Assembly: GCA_965649825.1 (NCBI GenBank)
Contig: OZ287705.1
Location: forward strand, 1-64,000
From: Penicillus capitatus
Lineage: Eukaryota > Plantae > Chlorophyta
DNA length: 64,000 bases
Reading direction: 5' to 3'
In this document: positions 1-64,000 of the stretch, piece by piece
How positions within the stretch are numbered: position 1 is the stretch's first letter
Layout of the letters: every line of letters begins with the position of its first letter
Notes under the pieces: model-generated
Database searches by the model: none
The model's input: the letters and a program-made list of their open reading frames with translations, nothing else
Told to the model about the DNA's origin: nothing
Made by a program: the position numbers and the translations under genes

Positions 1-101
1 TTGACGGAAGGCTACAACCAGCAAAGGGAATCGGCAGATAAGCTCGCTCCATCTTCAAGACAGGCAGAGACGGTGTCCAAGGCTTCGTCGTCGGCAGGTC
101 A

Positions 102-1190
102 TCACGTCAGGAAACGGAACGTATCGATTACCAATACAATGGTGAAGAAGGCCGACCGGCTATCGACGTACGTAAATTGGCGTCCGGATACCTTTCGGTC
201 CTGCAAGAGGTGTGCCGCTAGATGCCCTCCGATTCGGCAGATTGGCCTGGACAGCACGGCGAAACGATGAAGGGTGGTGTATGGCCACTTGACAACCTGC
301 AGCCACGCATACCCAAGGATGACCTCTTGGCCGCGCTCTGCAGTGATGGTCGTGCTGGCTCGCACGGGATGTACGACGGTGTTGTCTTCGGCGAACAGAA
401 GAGATCCGATCGCCGAGGAGAGCACCGTCGACACTTCTACTGTGGCCGGGATGGCTCGTCTTCCGAGCTGCACTTCAGTTACGCAGCGAATCATGGAGGG
501 CTCGGTCAGCGTTCCGACGTCGCGCCGTCCAGTGCCTGCGACCGGTCGCAGCATCAACATGTGCGGCGGCATGGTCGCCCATGACGCAGGGTGAACGGAT
601 AACGCGCGGCCCTGCCTTGCTCGTTCGTGCAGGCGTGGATGCGGCAGGCCATTAAGCGGCTGCGGGTAGGCAGTGATGGGCTCCGGAGGATCTGGCGAGA
701 AACGCAGCTCATCGGGTGACGAAGCCGTGGCGCTCGGTAGGAGGCGAAATCGAACGTGCAACGAGATGCGAAGCTCGGTAACAAGCAAGAGGCTCGGTAA
801 TAGGTCAGTCGGTGCTTGTGGCAATGCTGCTGGCGCTTTTATAGTCCACAACGAAGGGACTTCCTCGTTTGACGAGGCAACATAGCCGGATCTGAGCCAC
901 CGCTCTGTGTTTGTCGTCCGTCGCCGGTGAGCTGCCGCTGCCTCTCTGATAAAGTTCGCACCAGTCGTCCAACCGCAAGCTTCTTCGTTGCATCGTTTGC
1001 TGAAGCGCCTAGGGACGGATGGAACGAGGCGCGACTGCCTCGGGATCGACAGCAAGACGCCAGATGCACAGAAAAACGTCCTGTCGGGATATGTCAAGGC
1101 AAAAGTCGCAGTTGGCGCTCGTGCCATGGCCCAAACGCGCCTTCGTCGACCAGATTGTCTTCCAGCCACCACATCACCATCCTCGTCCAC
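102..1190 (-). mobile_element. ORF of unknown origin, possibly a degenerate retroelement gag/protease-like ORF
   Basis: 362-aa intronless ORF starting inside the 557-1482 repeat. EVILGYAWL resembles the retropepsin C-terminal DVILGxxWL motif, but there is no D[TS]G catalytic motif and no RT motifs. Confidence 0.25.
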
Positions 1191-1482
1191 GACCTCTTCT
1201 TCGGCGACGGTAGCTGCTCTCTGCGCCGTTCGGGTTAGCCATGTCTAGCATGAACGTGACAAAGTCTAGTGCTAGTTTGTCTACTGCTTCGCAGCAAATA
1301 GGCACGTGGACGCTAAGCTCTTGCGTTGCAGCCCAGCGTTCGACAGGGGACACCAACCTTCTTCCTTCTAGTCTGTGCAGTGTGTGTAAGATCCTGACTC
1401 AAAGACAAGGCATTTAGGGCTTCCTTCTCTTGGAATCCTCTCTATGCATCTACAGAAAACGGAAAGTCGTTCAAGATCATAC
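557..1482. repeat. ~0.93-kb dispersed direct repeat, copy 1
   Basis: Colinear with 44627-45552 (offset 44070). Only about 8-9 substitutions seen by eye and no indels. Confidence 0.95.
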
Positions 1483-3672
1483 GCCACGGCGAAATCCGCA
1501 GAATTCATGTCAAAGTGCGTTCCTGGTAGCAGATTCGCGGCATCCATGCCACGTCCCTTCCGTCCCGTCATCGCATTGAAGTCCAAACTGTCAGCTAAGG
1601 ATTGAGTGAAAAACGTGAGAGAAGGGAGGATAGAGAGATAGAAACAGAACCCCGTGAGAATGTACTGGAGCGATATTGTTTGAGAGTGAGCTCAACGAGG
1701 CGGATGCCAAGGGGAGCATAACCCCAGTAGATGTGACTGATGTCCGACGGTCTCGCATCTGGATACAAATAATCGTCCGAGGACAAGAGAAGCGTTTTGG
1801 CACGCACCTGTTTCGTCTTCCTCATTGATGGAAAGATTCAGAAACCGACGAATCGTTGGAAACGAGTTCTTGAATTCCTGTTTGGTGAAGAGTAGTCCAG
1901 CCATCTCCAGATGGGTCATCAAACTCAAGTTCTCATAGCTGCCACACAGAGGTCATCTCAGTGAGTTTAGGTTCGTTTTGGAAAGGCATTGTCGTGGATA
2001 CCCGTAGCAGAGGAGCATGGTTTTTCTGAGTGCGTCATTGACTTTCTTTGGAATGCCATTGTTTGTGATGCAAAGAAGACAGAGGAGGCGAAGAGCTTCG
2101 AAGAAATCGCATCGTTTAATCATCATGTCCTCCATATATCGATAACCCTCTTCAAACGCTCCTTCCTCGACAATCTGCAAAAACGAAGAGGCCGTCGTCT
2201 GGAATTTCTGTGAAGAGATGAGTAGAGTGGCTGGCCTAGCGTTCAACGTTGATACGATCTTTGAAATCCTCTCCAACCATTTTCTTAGCAATCGGTTCGC
2301 TGATGTTTGAATACATTTCGGTAGAACTCAGTTGCATCAGTCTGCCAAACAGAGATCTACTCAAGTTAATGCGTTGTGTGATGGTGTAGTGTGATCGATT
2401 GGCAAATTCTCGCATCTCTGAGACACTCTTGCTGGACGTGTCTTGCTTGATTGACTGCTAGTCATGCTTCATCTTCTGAACCCAGTCACGTATACGAGGC
2501 GCCGCTTTGTGCCAGGGAACATCACGCATCTCGCTGTGCATTGGATCGGCACTGTTGAGAATGTACTTCTTCTTCTCTGTCGCTCCAGTTCGATCTGTGA
2601 CATTCACGTAGACAACATTCGTCTTGATACCCAGAATCTCGTCGATCATCCCCTCGTACGTCACTTGTGTCATGAGAGGCGTGACAACATCCACAGCTCT
2701 GTTAAAGGGGAAAGAGACATGATTGAATATGGAGGGGTGGGAGTCTCTATCTGTCCAGGAGAATCATGCGTTTGATGGTACCTGGCGGCGGAAGATCGCC
2801 CATTTCTTGACTCATTCATGAACACATATTCTCGACGGCTTCTGCTGCTGGTCCCCCCTTCCCCATGATGCGTGGAATAACACCCACGACACTTTGAAAA
2901 TGCATCAGTGCCCTGCAACGATCGTTAGTACACTCAATGCAGGTACCATGAAGACCTGGCCACGAGAAACAGTGATGTGCTGTCGCCGTCTACCATCACT
3001 TCCCGAAACGAATCTGACAGCTCCAGAGACAGCACGTCCTCGTCGAAGGGAATAAAATCCAATGGCAACTCTCCCAGAATCGTATCTCCCTTAATGCCCT
3101 CATCTTCAATCAGCTGAGAAGAAATCCAATTCATATCAGGATTGACAGGTGATGATGATCACTTCAGACCTTTTCCTACCTTTTCGCAGAGACAGGTCAG
3201 ACGGGGAACAAAGTACACGGCATACTCATGCACCGTTTCCATTCTGTTCAGCGCCTTGATCTTTTCGGCTATGAGTTGTGCATTCATGACACTGGCACGT
3301 GACTAAGGCAGGCAGGTCACACAAACGTACATTCCTTTCTCATATGAGGCAGAGGTTGTACAATGAAGATGACGCTCTTAGATGCAGGTTGCTGCAGTTC
3401 AGGGCCTAGACGGGGAACATCTCCTCTACTCCATGTTCAGATTGCACAGCTGCAGGAATGATCAATGCCAAGCATCCGTCGAGTGTCGGGTCCACCGCCA
3501 GTGCCTTGGCTCCTAACCGGAAGCCTACAAGAGTGGTAGGTTGTGAAGAAACCAAACCGATCATGACATCGATGATGTCGAGGAATTTTGCTCTGGCTTT
3601 TTCTCTGAGAGGTGCCAGAGGCACAGCGCCCTTTGTGAGGGGCGGTACTTTGGGTTCCTGCTTCGCCGTCAT
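1483..3672 (-). pseudogene. VPS33: VPS33 (Sec1/Munc18 family) pseudogene, 3'-truncated
   Basis: Spliced exons give LREKARAKFL, PFDEDVLSLE, DVVTPLMTQVTYEGMIDE, ALRLLCLLCITNNGIPKK, DISHIYWGYAPLGIRLVE, LLPGTHF. Lesions: frameshift at ~3412-3415, in-frame TAG at 2458-2460, apparent mutated splice donor at ~2239, and no C-terminal LVVFIGGVT segment. Confidence 0.9.
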
Positions 3673-3714
3673 TGCAATCGCGGCGCAGCTGGATTTCAAT
3701 TTTCGTCCAATCTA

Positions 3715-6295
3715 ATGCCGAAGCGAAATCTGCGCAAAAAGTCGACCGAGGTCAACGATGCCTCATCCCGCGAGCCTGTTGCAGCGACAGCGGCGAAGAA
3801 AGGTGTTTTGAGTTTTGATGTCGACGAGGAGCCCGTCGTGGCGCAACCGAACAAGAAAACCAGCAGAAAGCAGGGTGTGCTGAAAAAACGACTATTCGAA
3901 GACGACGCGCATCCGTTACCTTCCACTCAAGTGCCCTCTGTCGGGGATTATACCGCCGAAAAACTCGAGGAGTTGAAGAAAGAGACGAAGGGCTTGTTAA
4001 AACGCCCTTCTTCTGTATCGGCCACCCCTACTCCCCCACCTGTCTTGAAAGTCTCAGGGAGCTTCAAACCTATTGCTACTGCATCGTCACATCCACCGGA
4101 GGAGGCTTTTGTGCGCGTTCGACCAGAAGAGCACAAGAAAAAAGAAGCTGTCGAGCAACCGTCGGAAGATATGGACAAAGATTTTGTGCCGCCCAATATA
4201 CGAACCATCCAGTTAGATTCCCTCTTGCAGTTGAAGAGTCCATAGAACACTCCACTTTGTAGAATGGCGAAGGCGAAACGAGAGAGATTGAGACAGGCGC
4301 GATTGGCTCCAGATTATCTCCCTCTTGGCGGAGCATCTACTCTTCTGAGTCAGGATCTTAAGCAGAAGGAGGACAGACCGCGCTCTGAGTCGGATGAAGA
4401 AGAGGAACACATGCGGCTCCAGTTCATCGGTCATCTTCCTTCAAAACCAAAGTGTGACGATCGTTGCTTTGCAGAGGCTGTTTTCATGTTGCGATAGAGT
4501 TGCTCAGGATGAACTGGATTTGGATCTGATAGAAGACGAGGATGCCGTCGACAGTTTTGTCGACACACAGATCAAGAAAGGCATCGCAGCTGCAGGGCAT
4601 CCAGACGCACCCAGGACACACAGAAAGAAGCAACGCCATTACGAGGCTTCTGTGCATGTGTCGGCAGAAACAAGCACTCATTGTTTCTCATTCTAGGTGG
4701 AAGATGATGTGCCTGTGATGCCCGTTTTGACTCGGACGGATCTTGCGGCTGCTGCGATGCAGACATGGCAGCAGATCGTGAAGGAAACCAAAGTGCTGCA
4801 GGAGGCACAGGACGCGACGGGGAGGAGGCTCAAGGACACGAGAAAATGTCTGAGCGATGCACGGAATGGATTGGAGACGAGCAAGGAGGAAGAGAAGACC
4901 ATAGAAGAGCGTTATCGGGAGGTACAGGAGTGGCGCGATTACATGGCAGATCTCTGTGCCTGTCTGAAAGAGAAACTTCCGTTCATCGAGTCGATGGAGG
5001 ATCACCTACAGGAGTTTTATGACGAGAGGGCCTCTCAACTAGTGCAAGAAGGACTGGAACACAGAGAAGGACAAGAGTTAGCAGACATGGCATCGAATGC
5101 AATTCTGGAGACCATCGCAGCAGAGGATTCCCTCGACGAAGCAGGAAGAATCGCGCAGATCGCTGTCCGTGATCTCGAGAGAACCTATCACACTTCGGAT
5201 GACAGCGAGGTAAATGAGAAGGCATTTCGAAGAGGCGAAAAGCGAAAGAGAAGGTGGCAGGCGGCGATGCACAGTGCCTCTCAGGGGGACTATGACGTCA
5301 AGAAGGACAGTCCACTGGACAAGATGCAGCTGGCTTCGCAGCTCGAAGAGATAAAGCGAACGGCAAACGAGGTGTTCTCTGACGTGTTGCCCGAAATGCG
5401 ATGCATTTCGTCGATCACTGCTCGAGTGGAAGGGTGGAAGACCCAGTATTCTAAGCTGTACGATATGGCGTACATTCCAGACAGTCTGCCAGCATTGCTC
5501 GCTCCCTTTGTCCGTTGCGAAGTGCTGACGTGGAGTCCTCTCTGCGGCACCCCGCTTGGACTGGAGTCTCAGCAGTGGTATATGGATGTTGAGAGTTTCG
5601 GCGGGTCCGAGGAAGATCATCTGGTCCCTGAGATCGTCCGTCAGGTCGTTCTGCCTGTTGCTCGTCAACACATACAGAAGTGCTGGTCGCCTTTTGTTTG
5701 CTCAGAGTCCAAGATCGTCGCAGAGATCGTCCGCGAGATGCTGGTCTATGTATCCATCGAGGACACTGAGATGGAGAAGTTGCTCCGTATCGTCCGGAAG
5801 AAACTCAAAGAGGCGGTGGACGATGTGGGAGTCTCTCCGTACACACGACCAGCCTTCTCTATATCAGAAGTGGTTCAGTCTGTTGTCGAAGTCGGGTTCA
5901 GAAGGGCACTTCACTTGACAGCATCTCTTGGCTGCTTCACGGACATCCTGTCGAGAGATGTCGTCAGAGATCTGCTTTTGACAGAGCTCGTATGTGAGCG
6001 GCTGCTTCCACATCTTAGGGCGCTGACATCGTATCAGCCCAGAAGTGCTGTAGAGAAAGTCGTCTCTCTGCTGTCTCTTCTTCCGTCGCCGTTGCTTGCA
6101 GCAGGCCAGTGTCCTATCGAATTCCAGCAGATATCGGAAGTGCTGCGTGCCATGGGCCGGTCCATCGAAACCCAGGAAAGACCCAGGAAAAGAGAAGAAG
6201 GCGGTCGTGCGTTTATTGGATCGTTTGTTAAGTGGCTCTTTCACTTCGGAAAGACGGAGACGGCGATTTCTGTGCAAGAAGCGTTTCTGGTGTGA
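3715..6295 (+). CDS. ILP1: GC-rich sequence DNA-binding factor-like protein (GCFC domain; PAXBP1/GCFC2/ILP1 family), 4 exons, apparently intact
   Basis: Motifs AKAKRERLRQARLAPDYLPL, DYMADLCACLKEK, EVFSDV..EM..ISSITARVEGWK..Y..LY..AYIP.SLP.L..PFVR.E.L.WSPL. Three short GT-AG introns restore the frame; 532-aa last exon. Confidence 0.88.
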
Positions 6296-6799
6296 CACGG
6301 GACATGCATGGCGTCCTGGATACGCCCGTTTGCCGACAGCCTGGTTCCATGAAAGCCGCAGTGATCATTGAGAGCGTTCCTCTGTTTTGAGACAGCAATT
6401 GATAAAGTCCGGGTCACGACTGACCACAAAGGAAACTGCTTTTTCGCTGTAATGCTTTTCATGCGTGGATCAATCTTCGCTATCCGTCTCCTTCGAAGCC
6501 TCCGTGCGTTACTCAGTGAAGTTTACTTCTGGACACTCTCTTCTGTTGCTCCGCTTCCAATGGACAGATCTTCAACCGACAGACACTCTCATCTGCTTGA
6601 CTCATCCACTACTGCAGCCCGAATTCCGCTTCCTACAATAGCCATTGCTGCAAGTCCAGGCTCCGCTTCGTCCAGAATCCTGCCGATCAATCATGGCTGC
6701 GCTGACCGATGAGTGCAAAGGGAATCAACCTACACCGTGAAGGTTATCCCGTCACGGAAAAGTGCGTCGCACCTAAAGTGAGAGAAAAGACAATCAATG

Positions 6800-8640
6800 C
6801 TCCAGCCTAATGAGCCGAACCCGACGAGGTGGACACATGTTGAGCAGCGTGAAGATTCAAGTTCCTTGATTTAGAACGGCACCAAACAGCTCTACGGACA
6901 TCTCTCCGACGGGCATCATACGGAGAGTGATACCTTTGAGGCATTCTCTCGAAATGGAAGCAGTTCTATGCGTGATTAAAGTAAGAGCGCCACACTGCTA
7001 ATGCCGGTTGCCAGAGACAGTATCCTGGCTCAAAGAACCCTGTCTCCATATCTCGTCGGCATCCAGTCACGGACATGGTGTAGTCGAACAGAGTCTGTGT
7101 TCTCGAAGAGATGCTCTCTACAGAAAACTCTCGGAGCAAAGTATTCATTCTTCAGGGATCCAAACCAGTCCCGTCTCCGGATTTGTTGCAGGTCCTTCCA
7201 GCTACTTTTCCTGCACCAGGCATTCATGTCATCTCTCCTTCTCATTTTTCTGATTGAGTGTAGGTGGTGATGGATCTGAAGATTCCTGTCGGCTTCTCGA
7301 TGTACTTTGTACACATTGATAGACGTGTGTAGTGCATCATACATTCCACTCTAAATTCCGACCCTTTACTTTTTCAACTGTTCGATGCACGTTGCTTGAA
7401 AAGGAGGTTCGAACAAAGGATCCCTGACATCATCTCTGATCTTGTGTGGAATGGCAGATTCAAAGAGCGTCAGGGATGACACGAGAGGCAAGAAGAGCGT
7501 CGACGACTCGCCATGTAGACTGCAGAAGGGTTCTTTGCAGAAGAGGAGGAATGAGAGAGGGAGAATACTCCGTGGGGTACTCGTGTTCGAACGTAGGTGT
7601 CGCCGGCGAAGATTGCTCCGATCATTCAGGAATCCAATCGAACACGGGTGGAAGGAAGCATCGCTGCCAACAAGGAGCGATGCCCATACCGCCATCGTCA
7701 TGTACGTCTCAGGAATGGTCCCGTGTCCAAGACAGACAACCTTTCTGAAGAGAATATACGCGCCGATCCCGCAACGATGGCACAGAAACAGCATTCTCTG
7801 ACGAGTTGGTCGTCGGCCCCGTCTTCCATCCAGTTCGGCAGCTCCTAAAACACATCTCCGAATGCCTCTTGCACAAGGAAAGATTTGATCCATGGACTGT
7901 CGTTCGTGAAGGAGAGAGATGTGTCTGCTGTTTTTGAAGAGGAAATGGATTCTTGGTGTTCACGTATGGAGGCGAATAAAGCACTGGCTCAGGGCCCTCT
8001 GCAATTCATCCGGTTCCAGCAGAAGTCGCAGCATCATTGGACGCCGGGGATCGGAGCCTTCAAGAAACGAACGTGCAGCTCGGCGATTTTCTCACTCGGT
8101 TAGATGAAGCTGGCCGGAATCCGCAGAGCCTTCTCTGCGGACAAAAGTCCACACGGCATCCCTTGAATAGCCAACTGTTGATGTCCAAACTGTCCTGTGC
8201 AACGTTGCAATCCTGTTCTGCCCAGGGTTCTTCTAAACCTGCCAGTCCTGAGCATGTAATCATGGACGGCTGATTCTCCGTTGAACAATCTCGTCTGTTC
8301 ACGTCATCAGCCAATCGCCCATGCGACACAGTACGTTAACGGCTGCGCGACTGTAGGTCGTTGATTCTTCGCAGCTGTTCTTTGTTCATCCCATTTTGGT
8401 TAGCCTCACTGCAAGACCTGAAGTAGATCGTCAACACGGATTTCTCTTTTCCGGGCCCTGCAACGCAAATCTGTCCATCTTTGCAAGCAGCCAGAGAATC
8501 TCCCAGAAATCGAACGTCTTCATGAAGAAGAACAATCTTCCTTCAGACATGAGCGGAAGCTGAAAGCCTCCTTTTGAATACCCCGAGTTTCTGATCTCAA
8601 CAGCAACGTGTTCAGTCGTGCATGTATCATCTATCGTTTA
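6800..8640 (-). pseudogene. Decayed gene X (unknown product) downstream of PPR copy 1
   Basis: Broken ORFs (8060-8329, 7366-7893, 7030-7344). Its 5' part (SFVMKTFDFWEIL..LAKMDR..LQ..G....WFDDLLQV..KEQLRRINDL) recurs, differently disrupted, behind all four PPR copies. Boundaries approximate. Confidence 0.4.
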
Positions 8641-8720
8641 CGCTGGATGCTTGTAAATAACAACGATTCCCTGCATTTAAATGTCACTGTTTTGTAAAAA
8701 CGCCACCAAAATAGAACATC

Positions 8721-10421
8721 TCAAACGAGCTGCAAAGCACTCAAATGTTCTTGAATCGCTTCATTCGGCTCCACTTTCGCTTCCTTCATGTATTCGTGAA
8801 CTGTCTTCGCGTGTTCTGTGTCACTCGTCTTAGCACAGTGTGCCAACACAGCCTCATATGGGCCTTGGGTCGGCGTAACAGCACTGTCTTTCTTCACAGC
8901 CTTCTTCACATCCTCCAGCACCTGCATGGCGTCGTCCATACGGTCGTGGTCCAATGCGAGTCGAATCATGGACTCTGTCATCTTGGCAGATGGCCAACGA
9001 AACTCTTCCGTAAAACCCTTCCAGCACTGAAGTGCATGTTCCACATTGGATGCCTTGAGGCACATGGCAATCCATGTCATGTAGCCGCGATACGATAATG
9101 CGATGCTCAACGATTTCATCGTTTTCACCACCTCAGATACCTGTGTCAGAGCTTCGTCCTGCGAGTAAGTACCATTCTCCCACAAACGCTGAATGATCTC
9201 TATCTGTGCAGCGAAGTTCTCTCCGCGGCGTCCAGCGCCTTCCAAGTCGTTCAAAGGCAACTTCTTCAATAATTTTAATGCCTTGGTCAGATCTCCTTTC
9301 TTCTCGTAGAGATCTATGATGCCTCCGAATGTGACGTGGGTTGCTCTCAGTTTGAGCTCATTCATGCGATTGAAGCAGTAGGTAATGTGGGTCTCAAGCT
9401 CCTCGTCTGTCAGCTCCAAGAATAACAACGATCGGAAGACGAAATCAAATGAGGAAAGAGTGAGCATCACACCGCTGCTGACCGATTCCTTCAAATAGCC
9501 CAGCGCCTCATCCGACCGTCCCAGTTTGCCAGACAGCTTGATCAGAGGAACATAGGTAAACGATTGGGGTCTGACGTTCCTCGATTTCATCAAAGCCATT
9601 AAGTCCTTGCATTCTTGCAAGTACTCCTCGCCAGTGTCGCTGTCAACGTTTTCGGCATAGACATCCAACATGACATTGTAGTTACGCACATCTTTCACTG
9701 TAAATTTCTCCATCGTTTCATTAAATATCTGTTTCGCACGATCCACATCTTTCCCCCGGCCGCAGACAGTGATCAGTGAACGGTATGTCACTGGATCGGG
9801 CTTAATCTTGTAGTCTTCCTGCATCTTGTGGAATGCTTCGAATGCAGCATCGACTTCGCCGGTGCTTGCATAGGCATAGATGAGGGTATTGAAGATGTAG
9901 TTGCTTGGCGTCAACCCTTTTGCCACAATCTCGTCAAAAACCTGTTTTACCATGTCCAGGTTGTTCATCCGTGAGTATGTTTTCATAACATTCATATAGA
10001 TCCCAACATCGATCGTGACATCACGAGCCTTCATTTCTTCGAAGAGCTCCAGGACACGAGAGTAGGCGCGATCACGCATCAGGAGTCCCATTTCACGACT
10101 GTAGTCGGACGTGTGGTTTCGTGGCCGGCGTTTCTTGCGCATGAAATCGTCGTCCACCTCTTGATGTTCCTCTGGGGCGTCATGTAACCCGCGGCGTTGC
10201 ATCGCTCCCGTCCAGCCGAACGCGGTCTTGTCATCGAAGCGCATTAGCAAGCGGGATGGGCATCTGGGTGATGCAGGGTAAAAACGACTGACTGGCGAAA
10301 CAACAGATCGGGTCGGGGCGACGCCGTCGTTGGCGGAGAGCGTCGGTGCAACGGCGGAAAAACGCGAACGGAAAAGCCAACGCCCAACGTTGGCGTAGTT
10401 TTGTGCAGAGCGGCGCATCAT
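8721..10421 (-). CDS. P-type pentatricopeptide repeat protein, copy 1 (566 aa, ~12 repeats, Arg/Ser-rich N-terminal targeting peptide)
   Basis: Intronless ORF with tandem ~35-aa repeats such as DVGIYMNVMKTYSR, SNYIFNTLIYAYA..G.VD.AF.AF..M, DPVTYRSLITVCG. Confidence 0.95.
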   Translation of the reverse strand: MMRRSAQNYANVGRWLFRSRFSAVAPTLSANDGVAPTRSVVSPVSRFYPASPRCPSRLLMRFDDKTAFGWTGAMQRRGLHDAPEEHQEVDDDFMRKKRRPRNHTSDYSREMGLLMRDRAYSRVLELFEEMKARDVTIDVGIYMNVMKTYSRMNNLDMVKQVFDEIVAKGLTPSNYIFNTLIYAYASTGEVDAAFEAFHKMQEDYKIKPDPVTYRSLITVCGRGKDVDRAKQIFNETMEKFTVKDVRNYNVMLDVYAENVDSDTGEEYLQECKDLMALMKSRNVRPQSFTYVPLIKLSGKLGRSDEALGYLKESVSSGVMLTLSSFDFVFRSLLFLELTDEELETHITYCFNRMNELKLRATHVTFGGIIDLYEKKGDLTKALKLLKKLPLNDLEGAGRRGENFAAQIEIIQRLWENGTYSQDEALTQVSEVVKTMKSLSIALSYRGYMTWIAMCLKASNVEHALQCWKGFTEEFRWPSAKMTESMIRLALDHDRMDDAMQVLEDVKKAVKKDSAVTPTQGPYEAVLAHCAKTSDTEHAKTVHEYMKEAKVEPNEAIQEHLSALQLV

Positions 10422-10440
10422 CGGCGTTTCCTACGTCCTC

Positions 10441-10462
10441 CGTCAGACGTGACGTACGAAGG
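10441..10462. promoter_or_regulatory. Conserved CGTCAGACGTGACGTA(T/C)(A/G)AAGG element in the PPR/BRE1 divergent promoter
   Basis: TGACGT/ACGT-core motif (followed by TATAAA in copies 2-4) retained at 38437, 48443 and 60682. Confidence 0.45.
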
Positions 10463-10520
10463 CGATCTGCTGCAAATTGTTGTTCGATTATTTACCAACG
10501 TTTCTACGGTTCGGACGACG

Positions 10521-12962
10521 ATGAGCGAGCACAGGAGCTGCGGACAACAGATGAAAGTGCTGAAGATTCGGAAGAAGCCAGGACCGAAAACAGTTGAGGA
10601 CCAGAAGGCATAACTCGCACAGATAAAGCAGTTCTTCCTTAGAAAGCGCAGAAAGCCGGATGGCGTGACGCACAAGCCGCGGTCTCTGCTGCGCTTCGCG
10701 GATAGACGCAGCTGCACGAGTATGCGAACGAGATCGCCGACCGCGCTGATCATGCCGAGAGCCTCGCTGCGATGCCGGAGACTTCGCCGTTTCTCGATCC
10801 ACTTCTGACGAAGTTGATGTCATCGAGCGGTGAACGTACCAACGCGGAGGGGACGACGCAGTCGGAATCGAAACGCAGGTTTCGAGGATGGTGGGACGGT
10901 CTGCATTGTGTATTGGACAGGTCTGGCGAAGAGGAGATGGCAGCAGAGAACGATGCCGCAAGCAAGGCGATGCAGAATCTCTGTGTATGAACGTGCTGAT
11001 GCAGATCGAGATCGAAGAGCCGGATCACGAAATGAAAGACCATCAGAAGACACAGAAAACCCGAAACGTTTGCAGTTGGAGGCGAAGAGCGGTGTCGATT
11101 CTTGAGTGCGGGGAAACCAACTTCATCTCTCCTTACACGAAATAAGGACGAGACTGGTAGCTGAGTTGGGGGACGGAACGGAAGTGGTGTCGAAGCTCCG
11201 CGTAGATATGGAGGCCAAAGAAGAGGACAATATGTGGAGACCACTCTTCAACCTGGAAGAGTTGCCTTAGGTGCTACCAGTTGGTGGAAGGTTCCCAGAA
11301 TAGGCTGAAGGAGCTACAGCGTCGATCGAGAAAAACGAAGAAGCCTATCGACGCGGATCACGTCCGAGAGGCGAAGCCTGGACCATCTCTCAGGAGTACC
11401 AGAGTCTAGTGTCCGGTTTACAAGAGGTAGCGACTCGCCTCAGCAATCTAGTGGTGGGAACGCGTTGTACCTTGCGTCGACACGCTACTCATCTTGTGTG
11501 AGGTATAGTGGAATGCGGAACGTCTCAGAAAGGCACGGATAGAAACCATCGAGGCGGTCGTGCGGAAGAGAGCGGCAGAGAACCAGGTGGAACGTCCGAA
11601 TTCCTTCATCGAAGAATGCGAGGATGCAAAGCGTCGCTGCGTGTCCACGAAGAGAAGCTGTTGGAGGAGTGAGATGATCTACAGGCCTTCGTGGACACGA
11701 TGACGAAGTGCGACAGCATCGGCAAGAATCGCGAGGAAGCAGAATCCAGCCCAACGACCATAACACCGAGCTCTAGTTCTTTTCTTAAGAGAAAGATCGA
11801 CGAATTGGAGATCAAGTGCGAAGACAGCAGACTGAATGAAGTGGACAGTTCGCGAAGGAATAAGAGGTCGAGAGAGCGGCTAAACCAGCTGAACGTGGAA
11901 ATGGAGTAGATGAAGCGTACGAGCAAACATCGTGAAGCAGACTTAAGATCAGAAGCGACTCAATGGCTTCCTCCAAGGAAAAGTCTACAGCGGCAGGATG
12001 TCTATGGAGTAAGTTGGTTTTTGTGACAGATGTGCGAATAAAGAAAACAGTGCACGTGTATGCGAAGTCCCAAGTTCAGAATGAAGAGCCGATGAACGAA
12101 CTGTTAGGGGACGACACCACGATCGGGAATCTCCAACGAAAGAACGCCGAGGTGAAAGAGAAGCAGTGAGATAGCTTTTCGAGACGGCGGAGCATAGCTG
12201 CAGATCTCGAAACGCCTGGGAAAGGCGAAGTCATTCGCGGAGAATGTGGAGATCCTTACTAGATGCAGCGAGATGCACGCGCAGCGGCTGCTAAAGATCC
12301 GATCAGATTAAGCAGGTGGACTCGAGGAAACGAAGCGAAAGCTAACTAAAGCAAGTGCAGCGGAATCTCTCGCATCAGACTGACGGGCGGCGCATTTAGA
12401 CGAAGGATGAGATGCGAAAGCTCCAATCGAAGTCGAATGCCGAGCATAAGGACAACGAGAATACGAAAGAGGAGAACAATGCGTCGCAGCATCTAGTTAA
12501 AGAAGCCGAACATACGAAAGAGGAGCAACGAAGAACAGCCAAGATGCGAAATCGAGAGTTGCCTGGACGAACGCGTCAGGTGCAGCAGATGGAAGCCGAC
12601 GTGAATGTATCCCTTCTTCTTTGTTGAATCAGCTGTCTCCCTCATCCGCGATCTCCTGTGACAGGCATTTGGAGATCTGAAGCGCAAACTGCTATCAGGG
12701 AAGCCGACAGAGTGAGATGTGCATCAGGTGCAAAGAGACGGAGATGCTGCATTAAGAAATGGAGAGTCTGCGAAACGCAGTGACCTGCACCATCTGCTGC
12801 TCTCGACGCAAATCTGTGGTGCTGCAGAAGTGCAGCTGTCACATCACATTTCGATCGTCCTTTCGTCCGTACATCGCTGGAAACCCGACCTACGTTCACG
12901 ACCCTTCCTTCCGACCAAACCTTTCCAGCTTTCGACAGACCCAGTTTTTGCATAGTCTCTGA
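10521..12962 (+). pseudogene. BRE1: BRE1/HUB1 E3 ubiquitin ligase pseudogene (longest remnant)
   Basis: Coiled-coil fragments, SPFLDPLL, and a degenerate RING (ESLRNAVTCTICCSRRKSVVLQKC..H, distal Cys lost). TAA at ~10611 (GAA in copy 4) plus several further stops and frameshifts. Confidence 0.75.
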
Positions 12963-14012
12963 AGCAGACGGAAGCTGGCAGGAAACTGCGGAAATACTCG
13001 GGTGATGTCGCCCTGTTTTGCCCCTCTCTACCAGCAATGACAACAACGTGATCTCCCGTCCGTTTGGTCACATCATAACCTTGTCAACCTTGCTGTTCCT
13101 TTCCACTGGGAACTTCTCTCATTTCTTGGCGTACCCGACCAGTCCTGCCTCCACAGAAAGCGTGGCTGTCGACTTCTGAAGGAGAGGCACGTGATTTGTT
13201 GGTTACAGCTCACAGACGCGGGCGTCCTGAAGGTACAGGTGGCCGACAGCCTGTCAGTGTCGTGCCCTGGAAGGTCGAATCTCGCGAACGCGATCCGCGA
13301 TCCGCGGACGCTGCCTTCGTACGCCAACCACATCGTCATGAAAGGGCGGTGTCCCTTCGCGTCATTAACATTGATAGAATTCTTAGTTCGGCCTACGTGG
13401 CGCAGATTAGACTTCGCTGTGGAAGTACTTTGTTCGCAGCCGACTTGTTCTGCAGCGCAGCTCGGAAAACTGAGACATCCGTAAGACGTTCTGTTCCTCG
13501 TCGCGCGTTGTTTGAAAAGAGACGACCGTGTTCCTTCCTCAGCGGCGGCGGTTGGATTCTGCGAGTGCTCTGGACGAAGAAGACCGCGACGACACCGAAG
13601 ACCCTGCGCACGCGTTGCCGTAAGTCCAGCCGTCTTTCTCGACTTCACAGCGTCTCTCCGCGCGAAGCTGCGGCGCTGGCTGTGGCAGTCAATGCTGTAA
13701 GGCCAGCTGCTTGAGCGGGAATGCCTCGCAAAAAAGTGCGTCCCGTCGGACGGCCTCGTCGAGAAGGCAGAACGTGCCCATACGTGCCTCCCGGCGGCGG
13801 GCGAGCCGCCATTGGGCCGTTGAGGGTGGCGACGGTTGACGCGTCGCTGTCGACCGGCCCTGCGGTCGACAGCCCTTCTGCGATGCACGACCTTCCTTCG
13901 AGGCAGTACTCATAAGGCCCTCCACGATCTCTTCTGGCGATTCTTTGCGTTATTGCGCGCTGTCTGCGGCGAGCGTCCTGCGAACGTTGTGTCGCTGTGA
14001 CAGGTCGGCGAC

Positions 14013-15070
14013 ATGAAAGTCGGAGACGAAGGAGCCTTTGAAGCGGGAGCTGGACACCGTATGCCACGCATGCAGCTGCCGCAGGAAGACGCGAACAGTT
14101 TTCCTTCTCCGCGTCTCGTCCAGCTCAAACGCGAAATGGAGACGGGGCCCTTGAACGCCCCTCCATCTTGGCTCGAAGACTTCGCTCACTCGTGTTTAGC
14201 TACGGCCTCGCGGTCATCACTGCTCGGGGTGGATCCATCTTCAAAGCACCAGCACGAAGACGCCACTCTTGCGGATTCCCATTCGAACAGCACACATTCT
14301 GGCACGCAACAGGGCGTCTAAGGCTGCTCTTCTGATGGAACGTGTGGTGTAGACTCGAGCGAGAAGTGGTGTAGAGATCCTGTTCGTGAAGGCGGAGAAA
14401 CGAAACCGACTTCCACTCTCATGTGAGGTGCCGATCAGAGTGAGCGATGGTGACAGGTGTTGTTGATAGTCGAGGTCGAGGGGTGCACGTGGTGAATGGC
14501 GCTGTCCGTTATCGTGGCGTCCGTCGCCGTCCGTGGGGCAAATTCGCCGCAGAGATTCGAGATCCGAGTCAAAGACAACGCGTCTGGCTCGGGACATTCG
14601 ATACGCCCGAAGAAGCGGCATTGGCTTACGACGTCGCCGCACGCAAGATTCGTGGCGGCAGAGCTGTCTGCAATTTCAAGCAAAGCACGTCACATCATCC
14701 TTCGTGACCTCGAGTAGTGACAGATGTGTCCTGTGGTGCAGATCCTTCGCCATCTATCACTTCGCCGCGCAGACAAGAGGCGGCGAGATCAGTCGGGTCA
14801 CGTCTCGCGGGGGTAGCTGGGACTAGACGCCGGAATAAGAAGGCGCGATCGGAGACGGAAGAGAGCGAAGGCGAAGGGCTGCAAAAGGATCGTCACCGTC
14901 CGCGAGAGAAGACGGCGACAAGAGACGGAAGCGCCGTGTCGTCCAGGACGAATCTGACGTTTCTCGGATCGCCCCGCGATCGGAAGCTGCTGCATCAGAT
15001 CGATGAAGACGCGGATCTGTTTGAATCCGCTTTGGCTTTGCTGATGCTGCGCGATGCCTCTCGCACTTGA
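14013..15070 (+). CDS. AP2/ERF transcription factor (single AP2 domain); 5' extent uncertain, possibly further exons from ~13200
   Basis: [56 protein letters not shown] at ~14507-14675. Last exon ends [20 protein letters not shown]. Confidence 0.9.
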
Positions 15071-15387
15071 CGTCTGTCGGTCGGACGACGACGATCATCA
15101 CCATAAAGGATTGTGTATCTTCATTGTTGAATTAGTTCTCCTGTTAGCCACTTTCTCCGTCGTTCATAATTTTTTGCGGTTCGCATTCTCAGCGACAGGA
15201 ATCGCGAGAATGACGAACTGGACTTCAAACCCACACGAGAGGTGTGGACTGTACATTCATCCAATGTAAAACACGCGTACGAGATGCGAAGCCTGCATCG
15301 GTCGCGTCAGCAGCATCATTACGTTGATTGCGTGACGACATTACGGCGTTTCCTGTTCCAGAACCCGTTCTTGACGCGTTTCGCATC

Positions 15388-16251
15388 ATGGCTGACCGTC
15401 TGCAACTTCCCATCGGCAACAGGAAGCGTGAGTCTGCTCTCCTTCCCTTCTGCGACCTCAGCGGCGTTGCGCTGAGCAGTCGAGGACATCCTGATGTGGC
15501 GCGATGCGCGTCTGTCCGGAAGTATCTTCGGCGGTCTCACTGTCGGATACCTCGGCCTCGAGTGGAGTTTTCTCTCCGTCTTCTGCCTCGCTGCCTACGC
15601 ATTGCTCACCGTCATCGGCGGCCTGCTCGTGTGGCACTGCGCAGCACCTTTCGTGAATATGTCGTTTCGACACGGCTATCAGACGCTTATCGTGCATGTG
15701 CACTGCAGGGACCCTCCCATCCCCTCCTTCATTCGAGATGGCCTCTCCGAGGAAGACGTGAAGAAGCAAGTGGAGAGGATTCTACCCAGAGTCAACGAAG
15801 TCTTGGGTAAGGAGAGACAGCCGACCGTCGACAGTGGGCGATGAATGATGTGACGTTCTGCAGCGATGGTTCGTCGTGCCGTCAGCGGTCAAGATCTCAC
15901 GCTCTCCGCAAAGGTCGTCCGGCCGTTTCGATTGTCCTGCTGACAGATAGCACGCAGGTCCTGGGAGGACTGTATGCGGTGGCACGCGTGACGTCCATCT
16001 TCTCGCTCCTGACCTTGGCCTATCTGGGTAATGAAGAGTCATGGCCAACCATGAGGATGGCGTGTGGAAGCATGCGTTTTCTAGGCGTGTTGGCGGCGTT
16101 CTTGGCACCGAAGGTGTACGAGATGCGCAGAGATGAGATCGACGGATACTTGGAAGTGGCCAAGGAGAAGCTCAAAGTCCTTTTTAAACAGTTGGAATCG
16201 TCGTTGCAGAAGATTCCGAGAGCCAAACGTGTCATGAAGAAGGCCGAATGA
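15388..16251 (+). CDS. Reticulon-like protein (RTNLB type)
   Basis: EDILMWRD...SGSIFGGLTVGYL, two long hydrophobic hairpins, FLAPKVYEMRRDEID. Short GT-AG introns. Confidence 0.88.
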
Positions 16252-17717
16252 GAACTGTTTTGGAGAAGCGATCTGATCCACCGTAGAGACTACTTCCCCG
16301 TTACACGGAAAACTATGAGATATATCATTGTGAATGGACAAAGTGGTGTTGTCAACGAGAACAAACGTCTTTCGACTTGACTCTCGAGCACGCGGCGCGG
16401 CTTCTGCCATGATCTGCCGTCGATTTCCTCTAGGCTCCGGACTTCTGTCTCCAGGAACTCTGCGAGAAGGTGACGACGACACGCATCGCTTCTGGAAGAT
16501 AAGAACCATATCGAAGCATGGGATGCAGACCGTGACTCGATCAATTGCACAATCAGCCAAGGAAATGTGATTCGAATACTACTGATTGACGGTCTCCATT
16601 TCGTAACGAATGGATAGGTGGGTATCTCGAACATTTGTTTGTTTGCTCATCGATCATTAAAGTTAAGTGCGGCAACAGTATGCGTTTCTGTCGGAACCCA
16701 TTTCTTTAGTCGACCATCCATCACTGAATGCCAGGGATCAACATCGATTCTCGAAACCTTCGGTACACTCTATCTAACGACTAGCAGCCGCATACAAAGT
16801 GCCTCAAGTGCTCAGGGTGGCGCATCAAAGAGGATTTATCCCGACGCTGTCCACTGGCTACTTTGTCTTAACGCAGAATGACGAGGAGGACTCATGCGTC
16901 GATCCGACGGAAGGAACGAAACCAAAAGACATCTGCAAGAGAGGGCGTAGTTAGCTGTCTTCTTTGACGCCGGGAAGCTTTTGCTGTTTCGCGACTCTTC
17001 TTGCCGATCGTCTTCGTCTGCGTGTCTGGACCAAAACGACAACGACGTTGTCCGACAGATTGGAAGACGACGCTTGTCGAGGCCCACCGGGAAGTGCACG
17101 TAACGATCGCTTCCTACTCACTCGCTGTGTAAGGGATCTTTGACTGGCATCCGTCCGACACACGTCTGACTGAGGTCTTTGCGAAACCAGTCTCGAACTC
17201 TGTTGTTCCTTCCACAAAGCAATGCGGCCGGGTGGGCTGCCCTGATTGAGGCAATGAATAAGTTAGTTAGATAGCGACAAAGGCGAACCGAGATCACGTG
17301 TTGTCCATTGTCCAAGACGATCGCCAGCACACTTTTTGAGCCAAAGAGCATTCGGCACGGTTTATTCACAATATATCATTCATAGAGTTCGATCGTGATA
17401 ACTCATGAGTTGGGTTGACACGTCTGTCCGAAGCCGAGGTTCATTAAGTAGCATACATTTATTTATTGGTAGCAACGGAACAGCAAAAGCGATGTGAAGT
17501 TCAATGGACATTTTGACCATGTGACTGACACACGGGTGAAAGCATTCAAGTAGTCACCAATTATGAAGACCGAGGTGCTCGCAAGTAGGATGAAGTAAAA
17601 CTAGGCGCTGTGGTGTGGTGACTCGATTACAGTGCATGGGAGACGGACGGATGGCGTTTGCAGTGATGCTGCCTTTGCTGTCGAAACATGATGTCACATG
17701 GACTTGGATGGATCGGC

Positions 17718-19470
17718 CTAAAGTTGCCTCAACTTCTCCGGAAGGAACTTTCTCACGCTGTGCGGCAGGCGTTTCGTTGCTCCCTTCATCCATCCAACGA
17801 CTCTGGCTCTGCCCTTGTCGCTTTTGATCGACATCGTCTGACAGTGCACCTCTCTAAAGAGATCTAGCATGCATGGCACGTGATCGCTGTCGACGATCTC
17901 CAAACGGATCCACAATCCCAGATGCATCTCCATACGTCCACGATCATCGCTTGTCATGTTGAGTCGTTGATCGAGACGGTTGACGCCTGAACAGGGAATG
18001 CCCGCCACTGCATGGATGTCCGAGTCGGTGCCGCTCTGACCAAACTCCAGATTCAAGAATCCTTGTCCGAAGACGGCAACGCGAATCTTGTGTACGGCGC
18101 AGGAGTACAGGCGACGGTCGCCCCCCGAAGAGAGGCGGATGTCGACGAGGACCGTGTCCGCGTTTCTCAATTCGAGAGGGAGAATGTCGAAGGCCGCGGA
18201 CAGGTCACTCAGCGACTGCACCTCGGTTCTCTCCATCTCGCGGTGTGACATGCCGTGGATCAACTTGCAGCCCCGACGACCGATGGCAAGCTCCAGGTCA
18301 AATGCGTGTCTTGCCGACGGCGATGAGGCGACGTCTGGCAGATGTAGGAGGCCAGGCAGCGAAGCAGAGTGTCCTGGGCGGAAGAAACCATCGTTGAGGG
18401 CCTCGGCCGCCGTCATTCTGGCACTGGGATCGCCATGCAGGAAGGACTTGACGAAACGAAGCGCCAGCCACTCCTCTGCAGAGCGGGCGCTGCAGAAGTC
18501 CCCGCCCAAGAGGCAGCGATCGTAAGGCCATCCAGACCAGCGACGGGTCACGGCGTCCAGAACGCGAACGGGATCCCAAACGGAACAGCCTGTGAGCAGA
18601 GCGCGTGGTGAGGACGGCCATGTATCCAACAGAGAGCTTACGGTTGAGGACTTCGAATGCCAGCATACCAAAAGACCACATGTCCATGGAGCGCTCTAGC
18701 GAGATGTGCCTGGGATGTCCCATCAAATCCTGGGCCAGTTCAGGGGGATCGTAAGGACTGCCACATCGGTGCGGTATGCTCAACTCCTCCGCTCGCCCGG
18801 CGTACCCCAGGCTCACCAGTTTCCAGCAGAAGTCCTCGGAGAACCACATGACATGGGAGGAATGCAGATGTCCATGAACAATGCCGTGACCGTGAAGATA
18901 GTCAAGCGCTTCGAGAATCTGCACACAGACGACGATGCTGCCAACGCGTGTTTGCCCAAAGCAGCATGACCTGATAGAGAAGGTTCTTCTGTTCCACGCG
19001 CGAAAGCGAGCGTCTTGTCATTAGGTCCCCGACGGTCAGATCTCCTTTCTCCAGCACTAATAGTGGAGGAAGTCCGCTAGAAGCTGTTCGATGATCGATC
19101 ATCCTGCAGACCGTGAGATGTGAAAACCGTGAGTCGGAGGATTCAGTGTTCTGTCACCTGCAAATGTATCTGCATCCGTCTGTGAGGGACTCGTGATGTC
19201 TAACAGCGTTATCACAGTTTGAAGACCTTATGTCGAAGACCTTGACAAAGACATTCTTCCCGGTGCGCTGGTCCACAGCGAGATAGCAACGGGGTGGCGA
19301 TGGTCGGCGTCTCTCCTGTGAAGTGAGTCTAGCAGTGACACCGTTGGAGAGGCGGAGAGACGTGGAGATTGCGACCTGTCGGCAACGAGGCCGTTTTCAA
19401 TTAGCGGTTCGAGTCCCATCCCCCTTCGGTTGCGCGAGTCCTCAGCGTTCTCGATATCATTGGACGACAT
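17718..19470 (-). CDS. Pseudokinase A with conserved C-terminal beta-rich domain
   Basis: Spliced reading VFVKVF..LVLEKG..ILEALDYLHGHGIVHGHLHSSHVMWF..WKLVSLG..YDPPE..DMWSFG..DPSARMTAAEAL. HRD becomes HGH and DFG becomes SLG. Four intron positions shared with paralogues B and C. Confidence 0.82.
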
Positions 19471-20439
19471 TTATCTGCGGAGTCGATAAAACAAACAAAG
19501 TCTCTTTTCGAAGTACGACAAAACGCTCACAATTCTAGACAACTTAAATGACAAGGCTGCTCTGCCAATTGGACCGCAGAGTTTTGTACAACAGTGCCGA
19601 GGAGAAAAATGAGATGAATGCCATCTCCCGAATGGTCGAGCGCACGAGGACCGTTGAATCCTTGCCTTTGAAGCAACGCCTCTGTCGCCGACAATGAAAA
19701 CGGAGAGCCCAAAATCGGCTTCTGAAGCGTGACCTAGGCTTCTGTACCGCGGAGAGGAACACAGGGGAACAAACATCGTCCCACGTTGCGATAACGACGA
19801 CAGAAGGCAACAAGGCGGACTGTTTGGACCCGAGCAAAGTCCATCGAAAACGACGAAACGCAGCTCTGCCTAACAAAGCTGTATGCACGGGAGGGAATAC
19901 ACATAATAAAGGGGGCAATAGCAAATTGCCTTTGGTCAAACCACGGACAGGCATTTGTCTGTCACGAGTCACTCCTGTCCTTCTGCGTGCGAACTCAGGA
20001 CAGAAACGCCAGGAGGACGACACGTCGAAGGGCAATGTGATTCATCAGTGCTATCTGCTGTCCTTAGAAGGGTCAGCCTTCGTCCGCTTCAACGGCTTGG
20101 CACCACGCGCAGTGCCTTCTTGCGTTTTTTGCAGTTAGTACGGGTGACTTCTCACGTGCTCAACTCCGTTGCAGCTGCTCCACAATCGCACGAGTAGAAA
20201 TTGCCTCGTATTTAAAATGTCCTTACTTCATGCCTTACTCACGCCTTGTCAATGCCTCGTCATTTCTCGGGTTAAGGATATAAAACGATTCTTTATCCCA
20301 AACGCCGTTGTTAAACGACTCCCAGTCTTCGGAGAGCGACACCGTCTAGCTCGTAAAACGTTTGCTCCAGTACGTCAAGTAGTCGGCTGAACGCGGAAAG
20401 CCATTCGGTCTCGAGGCAGGTTTCTTTCTGCTGAACACC

Positions 20440-21744
20440 ATGGCCAGCAACAACGACGCTGGTACGACGGAATGTTTTCTGAACGGCCTCGACCGACTGA
20501 CTCGGGTGGCCTCTCTGCCTTAGGAACCACTCATAAGTATCGGTGGGATTCGAGGTACGGTATACCGTACTCTGTTCAAGCAAGCTTCGCGTCTAGCGTC
20601 GGCACATACGGAAACCGTCGCCAAAACACGGATGCTTCGTCCCGTGACTCGGAGGAGGAAACATCAGGTGATGTTGTCGGCATCGCCGCTCATCGCCTTC
20701 CTTTCGCCCCACACAAATCTCGCCGTGCTGCGCCTCTGATCAACCGTCCTTTGATCCCAATCAACGCCAGGCGACAGTTATGCCTTGAAGAGCAGATAGA
20801 CAATCAAGGTGCATCCCGAGACCGTTCGGCGATTCCATACGACTGATCTGTTTTTCAGGTGCGACGCAGACCTCTTCGGCATGGAACTTGCACATTGAAC
20901 AAGAGACTGCATGCAGCACATCATGTGAGGTACACTACCCTCAACGATGCAGTCACTGCCTTGAGCTCTGTCTTGTGTGTAGACATCCGCATCCAGCAGT
21001 CCGCGGGACGCGCGCCGTTTGCGATTCGCTAACTCGACCGAGAGACGCGTAAAGGTCGAGGTCTCGGCTGAGCGTCTGCGCCAAAACAGTCCTTCGACAG
21101 AGGCACTGCTGTACAGGAAAGGCAGGAAGGCGCTGACGTTTCATGACAGCTGCAGAGATGACGGATTCGTTTTCGGTTCACATGAAGGCGAGCATTGCCT
21201 CTTGCGCATTCGGATCGAGAGCGTCAGAGACGACGCGATCATCCCGATTGAAAACGTGACGCATGTTCAGCTACTGCACCAGATGGGCCGAATGCGAAAT
21301 CTCCAAATCGTCGAGACCGAGAACAGAGCATACGTTAAGGAGACGACGGCATTGCTGGAGCCCTGGATGCTGCGACGTCGCAGAGGCGCTGCTCACGACG
21401 AGGCGATGTTAACGGAAGAGCTGATCTTCCAACTGCACATTCGTGTGGCTCTCGAGGGCGCGGGGCGCTGCGAGGACGATATCGTCAAGACCTTCTGCTG
21501 GAGGACAGTTCCGAAAGTGAAAAGGACGGTGCCGCTGTGCTGGAAAGGAATTCATATGCAAACACGGAGTCCTGCACCACGTTCATTACAGACAGACAGG
21601 ACTTCGGTGCCGAACTCAATGGGTGATGGTCGAGTCGATTGTCAGAGAAGGAGATGGACACGCGGGAGAAGGGAGATGACGACCTTCTTACCTAAAGTGT
21701 CATGGCTTCATACCCTTAGCGTTTGTTGTGATGCAGACGCGTAA
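20440..21744 (+). CDS. Kinase-less family member: short low-complexity N-terminus plus the pseudokinase C-terminal domain
   Basis: ORF 21019-21744 aligns by eye to the C-terminus of pseudokinase C (ALTFHD/ALRFYD, IPIENVTHV/FPIEGVASV, TALLEP/MALLQP). Small upstream exons can be spliced in frame from ATG 20440. Confidence 0.65.
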
Positions 21745-21857
21745 TTCCGTCCAAAGTAAAACGTAACCGCGTCGTTACCGGCACCAAAACGAACGTGTTT
21801 GACGAATGGGTTTACAACGTGTGTTTCGGGAGCGCATTGGAGTGGGAAACCAAATGG

Positions 21858-22130
21858 TCATAACATCTTCGGAATAATTCTTAGCATTCTTATTGCATCA
21901 TTCTGTTGCTGACAGAGGTATTGATTTGGATTTCCTGAGTGGATATTTTCGATCATCGCGGGGATCAGTGGATCTTTACTGTCATAGTATTTGATGTAAA
22001 GAGTATTGATTTCGCTTCTTTGCTGATCTAAGGCTGCAGCAACCAACGCGATATGTACCATGCTCGCTCAACTCAGATCTTCTCACTGTATGCCAAAACT
22101 CTGGCGAGAGATAATAAACCTTACATGTGT
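21858..22130 (-). pseudogene. Possible degenerate Ulp1/C48 SUMO-protease-like remnant (transposon-associated)
   Basis: KVYYLSPEFW (different frame), HIALVAA...IKYYDS and QQQN in Ulp1-like order. No DCG catalytic Cys. AT-rich sequence. Confidence 0.25.
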
Positions 22131-22759
22131 TTCAGCTTCTGTCACAAAGCACATCGTAGAGCCAGACTTGAGGGCAAGATGCACATTTGATCTTTCGAGA
22201 GAGTGTCAGTCATTAACATGCTACAAAACTGCCTACATTATGAACGTCGTGTTTGTGGTTTAGAATTGCGCGTGTGAATACGGCATCGGAGGACACGAAA
22301 TTTTGTATCGCGTGTGTGTCTGGTAGAGTGGAAGTAGTGGTCGTCTGCATACGACGTGCGTCGTTCTGACCCACCTGTGCAGCAGACAGAGTAAGCGTGG
22401 TGCGTTCCTCGGCGTTCTATCCAGGTGCGTACGTTCTAAAGAAATCCTCGCAACGAGGCAGCAAGTCTCCCCCGGTGATGTTAAACGGCGTGTTGCCACT
22501 AGGTCGTTTTCGTTTCACGGCAAGAAAGCCTCGCGGGAGACCGTTGTGGGCCGAGGAAAGATCACCGTCTGACTGTGGAAGATCATCATCTCGGAGAAAG
22601 GAAGAGTGGATCGGCAGTCGTTAGCGAAGTCTGCAATGGAAGAGAGGCGAAGAAGATTTAATTTGTTTGGAAGAGGTCAGTCGGTTCTTCGTTGCCGACT
22701 CTTCACCGGGCGACAAGGACGAGGAGGACATCTGCGAGCAGGTTTACGTTTTGAAGACG

Positions 22760-22920
22760 TTTGGGCGCGTTGTCCTCAGTTGTTGCGGACGGCGCTGCGT
22801 GGTTTTTCGTTCTTTTGGCGTCGGAACACGAGACCGACTTCCACTTTCTCTACGCGACATACCTTTTGGGCGCGTTGTCCTCAGCTGCTGCGCACAGCAC
22901 TGCGTCGTCTTAGATTCTTT
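22760..22920. repeat. 105-bp-period tandem duplication (~1.5 copies)
   Basis: TTTGGGCGCGTTGTCCTCAG starts at 22760 and again at 22865. Confidence 0.8.
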
Positions 22921-23724
22921 CCGGTGCATCAAGTAAGCGCGGTATGGAGTTGCGAAGAAGTGAGTGACGGCGATCATTTCAATCCCTGGTAATAAGAAGA
23001 TAGCTTACAGATAGATTATTTGATTATTTGTCATCAGATCTATACCTGACAGCTGCTGTTTTGATTTGTTTCATCAGACTTAGTTTTAAATAAGTGGGTG
23101 TCTGTCTGGAGAACCGGATCTCGGAATTCTAATGAGGACTCGTGGAGAATAATTGTTTTCTTATTTCAAAGTCTGCATCATGTTGGCTAATGCAATGCAC
23201 ATCTGTCTCTTTTCAATTCATTGTCCAACTCGTTATGTTGTCTGCCAAGATGCGACGGAACTCCCGTTGCAGATTTAGCTGGTTATCGTTGCAAACTTAT
23301 GGAACAGTGCGTTATATCTCCGACTTCAGATAATGCGTTCTTTGCATCTTTATTGTCTGCATTTCATTCTGTTGAAAATAAAGAGGAAGTGATTTCACCA
23401 GTGTGTGATCTGCGCCTGAGGAAATCCTACTTTTTCAGAATTGTCTTGATCGTCAATGTCGAATAACACTCTCACCACTCAATCAGAAATAACACACGAA
23501 TGGCAGTGAACTTCATATCTTGTCCATTTGCCCTTAATGACTTGTCCGCGACACAGCGTATTGAGTACACGTATTGAATACTGCAAGTTGTGATGCGCAC
23601 GAACTCCGCATCGACGGAAAGGAATCGAATGTTGTGCACTCCCTGCGAATGAGAATTATGAAGATTGAGTGTTCACTGCGTATCGCATTTTTATTTCTGT
23701 TCTGGAATTGACTGTTGAAGTGTC

Positions 23725-25790
23725 ACATTTCTAACCAGATTGTCTATCCTGTGCTGCCTGGCTTGCGCTGGACATTCGTCGTCCAGTATTCCGAGTTCAG
23801 AGTCGAAGTTAAATGCTTGAAGATGTATAACGAAGCATGTCCTTTCTCTGAGCTCCAGAAGGGAGTCGGGCAAAACAGAAGAACGGCACTGATAGAACGC
23901 ACTCTGTGATTGCCCCCGGTTTGTTTTCGCGGCAGATGTTGTCGCTTTAATACTCTGTGGTTTACTCATGATGTAAAGAGATATTTGCTTTGCTTGCTTG
24001 ACATCTGTCTGTCGAGGGCTTCGTCGCAAACCGGACACCGCATCGACCTCGCACTCGCCTCATGTCACAGCGCTGTGAAGATGTCACATCAGAAGGTACG
24101 TAGCTTGTATCTTTCTGGCAGTATGGAAACAGACACCAAGCGCTGCCGTCAATGCCTTCAAACACCTCGCTGTGCTCTCTGCGTAATAGGAACCGCAAAG
24201 ACGGAGGAACACGAAGCGAGATTCGCTGAGAATTCGTTTCTGACGTTCAGGCCATTCTTCCGTCACTAAGCGCCGCACGACTGCTGCTGTGAAGTAAGTA
24301 TCCCAGAGTTCGTTGTGGCCAGCCAGCCTTTGTAGCCATTTTGTCCTGTGGGGTTTCTTTTCTATGGCGGGGCGCTCGATGAGGGAATGAATGTTTTAGT
24401 GTCCAGCGCGAAAATGGACGACAGATGTGACGTCGTCATTCAATGCAGACGAGCAGAGAATGCGCAACTGTAAAGCACCTGTCGCTGTCATCACTGTAGA
24501 GAACGTCGCGTGTTGTTGACGGAGTCCATCTGCTGTTGTTTCATTGGTTCCATCGCCCAACGAGGCTCCACGATCATCCGTCTCTTGTACGCGACGGAGA
24601 GTGACCTCTGTCGCTGCTGGGATCGTAGAAGCGCGCCTCTGATACTTTCGTGATCCGTCAGTCGAACTCGTCTCTGCCCGAGAGAGCATGAGAAGTGTTT
24701 CAAACATGAGTTGCTCTTACACAACTGAGCGCCGACACTCATGGCGAACTTGACAGACGAATGCAGAGGTGGATACTGTTTGCTGCATTCGCTCTGTTCA
24801 GACAGATTGACAAGGAAGAAGAACAACAGCCATTCAAAAGCGGCATGACAAGCACGGCTCGTGGCAAGAATAGAAGCACAGATAATCAACCCGGCAACAT
24901 TGTGTTGACCACAGAGAGCATGAAAGCCACAAGAACGGCAAGAAACAGAAACGGTTTATATCGGACAAGCCGGCACAACATCAGGATCATCGACAACAGC
25001 AACGTCCGCCAAATGTTACCCTCGCCCATTCTCATTCAGGGCGTCCATTGCTTGCGTACTTAACGAAATGATCATCCGTTAAGTACGTTTTCAACGACGC
25101 GCCTTAGCGGAAACTAAAAAATGATGTGATGGGACTGGCTACTGGGTAAGGGTAGCAGTTTGGCGCAAGGGAGTCGTCGACTCGAGGACTCCGTCGTCAA
25201 CACGCAGTCCAGTACCCGTCATGCGCGTTTCGTCGATCATGGACCAGACGAACGAAACGACCGTGTTCGTGCGTTCCAGTATGATGCTGCCAGCGAACAC
25301 ACACGTCTCCCTGACGAATTGTGCCGCCAGGGTGAGAGGAGTCCTAGGGTCGTGAAGTATCGCAACGGTAGAGAAGCCCGTTCCTACGATAAGGAAGTGT
25401 GTTAGCGTGAGTAAATGCAGAGCCTCATGGGTGCACCTTGATAGACGCTTTCCGTCACGGCAGACATGTTGAAGTGGTAAACAGGACTGCCGAGGAGACT
25501 ATCAGACACTTCCCAGGCCCCATCACTCGGAGGTTCGCACACTCGGGGCTCGTCAGGTTCCGAAATCTGTGATTGTATGAATTCATCTTCGTACACTTGC
25601 AGCAATTCAATCTCGTATGCTTCTGCAGACGCCTGTGCAAACTCAACTTCATGCGCTTCGGCAGCCGTCCACAAGGCGGCGGCCGTTACGAGGGCGACGA
25701 GGAAAACTGCATACAGACAACGTTGCGTTATCGGGTTGACGGCACACGTTGCGGCGAATTTTGCCTTACGTTTGCAAAGGGCCACCATGG
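23725..25790. repeat. Segmental duplication C, copy 1 (paralogous to 62022-64000)
   Basis: Near-identical over ~23725-24720; clearly more diverged over ~24800-25790. Confidence 0.92.
25139..25788 (-). pseudogene. Frameshifted paralogue of a signal-anchor/secreted glycoprotein of unknown family
   Basis: Hydrophobic CLYAVFLVALVTAAALW, CEPP, NMS and TCVFAGSI shared with 63435-64000. Frameshifts near 25405 and 25250 relative to that copy. Confidence 0.55.
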
Positions 25791-27793
25791 CTTTCGTCTT
25801 CGAAAAAATGTTTCGTGGGACGACCGTGTTGCGAAAACTGGTAGAAACGTTCGGTCTCCGGGTCGGAAGAGAATGTCGAAGTCGCGTTCAAAGTCTATAC
25901 GCGAGGACCCTTTCCGTTGCGTTTATATAGCAATCATGACTAAGCGTTACGTGGGTTACAGGTAATTGAAATGCGCGATTGGGCGACGAAAGGGCCATAT
26001 GAACGTGCTGTCGTCCGACACATTCCCGAAATTCGAGTTTCGAACCACGAGGACACGTCTTGCATCAGTAGGCAATAACAGTCTCCAGACATGTCGCGTT
26101 CTGCCCGTCAAGGAAGTCAAACACACTGTGTCGAAGTCATTGTCGCCAGGGCCCGATACTAAATGAGAAGGATAGATGCACAGAACTGTATTCCTTCGAA
26201 CCACGACTGTCACAGAATGCTTCTTCTGCCTTGAAGATTCAAAGAGAGCTATACAGACTTACCTATCAGCCGAGCAGGCAATAGTTCGTCTTCGATCAAT
26301 ACCCAATGCGTTTGTGCACAAGCGCATTCGTCGTGTGAGAGGTTAACTGCACGTGGAGTTGAAATCGACTTCCTTTGCGCACGTCGTCTGGGCTGAGCCC
26401 CGAGAAGGTCAGTCGGCGGAGATGGATGTCCGGTGGATGCGCGAAGATGTGATCCTTCTTCGAGTTCTGTCTTTCTGTTGTCGCGCTTATTGAATCATAT
26501 TATGTCAGACGTCGACGTCGAGAACGGTTGTTCACATTTGCCTGTTTCCATACAGCATTGGCTGTCTGTGGATAAAGTGCAGACTGTATGGCGTCACGAC
26601 CTAGGGAGACTGTTTTTCTGTTCAATACGGTCATCTTTGGATGATTCGTTCCACGTGCTCAGACATCCATCAGTGTTCCAGACTGCACATTGTCTAGAGG
26701 TCTCTTTAGTTTATGGCCTAAAGTAATTCGCCAGAGTGACTCTCTATTCTGCCTACTCATCGAGAGATAAAGACCCAGAGAACACCGATCTTCCGAAACG
26801 CCTCGCCGGCGACGTTTGCTCACACGGCCAATCGTGTACGTTCGTTCTCTGCTGAACTGTGAGGCAGAGAGGGTTGACAAAGATAGCAAACTCTATCCAT
26901 AGACGTGTATGGGAAATTCTGCAAAGAGGAGTCCACGAATTCGAAATCGAACACGCAACTCGCGTAAACTAAGAGCATTGTTCAACTTAGTAGATCAGAG
27001 GAGAAGACGACGCTGCCGCTCGAGTGATCTCCATTTGGAGACTTAGGAAGTATGCCGTCGCCATCGCCGTTGGCATCTGGGTCAGATGCAACCTGTCCAC
27101 GGTTCATGAATGAATAGATGCCAAAATCTTTGAAACTGAGAGACGAAGACGGTGCCTTCCTTTCAAGTAACTGGCGAGTCTGTCATCTGCTGCCGCACCT
27201 GTCGATCGGAAAGCGCTCAGTTCCCGCAAAATCGCTACGGGTTAAGTACTCCCGGGATCAAATCCCAGCGGCGGTATATTTTCTGTTATCGCATCTAATC
27301 CTCTTCCAGGTTACACAGATGTGACAGCCGATGAACGTGATGTTTGTTATTCGAGATGTCCGAACCGCGCAACCCCTGATCCAGACAATCGATATGTCGC
27401 TGAGTCAAAACCAGGTTCTTATCCGTACGACTGGCGAACGTGACTGAAGTCTTCGGCGTTAACAGTGGTGACGTCGATGTCGATCACGACGCCGACGGTG
27501 ACTCAGTGTTCGAGCCAAGGTCCTCTGGTTCCGTGGATTAAGACGTCACGTCACACGTCACGTCAGGTGTCTGTCGCTATCCCTGCCGATAACCGCACGC
27601 AACTGCGTTGTCTGCATGCGAAGGCGACGGAATTGGTCAGGGCAACGAACCCGAAATCCCCATATTCAGGCATGTGTGTCGCTAAACAGCGCACAGGGCG
27701 TTCTGCCCAATGACACTCGTAAACAAACAGCCGGACGTTACGTTTTGCCTAGATCCGCAGCAGCGAATTGGAATAGCCCTCGAACTTACAGAC

Positions 27794-30051
27794 ATGTCAA
27801 ACCCGCGCCCAACGAAGTCCTCTGCTTTTGACTCCGGTCCGAGAACCGACGACACTCGCCGAGAGCGACCGTCGCCGGAGGGGAGAAGATTCAAGCTGCC
27901 CAGAAGCAAAAGAATAGGGTCGAGGGGTTCGGGAGAGCATGAAAGAAGACGCGTGGACTCGACTCCAGATTCAGTTGTCCCGTCACCCATCGGCTCGTCT
28001 TCTTCCCGTACCGCCACCATTCCTAACACTCCAGTTCTGTGATACTGGCTGCCGAGCAGACCAGTCGGCGAGAATGGGAGGACACTCGGTGCCCTTTCAC
28101 GCTTCGGCAATACCGCCGAGATCATCAAGTCTGCCTCCTACCCTCGTGAGAGACCCGCGCATCTCTCCCCTGCATCATCGCATCTATATGCGTATTTGGT
28201 CAGAGCGAGGCACAGACATCGCTGTCCAGACTCGGCGACAAGGGAAGTGCTCATGTGGAGTTCTTGATGCAACTCAACTCGCTCAAGGATGGTCGGATGT
28301 TCGCCGGCAGGTACGTCGCCGACGATAAGGTTCTGTCCACGAGGATGTGTGACCTTGCAGGTATCGGCTCGAGGAGCAAAGGATCCAAGGAAAACCGCAC
28401 TGTCGCTACGCCGTTGAGAAATCCAACGGCCATCGCGTTTTTCTCAAGTTTTTCCCGCGCGATTCGACAGATTTTGAAAACGCTGTGGAAATCTACAGCG
28501 CATTAGATTCAGGAAACTCGCACATCAATAGGCAAACCCACTCACTACCCACAGTTCTCCTGCTGAAAGCCTTCGATCTTCGTTCAGACTGATAGAAACC
28601 ATCGAAGGCATCTACGGCTTCCCTCCGTGTCTCGTCCTGGAGAGAGGCGACTACAGACTCGCAGAGAGAATCGCGAAAGGGCAGATGTCGCTCATCGATC
28701 AGAAGGCCATTCTCAATTCGGTATGTCCCCCGTTCGACAATGCCGTCGACGCCGATCGTTTCTCCAGGTGCTCGAGGCGCTCGATCACATCCACTCCAGA
28801 GGAATCACTCATGGCAATCTCGACCCATCACATCTTCTGTGGTTCGCCGCCGAGTGTTCCTGGAAACTGGTCGACCTCGAGTACGCATCGCGAGATGGCC
28901 GAGCAGCTGCACAGAACGAACCGAGCAGATACGCATCTCCAGAGTTCAGTCAGGCAAAGAGACGATCGAGGACTCCGATCAGACTCGCTCCGTCGGCAGA
29001 CATGTGGTCGTTCGGCGTCATCGCCTTCGAGGTCTTGACCTGTGCGTCGTCTCTCTCCCGCAACGGTCTCCCAATGCGGTCCGTCTGTTCCCCTCAGGTT
29101 CTTCGGTGGCCGATTCTAGCGGCATCATGGAGTACATCGACGGCAAACTGCAAGAGCCTCCTGCGGACGCAGGGCGGACGCTGGGGAGATGGCTGTCTGC
29201 GAATCCGCGAGGTCGCGTCGACTACGGAAGCGAAGAGCAGAACCTCCGATTCATCCAGACTTTCCTCCACAAGGACCCGGACAACAGGCGGACGGCAGTC
29301 GAGGCGTTGGAGGATCCCCTCTTTCGATCTGCCACGGATCTCTACCAGCGCCAGGACAGCCACGAGATCGTGCGTAACCCCTCACTCATATCCACCCCAC
29401 CAAACGACGGGACTGCTGCAGAACGCCTTGGGCCCTTCGGAGGGGAGGGAAGAGCCTTCGATGCCTGACTGGGTCTGGACCATAGGGATCGTCAACCGCT
29501 TGAAGCTCGTGGTCGATGTGGAGTACCTGCCGAGCGACATCGGCGAGACGCTTCCCTTCTATCTGCGCACAGGCGAGCAGGCATGGATGTTCGACGACGA
29601 CTACCTGCCAAGCCACCCCGTCTATTTCATAAGACTCGGCAAGACATACCGTCTCCACATCCGAGTCACACCTCAATCCGACTCCGCCCTCATCGTCCGA
29701 AAGATTGTCTCCGTCACCGTGAAGCCTCCGGACTCGGATTCTGCCACACTGACTTTAGAACAGCGCCGCAGAGATGACGAGATCGCAGCCTTAGCACTGT
29801 TCCAACCTTCGTTGCTCGGGTCCAGAAGACTGCAAACAAAGTCGCCTCACTGGGGGACCGTCGATGAGAAGTATGTGAGGCTGGAGGTTGGCATCAAGCT
29901 CCTGTTTGGAGAACCAGTATCACGGGAGCTCGAATTTCATAAAGCCATCTACTGTAGAGTAATCGGTCCTGGAAAAAAGCTGAGGTTTCATAAATTTTTG
30001 GGAATGATCAAGAATGAGAACGTTCTGCGTCGTCCTTTTGAGATGGAGTGA
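27794..30051 (+). CDS. Pseudokinase B with conserved C-terminal beta-rich domain, apparently intact
   Basis: [92 protein letters not shown] becomes HGNLDPSH. One GC-AG intron at ~28532-28587. Confidence 0.85.
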
Positions 30052-30799
30052 AGACGGCGGCCCTTTCCATCAGATCGCGAACGACAGCACTAAATGGCCT
30101 GGACGTGGGGAAGGATAACACAGCTGCACTGGGATATTTGTTGGATGGCGTTTCTGCAGCTCGAAAAGACTGAACTGCCGTTCTGAATCCATCGAAGTTG
30201 TCCAACCCACTGTCTGACCCTATTCGATCAATAATGCGGGATTCAGATGGCAATGATTTGCTTGTGACTGACATGTGCAATGATGAGCTGTGCGATTCGC
30301 GTTGTTTGTCCGTCTCAAAGAGTACCGACCATCCGCCAGCCGCAAAGGACGTCCAGATTGGAACAACGGAGAGCTGCAGCCACGCGTCGCGTCATCCAGC
30401 ATCCACTGCCCGACAAATGAAGTGGAAATCACAGAGATCCGAAAGCAAGGGACAAAGACATCTGCCTCTGGATGGTGAAACAGTGACGATCAGATGGTCT
30501 TCGGGGAAAACGTCACGGCCAGAGAAGATTCTCAGCAGAATGAAGGGCGACTGAGTGTTTTTCTGTTCGGCTGTTTCCCTTCTACGTGTCTTGTCGTTAC
30601 GGAGAGCATGCTTTCCGTGATCAGAATGCCCCATGCAATGGAAGAGACGAGGACATGCGTATACTTGCACCGATTCCCTCTGACGCGGACGTCTACGTCT
30701 CTCGTACACAATACAGGTCGAAACCGTCACGGGAGAACGAGGCAAGAAGACCAAAACGACCTGCACGCGTCTCGTCGTTAACTGCCGTCGACGAGACTT

Positions 30800-32047
30800 G
30801 TGCTGCAGCGTCGCCTTAGAAGAGCGAAAGCACAAGACGCGTCTCTCGGCGAGCACGGCGCGGCTCCTCATCGAAGGATGTCTCGCTTTCCGGATACTCT
30901 GTCGCTGGTCGAGGCATACCCGTTAAGAGATCCTTTCTCCCGTGACGTTATGTATCACGTCAGCGAAGAACGGAGTGCTGCTGGACATCGCCATCCGTTG
31001 ATGCCATCGTACTTCCGTCCGTACCTTAGAGGCTCCTTATATGTTGCATACGCTTTCGGACGGATCGGCGACACATGGATGACGCGAGGTTCGGCTAGAC
31101 GTTGTCCAAACACGAGGCTTTAGACGAACGCCCCTGGACTCCCCTCTCATGACCTGTCACGAGCATCGAGGGCGACGTCTATCGGGACATGAATTCGGCG
31201 ACCGGGAGGCAAGAGTGTGTCACTCACACAGATGGAGATGAAACCGACGTGTTACATGGATGCTGTCCAGGATCATGAGCTCGTCTGTCGATTCCTGTCT
31301 ACAAAGAGTCACTTCGAAACCGCAGACTGGATTGCGATGAAGACACAACTTGACAGCAAGGAGAATTTCGAGTCAGATGAGACGCATCGAAAGCGATCTG
31401 TCGTTGGGGAGACGAACAGCGTTTCTCTTCGGTCCCTCTACGCCTTGTGTCGATCAGGATCGCCGTCCGAATGCAGTCGACCTGCACTGGAGCAGCGCAT
31501 TGAAGACATCGCAAATGACCTCGTCGGTAAACGGTACGACCAGATTTGGCCAATGCCGACAAAGATAGCTCTTTCCGTAGAGATTGTCTGGACAGCCTTC
31601 AGCGAGCATCGTTCTCCAGCTCGGCGTCTTCAAGAGACAGTGCTATCTGGTTTTCCTCGTACAGGGACGAGGATACGTCGTCGGGTGCCCACCGGAACCG
31701 CTCTCTTTGGCAGACACTTACCGAAAACCGATGATGCCTGGCTTTGTGTTTCGTCTGTAGACGAAACAGTTTGTGGCCGCAGAATTGAAGACGGCAGTCA
31801 CCGCTGTCCGCATACTGTCCAACCGCACGCCTCCTCGAAATCGCTCCTTCAAGACTTCTACTGGCGGCAGTACACGACAGCGCCACTCAGACAACGGTTT
31901 GAGGACGACGGCTACCCTTCTGCAGATATAAAGTGCCATGCGGCTCTGGCTTCATCATCAGTACTGAATTCCGCCGCGGACTCCTCAAAACGGTGCGGTA
32001 CTGCTTTCCTTATTCTCATGTTTAGACCTGTTCTGCTGGTTAAGTAA
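30800..32047 (+). other. Unassigned ORFs (107 aa and 276 aa), possibly a spliced or decayed gene
   Basis: Long open frames with ordinary composition but no recognised motif. Confidence 0.25.
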
Positions 32048-32407
32048 TACTGTACTTGACTACTATTACCGCGGCACTATGGCCTACTTATTCCTTTTAG
32101 CTCTGCAAGCCTTTTATACTTTGTTCATATCTGTAGAGTATTCGCAGCCATTGTCAGTAGCTTAGCCACAGTGACAGTGACAACATTATCGATAGCTTGC
32201 CTAGTTTGTGTGATAGTACGGTCGGTCTGTTTGCTCCGTTGGTCTCGCCTAATCCTGCAAAACGTGTAGAGGACTAAAGCAGCCGTGCATCCACAACCAC
32301 CTCCACCTCATGCATCCTGGATTTCCCAGCACAGGTTAGTGTCCCAACCGCCACATGCGTTGTCGCTACGTGGCACGTGTAAGTGGATGTCCGTCTTTAT
32401 CTAGGTT

Positions 32408-34728
32408 ATGGTAGCAGACAAGACAGTGGCCGAGGAAGGAGAGACAGATTCTCAGCCGAAGGCTCGGTGCAGCGACGGAGAGGTTCCCATGAGGCATCGT
32501 CGACAACACATACGCCAACGAGGCGGCAGAGATTGCTGGGCGCCGTCGGCAGACGGCTTCGGTCGTTTCGCCCGCGTCCGCTTTTTGCGTATCGACGCAC
32601 GACCCGCATCTCCGGGAACGTGCTTGATACGCGAGAAACGGCGGGCGCAACCGAACCCGCTGCCACCCAAGCGATCTCTTCGGGCAGAGCGCGAGTAACA
32701 TCAGGTCAATCAACCCTAACACGACCGGTGCAGCAAACTGAACGCGCTCTGTGCAGAAATTGAAGAAGCTGGCGAACTTGGCGCATCCTCTACGCTAACC
32801 GACGTCGGTCCGTCCGAACGCCGAACAGAGGTGAGGCAGCATACATAATCCTTGCCTTGTTGACATGACGTCGCGGTCCAGGCGCACCCCGCGATGTCCA
32901 TGCGACAACCCGTCGATCAACCGCCGGTCGCCGAGTCCGCCGTCGAACTGGATCCGCTCGTCGGCGGAGCGGTCTTCGCCGAGAGGTAACGCCCCGTGCA
33001 TCCTACCGGCACTTAACACGATGGATCCCTCTGCGTCCTGCAGGTACACCATCGACGAGGAGAAGCCTCGAGGGCAATCCCACTGTCGCTACGCGACAGA
33101 CCTGGTCACGTCGCAGCGCGTGGTGCTGAAGTTCTACTTCGGATCTTCTCACGAATGGATGAACGCGATCCGAGTCCACCGCTTTACGCACCAGAGCAAA
33201 TACGTCTGCAAGTAATGCCTGCCCTTCGAATGCCATTCGATGCGCCTGCGTTGTCTCCCAGGCTGCTGAACGTCGTCGAAGAGGCAGACGGTCTGCCTCT
33301 CTGCCTCGTCTTGGAGAGAGGCAACTATTCGCTGGCGGATCGCCTGTCCGCCAGACATCCGAACCCCATGGAGCAGCGCGCGATCCTCTACTCGGTTTGC
33401 CGCCTCTCGTCTTCGATGCCGGTCTGCACGCTCAGTCTTATGGCGTAGGTGCTCGAGGCATTGGATAACCTTCACGGTCAGGGCATCTATCACGGAACTC
33501 TCCACCCGTCGAACATCATGTGGTTCTCGTCGGACTTCACCTGGAAGCTCATCGATCTGGACTACGCTTCGCGTTCCCAGGAACTGGCAGTCGTCCCTCC
33601 CCACATCACTCGCTACGCCGCACCTGAAATGGCTCTGGCGTACCAGCAAGGCAAGACGCATGTGAAGCTGAGCTACGGCGCCGACATGTGGGTCGTCGGC
33701 ATCATCGCCTTCGAAATGTTCACCTGTGCGTGCGCCACCATCCCCCGTCCCTGCACGCCGACTCACGTCGCTCCTGTCTAGGCTCTCGAGTCTTCGACTC
33801 CGCCAAGCTCCGCGAGCACATACGCTCGAGACTGGCAGACCAGTCTCCTGATCAGGAAGGCGCCTCGCGTCGCTGGCTCTCCGCCGACCGCAGGGGGAGA
33901 TCGGCCTTCAGCGACGAGGAGCAGTGTCTTCTGTTCGTCCAGGCCGTCCTCCGTCTCGATCCAAGCACCAGACAGACGGCGACCGGGGCACTGGCGGACA
34001 GAATCTTCCGATCGGTGACGGATGCCTACCAACGCATCGACGTCCTCGAGTCGGTACGTCGCCAGATGATGCTGTCGTCTCCGTCACGTCGTCGGTGCTT
34101 GCAGCTGCACTCGGATGGAAGACTGAGGCTCGGCGACGTCTGCCAGTGGCCAGAGTGGGCCTGGTCGCCGATACTGAACGAGCACACAGCAGTGACGCTC
34201 CACGTCGAGTGCTTTCTCAGATCGAGCAGCGCCGCGACGCCCTTCCATCTGAGGAACGCGCAGGAGGCCTTGCGATTCTACGACGACTATCTGCCGGAGC
34301 ATCCAGTTCACATCCTGCGCCGCCGGCAGGATACAAGGCTGCGCGTCTGCATAACGCCAGACGAGGAGTTGCCCTTTCCGATCGAGGGCGTCGCCTCTGT
34401 TCGCGTGGGACTGCCCGACGAGGACTTTGTGGAGTTGGAGGTGGTCCAGAATCTCCGCGGGAGGACGGTCGAAGCCATGGCGCTGCTTCAGCCCTCCAAG
34501 TTTCGCTCTCGCAGCCTGCACGTCATCTCGCCGCACTTCGGCCCCGTCGATCAGAAGTACGTAAAACTGACTGTACAGATTCGAATTTTTTTGGGTCACC
34601 CGTTTCGAAGAGAAGTCGATCTCTATCGACTCATCTACGGCAAAGTCGTCCGTTCCAGCAATCGCCTGCGATTTCACCGAATGGTCCGAATGTTCGAGAA
34701 TCAGACAGAGCACAACACCTCTGCCTGA
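32408..34728 (+). CDS. Pseudokinase C with conserved C-terminal beta-rich domain; start codon approximate
   Basis: FAERYTI..HCRYAT..VVLKFY..CLVLERG..VLEALDNLHGQGIYHGTLHPSNIMWF..WKLIDLDYA..YAAPE..DMWVVG..DPSTRQTATGAL. HRD becomes HGT. Same intron positions as A and B. Confidence 0.85.
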
Positions 34729-36299
34729 TCCGCTCCCGCATAAATGCTCTCGATGAGCCTCGTTTTCATCGATCAAGAGGCCAAGTGGGAGCATCATCTA
34801 TTGGTGTCCGAAGAAAGAGAGCTCGACTCAGCTTTTGCGGCACAGCGAACGGAATGCGGCGATTGTTGCCCGTTTTTGAAAAGAATAAAGCTGGAACTGC
34901 CAAGTATTGATTTCTCATTGTTTCTCCGCAACACTAACAAGGTCATCGAAATCTGCTTGCTCTTCCCACTTCGGGGTCTGTCCGATTTTTGCCAGTTCGG
35001 ACGAACGGATTCGACTCGATTAGACAATCACAATCTCTTGATAGACGTAACCCCAGTGAGCACCCCATAAGTGCCAATTTGTCGCTAGGAAGTGTAGATT
35101 ATTAATTGTGAACAACACAGGTCCTATTAGAAGTGTTTGTTTGATTGTAACTGATCTGGAACGGAACGGAACGGACAGGAATAGAATACACCTAGAATGA
35201 AAGTGAAGTGATCTGTGATGTAAAGTGTAATCGGGATTCCGTCCACCGTCGCATCTGTAAACTCTATTGCAATCTGTCGAGTGTATTTCGATTGGCAAGA
35301 TTGGCTCAACGATTGTACATTCATCCATCGTCCACCGAGGCAGCTCTGGAACTCGCTCATCACTGGCCCATCGAAGAACATGTCACATACGAGCTTCTGG
35401 TCCGCGGACCACGCATCTGGAAAGAGAACACTAGACACTTAAACGCAGGGCCGACAGGAGCAACTCACTGTTCTCCGACAGACCTTTTGCGGACAGAAAT
35501 TCGAAGACTCCGCCAATCGGGCGTTCCATGTGATCTCGGAGCCTATTGCGAAATCGTCCATGATGTCACCTGCTTCTGTTATGGTTTCAAGCTCTTCAAG
35601 GCCACCGTTAGAAGCTATATAGAAGACCATCTCTCTCGCCTTTGGACTACAGGGTCGAAGGCCTCATGACTTAAAGAACTAGGCTGGATACACCGCACTC
35701 ATGCTAAACCCTGGTTCCACAGACCAATCTGGAATAGATCAGACGCCCGGCTGATCTTTATGTTTCTATCTGCGCATTTTCCAACAAGATTTTACTGAGC
35801 GGCACGTGGACATAGCATTCCAGATACGACATGCCGTCTCTGCTCAAAACATCCCGAAACACGCAACCATCTTCTCTGGTACACAGCCCCCCTCGCTCGA
35901 GGGGCACGTCTGAAAGCATTTGGATCTACTAACGATCTCTGGCCCTACATCTCTAGCATCATTATTGACCCGAATTTCTACGAAAACTGTCTGCGTTTTT
36001 ACAAATCCTTAGTCCGCCATTAATGACTTGATTCTGTCCTGCTCACTGTGATGTCTATTTATTTACGATCATTAGTAGGAATTCTGTGTCTTCTACTCTG
36101 GGAGGCAGGGTTACATGCCCCTGGCGAACCCCCTACCTCTCTCCTGTAAATCGGATTTCTCTCTCATCCATCGTCCAAAGAGACCAATGCTTTTGTCCAA
36201 CAGACCGTTTCCTTCCACCTTCTCTGCATTCGAATGCTCCTCAAAAATGGTCCTGTCTACATGCTGCGAAGCGGCGAGCGTTTTCGTATGTTTACATCA

Positions 36300-36731
36300 T
36301 CTGCCAATCTCGCACCGGACACCGTGCACTAATGACTGCACGACTGTAGATCGTCGATTCTTCGTAGCTGTTCTTTACCCATCCCATTTTTGGTCCATCT
36401 CATTGTGAAGACCTGAAGCAAATCGTCAAACCATGGATTTTATTCTTTCCCGGTTTCTGTAACGCAGATCTACCCATCTTTGCCAACACCTGGAGAATCT
36501 CCCAGAGATCAAACGTCTTCATGACAAATGATCGTCTGTCTTTTTCTAGACATCGGCGGTGTCTGAATGTATTCTTTCGAATGACCTCAGTCCTGTTCTC
36601 GACAGAGAGGTGCCTGCTTATGTATTAGCCAGCTATCGTCTACGCGACACATTAACCAATGCTCGTAACACACCAACGATTCCCTGCATTAAAATGTCAC
36701 TGTTTTTTAAGAACAGCCAAAATAGAACATC
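36300..36731. repeat. Conserved 3' flank of PPR cassette (gene X remnant), copy 2
   Basis: Colinear with 8300-8720, 46200-46623 and 58550-58961. Confidence 0.85.
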
Positions 36732-38417
36732 TCAAACGAGCTGCAAAGCACTCAAGTGTTCTTGAATCGCTTCATTCGGCTCCACTTTCGCTTCCTTCAT
36801 GTATTCGTGAACTGTCTTCGCGTGTTCTGTGTCACTCTTCTGGGCACAGTGTGCCAACACAGCCTCATACGGGCCCTCGGTCGGCGTAACCTGCTCATTC
36901 TTCTGCACAACCTTCAGTACTTGCACGGCATCGTCTACACGATCGTGGTCCAATAAAAGTCGAATCATGGACTCTGTCATCCCGATAGATGGCCAATGAT
37001 CCCCTTCCGTAAAATCATTCCAGCACTCAAGCGCACGCTCCACATCGGATGCCTTGAGGCACATGGTAAGCCATGTCTTGTAGCCACGGTACGTCAACGA
37101 GATACCCAACGATTTCATCGTCTTCACCACTTCAGATACTTCCGTCATAGCTTCTTCCTGAGAATAGGTGCCATTCTCCCACAGACGCCGAACAATCTCT
37201 AGCTGTGCACCGAAGTTCTTTTCGCTACGGCCAGCTCCATCCATGTCGTTTGTACACAGCTTCTTCAAGAAGCCCAACGCCTTGCTCATATCTCCTTTCT
37301 TCTCATAGAGCTCTATGACGCCGACGAATGTTATGTAGGATAATTCCACATTGAGCTGCTTCATGCGATCGAGGCAAAAGACAATGTGCGTCTCAAGTTC
37401 CTCATCTGTCAGCTCCAAATCCGCCAACGATCGGATAAGAAAATAAAACGAGGGACGAACGATTGTCACATCGCCGCTGAGAGATTCATTCAAGTAACGG
37501 AGCGCGTCTTTTGACCGTCCCAGTTTGCCGCACAGCTTGATAAGAGGCACATAAGTGAACACTTCAGGTTTAATCTCCATAGATCTCATCAATACCATTA
37601 AGTCCTTGCACTCCTGCAGGTACGTCTCGCCAGTGGCACTGTCGACGTTTTCGGCATAGACCGCCAACAGGACATTGAGACTTCGCACATCTCCTCCAAA
37701 TTTATCGACCAGTTCATTGAATGTCCTTCGAGCACGATCTACATCTTTCCCGCTTCCGCAGACACTGATCAGCGTACGATATACCAATACATCAGGCTGA
37801 ATCGCATAGTCCTTCTGCATCGCGTAAAATTCCTCAAATGCAGCGTCAACTTCGCCAGTGATTGAGTAGGCGTAGATGAGGGTAGTGAACAGGAACTTGT
37901 CTGGCATCAACCCTGACGTCACGACATCCTGAAACATGCGTTTCACCATTGCCACATTGCTCTTTCGCGAGTAGGCTTTCATGACCGCTACGTAGATCTG
38001 GACGTCGATCGCAACTTCACGAGTTTTCATTTCTTCGAACAGATCGATGATGCGAGAGTATGAGTGGTCACGCATCAGACGACTCATTTCACGACCGTAA
38101 TCAGCTGTGTTTCTGAGTAGACGGGGTTTCTTCCGCATGAAATCATCCAGCTCTAGGTTCTGCTCTTCTGGGGCGGCATGAAACCTGCGGAGTTGCATAG
38201 TTCCCGTCCAGCACAACGCCATTTCGGCGCCTGTGCATTTTGGGTGGCGGGACGAGCATCTGCGTAGGGTAGCGCAAAGAGGACCGACTGGCGGAATGGC
38301 AGATCGTGTCGGGGCGGCGCCTTCGTTGGCGAAAGGCGTTGGCAGAACGGCAAAGAAACGTGAACGAAAGAGCCAACGCCCGACGTCGGCGTAGTTTCGC
38401 GCAGAGCGGCGCATCAT
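36732..38417 (-). CDS. P-type PPR protein, copy 2 (561 aa)
   Basis: Intronless and colinear with copy 1. 1-aa and 4-aa deletions; most similar to copy 4. Confidence 0.95.
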   Translation of the reverse strand: MMRRSARNYADVGRWLFRSRFFAVLPTPFANEGAAPTRSAIPPVGPLCATLRRCSSRHPKCTGAEMALCWTGTMQLRRFHAAPEEQNLELDDFMRKKPRLLRNTADYGREMSRLMRDHSYSRIIDLFEEMKTREVAIDVQIYVAVMKAYSRKSNVAMVKRMFQDVVTSGLMPDKFLFTTLIYAYSITGEVDAAFEEFYAMQKDYAIQPDVLVYRTLISVCGSGKDVDRARRTFNELVDKFGGDVRSLNVLLAVYAENVDSATGETYLQECKDLMVLMRSMEIKPEVFTYVPLIKLCGKLGRSKDALRYLNESLSGDVTIVRPSFYFLIRSLADLELTDEELETHIVFCLDRMKQLNVELSYITFVGVIELYEKKGDMSKALGFLKKLCTNDMDGAGRSEKNFGAQLEIVRRLWENGTYSQEEAMTEVSEVVKTMKSLGISLTYRGYKTWLTMCLKASDVERALECWNDFTEGDHWPSIGMTESMIRLLLDHDRVDDAVQVLKVVQKNEQVTPTEGPYEAVLAHCAQKSDTEHAKTVHEYMKEAKVEPNEAIQEHLSALQLV

Positions 38418-38436
38418 GGGCGTTTCTCACGTCCTC

Positions 38437-38545
38437 CGTCAGACGTGACGTATAAAGGGATCTGCCGAAGATGATTTCTTCGATTTTCTTACTAACGTTT
38501 CTACGGTTCGAACGACGATAAGCGCGCGAGCTGCGAAAGATGCAG
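38437..38545 (+). promoter_or_regulatory. Divergent promoter element plus a very short remnant of the BRE1 5' end
   Basis: CGTCAGACGTGACGTATAAAGGG...CTAACGTTTCTACGGTTCGAACGACGATAAG homologous to 10441-10530. Confidence 0.55.
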
Positions 38546-39236
38546 TAGTCACGTCACCTGCCGTAGCCATCCGAGACGGTTGGGTTGGCGCAGAACCACT
38601 CTGGCGAGCTGATTATCGGTTGCGACGGTTGTTAGCCTCCGACCTGGCTGTTCAATAACCATCAGGGAATGGATACAGAGCGAGGCCTGAAGTTCGCAGT
38701 CGTTAGACGTAAGGTTAGGAATGCCGCAACCACCCTGAATATTTAATGGCGACAGCATCATGTAACTAATCTCGAGTTCCTGTGTTATCTATCTTCTGCG
38801 TGCGTTATTATCGTCGTCGCGAACTTATAGACTCTGAGTTTTTAAAGCTCGTTTACAAGATCCCCGACAAGAGCGGCTGAAAGGTGAGCGTTCGTAGTCT
38901 GCTTTACAGTTAGTTTATTGAAACATCCAATCAGAGAGAGACGGCGAGGCGATCATGCAACGGACACGACGTGACGCTTGCTGCGTCTATTAGGCGTGCA
39001 TGATGCAGGCATGCCGCATTCTTGATCGGTGAAGTATTTGCGGCGAATTCTTGACCGCTGTCGACAACATATTTGACACAAGTGGCTACTGACTGTCTGG
39101 CGTTTTTCATGAAGAAATCATGAAATAGGATCCTGATTGAGCAGAATTTAGTAGAAGAAAGCAAATCTATTCGAACACTTAGTGCTTCGATCGTACTTCT
39201 TCAGGGAACCAATAACAACGTCAGCAATGATCGCAC

Positions 39237-41665
39237 TCATGCACTGTATGCTGAACGAATTCTGTTTGGCTGCTGACGTCGCTGAGAGAAGTGGAAAAAG
39301 ACATCTCTGAGACCAGCGGCTTTGGTCTTTTGATGCCCTCCCGAGAAGAGATACTTGTAAGCAGGTCGCTCCGGTGTCGCCCAGTAGCATTCTCTTGTGA
39401 CGCCCAGGTCTCCGTCGCCCATGGCTAGATGAAACCATCCGCGGATCCCCCAGAATGTCCCCCAGCTGTTGCGTCCGATCCAAAACTTCTTGCCATTTCG
39501 CTCGTCCCATCCAGAGAGGACAACGAATTGGCTGGAAGGACTGCCACTCTTACAGGCGCCAGGATCACTGAAGATGCCACTCTGGTAGGAATGGAATGCC
39601 CTGGATTCGCAAATGCGGCAGGCAACGGGACCATTCTGCGCAATCTCCTGCATCACAGCCCGATCTCCAGAGATCTGTAGAACCACCACGTAAACCTCAG
39701 CAGTAGACGAGATCAAGGAACATTACCTTTCCGTGCGATGAAATGCTGTATGGTGTGAATTCTCCTGCTTCCACGGCGAAGCATTGCCATCGCGGACAGA
39801 TCTTACAGATGTGAATGGCATCACATTTGAGGGGCTTTCCTTCATACACTGCGCAGGACTCGTCTGGAATGGCGTGCTTCTTAACGTACTCATAGGCATC
39901 ACTCGGATCTCTGCCGTCACACTTTCCATTCGACGATGCACAGTTTAGCAGAACCTAGACGCAGAAGCACTCAGCCGAGAGAAGATGTGTGAGACGAGAT
40001 GCACTTGGACTGCGAGAACGACTTGTGGATAGGTCAATCCTTTGAGCAGGGTGAAACGATCGTTCAGAGCGGAGGTCGCTGCCTGGGCCCAGGAAGACTC
40101 ACAAAACACTGGGCTGTGTTGATTGCGATCGATTGAAGCGTAACTGATGCCATTGATATCACGAATGTCATACTTCACTGGAATGTCTGTAACCTTCACC
40201 GTTTTCCCGTGCTGCCCTGAAGATGAACTCTCTTTCTGCTCTTCGGCATGATACTTTAGAAGATACTCTCCCCACGGCACATCCCTAGATGTCAGAGTGT
40301 TCCTTGACAGTTTTGCGGGAAGTGTGCGACTTTGGCAGAGGGTCGCTGGGCTGGAGTTCATCTGGGATGACAGGCGTTGCGAAGGTGCAGCCGTTTTCGA
40401 CGCCCAGACCGAGGAAGAAGCTCGATCGGGCGATTCGGAAATACCCGTTCTCTCCCCAATATGTGCCCCAACTGTTGCGTGCAATCCAATACCTGCAAAC
40501 GTCACATCATCTAAGATCTCTCTCTGGCCTAGAGGTCTCTCACTTGGAGCCATTTTCCTCTCCCCATCCGACGAGACTCACGAGGTGATTCACCGAAACC
40601 CAAACGCCAAACTAAGCAGAAATATAGCTCAAATTGAAATGAGATGGAGATGTGACGGTTCGCACTTGACGGAAGATTCCTCCTGTGTAGTTGTCGAACT
40701 TCTTCGTTGCAAAGATTTCGCACGACACAGGGCCACGAAAGTAGATCTCTGCCATGATCTTCTGAGTGCGAGATACGCGGCTGTTTTGATCGTCATAGTC
40801 CCCTCCGCCGTTCACATGGCCAAAGTCTTCGATGAAGTAACGGCGGTACTGATCCACTGCGGAGCACGTGTTGTGCTGTCCCAACTTCTCACACTTCTCA
40901 CACACTCCATGCGGTTCGCATCTGTTATCCCTTGCTTGATAATTTTGACAGCTCTCATCGGGCAGACCGTGCTTTGCAATATAGCGATAAACGCCGCCAA
41001 CAGTACCGCCCTTTGTAGGAATAAGATCAGAAGACAGCGAGGATATGAAGGAGAGCACTTGGCAGGTTCCGCCTCCACGGCAGTTGATGAGAACCTGTGG
41101 TGCAAGGTTGACCTCGGGGAAGGCGTTGCGACGCTCAATCTTCATTCTGTCGGAAATGGCAGAGGTTGTGCCGAACGCCCAGCAACTGCCACAGAATCTG
41201 CGCCATCCAGATGCATTCAATCTCTTCTCAGATGTGATTACCGTGGATGCTGGTTGCGTGAGACAGTCAGATAGTTGACGCCGTGGATGTCTCCCCAGAA
41301 GAATTCCTTTGGCAGTGTGGCGACGTCCATGATCTCATGGCCGCGTCGTCTTCGAGAATTGACTCTTTCGACTGCAGACAGCCAGCAGCACACACGATGA
41401 GAAGCTGATGGGATGCTGGCGTACCTCGGTCGTAGATGCCGTTGGTGCAGAGCCCTCCGGCGAAGACACTCGTGTCCGGTGTCTAGGAACGGCAGTGGTT
41501 GGGTTGCGTGCCGCTTCGCGACGGCGTTACCTTGGGAGGCAGGATACACTCGCCGCCCTCTAGGATCGTATCGAGTTCCTCCAGGGACGCATTCGCTCCA
41601 TCGTGTTCGGCCAGGAAGCTGCCGACGAGCAACGCCGTCACAGCACAGACAATACTGCGTCGCAT
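39237..41665 (-). CDS. CTSZ: Double-domain cathepsin Z/X-like papain protease (domain 1 active, domain 2 inactive), with signal peptide
   Basis: Domain 1: LPKEFFWGDIHGVNYLTVSRNQH.R.FCGSCWAFG, VNHLVSLVGWG, WIARNSWG. Domain 2: IPVKYDIRDINGISYASIDRNQHSPVFCESSWAQ, SQFVVLSGW, WIGRNSWG. Confidence 0.88.
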
Positions 41666-42427
41666 GTTTAGTCAGACGAGGTGCAAAGAAATGAGGTAAT
41701 GGATGGAATCCGTGACGCGGCGGTCGCTTTCGATGTGCAAATGATCGTCATCCAGAACATAACTCTGTCGGCTTTTATCTTTCACAGGTGCAACATACCC
41801 TTGCGGATTTCCCTGTATGGACCAAGACGGTATCTAGAGTGTTGGCGCGTCCTCAAGTGACGCCTGACAGCGGAAGGACGCACGACGACGCCGAAAACCG
41901 ACGGACCAAACACGGCTAAAGTGTATTCAAGAAACGAGCTCAGACACTACTGTGCAAACTCGTGATCAGGCAATTCGACGACATGCTCATCAAGAAGCAT
42001 TCGTTGTGTGAGAAGGAGAATGTCCTCCTATGTGAAATGACATGTGTTAGGTCTTGCACTGGGCAGCCGTTGTTTTCTTTCTGTTGGCTTACTTCGAAGA
42101 GGTAGCAACAGTAGAGGGTATGTGTGCCTGCATCGAGCCTTTGTGTTATTGCTCATTCTCATACTCAATGCTTTTGTGAGCGTCCGGCAAGATCCCAACG
42201 CCGAATGTCTCTATGTAAAAGACTGCGTTTCCGAGTCCTGAATCTAGCGCCCATCTAAGAGATTAAGTTATCTCTTAAGGGATTCGTCTAGATGATGATC
42301 AAATGCCTTTCTCGGAGACATCTGGAGTTAAGCGGAACTGGCGAAGTGGAGATCGATGGGCTCGATTTCGATAAGAGCAATCGTTCAATTAGAATCGATT
42401 GAGCGAGCTCGGTCCAATCAGAAATTC

Positions 42428-42589
42428 GATTGTCGTCGATCGATCTCAATCGAAGAGAACCCAAGTAAATAACGGGTCTATCGCTCTTCATCAAGAACGT
42501 ACGATTGTCGTCGATCGATCTCAATCGATAAGAACCCAATTAGATAACAAGTCTATCGCTCTTCATCAAGAACGTACGATTGTCGTCGA
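42428..42589. repeat. 75-bp tandem repeat (~2.1 copies) in an AT-rich, CGATCG-rich island
   Basis: GATTGTCGTCGA starts at 42428, 42503 and 42578. Confidence 0.9.
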
Positions 42590-44050
42590 CATCGTCTATT
42601 GTCGACGAAGTCTTGTTAATAAACCTCAAAGATGTCATATCGTCTCATCGCATACATTCGAAAAGATTGTCGCTCAAGAATTGCATTCGATCGATACGAA
42701 AGTTTCGGAAAACGTCGAGATCGATCGATCGATCGTTGTGAATCGTCAGTCACTAAAAAGAATTGCATAGACGAGTTCGATGACTATTTCGATGATTGGC
42801 GATTGGAAAAGTAAATCGCTTCGACGAATGCTGTCACACGTAGATGTGCAAACGTTCTTACGTGATCGAATCTAGGTCTGTCAACCAGTAGGCATGTCAA
42901 TGCGCGTTCGACATCACAATGCTTAGCACAGAGGGCATCCTTTTAAAGAAAGATCTTTCAGGCCGATCGCTTTCGATTCCTTGCCGATCATCATCAGCAC
43001 ACGATGAAGAAAGCAATAGAAGAAAGTGTGGAAAGGTCTGTTTCTAAAAGAACTAAGACAAAAGTGTCAGGCTTTTCCATACCGACAAAGATTTCAAGGG
43101 TCTTTTTACGAAAAATAGGCGGCTTATAATATGTTACTGTTCACTGTACGCTTTCGATCTTATCGATCTCTTTGCAACAGTCACTACAAAAAGGCGTAAA
43201 AAATTCAATCTCCTAATCGATATGACTGGACGTGGCGTTCGATTGATCGATCGGCGCGATCGATGATAGTGGCAGCGCGATTTTTTAACGGACCTAAGAA
43301 AAGACGCGAAAGGTTTTCTCTAATGCGACGTTTTCGACGTCGATCGCGATCACGGAGAACACATAGACACTCCGGTTTTGGTGCTGCAAACGATCACGAT
43401 TCCGTGGTAGCTAAGATTCGCATTCGTGGCCGCAAATGGAAGTTGAAAATTGCGATCGTTAATGCCACATTTGTCGAGATGGAGACTCGATTGAATTGTC
43501 GAAGTTGTGATGTCTGATCATCACCTGATGCGGAGACGCTCGCATAATGGCTGCGTTGATGGTAGTTTTCTGTTGTATTCGTTGGCTATTTCCGTATCGA
43601 ACTGAAATCGTCCGCCAACAACCATCGCCTAAGGAAGCGACGTCTTGTCATATCGATTATACCGTTGATCTGACTTTGAACCTCCCGACTTGCGCCGATT
43701 AATCGTTTCAAAGTTCGTTCTCGTCAGACACCCTCCGCCATCTTCGTCTGTCGAGAGGTCGGACGAGATCATCAGCTCCGAGATGACGATTTACTTGCTT
43801 CTTACTAAATTTGTTTTGCGTTGTATAGACAACAACGGGAGTCGACAAAAGAGATTGATGGAAAGAGAGTTCTGCGAACCTTGTGCTGCCGAGCAGTAAG
43901 CCATCTAAAATGAAGGTACCGCGCCTGCAGGTGCACGTGACGCATATAATCAAACCTCGCACAGCAGAATCACCTTAAAACCGATCTGTACTCTACGATC
44001 GTGTCGCATCCCATCGCATCCCATCGGACATGTCGACATTGCCATTACGG

Positions 44051-44357
44051 CACCTCCGGCCTTCTCCGACCGCGGGCGACCAGAGGCGGCGGACCGCTTA
44101 CTCTGAGTGATGCGGGCGATGTGATGTTCACGGTGCGGAACGCGCGTCATTCGCGTTCCTAGCCTCCCCCGCGGTCGAGGGCGTTGTCAGCGTTGCTACG
44201 TGTGGCGCACCCGTCCACCTCCGGCCGCTGGCGACCAGAGGCGGCGGGCCGCTTACTCTGGGTGATGCGTTTGATGTGACATTTGCACAGCGGAAGTCGT
44301 GTTGCTTGTGTTCTTGGCCTCCTCCTACGGTCGAGGGCGTCGTATGCGTTACTACGC
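44051..44357. repeat. Imperfect ~160-bp direct repeat (2 copies)
   Basis: CACCTCCGGCC..GCGACCAGAGGCGGCGG.CCGCTTACTCTG.GTGATGCG..GGTCGAGGGCGT at 44051 and 44216. Confidence 0.8.
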
Positions 44358-44626
44358 ATACGGCGTCCTCGGCCGTACCTTCTTTCCATGCATGCGCGTT
44401 ACACCTGAATCTGCGCGTCATGCGACTTCTCGGTTTTCGGCGACGGGGCAGTCGTTCGGGGCACTGTCTTCGGCGTTGGATAGCGGGTCTCCGTAGATGC
44501 CTTCTTTCCAAGTCTCAACTCAAGCGACGTCCTCTGTGGGAAGTTGCCCGTGTTACAGTGAAGTGGCGCGAACTTGGTTGAGGCGTTCTGCGACGGCGCT
44601 TTCGGCGGCGACTGGGCGGAGGGTTG

Positions 44627-45552
44627 ACATGTGCGGCGGCATGGTCGCCCATGACGCAGGGTGAACGGATAACGCGCGGCCCTGCCTTGCTCGTTCGTGC
44701 AGGCGTGGATGCGGCAGGCCATTAAGTGGATGCGGGTAGGCAGTGATGGGCTCCGGAGGATCTGGCGAGAAACGCAGCTCATCGGGTGACGAAGCCATGG
44801 CGCTCGGTAGGAGGCGAAAACGAACGTGCAACGAGATGCGAAGCTCGGTAACAAGCAAGAGGCTCGGTAATAGGTCAGTCGGTGCTTGTGGCAATGCTGC
44901 TGGCGCTTTTATAGTCCACAACGAAGGGACTTCCTCGTTTGACGAGGCAACATAGCCGGATCTGAGCCACCGCTCTGTGTTTGTCGTCCGTCGCCGGTGA
45001 GCTGCCGCTGCCTCTCTGATAAAGTTCGCACCAGTCGTCCAACCGCAAGCTTCTTCGTTGCATCGTTTGCTGAAGCGCCTAGGGACGGATGGAACGAGGC
45101 GCGACTGCCTCGGGATCGACAGCAAGACGCCAGATGCACAGAAAAACGTCCTATCGGGATATGTCAAGGCAAAAGTCGCAGTTGGCGCTCGTGCCATGGC
45201 CCAAACGCGCCTTCGTCGACCAGATTGTCTTCCAGCCACCACATCACCATCCTCGTCCACGACCTCTTCTTCGGCGACGGTAGCTGCTCTCTGCGCCGTT
45301 CGGGTTAGCCATGTCTAGCATGAACGTGACAAAGTCCAGTGCTAGTTTGTCTACTGCTTCGCAGCAAATAGGCACGTGGACGCTAAGCTCTTGCGTTGCA
45401 GCCCAGCGTTCGACAGGGGACACCAACCTTCTTCCTTCTAGTCTGTGCAGTGTGTGTAAGATCCTGCCTCAAAGACAAGGCATTCAGGGCTTCCTTCTCT
45501 TGGAATCCTCTCTATGCATCTACAGAAAACGGAAAGTCGTTCAAGATCATAC
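44627..45552. repeat. ~0.93-kb dispersed direct repeat, copy 2
   Basis: Nearly identical to 557-1482. Reads TGT...ACA from 44630 to 45553. Confidence 0.95.
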
Positions 45553-46029
45553 ACCATGGGGGTGTTCTCTCGCCTACAGATTGCTTTGCTGTGTTTCAAA
45601 ACATCGTATACTTAAACGACGGTGTCCAATCTTGGAAGTGTTTCCAAATAGAATTTGAGGCATGTTGGATACCCCGTCGAGATGTTTCTCCCCATGAACC
45701 CGCATTGCATGCATTTGCTATCCAGAGATTCAACGAGGAATCTGTTCCGACGAGTATACAGGTGCAAACGGCGTGCTGATCGTGAGTGGAGAGAGTTTTT
45801 TTATCGACCGCCGATGACGACGCACTCTTCCGGCGGTTTCCAAGTCGAATTATCTGTGTAAGGCGTCTCTAGCGTCTCGTTGTCTTCGCAGCACGCACGT
45901 AGTGCTTGCCACACAGCACTTGCGTATTCCTGTTCTCGTCGGCATTGACATTTGCGGTTTTTGCATGAAAAGCTTGTTTCGACTGTGAAGGACCCACTCC
46001 CATTGGATTCGCGCGAGAGATTTTTGTGC

Positions 46030-46623
46030 ACGTCGGTTCTTTGAAATGAACTTGTGTTTCGTTCACAGATGGATCTTCAAGAGTCACGAAACCTAGGACA
46101 AGAAGACAGTAATAGTCGTTCTTATCGTTTGATCTTCGTTGTAACACTTACGCGTCAGTGCGACAGATGGACGGCTGATTCTCCGCTGAACAATCTCCTC
46201 TGTTCACGTCATCAGCCAATCTCGCATCGGACATCGTGCACTAATGACTGCACGACAGTAGATCGTTGATTCTTCGCAGCTGTTCTTTACCCATCCCATT
46301 TTTGGTCCATCTCATTGTGAAGACCTGAAGCAAATCGTCAAACCATGGCTCTCATCCTTTCCGGTTTCTGTAATGCAGATCTATCCATCCTCGACAACAA
46401 CTGACGAATCCCCAGAAATCGAATGTTTTCATGACAAATGATCATCTGTCGTTTTTCCAGAGATGGACGAAATCTGAATGTGTTCTTCTCGACAGAGAGG
46501 TGTCTACGTATGTGTTATCCATCTATCGTTTACGCGACATATTAACCGACGCTCGTAACACACCAACGATTCCCTGCATGAAAATGTCACCGTTTTGTAA
46601 AAACGCCATCAAAATAGAACATC
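46030..46623. repeat. Conserved 3' flank of PPR cassette (gene X remnant), copy 3
   Basis: Colinear with 58360-58961 and, over its right part, with 8262-8720. Confidence 0.85.
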
Positions 46624-48420
46624 TCAAACCAGCTGCAAAGCACTCAAATGTTCTTGAATCGCATCGTTCGGCTTCACTCTCGCTTCCTTCATGTATTCGT
46701 GAACTGTCTTCGCGTGTTCTGTTTCACTCGTCTTAGCACAGTGTGCCAACACAGCCTCATATGGGCCTTGGGTCGGCGTAACAGCACTGTCTTTCTTCAC
46801 AGCCTTCTTCACATCCTCCAGCACCTGCATGGCGTCGTCCATACGGTCGTGGTCCAATGCGAGTCGAATCATGGACTCTGTCATCTTGGCAGATGGCCAA
46901 CGAAACTCTTCCGTAAAACCCTTCCAGCACTGAAGTGCATGTTCCACATTGGATGCCTTGAGGCACATGGCAAACCATGTCATGTAGCCGCGATACGATA
47001 ATGTGATGCGCAACGATTTCATCGTTTTCGCCACCTCAGATACCTGTGTCAGAGCTTCGTCCTGCGAGTAAGTACCGTTCTCCCACAAACGCTGAATGAT
47101 CTCTATCTGTGCAGCGAAGTTCTCTCCGCGGCGTCCAGCGCCTTCCAAGTTGTTCAAAGGCAACTTCTTCAAAAATGTTAATGCCTTGGTCAGATCTCCT
47201 TTCTTCTCGTAGAGATCTATGATGCCTCCGAATGTGACGTGGGTTGCTTTCAGCTTGAGCTCATTCATGCGATTGAAGCAGTAGGTAATGTGGGCCTCAA
47301 GCTCCTCGTCTGTCAGTTTCAAGTATAACAACGATCGGAAGACGAAATCAAATGAGGAAAGAGTGAGCGTCATATCGCTGCCGACCGATTCCTTCAAATA
47401 GCCCAGCGCCTCATCCGACCGTCCCAGTTTGCCAGACAGCTTGATCAGAGGAACATAGGTAAACGATTGGGGTCTGACGTTCCTCGATTTCATCAAAGCC
47501 ATTAAGTCCTTGCATTCTTGCAAGTACTCCTCGCCAGTGTCGCTGTCAACGTTTTCGGCATAGACCTCCAACCTGGCATTGTAATTGCGCACATCTTCAT
47601 CTCCAAATTTCTCGGCCAGTTCATTAAATGTCTGTCTCGCACGATCCACGTTTTCGGCATAGACCTCCAACATGGCATTGTAGTTGCGCACATCTTCATC
47701 TCCAAATTTCTCGACCAGTTCATTAAATGTCTGTCTCGCACGATCCACATCTTTCCCCTGGCCGCAGACAGTGATCAGAGAACGGTATGTCACTGGATCG
47801 GGCTGAATCTTGTAGTCTTCCTGCATCTTGTGGAATGCTTCGAATGCAGCATCGACATCGCCGGTGCTTGCATAGGCATAGATGAGGGTATTGAAGAGGT
47901 AGTTGTCTGGTTTGATCCCTTTCGCCACAACTTCGTCAAAAACCTGTTTCACCATGTCCACGTTGTTCATCCGTGAGTAGGTTTTCATGACACTCATATA
48001 GATCCCAACATCGATCGTGACATCACGAGCCTTCATTTCTTCGAAGAGCTCCAGGACACGAGAGTAGGCGCGATCACGCATCAGACGTCGCATTTCACGA
48101 CTGTAATCGGACGTGTGGTTTCGTGGACGGGGTCTCTTACGCATGAAATCGTCGTCCACCTCTTGATGTTCCTCTGGGGCGTCATGTAACCCGCGGCGTT
48201 GCATCGATCCCGTCCAGCCGAACGCCGTCTTGTCATCGAAGCGCTTTAGCAAACGGGATGGGCATCTGGGTGATGCAGGGTAAAAACGACTGACTGGCGA
48301 AACAACAGATCGGGTCGGGGCGACGCCGTCGTTGGCGGAGAGCGTCGGTGCAACGGCGGAAAAACGCGAACGGAAAAGCCAACGCCCGACGCTGGCGTAG
48401 TTTCGCGCAGAGCGGCGCAT
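46624..48420 (-). CDS. P-type PPR protein, copy 3 (598 aa, one extra 33-aa repeat)
   Basis: Intronless, closest to copy 1, carries an in-frame 99-bp tandem duplication. Confidence 0.95.
   Translation of the reverse strand: MRRSARNYASVGRWLFRSRFSAVAPTLSANDGVAPTRSVVSPVSRFYPASPRCPSRLLKRFDDKTAFGWTGSMQRRGLHDAPEEHQEVDDDFMRKRPRPRNHTSDYSREMRRLMRDRAYSRVLELFEEMKARDVTIDVGIYMSVMKTYSRMNNVDMVKQVFDEVVAKGIKPDNYLFNTLIYAYASTGDVDAAFEAFHKMQEDYKIQPDPVTYRSLITVCGQGKDVDRARQTFNELVEKFGDEDVRNYNAMLEVYAENVDRARQTFNELAEKFGDEDVRNYNARLEVYAENVDSDTGEEYLQECKDLMALMKSRNVRPQSFTYVPLIKLSGKLGRSDEALGYLKESVGSDMTLTLSSFDFVFRSLLYLKLTDEELEAHITYCFNRMNELKLKATHVTFGGIIDLYEKKGDLTKALTFLKKLPLNNLEGAGRRGENFAAQIEIIQRLWENGTYSQDEALTQVSEVAKTMKSLRITLSYRGYMTWFAMCLKASNVEHALQCWKGFTEEFRWPSAKMTESMIRLALDHDRMDDAMQVLEDVKKAVKKDSAVTPTQGPYEAVLAHCAKTSETEHAKTVHEYMKEARVKPNDAIQEHLSALQLV
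47549..47748 (-). repeat. 99-bp in-frame tandem duplication inside PPR copy 3
   Basis: ACGTTTTCGGCATAGACCTCCAAC at 47549 and 47648, encoding VDRARQTFNEL(V/A)EKFGDEDVRNYNA(M/R)LEVYAEN twice. Confidence 0.95.
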
Positions 48421-48524
48421 CGTTGGCGTTTCTTACGTCCACCGTCAGATGTGACGTATAAAGGCGAGCTGATGCTGACTACTCCTTCAGTTTTCTTGCT
48501 AACGTTTCTACGGTATTATCGAGG

Positions 48525-49190
48525 ATGAGCGCAGGAGCTGCGGAGCTGCGGATAGAAGTGCTGAATATCGGAACGAGAACGATCGGAGACGGTCGAGGAC
48601 CAGAGGGTCAAACTCGCACGGATAGAAACAATCGAGGCGGTCGTGCAGAAGAGAGCGGCAGAGAATCAAGCGGAATATGTGAATTCCGTCCGCCGTTGAA
48701 GAGTGGGAAGATGCCAAGCGTCGACTGCTTGCCCGTGAAGAGCAGTTTTGGAGGATCGAGATGATCTGCAGGTCTTCGTGGACGTGTTGATGACGTACGA
48801 CGGCATCAGCAACAATCGCGAGGAATCGGAATCCGTCGCTTGCGACTGCAACACCGAGCGCAAGAATTCCTCTCTGAAGAAAAAGGTCGAGGAGGTGGAG
48901 ATACCGTGCGAAGAGAGCAGATTGCAGAAGGAAGTAGACCATTCGCGAAGGAATACCAAAAAGCTGAGGGAGCAGCCGGACAGTTAAACGTGGATATGGA
49001 GGAGATAAAGCGCACGAGCAACAACCGCGAAGAAGACCTAGAAGAGCAGAAGAAACCCAATGGCTATCTTCAAGGAATATTTGACGTGAGAAAAATTTCC
49101 ACATAAAGACTGGTGATGTGACAGATGTGTAACTGTAGGAAACAGCACAAGCTTACGCGAAGTCCCAGGCTCAAAATAAAGAGCTCAAAA
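48525..49190 (+). pseudogene. BRE1: BRE1/HUB1 remnant with internal deletion, copy 3
   Basis: Homologous to 10521-10625 joined to ~11531-12080. Multiple stops and frameshifts. Confidence 0.7.
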
Positions 49191-50079
49191 AAGGAGTTGT
49201 GGCCTCACATCGGTGAGCCGTTAACGACGCGGAGCTCGACGCTGCGGGAACGAGACGGCTGAAACGCGCGAGCGCCGTAATGCTTACATTGCGTCAGAGG
49301 CGACAGTTGACTGTCATGCAGTCCCATCGTCCGACGCGACGTTTGCATACTGTGAACGTCGACCCGTCGGCCGAGTCCGAACCGGATGGCGAACCGCGTA
49401 GGAGGACTCGTCAGCAATGTTATTTACATAACTTAGACGATACAGCAGAACAGTTCTGTTTAAATACCCCGGTCATTGGTCTGTCACGTCGTTACGTAAG
49501 CCTCTTCTCAGGCCTCTCGTCATGCGTTCTCCAGTGATATTCTGCTGGCGTGGCGCCACAAGGACGGTTGGCGCAATAGCAGCGTCCTCTCGCCAGAAGA
49601 CCCGAGGCAACAGCGGGCACCTTCACATGGGCGCACCCGCATTCCTGCTGACGCAAACTCCGAGGTACTCTCGCTTCACCGGTTTGCTGCTTTCCCTTGC
49701 GGCTCTGACACTGACAGGCACATGAGCGGCGGCGGACAGCACAGGAGAGAAAACGCAGCGGAAGTCTTTTGTCTCTCGCTGTTCCGAAGTACGGCTTCCG
49801 TCTTCCGGCACGGCCTTCGGTCTTCGTTCTCTTCCGAGGCGGCGAGTCGCGCACAAGGCAGCGAGTCGGCGACAGACCCTCGGTCGCGCTTCGACACTCT
49901 GGGCGGCGAGTCGGCCCAGGCACGTGCACAGAACAACGCTCAGCCACCTCAGGGCGGCGAGCAGGCAACGCGCGGGGCGGGACTCGCAGACTCCTGGTGG
50001 ACGGCGCAGAGAAACGGGAAACGACGATGGTGCCGTGAGTCGGTGAAAGCCGCACTCACGTAGGCTCGCTCCGAAACCA

Positions 50080-50220
50080 TGTGAAGAACTCCCCCCGGCA
50101 CCCTCCTCCTGTACCTCCACCTCCACCTCCCGGCCAAGGCGAGGGAGAAATACGTGTCGTCTAAGCCGAGGACGTCGAGAGGGAGGTACAGGAGGAGGGT
50201 GCCGGGGGGAGTTCTTCACA
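50080..50220. repeat. Perfect 39-bp inverted repeat with 63-bp spacer
   Basis: TGTGAAGAACTCCCCCCGGCACCCTCCTCCTGTACCTCC (50080-50118) and its exact reverse complement (50182-50220). Confidence 0.95.
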
Positions 50221-50486
50221 CATACGTCCACACGAAGTAAGATTAAAGCAGTTCTGTCTATGCAGGTTACGGTTGTCGCCAAGATCGCCCTCGATTATGG
50301 CGAGGTGACTGTTTTGATTATGGAGAGGTGACTGCCTCGATTGAAACGGGCTCACCTCGTCAAGGGGCACTTGGGGTCTTGTCAGAGGGGACTTTGTGCC
50401 GAGAAAGGGTCCTTTTCTCTGGCCCTGTCTGACGTCGGTCGACTCATCTGCCTAGAAGGTCGCATCACTTAGACGAAATAAAAGGC

Positions 50487-51921
50487 TTGCAATTCGCTCT
50501 TGGAAAGAGACTTTGGTATTATCTTTGTAAAATCTTTGCTTTCCTTTCTATCACTCTGGCTGACGACGGCCATCACATTCGGCGAACAACAGTCCCTTAC
50601 CCTCCGCTCTACCCGACGTTCCAAGAGTCCTTGAGCCGTTTTCGGCAAGGCGAGCGCACAGAGCTGCTTCAGAAGGGTGCCGAGCGAGTGGTCCACAACG
50701 TCGGCCTATTCGATACGCGTCGCTGTTCCGAGGACGGGAGCGTTAACTTTGTGGTCAATCCCCTGGCAGATACTCCTTCTGTGGATCTCCGGGAGCGACA
50801 AGTCGAGGAGGAAGAACAACACGCCCCCCCACGAGAAGAAGAAGGTTCACCGAATCAACCAGAGAGCAACAACGGTCTTGATGGCTTCTTCGTCAGGACT
50901 GTCTGTCGCAGCGATGACGAAATCATCCAATGCTCGCGCAAACTTTATCCTTTGTAGGACAAGAACGCAAAGCCCTGTCACCAATGAACCTTCTCGGCTG
51001 CCGAATGAAAGCGGGAAGAATGCAGACTTGGTTTCGAGACACGTGTCAATGTCGATCGACGGTGTCAAACAATGTGTCTCGAAAATGGCGAACGTCGCAT
51101 TGTCGTGCTTGGATCGAGCTCTCTTTCAGGCTCCAGACATTAAGTAATTCCTTCGCGTTTCGAATCCATCTGCGTGACTTGACTATATACTGCGCATCCA
51201 CTGCCATCTCCATCTACAGAAGACTACCAGACAGCATGGGGCGCCACATCCTTCAGCCGTGAGGGCATCTCTGTCGCGTTCATTCAGATCATTCTCATAA
51301 TCGCTGCTCTGCGCACGAGCAGGCGACGCAATTGCGTCGCTGCCGAGCCAGACAGTCCTCATTATCTCGGCGAGGAGGACCGTTTCCGTCATGACGCTGC
51401 GGCCGAGGAGTACCGTCAACGCTATCTGCAGAGCCAAAGAAAACAAGTTCAGAGTGTCTTCGTCCTCCCGGCACTCGCCTTCGCGTCTCCTAGATCAGGT
51501 CCCTGTACAGAAGAGCACAGCACATGGCACAACGCCGAAAAGAATTCCACGATCGTCTCCATGCAGTGGACCGCTCGCAGCAGCGAGATGCTATACTGCG
51601 GCAACAGAACCGTATCCGCTCCAAGAACCAGAGCGGCGAGGGATTCGACATCACGACCCTCCGTGCTCTGAAAGGAGACGGAGCAGAGAGGAGCCGCAAA
51701 CTTGCCGAACACGTATCGACATGCGCACGCAATCGACCTCGCTCTCTATGCCTCCGTAGGACGCCAAGGAGAGGGAAAGATGCGAGAAACGCGCACAGAA
51801 TCTCTTTGACAAGAATCGTTCGACGGACTTCGACATCATTACCGGGAATCCGTCAAAGTTTGTCGCGGGGCTGCCGCACCGAATGCTGTCGGATGCCGAA
51901 CACGAATCACACTTTCTTTGA
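50487..51921 (+). CDS. Spliced hypothetical protein, charged and helical with repeated FDI(I/T)T motifs; 5' end uncertain
   Basis: Exons splice in frame to AQRRKEFHDRLHAVDRSQQRDAILRQQNRIRSKNQSGEGFDITTL...AEH|DAKERERCEKRAQNLFDKNRSTDFDIITGNP...FL*. Confidence 0.5.
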
Positions 51922-52991
51922 TTCTTTCCACTTGGTCTTCCACACGATCCCGTCCAGTTCCCACTCCTCCCCTTCTCCGACGGCCACGTAGATCCGCAGC
52001 TCCGTCAGCATCACCGATTTCTCTTTGGCTTCCGACGCAGCGAAAAGCGACCGACCGCCATCGGGCAGACGCTCGTAGTATGTCCCTTCACGCAGTTATT
52101 GCTCTATCTGTGACCTCCTCTCTTCTGTGGTCACACCTAATCGCGATTTGCACTTCTTCGGATCGTCCTGTGGGACGAGTCCGATCGTGAGGCCTTCCGC
52201 GCCGAACCGGATTCCGAACGCTTCTTTGTCGATCACTGCCAGTCCCGGTCCGCCCACCTCACGCATCACACTCACATTCAACCGGAATGCAGAACCTCAC
52301 ACTTTCGGCAGTTTGATAGCTGGTTTGGACGTGTCTCCGTCTGTCCATGTAAACAGAAATGCGGCATTGGAATCGCGGTTTTCGCCCAAACCGATCCACC
52401 CTAACACATTTTCTCCTCACTGAACCTTTTCGCTTGCCTCTGGGATTGTAGCCGCCGAAGACGGCACCGCCTGGCGATCTCGCCACCACTACTGCCGCCC
52501 CAAATCCATCAACGCGTTGATGAAACGCTCCGTAGTTCCATCCATGCACCTCCGCATCGTACGCCAATCTACCACACGTTTACGCACGCAGTTCGACATT
52601 TGAGAACGAAACACCGAAGGTTGGCCTTTTCCAGACGCGTTTGAGCCAACAGGGGACGAAAGCACGCCATCTCCGGCGTATCTGATTCCACAGGGCTGGC
52701 TATCTCCGTCGTCGTCGCCGGAAACAACTGTCGCCCTCTTTCCTCTCCAATCCTACATCTCCATTTTTCTCACCTCCTCTGCCGGCCACGCGAGGCCTCG
52801 CACCTCTTTAGTCCAAACGGTTCGGGATCCTGCAGCGCCTTCTTTCCAAAGATTCCTGCAAAGAGCTTCTCCACGATGTCCGGTTCGTCTTCCGCCGAAC
52901 ATCGCCGACGCCACAATGATCCACCTCTGAGCGACGGACGTCCGACGCGACTTCTCGGCAACAACGGCGATCGCGTCGCAGGCCGCGCCAT
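51907..52991 (-). CDS. TLDc-domain protein with a probable plastid transit peptide
   Basis: HGWNYGAFHQRVDGFGAAVVVARSPGGAVFGGYNPRGWIG..SNAAFLF..GIRFG..LTI..ELRIYV. N-terminus is Arg/Ser/Pro-rich. Confidence 0.85.
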
Positions 52992-53683
52992 TGTTCGACT
53001 TCTTCAAGTGTTCTTATGAATTGTAATGAAATCATCAGGTAAGGCTCAAGGATCGATGCGCTGCTCATGCGCTTCATCCTTGATCTACTAGTGCTGGCAG
53101 ACGACACTGTATAGTATGAGATTCGCTGCATACATACCAACAAAACGGGCTTCTTCCAGTCACCTCCGTGAAACAGAAGTGCAATCTTTTACGCAGGCAA
53201 CAATCTCAAATTGGGTAAAAAAGACAGTGAACAATAATGGGCTGGCTGTGCTCTATCGATTGTCATCAACCGATCGAACGAACGAACGAACGAACGACGT
53301 TCTAAGTTCATCGAGCACATGTTTCAAAAAAAGGATCAGGGATATGGATGACCTCCTGTTTCGCCTGCACCCATACTAAAACAAAAAAGCGACACACAAG
53401 TGCAGCAACAAGGACGACAGAGACCAAAACTTGGGTACTGCATACAGAGAAGGATAACATAAAAATCCAAAATTGACTTTCCCCCGGCTCTCCCAGACAA
53501 GAATGCGCATTTCAGCTTGGTCTGTGTTTGCTAGATGTACAAATACAGGAAATAAGACTGACTACACAACGAGGGACGATGTCGCCCTTCCCCTAGAGGC
53601 TGCTGGATTTCAAGAGGTCGCAGAAATCGTACGGATCCAATCCGACAATCTTCCTCGTGGTCTTCTTCGGCAGGGCCGACATC

Positions 53684-55621
53684 ATGGAGGATGTCGACTC
53701 CGTCGGCGTCGAACCGCCTAAGAGACGAGAGAGTCCGCCGTCGTCGCAGAAGGACGTCTCGTTACCGGAGGAGGATGCCGTCGGACGATGCATCATCGTC
53801 GCGGTGGGAGTCTTCGTCCAGAAGGCCGGTCCGAATTCTTCGACGGCTGGACACGAACGACATTGTGCGCTGCGCGTCGCGTCTCTAATGCGCTCACCGT
53901 CTTCTTCTGCACGGAGACTGAAGTCATTGAAGCTTGGGGACGCGGAGAGCTGTCTCGGACTGGAGTGCTTCGTCGAGAGCGGTTCCGGACAGCGAGGGTC
54001 GCGAGGTCCTCCGGCGCCTGAGTCGTGGGACAGGCTTTTGGCCAATCTGCGGACGAACGAGGTCATGGTGTGTGGGGAGACGTATGTGCGTTCGACTTCC
54101 AGTTCGTTTGAAATGGAGCAGAAGGATAGATGGAGTGCGTACGTGCGCGTGCGCTTTCGCCGAGATGTGTCACATCACGCAACACCATCGGCTCGTTCGT
54201 CGAACAGTACGAGATGGCCGAGCCGTTCGCTCCCGGGCAGCTGCTCAACGAGGGACGCTATAGAATCGTCCGCGAAATTAACCGTAAGACGGACGGCGTC
54301 CACTGTGTCGAGACTGTCGAGGCGTGCAGGCGGAGCGACAGCTGTCGTCTACGAGGCGGAAGACAGCGCCAGAGGCAGCGGTCGCGTTGCCCTCAAGGTC
54401 ACGTCGTACAGTACAGCCGAGAAGGCGAGGTCGACGCATGCGTGCCCGTGCGAAGGTGATGAATCTCGCGGAGCACCAGCAGAGTCTCTCGTTCAAGATG
54501 GTCAAACGCGAAGTGTGGTCTCACTCTTATCGAAAACGACGGTTGACATTGACTCCTGTGGTGACAGGTTGAGTACGCCAGCTCCGTACGTCACCCCAAC
54601 ATCGTTCGGCTGCTCGACGTCTTCGCCGATGGGGACCACCTCATCCTCTCCGTCAGTCGCCTGTCCTGGTCGCCAGAATCGCTGACGGCGTGTTCGTTTG
54701 ATCGCAGTGGGAGCTGATCGAGGGGAAGGACCTGCTGGACCTGCTGGAAGACGTGGGGGGCCGCATGCCGGAGGACATGGCCGCCTTCTTCGTCCATCTC
54801 ATCCTCAGGGGCGTCTCCTTCATGCACGAGAAGGCATACTGCCATCGCGATCTGAAGCCGGAGAACTGCATGGTGGCGAAGAAGACGCAGAATCTGAAGA
54901 TCGTCGACTTCGGGCTGTCAAAGCACCTCGACCTGGCCAACACGCTCGGGCACGGTTTCGATCGCCCACGCATCTGTGCCGAACGCGTCTCGTTCTAGGG
55001 TCGGCACGCCGGATTACATGGCGCCCGAGATGCTGGGGGAAGCGGACGAGCCGGAACCGAAGGAGGGACCCAGATACGATGCGACCGCCGTCGACGTGTG
55101 GAGCATAGGCGTTACGCTCTACCTCCTGGTCGCGGGGGCCTACCCCTTCGAAGTGCGCATCGCAGTCGGGCGAGGGGTTCAGCGTCATCTCCGCTGTGCT
55201 GCTCTAGGATCCAGAGCATCCAAGCAGTGTGGGTCACACCGTGGCCAACATCAAGAGGAACTCGATAAGGCCCTTTCCGTCCGATGTCTCGTCGGAGTGT
55301 CGATCCCTGATCCGCTCTCTCCTGTCCCCGTCTGCTAGGAACCGTCCCCGTCTCAGAGAGATCTCCGAGAATAAATGGCTGTGCAAGAACGCCAAATCCT
55401 ACGCGATCAAGATACGAAGACCAGAGCTCTTTGTGCCATCGTTGCGTCAGAGAGTCCGATTCCGTGATCGTTCGCCCAGCATCTCGTCGAAGGGACAAGA
55501 ATCGCCTGGACTGGTGATGGATGACGTCGAAGAGATCCCTCGTCCGTCGGGGTGCTTCGGAGGACATCGCATCCTCCGACGTCTCTCTTCTCTTCTCGGT
55601 CGATTGGCGGCGAAGAAATAA
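53684..55621 (+). CDS. Ser/Thr protein kinase, CAMK group (SnRK2-like), with all catalytic motifs
   Basis: [57 protein letters not shown]-terminal extension of ~130 aa. Confidence 0.85.
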
Positions 55622-57831
55622 CAGCGAGTCTGCCAATCCCTTCGATCGCGACGCTTAGAATTTCATTACTGAACAGTTAGCTGTGCTGTAAAGCGATGTT
55701 TTTTCATTGCCTTGCCAACAGTCTCCCTCAGAATCGCAAGGAAACCACATCACCTAGAAATCGACGGCCACAGGTGCGGATTCACCTAATTCTGTCTTGT
55801 GCATGATCCGGTCACGTCATGAGCGTCGTGCAGGAGTGCGTGTTACCCGTCGGATAAGTGATCCTGTCTCGTCGCGCAGACCAAGCGCACGCCCTTTTTG
55901 TCTATCTCAATCGCTTTATTGCAGGACACGTGTTTTTTATCCAGATAACGGCCTCCGCAATCGTTTCCTTCCAGACAGCACGCCGTTACAAAGGAACACT
56001 TCCGGAAGCGGAGATCGTGATTGATCGAAAAGATAGGTCTCGGTTGGGAGACGAAACAAAACACTCAACAAACGCAACAGATTCAAAGATCACTTCGTTG
56101 CTGGTCCTCTTGTATCCAGTGCGGCAGCGCGCTACAGGGCTCTCACATTTATTGATAGTGCGTCGGCTTTAGGACACTGCAGGCGGGTCCAGTTCTGTGC
56201 GAGATGAGATCAGACGTCCGATCTGAAAATCTCAGTTACATTTGCGTGCCACAGGATTCAAAACTGCGAGCACTTACTTCTCCATCGACAACCCGGACGG
56301 CGTCGGTCATCCGGACCCGAGAAAAGGAGAAAAAGAGGAATCCTCAACATGGGTCGTATTTCGCATCGAAACGGTATCCAGAAATGTAAAGTGTCCGCAC
56401 CTGTGCACCCCGTTCCTTTGAGCAGGAAACAAGAGGCACGCGAATTCAGGCTTTACCTCGAATCGAACTTGGCGTAGGTGATCGACTTGTTTACGTGGAC
56501 CGCTTCGTCTTGCCGTTCACCTCGGGAGATCGACGCCTGTGCGCGGAGAACTCTACGACCGCTGACCGGTGGGGCTCTGTCTGTCCCTCTTCGATACGCT
56601 ACACTTCGAGAGACGTCAGCCCAGAGTTGACGACGCCATTAGACGCGTCGATAGTATCTTCTCTCATAACGCGTTTGTGCGTTCGCGAGCGTTCGTCTGT
56701 CTGTCTGTCCATGCATCGCCAGTCGCTGTCATCTTCAATTCGAACGATGACGATTTACGGGGTAGTCGACGTCTGTCACCTCTGGAGTTACGAAGGTAAC
56801 CAAGTACGCCCAACAAAACAACATCGCAAAAGTTCATTGTAATGACTGTCCGGTCACCGTCAAGATAGGACTGACTACCCTCACAAGCACAGACTCTGTT
56901 GGGCGTCTCATAGTTTGATTGATGATCAATGTCACGTCAGACCACGACTGATACGTTGTTTATTCACACGTCCATTCACACTCCCAGTCCATCCCGTCGA
57001 TGCAGACGCACCAGCATCCCGTTAACTAGCGCTGCCAGCCGTAGAGAGTGTACCCGATGGATATGATGAAGAAGGACTCGACGGCTCTGCTTCTTCGCGA
57101 GTTGCCTCGTCCGTTTGTTCCGCCTCTCCATCGGAAGCAATGGCCGGCCTTTCTAAAGCACTAGCCCCTAGAGCAAAACCACGATGACTTAACGATGCTG
57201 GTTCTAGAGAGAGAGGCTCAACAGACCTCTGAGTCGGGGTGTCTCGATGTTCTCTGCATAGACAGTCCGCACAACAGGAAAGCCCAATTCGACGTCCGGC
57301 TCAGGTCGTATCCTGAACTCGGCTGATGCCATCCATGCCTTGATCTTTTCGGAAGGTGTTCGTTGCCTGCCGTTTATCGTGACGATTTCTTTCTGATGAC
57401 ACACGGACGATGTTGTCATCGCATGTCTGGCTGACAATGGCGTCGGACCTTTAATTCATGCTTCGTTGGATGCTTCTTCTTCTTGGGGTAACAAAACCAA
57501 AGATACGCGAGGATTAGCAGATAAAGACATAATTGAGCTAGAATCGAGGCCAGGACAAGGAAGCCAGACGCCATCCATAAAGTACCGGCGAAACACGTTA
57601 TTCACGAGGAGTCTACAGAAAACGTCTCGAATGCGCCTATCGGAGAATGGCGCTGTCGGGTACCGACTTACGTGTCCTTCTGCCTTAGGAGACATGCAGC
57701 TTCACACGATGCTCCTCGTTTCACTCAGGCGTCCGTGGGACACGATTCGTATTCGGCCGACGTGTCGTATTCATCGCCGTATAAGACGTCCCGTACCTGC
57801 ATCAGCCGTCGGCGATGTGATTCGCCAAAAG

Positions 57832-57978
57832 ATGTCGGTCAGTCGGCATACGAGCCTGGGCGATATCAAGATCAAGATCTTCTGCGAGGAGACGCTGCTC
57901 GCGACAGAGACCTTCCTTGCGCTATGTGCCAGTGGATACCACGACGGGACGCTGTTCCACGACAATCCTATCGCCTAG
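57832..57978 (+). pseudogene. PPIL3: Cyclophilin PPIL3-like N-terminal fragment
   Basis: MSVSRHTSLGDIKIKIFCEETLLATETFLALCASGYHDGTLFH then stop. Matches the PPIL3 N-terminus pattern MSVTLHT..GDIKIE.FCE..P...ENFLALCAS.YY.G..FH. Confidence 0.8.
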
Positions 57979-57991
57979 GAAACGCCGTCGA

Positions 57992-58112
57992 GACTCGCAG
58001 TTAAGCATGATGCGAAGATGCGACTCCGCCTCTTTCTTGTCAATCCCCTTGTGATCTGCGTAGTCGTGCGCTTGCTCCTCCGTGATCTTTCCAACCGCGA
58101 AGTACTGACTCT
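57992..58112 (-). pseudogene. METH: Cobalamin-dependent methionine synthase extreme C-terminal fragment
   Basis: SQYFAVGKITEEQAHDYADHKGIDKKEAESHLRIMLN matches the MetH C-terminus S.YFAVGKI..DQV.DYA.RKG.....AE.WL...LN. No upstream MetH exons found. Confidence 0.8.
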
Positions 58113-58359
58113 GCGTTAAGTCCATCAGCGTCTGGCAGACGTTATTCTTCGTCTCGCGAGGAAGATGTTTGCTCGACCTACGGCAGGCCGTGACGATTGT
58201 GGCAGACGAATCCAGACAAATCGATCACAGATGTAATGACGACGGCCTTTTCTCAGGAGAACGCTCAAGGTATCCTCTATGGAGCTTCACTTATTTCTTC
58301 GATGGCATAGTGTTGTTTCGTCTTTCTCTCGCAAAGGATAACAATCGCAAGAGGTAGAC

Positions 58360-58961
58360 GTCGGTGCTACGAAACGAACCTTTGTTTTTCGTTACGGATG
58401 GATCTTCAAGATTCGCAAAACGTCTGGCAGTAAAACAGTGATATCTTTTCTTATCTGTCATTCTTCGTTATAGTCCTTTTCCTTATCAGTACGTCAGACG
58501 AACGATTTGTTCTCCGCTGAAAAATCTTGTTGACTGGATGTGTCTACCATCAGCCAATCTCGCATCGGACACCGTGCACTAATGACTGCACGACTGTAGA
58601 TCGTTGATTCTTCGCAGCTGTTCTTTACCCATCCCATTTTTGGTCCATCTCATTGTGAAGACCTGAAGCAAATCGTCAAACCATGGATTTTATTCTTTCC
58701 CGGTTTCTGTAATGCAGATCTATCCATCCTCGACAACAACTGACGAATCCCCAGAAATCGGATGTTTTCATGACAAATGACCGTCTGTCTTTTTTCCAGA
58801 GATGGACGGAATCTGAACGTGTTCGTCTCGACAGAGAGGTGTCTACGTATGTATTATCCATCTATCGTCCACGCAACATATTAACCAATGCGCGTAACAC
58901 ACTAACGATTCCCTGCATTAAAATGTCACTGTTTTTTTAAGAACAGCCAAAATAGAACATC
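58360..58961. repeat. Conserved 3' flank of PPR cassette (gene X remnant), copy 4
   Basis: Colinear with 46030-46623. Confidence 0.85.
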
Positions 58962-60662
58962 TCAAATTAGCTGCAAAGCACTCAAATGTTCTTGAATCGC
59001 ATCGTTCGGTTTCACTTTCGCTTCCTTCATGTATTCGTGAACTGTCTTCGCGTGTTCTGTGTCACTCGTCTTAGCACAGTGTGCCAACACCGCTTCATAC
59101 GGGCCTTGGGTCGGCGTAATCTCTTCATTCCTTTGCATAGCGTAACGCACAGTCTTCAGCACCTGCACAGCATAGTCCACCTGGTCATGATCCAGTGCGA
59201 GCCGGATCATGGACTGTGTCATCCCAGCAGATGGCCAATCGTGCTTTCCCGTAAAATCAAGCCAGCACTGAAGCGCAAATTTGACATCGGATGCCTTGAG
59301 GCACATGGCAAACCATATCCTGTAGCCACGTAACGTCAATACGACGCGTAACGATTTCATCGTTATCACCACCTCAGATACTTTCGTCATAGCCTCTTCC
59401 TGAGAATAGGCGCCATTCTCCCACAGACGCTGAACAATCTCTAGCTGTGCAGCAATGTTATTTGCATTACGGCCAGCTCCATCCATGTCTTTTTTAGACA
59501 GCTTCGACAAAAATTCCAACGCCTTGCTCATATCTCCTTTTCTCTCGAAGAGTTGCACAATGTCTTCGAATATGATATGGGATGGTTCCAGCTTGAGCTC
59601 CTTCATGCGGTCAAGACAGTAAACAATATGGGTCTCGAGCTCCTCGTCTGTCATCTCCAAGTCCGCCAGCGATCGAAAAACGTAATCAAACGCGGTAAGA
59701 TTGGGGCCCGCATCGATGCTGACAGATTCCTTCAAGTAATCCAGCGCTTCGTCCAACCGTCCCAGCTTGCCATACAGTTTGATCAGAGGCACATAAGTGA
59801 ACGATTCGGGTCTGATATTCTTCGATCGCATCAATGCCATTAAGTCCTTGCACTCCTGCAGGTACGTCTCGCCAGTGTCACTGTCGACGTTTTCGGCATA
59901 GACCTCCAACATGACATTGAAGCTTCGCACATCGTTAGCTCCAAATTTCTCGACCAGTTCATCAAAAGTCTCTTTCGCACGATTCGCGTCTTTCCTACTG
60001 TTGCACACACTGATCAGCGAACGATACGACGCTGGATCGGGTTCAATCGCATAGTCCTTCTGCATCGTGTGAAAGGTCTCGAATGCAGCGTCAACGTCAC
60101 CAGTGTTTGTATACGCGTAGATGAGGGTATTGAACAGGTACTTGTCTGGTTTGATCCCTGACGTCACGAGATCGTCAAAAACCCCTTTCACCATGTTTAT
60201 ATTATTCATCCGTGAATAGGTTTTCATGACCGCTATGTAGATCCCAACGTCGATACTCACACCACGAGATTTCATTTCTTCGAAAAGATCCAGGACGCGA
60301 GAGTAGGAGCGTTCATGCATCAGGCGTCGCATTTCACGACCGTAATCAGCTGTCTTTCTGAGTAGAGGTGGTTTCTTTCGCATTAAGTTCTCCAGCTCTA
60401 GGTTTTGCTCTTCTGGGGCGGCATGAAACCAGCGGTACTGGTACGCGCTTGTCCAGCACAACGCCATTTCGGCGCCTGCGCATTTTGGCAGGAGGGACGA
60501 GTATCTGTGTAGGGTAGCGCAAAGAGGATCGACTGGCGGAATGGCAGATCGCGTCGGGGCAGCGCCTTCGTTGGCGAAAGGCGTTGGCGGAACGGCAAAG
60601 AAACGTGAACGAAAGAGCCAACGCCCGACGTCGGCGTAGTTTCGCGCAGAGCGGCGCATCAT
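58962..60662 (-). CDS. P-type PPR protein, copy 4 (566 aa)
   Basis: Intronless and colinear with copies 1-3; N-terminus nearly identical to copy 2. Confidence 0.95.
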   Translation of the reverse strand: MMRRSARNYADVGRWLFRSRFFAVPPTPFANEGAAPTRSAIPPVDPLCATLHRYSSLLPKCAGAEMALCWTSAYQYRWFHAAPEEQNLELENLMRKKPPLLRKTADYGREMRRLMHERSYSRVLDLFEEMKSRGVSIDVGIYIAVMKTYSRMNNINMVKGVFDDLVTSGIKPDKYLFNTLIYAYTNTGDVDAAFETFHTMQKDYAIEPDPASYRSLISVCNSRKDANRAKETFDELVEKFGANDVRSFNVMLEVYAENVDSDTGETYLQECKDLMALMRSKNIRPESFTYVPLIKLYGKLGRLDEALDYLKESVSIDAGPNLTAFDYVFRSLADLEMTDEELETHIVYCLDRMKELKLEPSHIIFEDIVQLFERKGDMSKALEFLSKLSKKDMDGAGRNANNIAAQLEIVQRLWENGAYSQEEAMTKVSEVVITMKSLRVVLTLRGYRIWFAMCLKASDVKFALQCWLDFTGKHDWPSAGMTQSMIRLALDHDQVDYAVQVLKTVRYAMQRNEEITPTQGPYEAVLAHCAKTSDTEHAKTVHEYMKEAKVKPNDAIQEHLSALQLI

Positions 60663-60759
60663 GGGCGTTTCTCACGTCCTCCGTCAGACGTGACGTATAA
60701 AGGGATCTGCCGAAGATGATTTCTTCGATTTTCTTACTAACGTTTCTACGGTTCGAACG

Positions 60760-61725
60760 ACGATAAGCGCGTGAGCTGCGAAGGAGCAGATGAAAGTGCT
60801 GAAGGTTCGGAACAAGCAACTGCCAAAAACGGTTGAAAACCAGAAGGTAGAACTCGCACAGATGGGGCAGAAAGTCGAGGCGATGGAAGCCAGATCGTGG
60901 GGAAGCAGAATCCAGTGCCCACGACCGCAACACCGAGCTCAAGTTCCATTCTAAAGAAGAAGATCGAGAAGTAGAGATCACATACGAAGACAGCAGACTG
61001 TAGAAGGAAGTGGACAGTTCGCGGAGGAAATAAGAGGTCGAGGCAGCGGCTCAACCAGCCGAACGTAGAGATGGAGGGGATGAAGCGCACGAGCAAACAC
61101 CACGAAGAAGACCATGAGGAGCAGAAGCAACTCAACGCTTACCTTTAAGGAATATTTGGCTGAGCGCGATGTTCATATAGTGACTGGTGAGTGAGTGACT
61201 GTCGGAAACAGCGCATGCTTATGTGAAGTCCCGAGTTCAGAATGAAGAGCCGATGAACGAACTATTAGGGAACGATACCACGATCGGGAATCTCCAACGA
61301 AAGAACGCCGAGGTGAAAGAGAAGCGAGTGAGACAACTTTGCAAGACGGAGTGTAGTTGCAGAGACCTCGAGACGCCTGAAATGGTGAAGTCATTCGCGG
61401 AGAATGTGGAGATCCTCACAAGATGATGCTGTGTGATGCACGCGAAGCAGCTTGTGAAGATTGGTTAGATTATGCAGACAGACTCTAAGAAACGACAAAG
61501 GAGCTAGCTAAAGAGAGTGCAATGGGATCTCACGCATCAGATTGACGGGCGGCGCTTTCAGATGAAGCACGAGATGCGAATGCTTAGCGCATAGTTAAAT
61601 GTTACGCACAGGGACAACGAGGAGACGAACGTGGATAACAAGGAGTTGTAGGATCCAGTTAAAGAAGCCGAGGATGCGAAGGAGGAGCAACGAAAAGCAG
61701 CCGAGTTGCGAAATCGAGGCGATGT
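60760..61725 (+). pseudogene. BRE1: BRE1/HUB1 remnant with a different internal deletion, copy 4
   Basis: Homologous to 10510-10625 joined to ~11735-12556. Multiple stops and frameshifts. Confidence 0.72.
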
Positions 61726-62021
61726 GATGCAATACTCCAGCCCGTCCTCATTCCGAAGCTCACTGGCCAGACAGAACTCTAAGCTCAGCGCGATTTCTTG
61801 ACTCTGCAAGGTATTTCTCAAGCACCCGTTGTAAAATGTGTATACGTCACGAGAATGCACTGGCTTATCATTGCCGACAGAGGCAACATCTCCGGTCGGT
61901 TCTCTGAGGTGTGTTCTGTTAGGACCGGCACGGCTGTCGTCAGACTGAAATCACGAATCTCTTAAAAGGTCATCATCCAACAACAATCAATCAATATAAT
62001 CCGTGCCTTCGCAAAGTTGTG

Positions 62022-64000
62022 ACATTTCTAATCAGATTGCCTGTCTTGTGCTGCCTGGCTTGCACTGGACATTCGTCGTCCAGTATTCCGAGTTCAGAGT
62101 CGAAGTCAAATGCTTGAAGATGTATAACGAAGCATGTCTTTTCTCTGAGCTCCAGAAGGGAGTCGAACAATAGAGAAAAGGTGGCACTGATAGAACGCAC
62201 TCTGTGATTGCCCCCGGTTTGTTTTCGCAGCAGATGTTGTCGCTTTAATACTCTGTGGTTTACTCATGATGTAAAGAGATATTTGCTTTGCTTGCTTGAC
62301 ATCTGTCTGTCGAGGGCTTTGTCGCAAACCGGACACCGCATCGACCTCGCACTCGCCTCGTGTCACAGCGCTGTGAAGATGTCACATCAGAAGGTACGTA
62401 GCTTGTATCTTTCAGGCTGTTTGGAAACAGACACCAAGCGGTGCCGTCAATGCCTTCAAACACCTCGCTGTGCTCTCTGCGTAATAGGAACCGCAAAGAC
62501 GGAACACGAAGCGAGATTCGCTGAGAATTCGGTTCTGACGTTCAGGCCATTCTTCCGTCACTAAGCGCCGCACGACTGCTGCTGTGAAGTAAGTATCCCA
62601 GAGTTCGTTGTGGCCAGCCAGCCCTTGTAGCCATTTTGTCCTGTGGGATTTCTTTTCTATGGCGGGACGCTCGATGAGGGAATGAATGTTTTAGTGTCCA
62701 GCGCGAAAATGGACGACAGATGTGTCATCGTCATTCAATGCAGACGAGCAGACGATGCGCAACTGTAAAGCACCTGTCGCTGTCGTCACTGTAGAGAACG
62801 TCGCGTGTTGTTGACGGAGTCCATTCATTTGCCGTTGTTTCATTGGTTCCATCGCCCAACGAGGCTCCACGATCTTCCGTCTCTTGTACGCAACGAGAGT
62901 GACCTCTGTCGCTGCAGGGATCGTAGAAGCGCTTCTGATACTTTCGTGATCCGTCAGTCGAACTCGTCTCTGCCCGAGAGAGCATGAGAAGTGTTTCAAA
63001 CATGAGTTGCTCTTACACAACTGAGCGCCGACACTCACGGCGAACTTGACAGGCGGTTGCAAAGTCGGACATTGTTTGTCGAATTCGCTCTGCTCGGAGA
63101 GAGAGCGACATGAGAGAAAAAAGGCCATTCGAAAGCGGCATGACAGCGCTGCCCGTGGCAAGAATAGAAGCACGGACAATAATCCGGCAATGGTGTTGGC
63201 CACCGAGACGCATGAAAGCGACAGGAACGACAAGAAAATAAAAACAGTGGATACAGAATAAGCCAGCACAACGTGAGGAACATCGACAACAGCAGCTACC
63301 AAAAATCACCCTCGACCTACGGCCATTCTAGGCGTCTTCTGCAGCATACGCACAACTTAAATATCCGTTAAGTACGTCGTCTATGGCGCATCTTAGTGGA
63401 AAACTGGAAAAAAGAGATGGCGTGATGGGACTAGCTACTCGATAAAAGTAGCAGTTTGGTCCACGGAAGTCGCCACGCCGAGGATTCCGTTGTCAGTTAA
63501 CAGTCCAGTACCCGCCATGCTTGTCTGGTTAATGACAGACCAGAGGAACGAAACTATCGTGTTCGTCTCACTAAATTCGATTGTGATGGAGCCCGCGAAC
63601 ACACACGTCGTCTCGTTGAATTGTGCCACAAGGGCGAAAGGAAACAGAGTGAAACCCGGAATAATCGAAGACGTAGCGCTCTGCCCGTCCCTGCGATGGA
63701 AGTGTTAGCGTGAGCGAATATTAGAGCTTGAGTACCGTTGTAGATGTTTTCCGCCACCTCAGACATGTTGACGTTGTAAGTAAGAGGGTCGTCCGGAGTA
63801 ATAGACACTATCAAGCTCCCATTTGTCGGAGGTTCGCACGGCGATGCGTTGAGCTCGGCAAATCCAGAAGGCCGTGAAGTCTTCACTTCATCTACTACGT
63901 AGGCTTCCGTGGCCGTCCACAAGGCGGCGGTCGTTACGAGGCCGACGAGGAAAACTACACAAAGAAGGATGTCTCGTCGGGTTGGACAGCGCAAGGTGTT
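62022..64000. repeat. Segmental duplication C, copy 2 (runs off the window end)
   Basis: Colinear with 23725 onwards. Confidence 0.92.
63435..64000 (-). CDS. Signal-anchor/secreted glycoprotein of unknown family (5' end beyond window; may splice on into downstream hydrophobic exons)
   Basis: LLCVVFLVGLVTTAALW hydrophobic segment followed by N-glycosylation sequons NAS, NGS, NMS, NGT, NTS, NET, NQT. Confidence 0.55.

Follow-up and report, generated by a model that had tools for sequence, protein, structure and literature searches.

A clustered PPR gene family in the green alga Penicillus capitatus, apparently lineage-specific, constrained and shuffled among copies

The 64,000-nucleotide window analysed here (Penicillus capitatus, contig OZ287705.1, positions 1 to 64,000) carries exactly four intact, intronless PPR genes, all on the minus strand and encoding 561-598 aa. 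They probably belong to a functional, lineage-specific nuclear family that is kept under constraint and shuffled among its copies, an evolutionary mode resembling that of the RFL and NCL genes. The four uninterrupted ORFs described in an earlier note on this DNA were recovered alike by ORF prediction, by Pfam, whose PPR models matched all four proteins strongly (E 1e-23 to 1e-32), and by tblastn, which located only the same four copies in the window and no PPR pseudogene fragments there.

Table 1. Coordinates of the PPR genes and associated features in the window.
Feature	Coordinates	Strand	Basis	Remarks
PPR copy 1	8721..10421	-	ORF + Pfam	566 aa; intronless ORF including stop
PPR copy 2	36732..38417	-	ORF + Pfam	561 aa
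PPR copy 3	46624..48420	-	ORF + Pfam	598 aa; 92% aa identity with copy 1
PPR copy 4	58962..60662	-	ORF + Pfam	566 aa
Tandem duplication in copy 3	47549..47748	-		99 bp, in frame; 2.0 copies, 97% match
5' element, copy 1	10434..10455	-		ACGTCACRTCTGACG(G)AGGACG; 13-34 nt upstream of ATG
5' element, copy 2	38430..38451	-		ACGTCACRTCTGACG
5' element, copy 3	48436..48457	-		ACGTCACRTCTGACG, 1 mismatch
5' element, copy 4	60675..60696	-		ACGTCACRTCTGACG
3' element, copy 1	8667..8688	-		AGTGACATTTWMATGCAGGGAA; 33-55 nt past stop codon
3' element, copy 2	36680..36701	-		AGTGACATTTWMATGCAGGGAA
3' element, copy 3	46570..46591	-		AGTGACATTTWMATGCAGGGAA
3' element, copy 4	58909..58930	-		AGTGACATTTWMATGCAGGGAA
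3' flank, copy 1	8262..8720	-		non-coding, common to units; most divergent of four (K 0.29-0.33 to rest)
3' flank, copy 2	36284..36731	-	self-BLAST	common to units
3' flank, copy 3	46030..46623	-		common to units; 88-96% identity with flanks of copies 2 and 4
3' flank, copy 4	58358..58961	-	self-BLAST	common to units
Insertion, copy 1 only	10625..11533			0.9 kb; separates PPR 5' flank from BRE1 remnant
BRE1-like pseudogene fragment at copy 1	11735..12960	+		divergent from copy 1; coiled coil and degenerate RING start near 12677-12960
BRE1-like remnant at copy 3	48822..49350	+		adjoins copy 3
BRE1-like remnant at copy 4	60861..61718	+		adjoins copy 4
Block A	27380..35334			flanks copy 2; 93-97% identical to paralogous segment L004, 78.6% to related genome L001
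Block B	51045..56502			between copies 3 and 4; 94% to L004 over 52918-55410, 78.5% to L001

Each predicted protein opens with a disordered presequence of ~100 residues, rich in Arg, Ser, Ala and Pro, whose start forms an amphipathic helix. Behind it come 12 P-class PPR helical hairpins, and a short conserved helix closes the C-terminus. In the AF2 model of copy 1 (pLDDT 79), residues 1-98 are disordered and 12 hairpins span residues 104-553. The common Arg-rich N-terminal sequence noticed earlier, MMRRSA.NYA.VGRWLFRSRF, is indeed kept across the copies, copy 3 beginning with one M only. The tandem duplication in copy 3 adds one 33-aa helical unit. Pfam detected no RAP or other catalytic domain in the PPR proteins. 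The top Foldseek matches of the model were designer PPRs, PPR10 and mitoribosomal PPRs (E 1e-13 to 1e-10), and PEP-associated PPR proteins were also matched.

The placement of this DNA in an alga agrees with a plant-type ERF/AP2 domain (E=4e-23 to AtERF1) and a LeuRS closest to those of chlorophytes (60-64% identity). When copy number was followed beyond the window on a public 512-kb contig, the four genes proved to be part of a looser array of at least nine intact copies that spreads across about 231 kb of a single contig; distances to copies beyond the window are approximate, since the window differs from the public contig by 0.45% (99.55% identity). About 31 proteins of the family and all ten CDSs examined (10/10) are full length at dS near 0.55. 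The family has a single 50% representative among 1.84 billion proteins, and the next-best proteins outside it are 21-29% identical. In the family tree, paralogues cluster by genome, with the exception of one basal orthologous pair. By these comparisons the family appears to be lineage-specific. Membership of the angiosperm RFL clade was rejected because the best plant matches are generic PPRs with 21-26% identity.

Could the four copies stem from faulty assembly, or be collapsed or alternative haplotypes? Most clusters of the family have a partner at least 90% identical on another contig, and the incomplete identity of the window to the public contig implies that haplotypes or strains are present in the data. 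However, the four copies lie on one contig with unique genes between them, their proteins differ by 8-35%, their flanks and indels are distinct, and the public contig codes for all four proteins without a difference. This explanation is hardly credible, and collapsed haplotypes, a possibility raised by the earlier note, were rejected on the grounds of the diverged proteins, the distinct flanks and the single contig.

A repeated unit of 2.3-3.4 kb surrounds each PPR gene, with self-BLAST limits, which reproduce those of the earlier note, at 8262-10625 plus 11533-12556, 36284-38545, 46030-49184 and 58358-61718; further copies of the insertion that splits the first unit were found neither in the window nor in the compared loci. 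The unit had been described as a fourfold cassette in which a PPR gene is co-duplicated with a BRE1 gene and a second gene, X. The four PPR units hold, and a BRE1-like remnant lies on the plus strand, divergent from the PPR gene, in three of the four; it is absent at copy 2. Gene X was rejected, since the shared 3' flank of 430-600 nt contains no conserved ORF and many of its indels are not multiples of three. This flank reads best as 3' UTR or intergenic DNA.

Like the E3 ubiquitin ligases BRE1, RNF20-RNF40 and HUB1, the BRE1-like sequence combines a coiled coil with a RING at its C-terminal end; unlike them, it is an interrupted C-terminal fragment, and none of the remnants in the window gave a Pfam match. 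The BRE1 identity is weak for the window remnants, with a PDB phmmer search reaching only E about 0.5. It becomes significant beyond the window, where the RING of human BRE1A is matched at E=2e-7 by a paralogous copy in better condition, aligning as ...CCxxRKKxxVLxKCxHxFCxxCxxxRxxTRxRxC.... Stops and frameshifts occur throughout all of the remnants and RING cysteines are lost, so a working gene was rejected in favour of a pseudogene. The claim that both neighbours are broken in every copy thus stands for the three BRE1 remnants and lapses for X, which is not a confirmed gene. That only the PPR survives is weak evidence, because only the C-terminal fragment of BRE1 is present, it is broken in every copy examined, and it was probably dead on arrival.

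The constraint on the PPR genes was assessed from indels and substitutions. Copy pairs differ by 0-2 indels in the CDS, all multiples of three, whereas their 430-nt 3' flanks show 9-10 indels, mostly frame-breaking. In simulation, the chance of remaining stop-free at 10% substitution was <0.001. NG86 omega was 0.37-0.52 at dS 0.37-0.63, and maximum likelihood under M0 gave an omega of 0.63 with omega=1 rejected (2dlnL=76.8). Collectively, these values indicate that selection holds the PPR ORFs open. The genes are nonetheless fast-evolving, as had been claimed: the adjacent single-copy GCFC gene, which has the same GC3, shows dS 0.52 and omega 0.13 between the two related genomes, and the PPR dN of 0.21-0.29 is 3-4x that of GCFC at equal dS. 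The codon model assigned about 45% of sites to omega near 0.2, about half to a nearly neutral class and about 6% to omega near 3. Averaged over the gene, omega is below 1. M2a was preferred to M1a across the 10 CDSs (2dlnL=36.9), and when each segment was given its own tree the comparison was nominally significant in three of four (p = 0.053, 0.001, 0.026 and 0.039); these tests used a home-written codon model with NEB posteriors on recombining sequences. Codon-model tests in such a setting are known to give inflated false positives.

Conserved elements flank the coding sequences. The 5' element ACGTCACRTCTGACG is a 15-nt palindromic sequence with inverted TGACG half-sites. One instance lies upstream of each copy, those in the related genome and the basal copy (47% aa identity) among them, and none was found away from PPR copies, a hint that the copies may be co-regulated. 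TGTAA, the usual poly(A) signal of chlorophytes, is missing from most PPR 3' flanks, each of which in the window carries the 3' element AGTGACATTTWMATGCAGGGAA.

Trees of different parts of the units disagree. In the CDS tree, copies 1 and 3 form a pair (dS 0.06), whereas the 3' flank of copy 3 pairs with those of copies 2 and 4 (K 0.11-0.13, versus 0.29 to copy 1). Between copies 2 and 4, identity reaches 99% over -120 to +100 but falls to 73-77% in mid-gene, and a run test for recombination gave p=0.002 and p=0.009. In the C-terminal 46 codons, dS is 0.08-0.31 inside the window versus 0.74-1.0 to the related genome. Furthermore, the 8-kb Block A closely matches L004, which lies about 27 kb beyond the window, but the enclosed PPR gene is only 75% identical (dS 0.55). 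The discordant trees, the run test and Block A with its enclosed PPR all support the earlier description of the genes as recombining, and we conclude, from these patterns of similarity, that the PPR copies recombine.

The PPR genes may instead be passengers in a duplication-prone region, their redundant copies drifting under relaxed constraint while weak purifying or dosage selection retains them, with the signal of positive selection a gene-conversion artefact. The region is indeed a patchwork of PPR-unrelated duplications, including Blocks A and B as well as 538-1489 with 44608-45559 (98%) and 23721-25540 with 62018-63839 (85%). Roughly half of all codons are compatible with omega=1, and the youngest PPR pair has an omega of 0.64, with 16 non-synonymous versus 3 synonymous changes over residues 251-520. 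Yet the examined CDSs and the family proteins are all full length at dS near 0.55, no PPR pseudogene fragments were found although the co-duplicated BRE1 decayed independently in each copy, the likelihood-ratio test was nominally significant in most segments with their own trees, and the cis-elements are conserved. We regard the passenger explanation as unlikely.

The sites with omega near 3 fall mostly in the inter-repeat loops (position 33) and at helix-a positions 1, 2 and 6. In published PPR structures, rather than the model used here, the start of helix a and the preceding loop form the RNA-facing edge. Code positions 5 and 35 have omega near 0.75-0.9 with no significant excess of entropy (P=0.09), and the pairs m03 N/D, m04 R/D, m10 K/R-S and m12 E/N are the same in every paralogue. 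Modular RNA recognition cannot be taken for granted, because the residues at position 5 are mostly non-canonical (M, R, V, D, G, A or E) and canonical PPR-code pairs are limited to motif 3 (N/D) plus a few others in some paralogues. The same residues, together with the mitoribosomal and PEP-associated Foldseek matches, would suit PPR-fold scaffolds that are not sequence-specific binders, perhaps subunits of organellar ribosomes or of complex assembly, whose solenoid would contact proteins or structured RNA and whose paralogues would be isoforms. Structural subunits are normally single-copy and slow-evolving, and the elevated PPR dN and the numerous diverged copies make a scaffold role improbable.

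An RFL-like arms race, in which selfish or deleterious RNAs of organelles (or viruses) are suppressed by a diversifying array and new specificities come from cassette exchange, would account for the clustering, the species-specific clades with loss of 1:1 orthology, the recombination and change in repeat number, the rapidly changing motif positions, and a PPR cassette far more diverged than its near-identical scaffold. Against this, the canonical specificity positions 5 and 35 are not the hypervariable ones, omega over whole genes stays below 1, recombination could distort the likelihood-ratio test, and nothing indicates viral RNA. We regard an arms race as possible but rather unlikely.

A constrained and shuffled family is the reading we prefer. 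Angiosperm RFL genes, as summarised in PMC8321540, are clustered, recombining and fast-evolving P-class PPRs. The algal genes share with them the P-class repeats, the N-terminal presequence, about 12 repeats, the genomic clustering, the grouping of paralogues by genome with orthology lost between related genomes, the gene conversion or recombination with repeat-number change, and a raised dN in which only a minor share of sites has omega >1. They differ in standing outside the monophyletic RFL clade, in their mostly non-canonical position 5, and in varying at loop 33 and helix-a positions 1, 2 and 6 rather than at the 2/5/35 code triad, so that the likeness to RFL genes proposed earlier fails at code positions 5 and 35. 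The conserved PPR proteins of chlorophytes, of which Chlamydomonas has about 14 (e.g. MCA1, MRL1 and PPR7; nuclear-encoded organellar RNA factors; PMC8635915), belong to the same superfamily but are mostly single-copy and conserved across green algae, unlike this multi-copy, clustered family, whose relatives outside its own lineage reach no more than about 29% identity. By analogy, the nearest functional counterpart in algae would be the NCL (NCC-like) OPR-RAP cluster on chromosome 15 of Chlamydomonas reinhardtii, which diversifies rapidly by recurrent duplication (PMC8226300; PMC8635915); an analogous fast-diversifying cluster is therefore already on record for an alga. Both are green-algal, lineage-specific clusters of helical-repeat genes, and NCL products are organelle-directed RNA-binding proteins. 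NCL proteins, however, are built from 38-40-aa OPR repeats and carry a RAP domain at the C-terminus, instead of PPRs without RAP, and the cluster belongs to a different lineage and holds at least 32 genes, versus at least nine here.

The array grew by nested segmental duplications, some inverted, of an ancestral unit in which a PPR gene, its promoter-proximal palindromic element and its 3' UTR were joined to a BRE1 fragment that was already dead. Sequence has also passed among copies through gene conversion or ectopic recombination, by which entire cassettes were swapped between nearly identical scaffolds and the 5' and 3' ends were homogenised. An intragenic duplication gave one copy an additional repeat. 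The cluster seems to behave like RFL or Chlamydomonas NCL genes. Its proteins may be imported into mitochondria or plastids and bind organellar RNAs there, and duplication, exchange and substitution together would yield paralogues with differing binding surfaces.

The four uninterrupted PPR ORFs of 561-598 aa claimed in the earlier note were recovered by ORF listing and by translation. All four were identified by Pfam, with scores of 81-111 bits for PPR_2 (PF13041; cut-off 30) and 72-105 bits for PPR (PF01535; cut-off 25), and PPR_3 was also far over its cut-off in 4/4 copies. With copy 1 as the query, tblastn returned exactly four sites in the window, which are the four ORFs, and no degraded fifth copy was detected there. 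Protein identity was 92% between copies 1 and 3, 73% between copies 2 and 4, and approximately 65% for the remaining pairs. Copy 3 is longer because an in-frame tandem duplication provides one more 33-residue helical unit. Self-BLAST placed the limits of the repeated unit where the earlier note had put them: the unit comprises the ORF together with 430-600 nt of downstream and 120-200 nt of upstream flank, and a further upstream block is common to the units of three copies. None of the four units is surrounded by terminal inverted repeats, and transposon capture of the Pack-MULE-like kind was rejected on this ground. No RNA genes were found in the window by ARAGORN or by Rfam at the gathering threshold.

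Positions of the PPR genes, of the family members on the 512-kb contig and of the shared upstream element
Feature	Position (nt; in the window unless stated)	Position on 512-kb contig	Strand	Remark
PPR copy 1	8721-10421	about 96.7 kb	-	uninterrupted ORF, 566 aa
PPR copy 2	36732-38417	about 124.7 kb	-	uninterrupted ORF, 561 aa
PPR copy 3	46624-48420	about 134.6 kb	-	uninterrupted ORF, 598 aa
Tandem duplication in copy 3	47549-47748			in-frame, 99 bp, 97% match
PPR copy 4	58962-60662	about 147.0 kb	-	uninterrupted ORF, 566 aa
ACGTCACRTCTGACG element	10434-10455, 38430-38451, 48436-48457, 60675-60696		-	
ACGTCACRTCTGACG element in L001, L004, L005 and L006	about 9964-9981			loci outside the window
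Basal paralogue P0178		26.9 kb	+	
P0006		179.5 kb	-	
P0172		213.1 kb	+	
P0170		232.4 kb	+	
P0013		255.9 kb	+	

The upstream block is oriented divergently to the PPR gene (+ strand) and translates as coiled-coil-like segments, including '...VTCTICCSRRKSVVLQKCSCH...' at copy 1. It is found at copies 1, 3 and 4 and is missing at copy 2; at copy 1, a 0.9-kb insertion (10625-11533) parts it from the PPR gene. The blocks of copies 1 and 4 gave no Pfam match in any of the three + strand frames, and BRE1A, BRE1B and Bre1 made up six of the eight best PDB sequence matches of the window block, at E values of about 0.5-5. A better-preserved copy of the block outside the window (8578-8817 of L005, the segment around paralogue P0013) matched the BRE1A RING at E=2e-7, so the label of BRE1 is correct. 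None of the flanking remnants carries, in an intact frame, the coiled coil and C-terminal C3HC4 RING of a BRE1 E3 ligase, and each copy has stops and frameshifts of its own. Since only the C-terminal part of the BRE1 gene is represented, the block most likely arose as a partial, already dead duplicate. The broken BRE1 neighbour described earlier for four cassettes thus kept its label and its broken state in all copies, and was withdrawn for copy 2. The second co-duplicated neighbour (X) was not found; the shared 3' flank has no conserved ORF and is rich in 1-2 nt indels. No BRE1 similarity was found upstream of the basal family member (locus L006); an intact BRE1 gene as its neighbour was rejected on this ground, and the remnant joined the unit in the expanded clade only. 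An ORF upstream of this paralogue (L006 8132-8395, - strand) reads 'MLLVFFVSALMHEVVVIVPLKF...' and is presumably similar to the C-terminal portion of an MBOAT/DGAT1-type acyltransferase.

In the AF2 model (pLDDT 79 overall, >85 over most of residues 104-566), residues 1-98 are disordered with a short N-terminal helix and are followed by 12 hairpins (104-553) and a terminal helix. The model and Foldseek agree on the right-handed alpha-solenoid of the PPR superfamily, with PPR10 and designer PPRs as top matches (Foldseek probability 1.00) and PEP- and mitoribosome-associated PPRs also among them; the predicted fold suggests that the proteins bind RNA. Motifs of 35-44 aa, a 13-aa helix at the protein end and the lack of an E/E+/DYW extension assign the proteins to the P class, and no Pfam match to a DYW or E-domain was found in the four copies. 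The first 60 residues contain 9-11 R+K versus 1-3 D+E and an amphipathic helix (muH 0.67-0.77), a presequence-like N-terminus that points to import into an organelle. In the related genome, P0016, P0017, P0019 and P0020 are called as 483-498 aa proteins that start at an internal 'MQLRGFHAA' and do not include the conserved MRRSARNYA presequence; these short calls could be a gene-caller artefact or a real loss of the targeting region.

The DSSP helix starts were used as the repeat register because they place Y/F at position 4 and N178/D209 at positions 5/35 of motif 3. In this register, most repeats do not show the canonical PPR code (N/T/S at 5 with D/N/S/T at 35). Canonical pairs occurred consistently in motif 3 (N/D) and in some paralogues in motifs 1, 2 and 5; position 5 of the remaining motifs is M, R, V, D, G, A, K or E. 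The pairs invariant in 22/22 paralogues are N/D in motif 3, R/D in motif 4, K/R-S in motif 10 and E/N in motif 12.

A search of 5.8 billion proteins yielded 22 family clusters (47-92% identity), none of them from outside these assemblies, and beyond them generic PPRs only (19-28% identity). In a profile search of 1.84 billion representatives, the family collapsed to one 50% representative, and the best colinear protein outside it showed 28-29% identity. Nine intact copies were mapped to the 512-kb contig, within 231 kb. The NJ tree pairs the basal paralogue with the related-genome orthologue, and every other copy groups by genome. Between the blocks of the related genome (ERZ26696514) that are 78.6% identical to window 29435-35345 and 51045-56502, one PPR gene is present where the window has copies 2 and 3.

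The window was 99.55% identical to the ENA metagenome contig ERZ25074695 ctg340382 (512,039 bp), on which the same four PPR proteins are encoded. With its clustered SNPs, it is a haplotype or strain variant of that contig, and a second haplotype or strain is suggested in which identical tracts alternate with tracts that are 2-3% diverged. Over window 1-20421, there were 87 mismatches and 5 gaps, almost all at 16.9-20.4 kb, the kinase region. Almost all family clusters outside the window have a second member at least 90% identical on another contig; these partners link the 512-kb contig with contigs of 296, 21.4, 21.6 and 60 kb, and contigs of 1.80 Mb, 1.31 Mb and 171 kb with contigs of 1.23 and 1.15 Mb. 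The four window copies have no such partner on another contig. Hemizygosity of this stretch, its missing assembly in the other haplotype, or alleles more than 10% different would each account for this.

Recombination among the PPR copies was upheld by a conflict between the CDS and flank trees and by a Sawyer-type run test (copies 1-3, p=0.002; copies 2-4, p=0.009). Copies 1 and 3 are 94-100% identical in the CDS and paired in the CDS tree; the 3' flank of copy 3 is 88-96% identical to those of copies 2 and 4 and only 70-76% identical to that of copy 1. Copies 2 and 4 show 99% identity from -120 to +100 and 73-77% thereafter. In the last 46 codons, dS was 0.08-0.31 among the window copies versus 0.74-1.0 to the related genome, and this low divergence within the window indicates concerted evolution of the 3' end. 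Compared with L004, a paralogous segment approximately 27 kb beyond the window, window 27380-35334 and 52918-55410 were 93-97% and 94% identical, respectively, and the PPR enclosed by the L004-like blocks was only 75% identical (dS 0.55). A diverged PPR in a near-identical scaffold may possibly reflect ectopic exchange that replaced whole cassettes; it is also possible that the scaffold was homogenised and the PPRs were not. The segment around P0013 (L005) is inverted and colinear with the window from 29.5 to 8.7 kb, except for the stretch at 12.8-19.8 kb, which is missing from it.

Copy pairs differ in the CDS (1.7 kb) by 0-2 indels, each of them a multiple of three in length, and in the 430-nt 3' flank by 9-10 indels, nearly all frame-breaking. 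In a simulation, a stop-free ORF was left in <1/1000 trials at 10% per-site random substitution. Pairwise Nei-Gojobori estimates for the PPR genes were dS 0.37-0.63 and omega 0.37-0.52 (dS 0.06 and omega 0.64 for the youngest pair). The adjacent single-copy gene GCFC gave dS 0.52 and omega 0.13 between the two genomes; by this comparison, the PPRs date from roughly the time when the two genomes split, and their protein sequence changes 3-4 times faster. GC3 was 0.58-0.61 for the PPRs and 0.60 for GCFC.

Site classes were estimated with a home-written Goldman-Yang-type codon model (F3x4, NJ topology, 10 CDSs; not PAML). Under M0, omega was 0.63 and omega = 1 was rejected (2dlnL = 76.8), which disposes of the neutral evolution of the PPR CDSs that the earlier note had considered. 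M1a placed 45% of sites at omega 0.18, and M2a placed 6% of sites at omega 3.1 (2dlnL = 36.9 vs M1a, a recombination-sensitive value). Because recombination inflates such tests, the M1a/M2a comparison was rerun with a separate tree for each of four segments, giving p = 0.053, 0.0011, 0.026 and 0.039; the evidence for a candidate positively selected site class is suggestive, not conclusive. Posterior-mean omega, from naive empirical Bayes site posteriors, peaked at positions 33 (1.46), 1 (1.34), 31 (1.28) and 2 (1.27), and was 0.87 and 0.93 at code positions 5 and 35. Pooled omega was 0.75 for code positions, 0.34 for helices and 0.53 for loops. Hypervariability at positions 5/35 was not significant: entropy at the 24 code positions was 1.30 versus a domain mean of 1.10 (P=0.09). 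The diversifying signal, if real, would fall on the loop and the beginning of helix a rather than on the classical code pair. As for the diversifying array kept by selection that had been proposed, the maintenance of the ORFs held, and its diversification reduces to the candidate class at omega of about 3, located off 5/35. We infer functional diversification among the paralogues. Collectively, the PPR family of this chlorophyte is lineage-specific, clustered, recombining and held by selection, and purifying selection on it is relaxed but clear.

Two short elements accompany the genes. A palindrome, ACGTCACRTCTGACG, of 15-22 nt with two inverted TGACG half-sites, lies 13-34 nt upstream of the ATG and occurs exactly once per copy in the four window copies and in all copies fetched, including those of the related genome; the basal paralogue, at 47% protein identity, has it too. 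Neither the rest of the window nor the PPR-less locus contains a further site. Its half-sites resemble bZIP/as-1-type sites, or the palindrome could form a hairpin with a 5-bp stem. The second element, AGTGACATTTWMATGCAGGGAA, is located 33-55 nt past the stop in the expanded clade only. Conservation of the two elements exceeds that of the coding sequence, and they speak for an expression of the family that is maintained and probably coordinated. The 3' flanks show no conserved TGTAA, the chlorophyte poly(A) signal, and the UTR ends therefore gain no support from it.

The assignment of the host to the green algae agreed with a plant-type ERF/AP2 domain exon at 14447-14707 (+; AtERF1 match, E=4e-23) and with the LeuRS of a syntenic contig of the related genome (ERZ26696514), which is closest to Tetraselmis, Flechtneria, Gonium, Chlorella, Raphidocelis and Apatococcus (only 60-64% identity). 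The chlorophyte thus has no close relative among sequenced species. The GCFC protein search gave one Caulerpa match (39% identity), and named matches of faster-evolving proteins came from Caulerpa lentillifera only; a bryopsidalean or ulvophyte affinity is faintly hinted at. The ERF/AP2 exon adjoins a reticulon-like gene on the + strand (about 15494-16251) and, on the - strand, a protein-kinase exon (about 18433-18966). A left-edge segment of approximately 3.2 kb, with no content recognisable by Pfam, is duplicated between PPR copies 2 and 3: 538-1489 and 44608-45559 are 98% identical over 952 bp, 42387-44374 matches the region just left of the window, and the rest is 87-92% identical. A 1.8-kb direct repeat (23721-25540 and 62018-63839, 85% identity) has a third copy at L005 2683-3585 (77% identity). 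Just beyond the repeated 3' flank of copy 4, an ORF fragment at about 57850-57978 (+), '...KIKIFCEETLLATETFLALCASGYHDGTLFHDNPIA', presumably represents the beginning of an exon for a cyclophilin-type peptidyl-prolyl isomerase.

Fast-evolving PPR clusters are treated as an angiosperm peculiarity linked to cytoplasmic male sterility. The evolutionary mode of the present family matches that of the restorer-of-fertility-like (RFL) genes of angiosperms, as compared here (PMC8321540), in that RFL-type clustering and the loss of 1:1 orthologues between related genomes are both seen. As judged on identity and the chlorophyte host, the family lies outside the RFL clade: its nearest land-plant proteins are generic PPRs at 19-23% identity (about 21% for the best plant relatives), such as the orthologue of At5g02860. 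RFL genes are marked by diversifying selection on the RNA-specifying residues 2, 5 and 35; the omega signal here, if real, would be highest at positions 33 and 1, with position 2 also raised. RFL proteins work in mitochondria, on mitochondrial transcripts or CMS ORFs, and the counterpart seen here is the presequence-like N-terminus. The mode also matches that of the NCL OPR-RAP cluster of Chlamydomonas, itself an alga (PMC8226300, PMC8635915). NCL proteins combine OPR repeats with a C-terminal RAP, whereas only PPR/TPR-type repeats and no RAP were found here by Pfam; the family does not belong to the NCL/OPR-RAP proteins. Chlorophytes are generally regarded as PPR-poor and OPR-rich, with 14 PPRs versus >120 OPRs in Chlamydomonas (PMC8635915), in line with the small number expected earlier. 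No comparable green-algal PPR cluster was found described in the literature searched, although an earlier mention is possible; the claim that such a system is undescribed in algae stands for PPR clusters in that literature and is weakened by the matching mode known for NCL.

The idea that the array polices organellar or viral RNA, selfish transcripts included, found no support in the data. The chlorophyte array could be a convergent RFL-like nuclear-organelle conflict module, a reading that we consider unlikely. Under this reading, whole PPR cassettes, each with its promoter element, CDS and 3' UTR, would be swapped among near-identical scaffolds to give new RNA-binding surfaces, which would track fast-changing elements of the organelles (for example mobile introns, free-standing ORFs or chimeric transcripts); RNA would be recognised partly via the non-canonical positions 1, 2, 6 and 33 rather than the land-plant 5/35 code. 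An algal PPR array that recombines and is partly under positive selection would mean that the evolution of organellar RNA factors by birth and death with cassette shuffling had an independent, PPR-based origin outside land plants, in parallel with the OPR-based NCL cluster. The family would also provide a compact natural experiment, with at least nine paralogues, a common cis-element and a BRE1 pseudogene as a built-in neutral control. Together, these could serve to test RNA recognition by non-canonical PPR repeats and, for lineages that lack male sterility, whether such arrays are driven by coevolution of nucleus and organelle.
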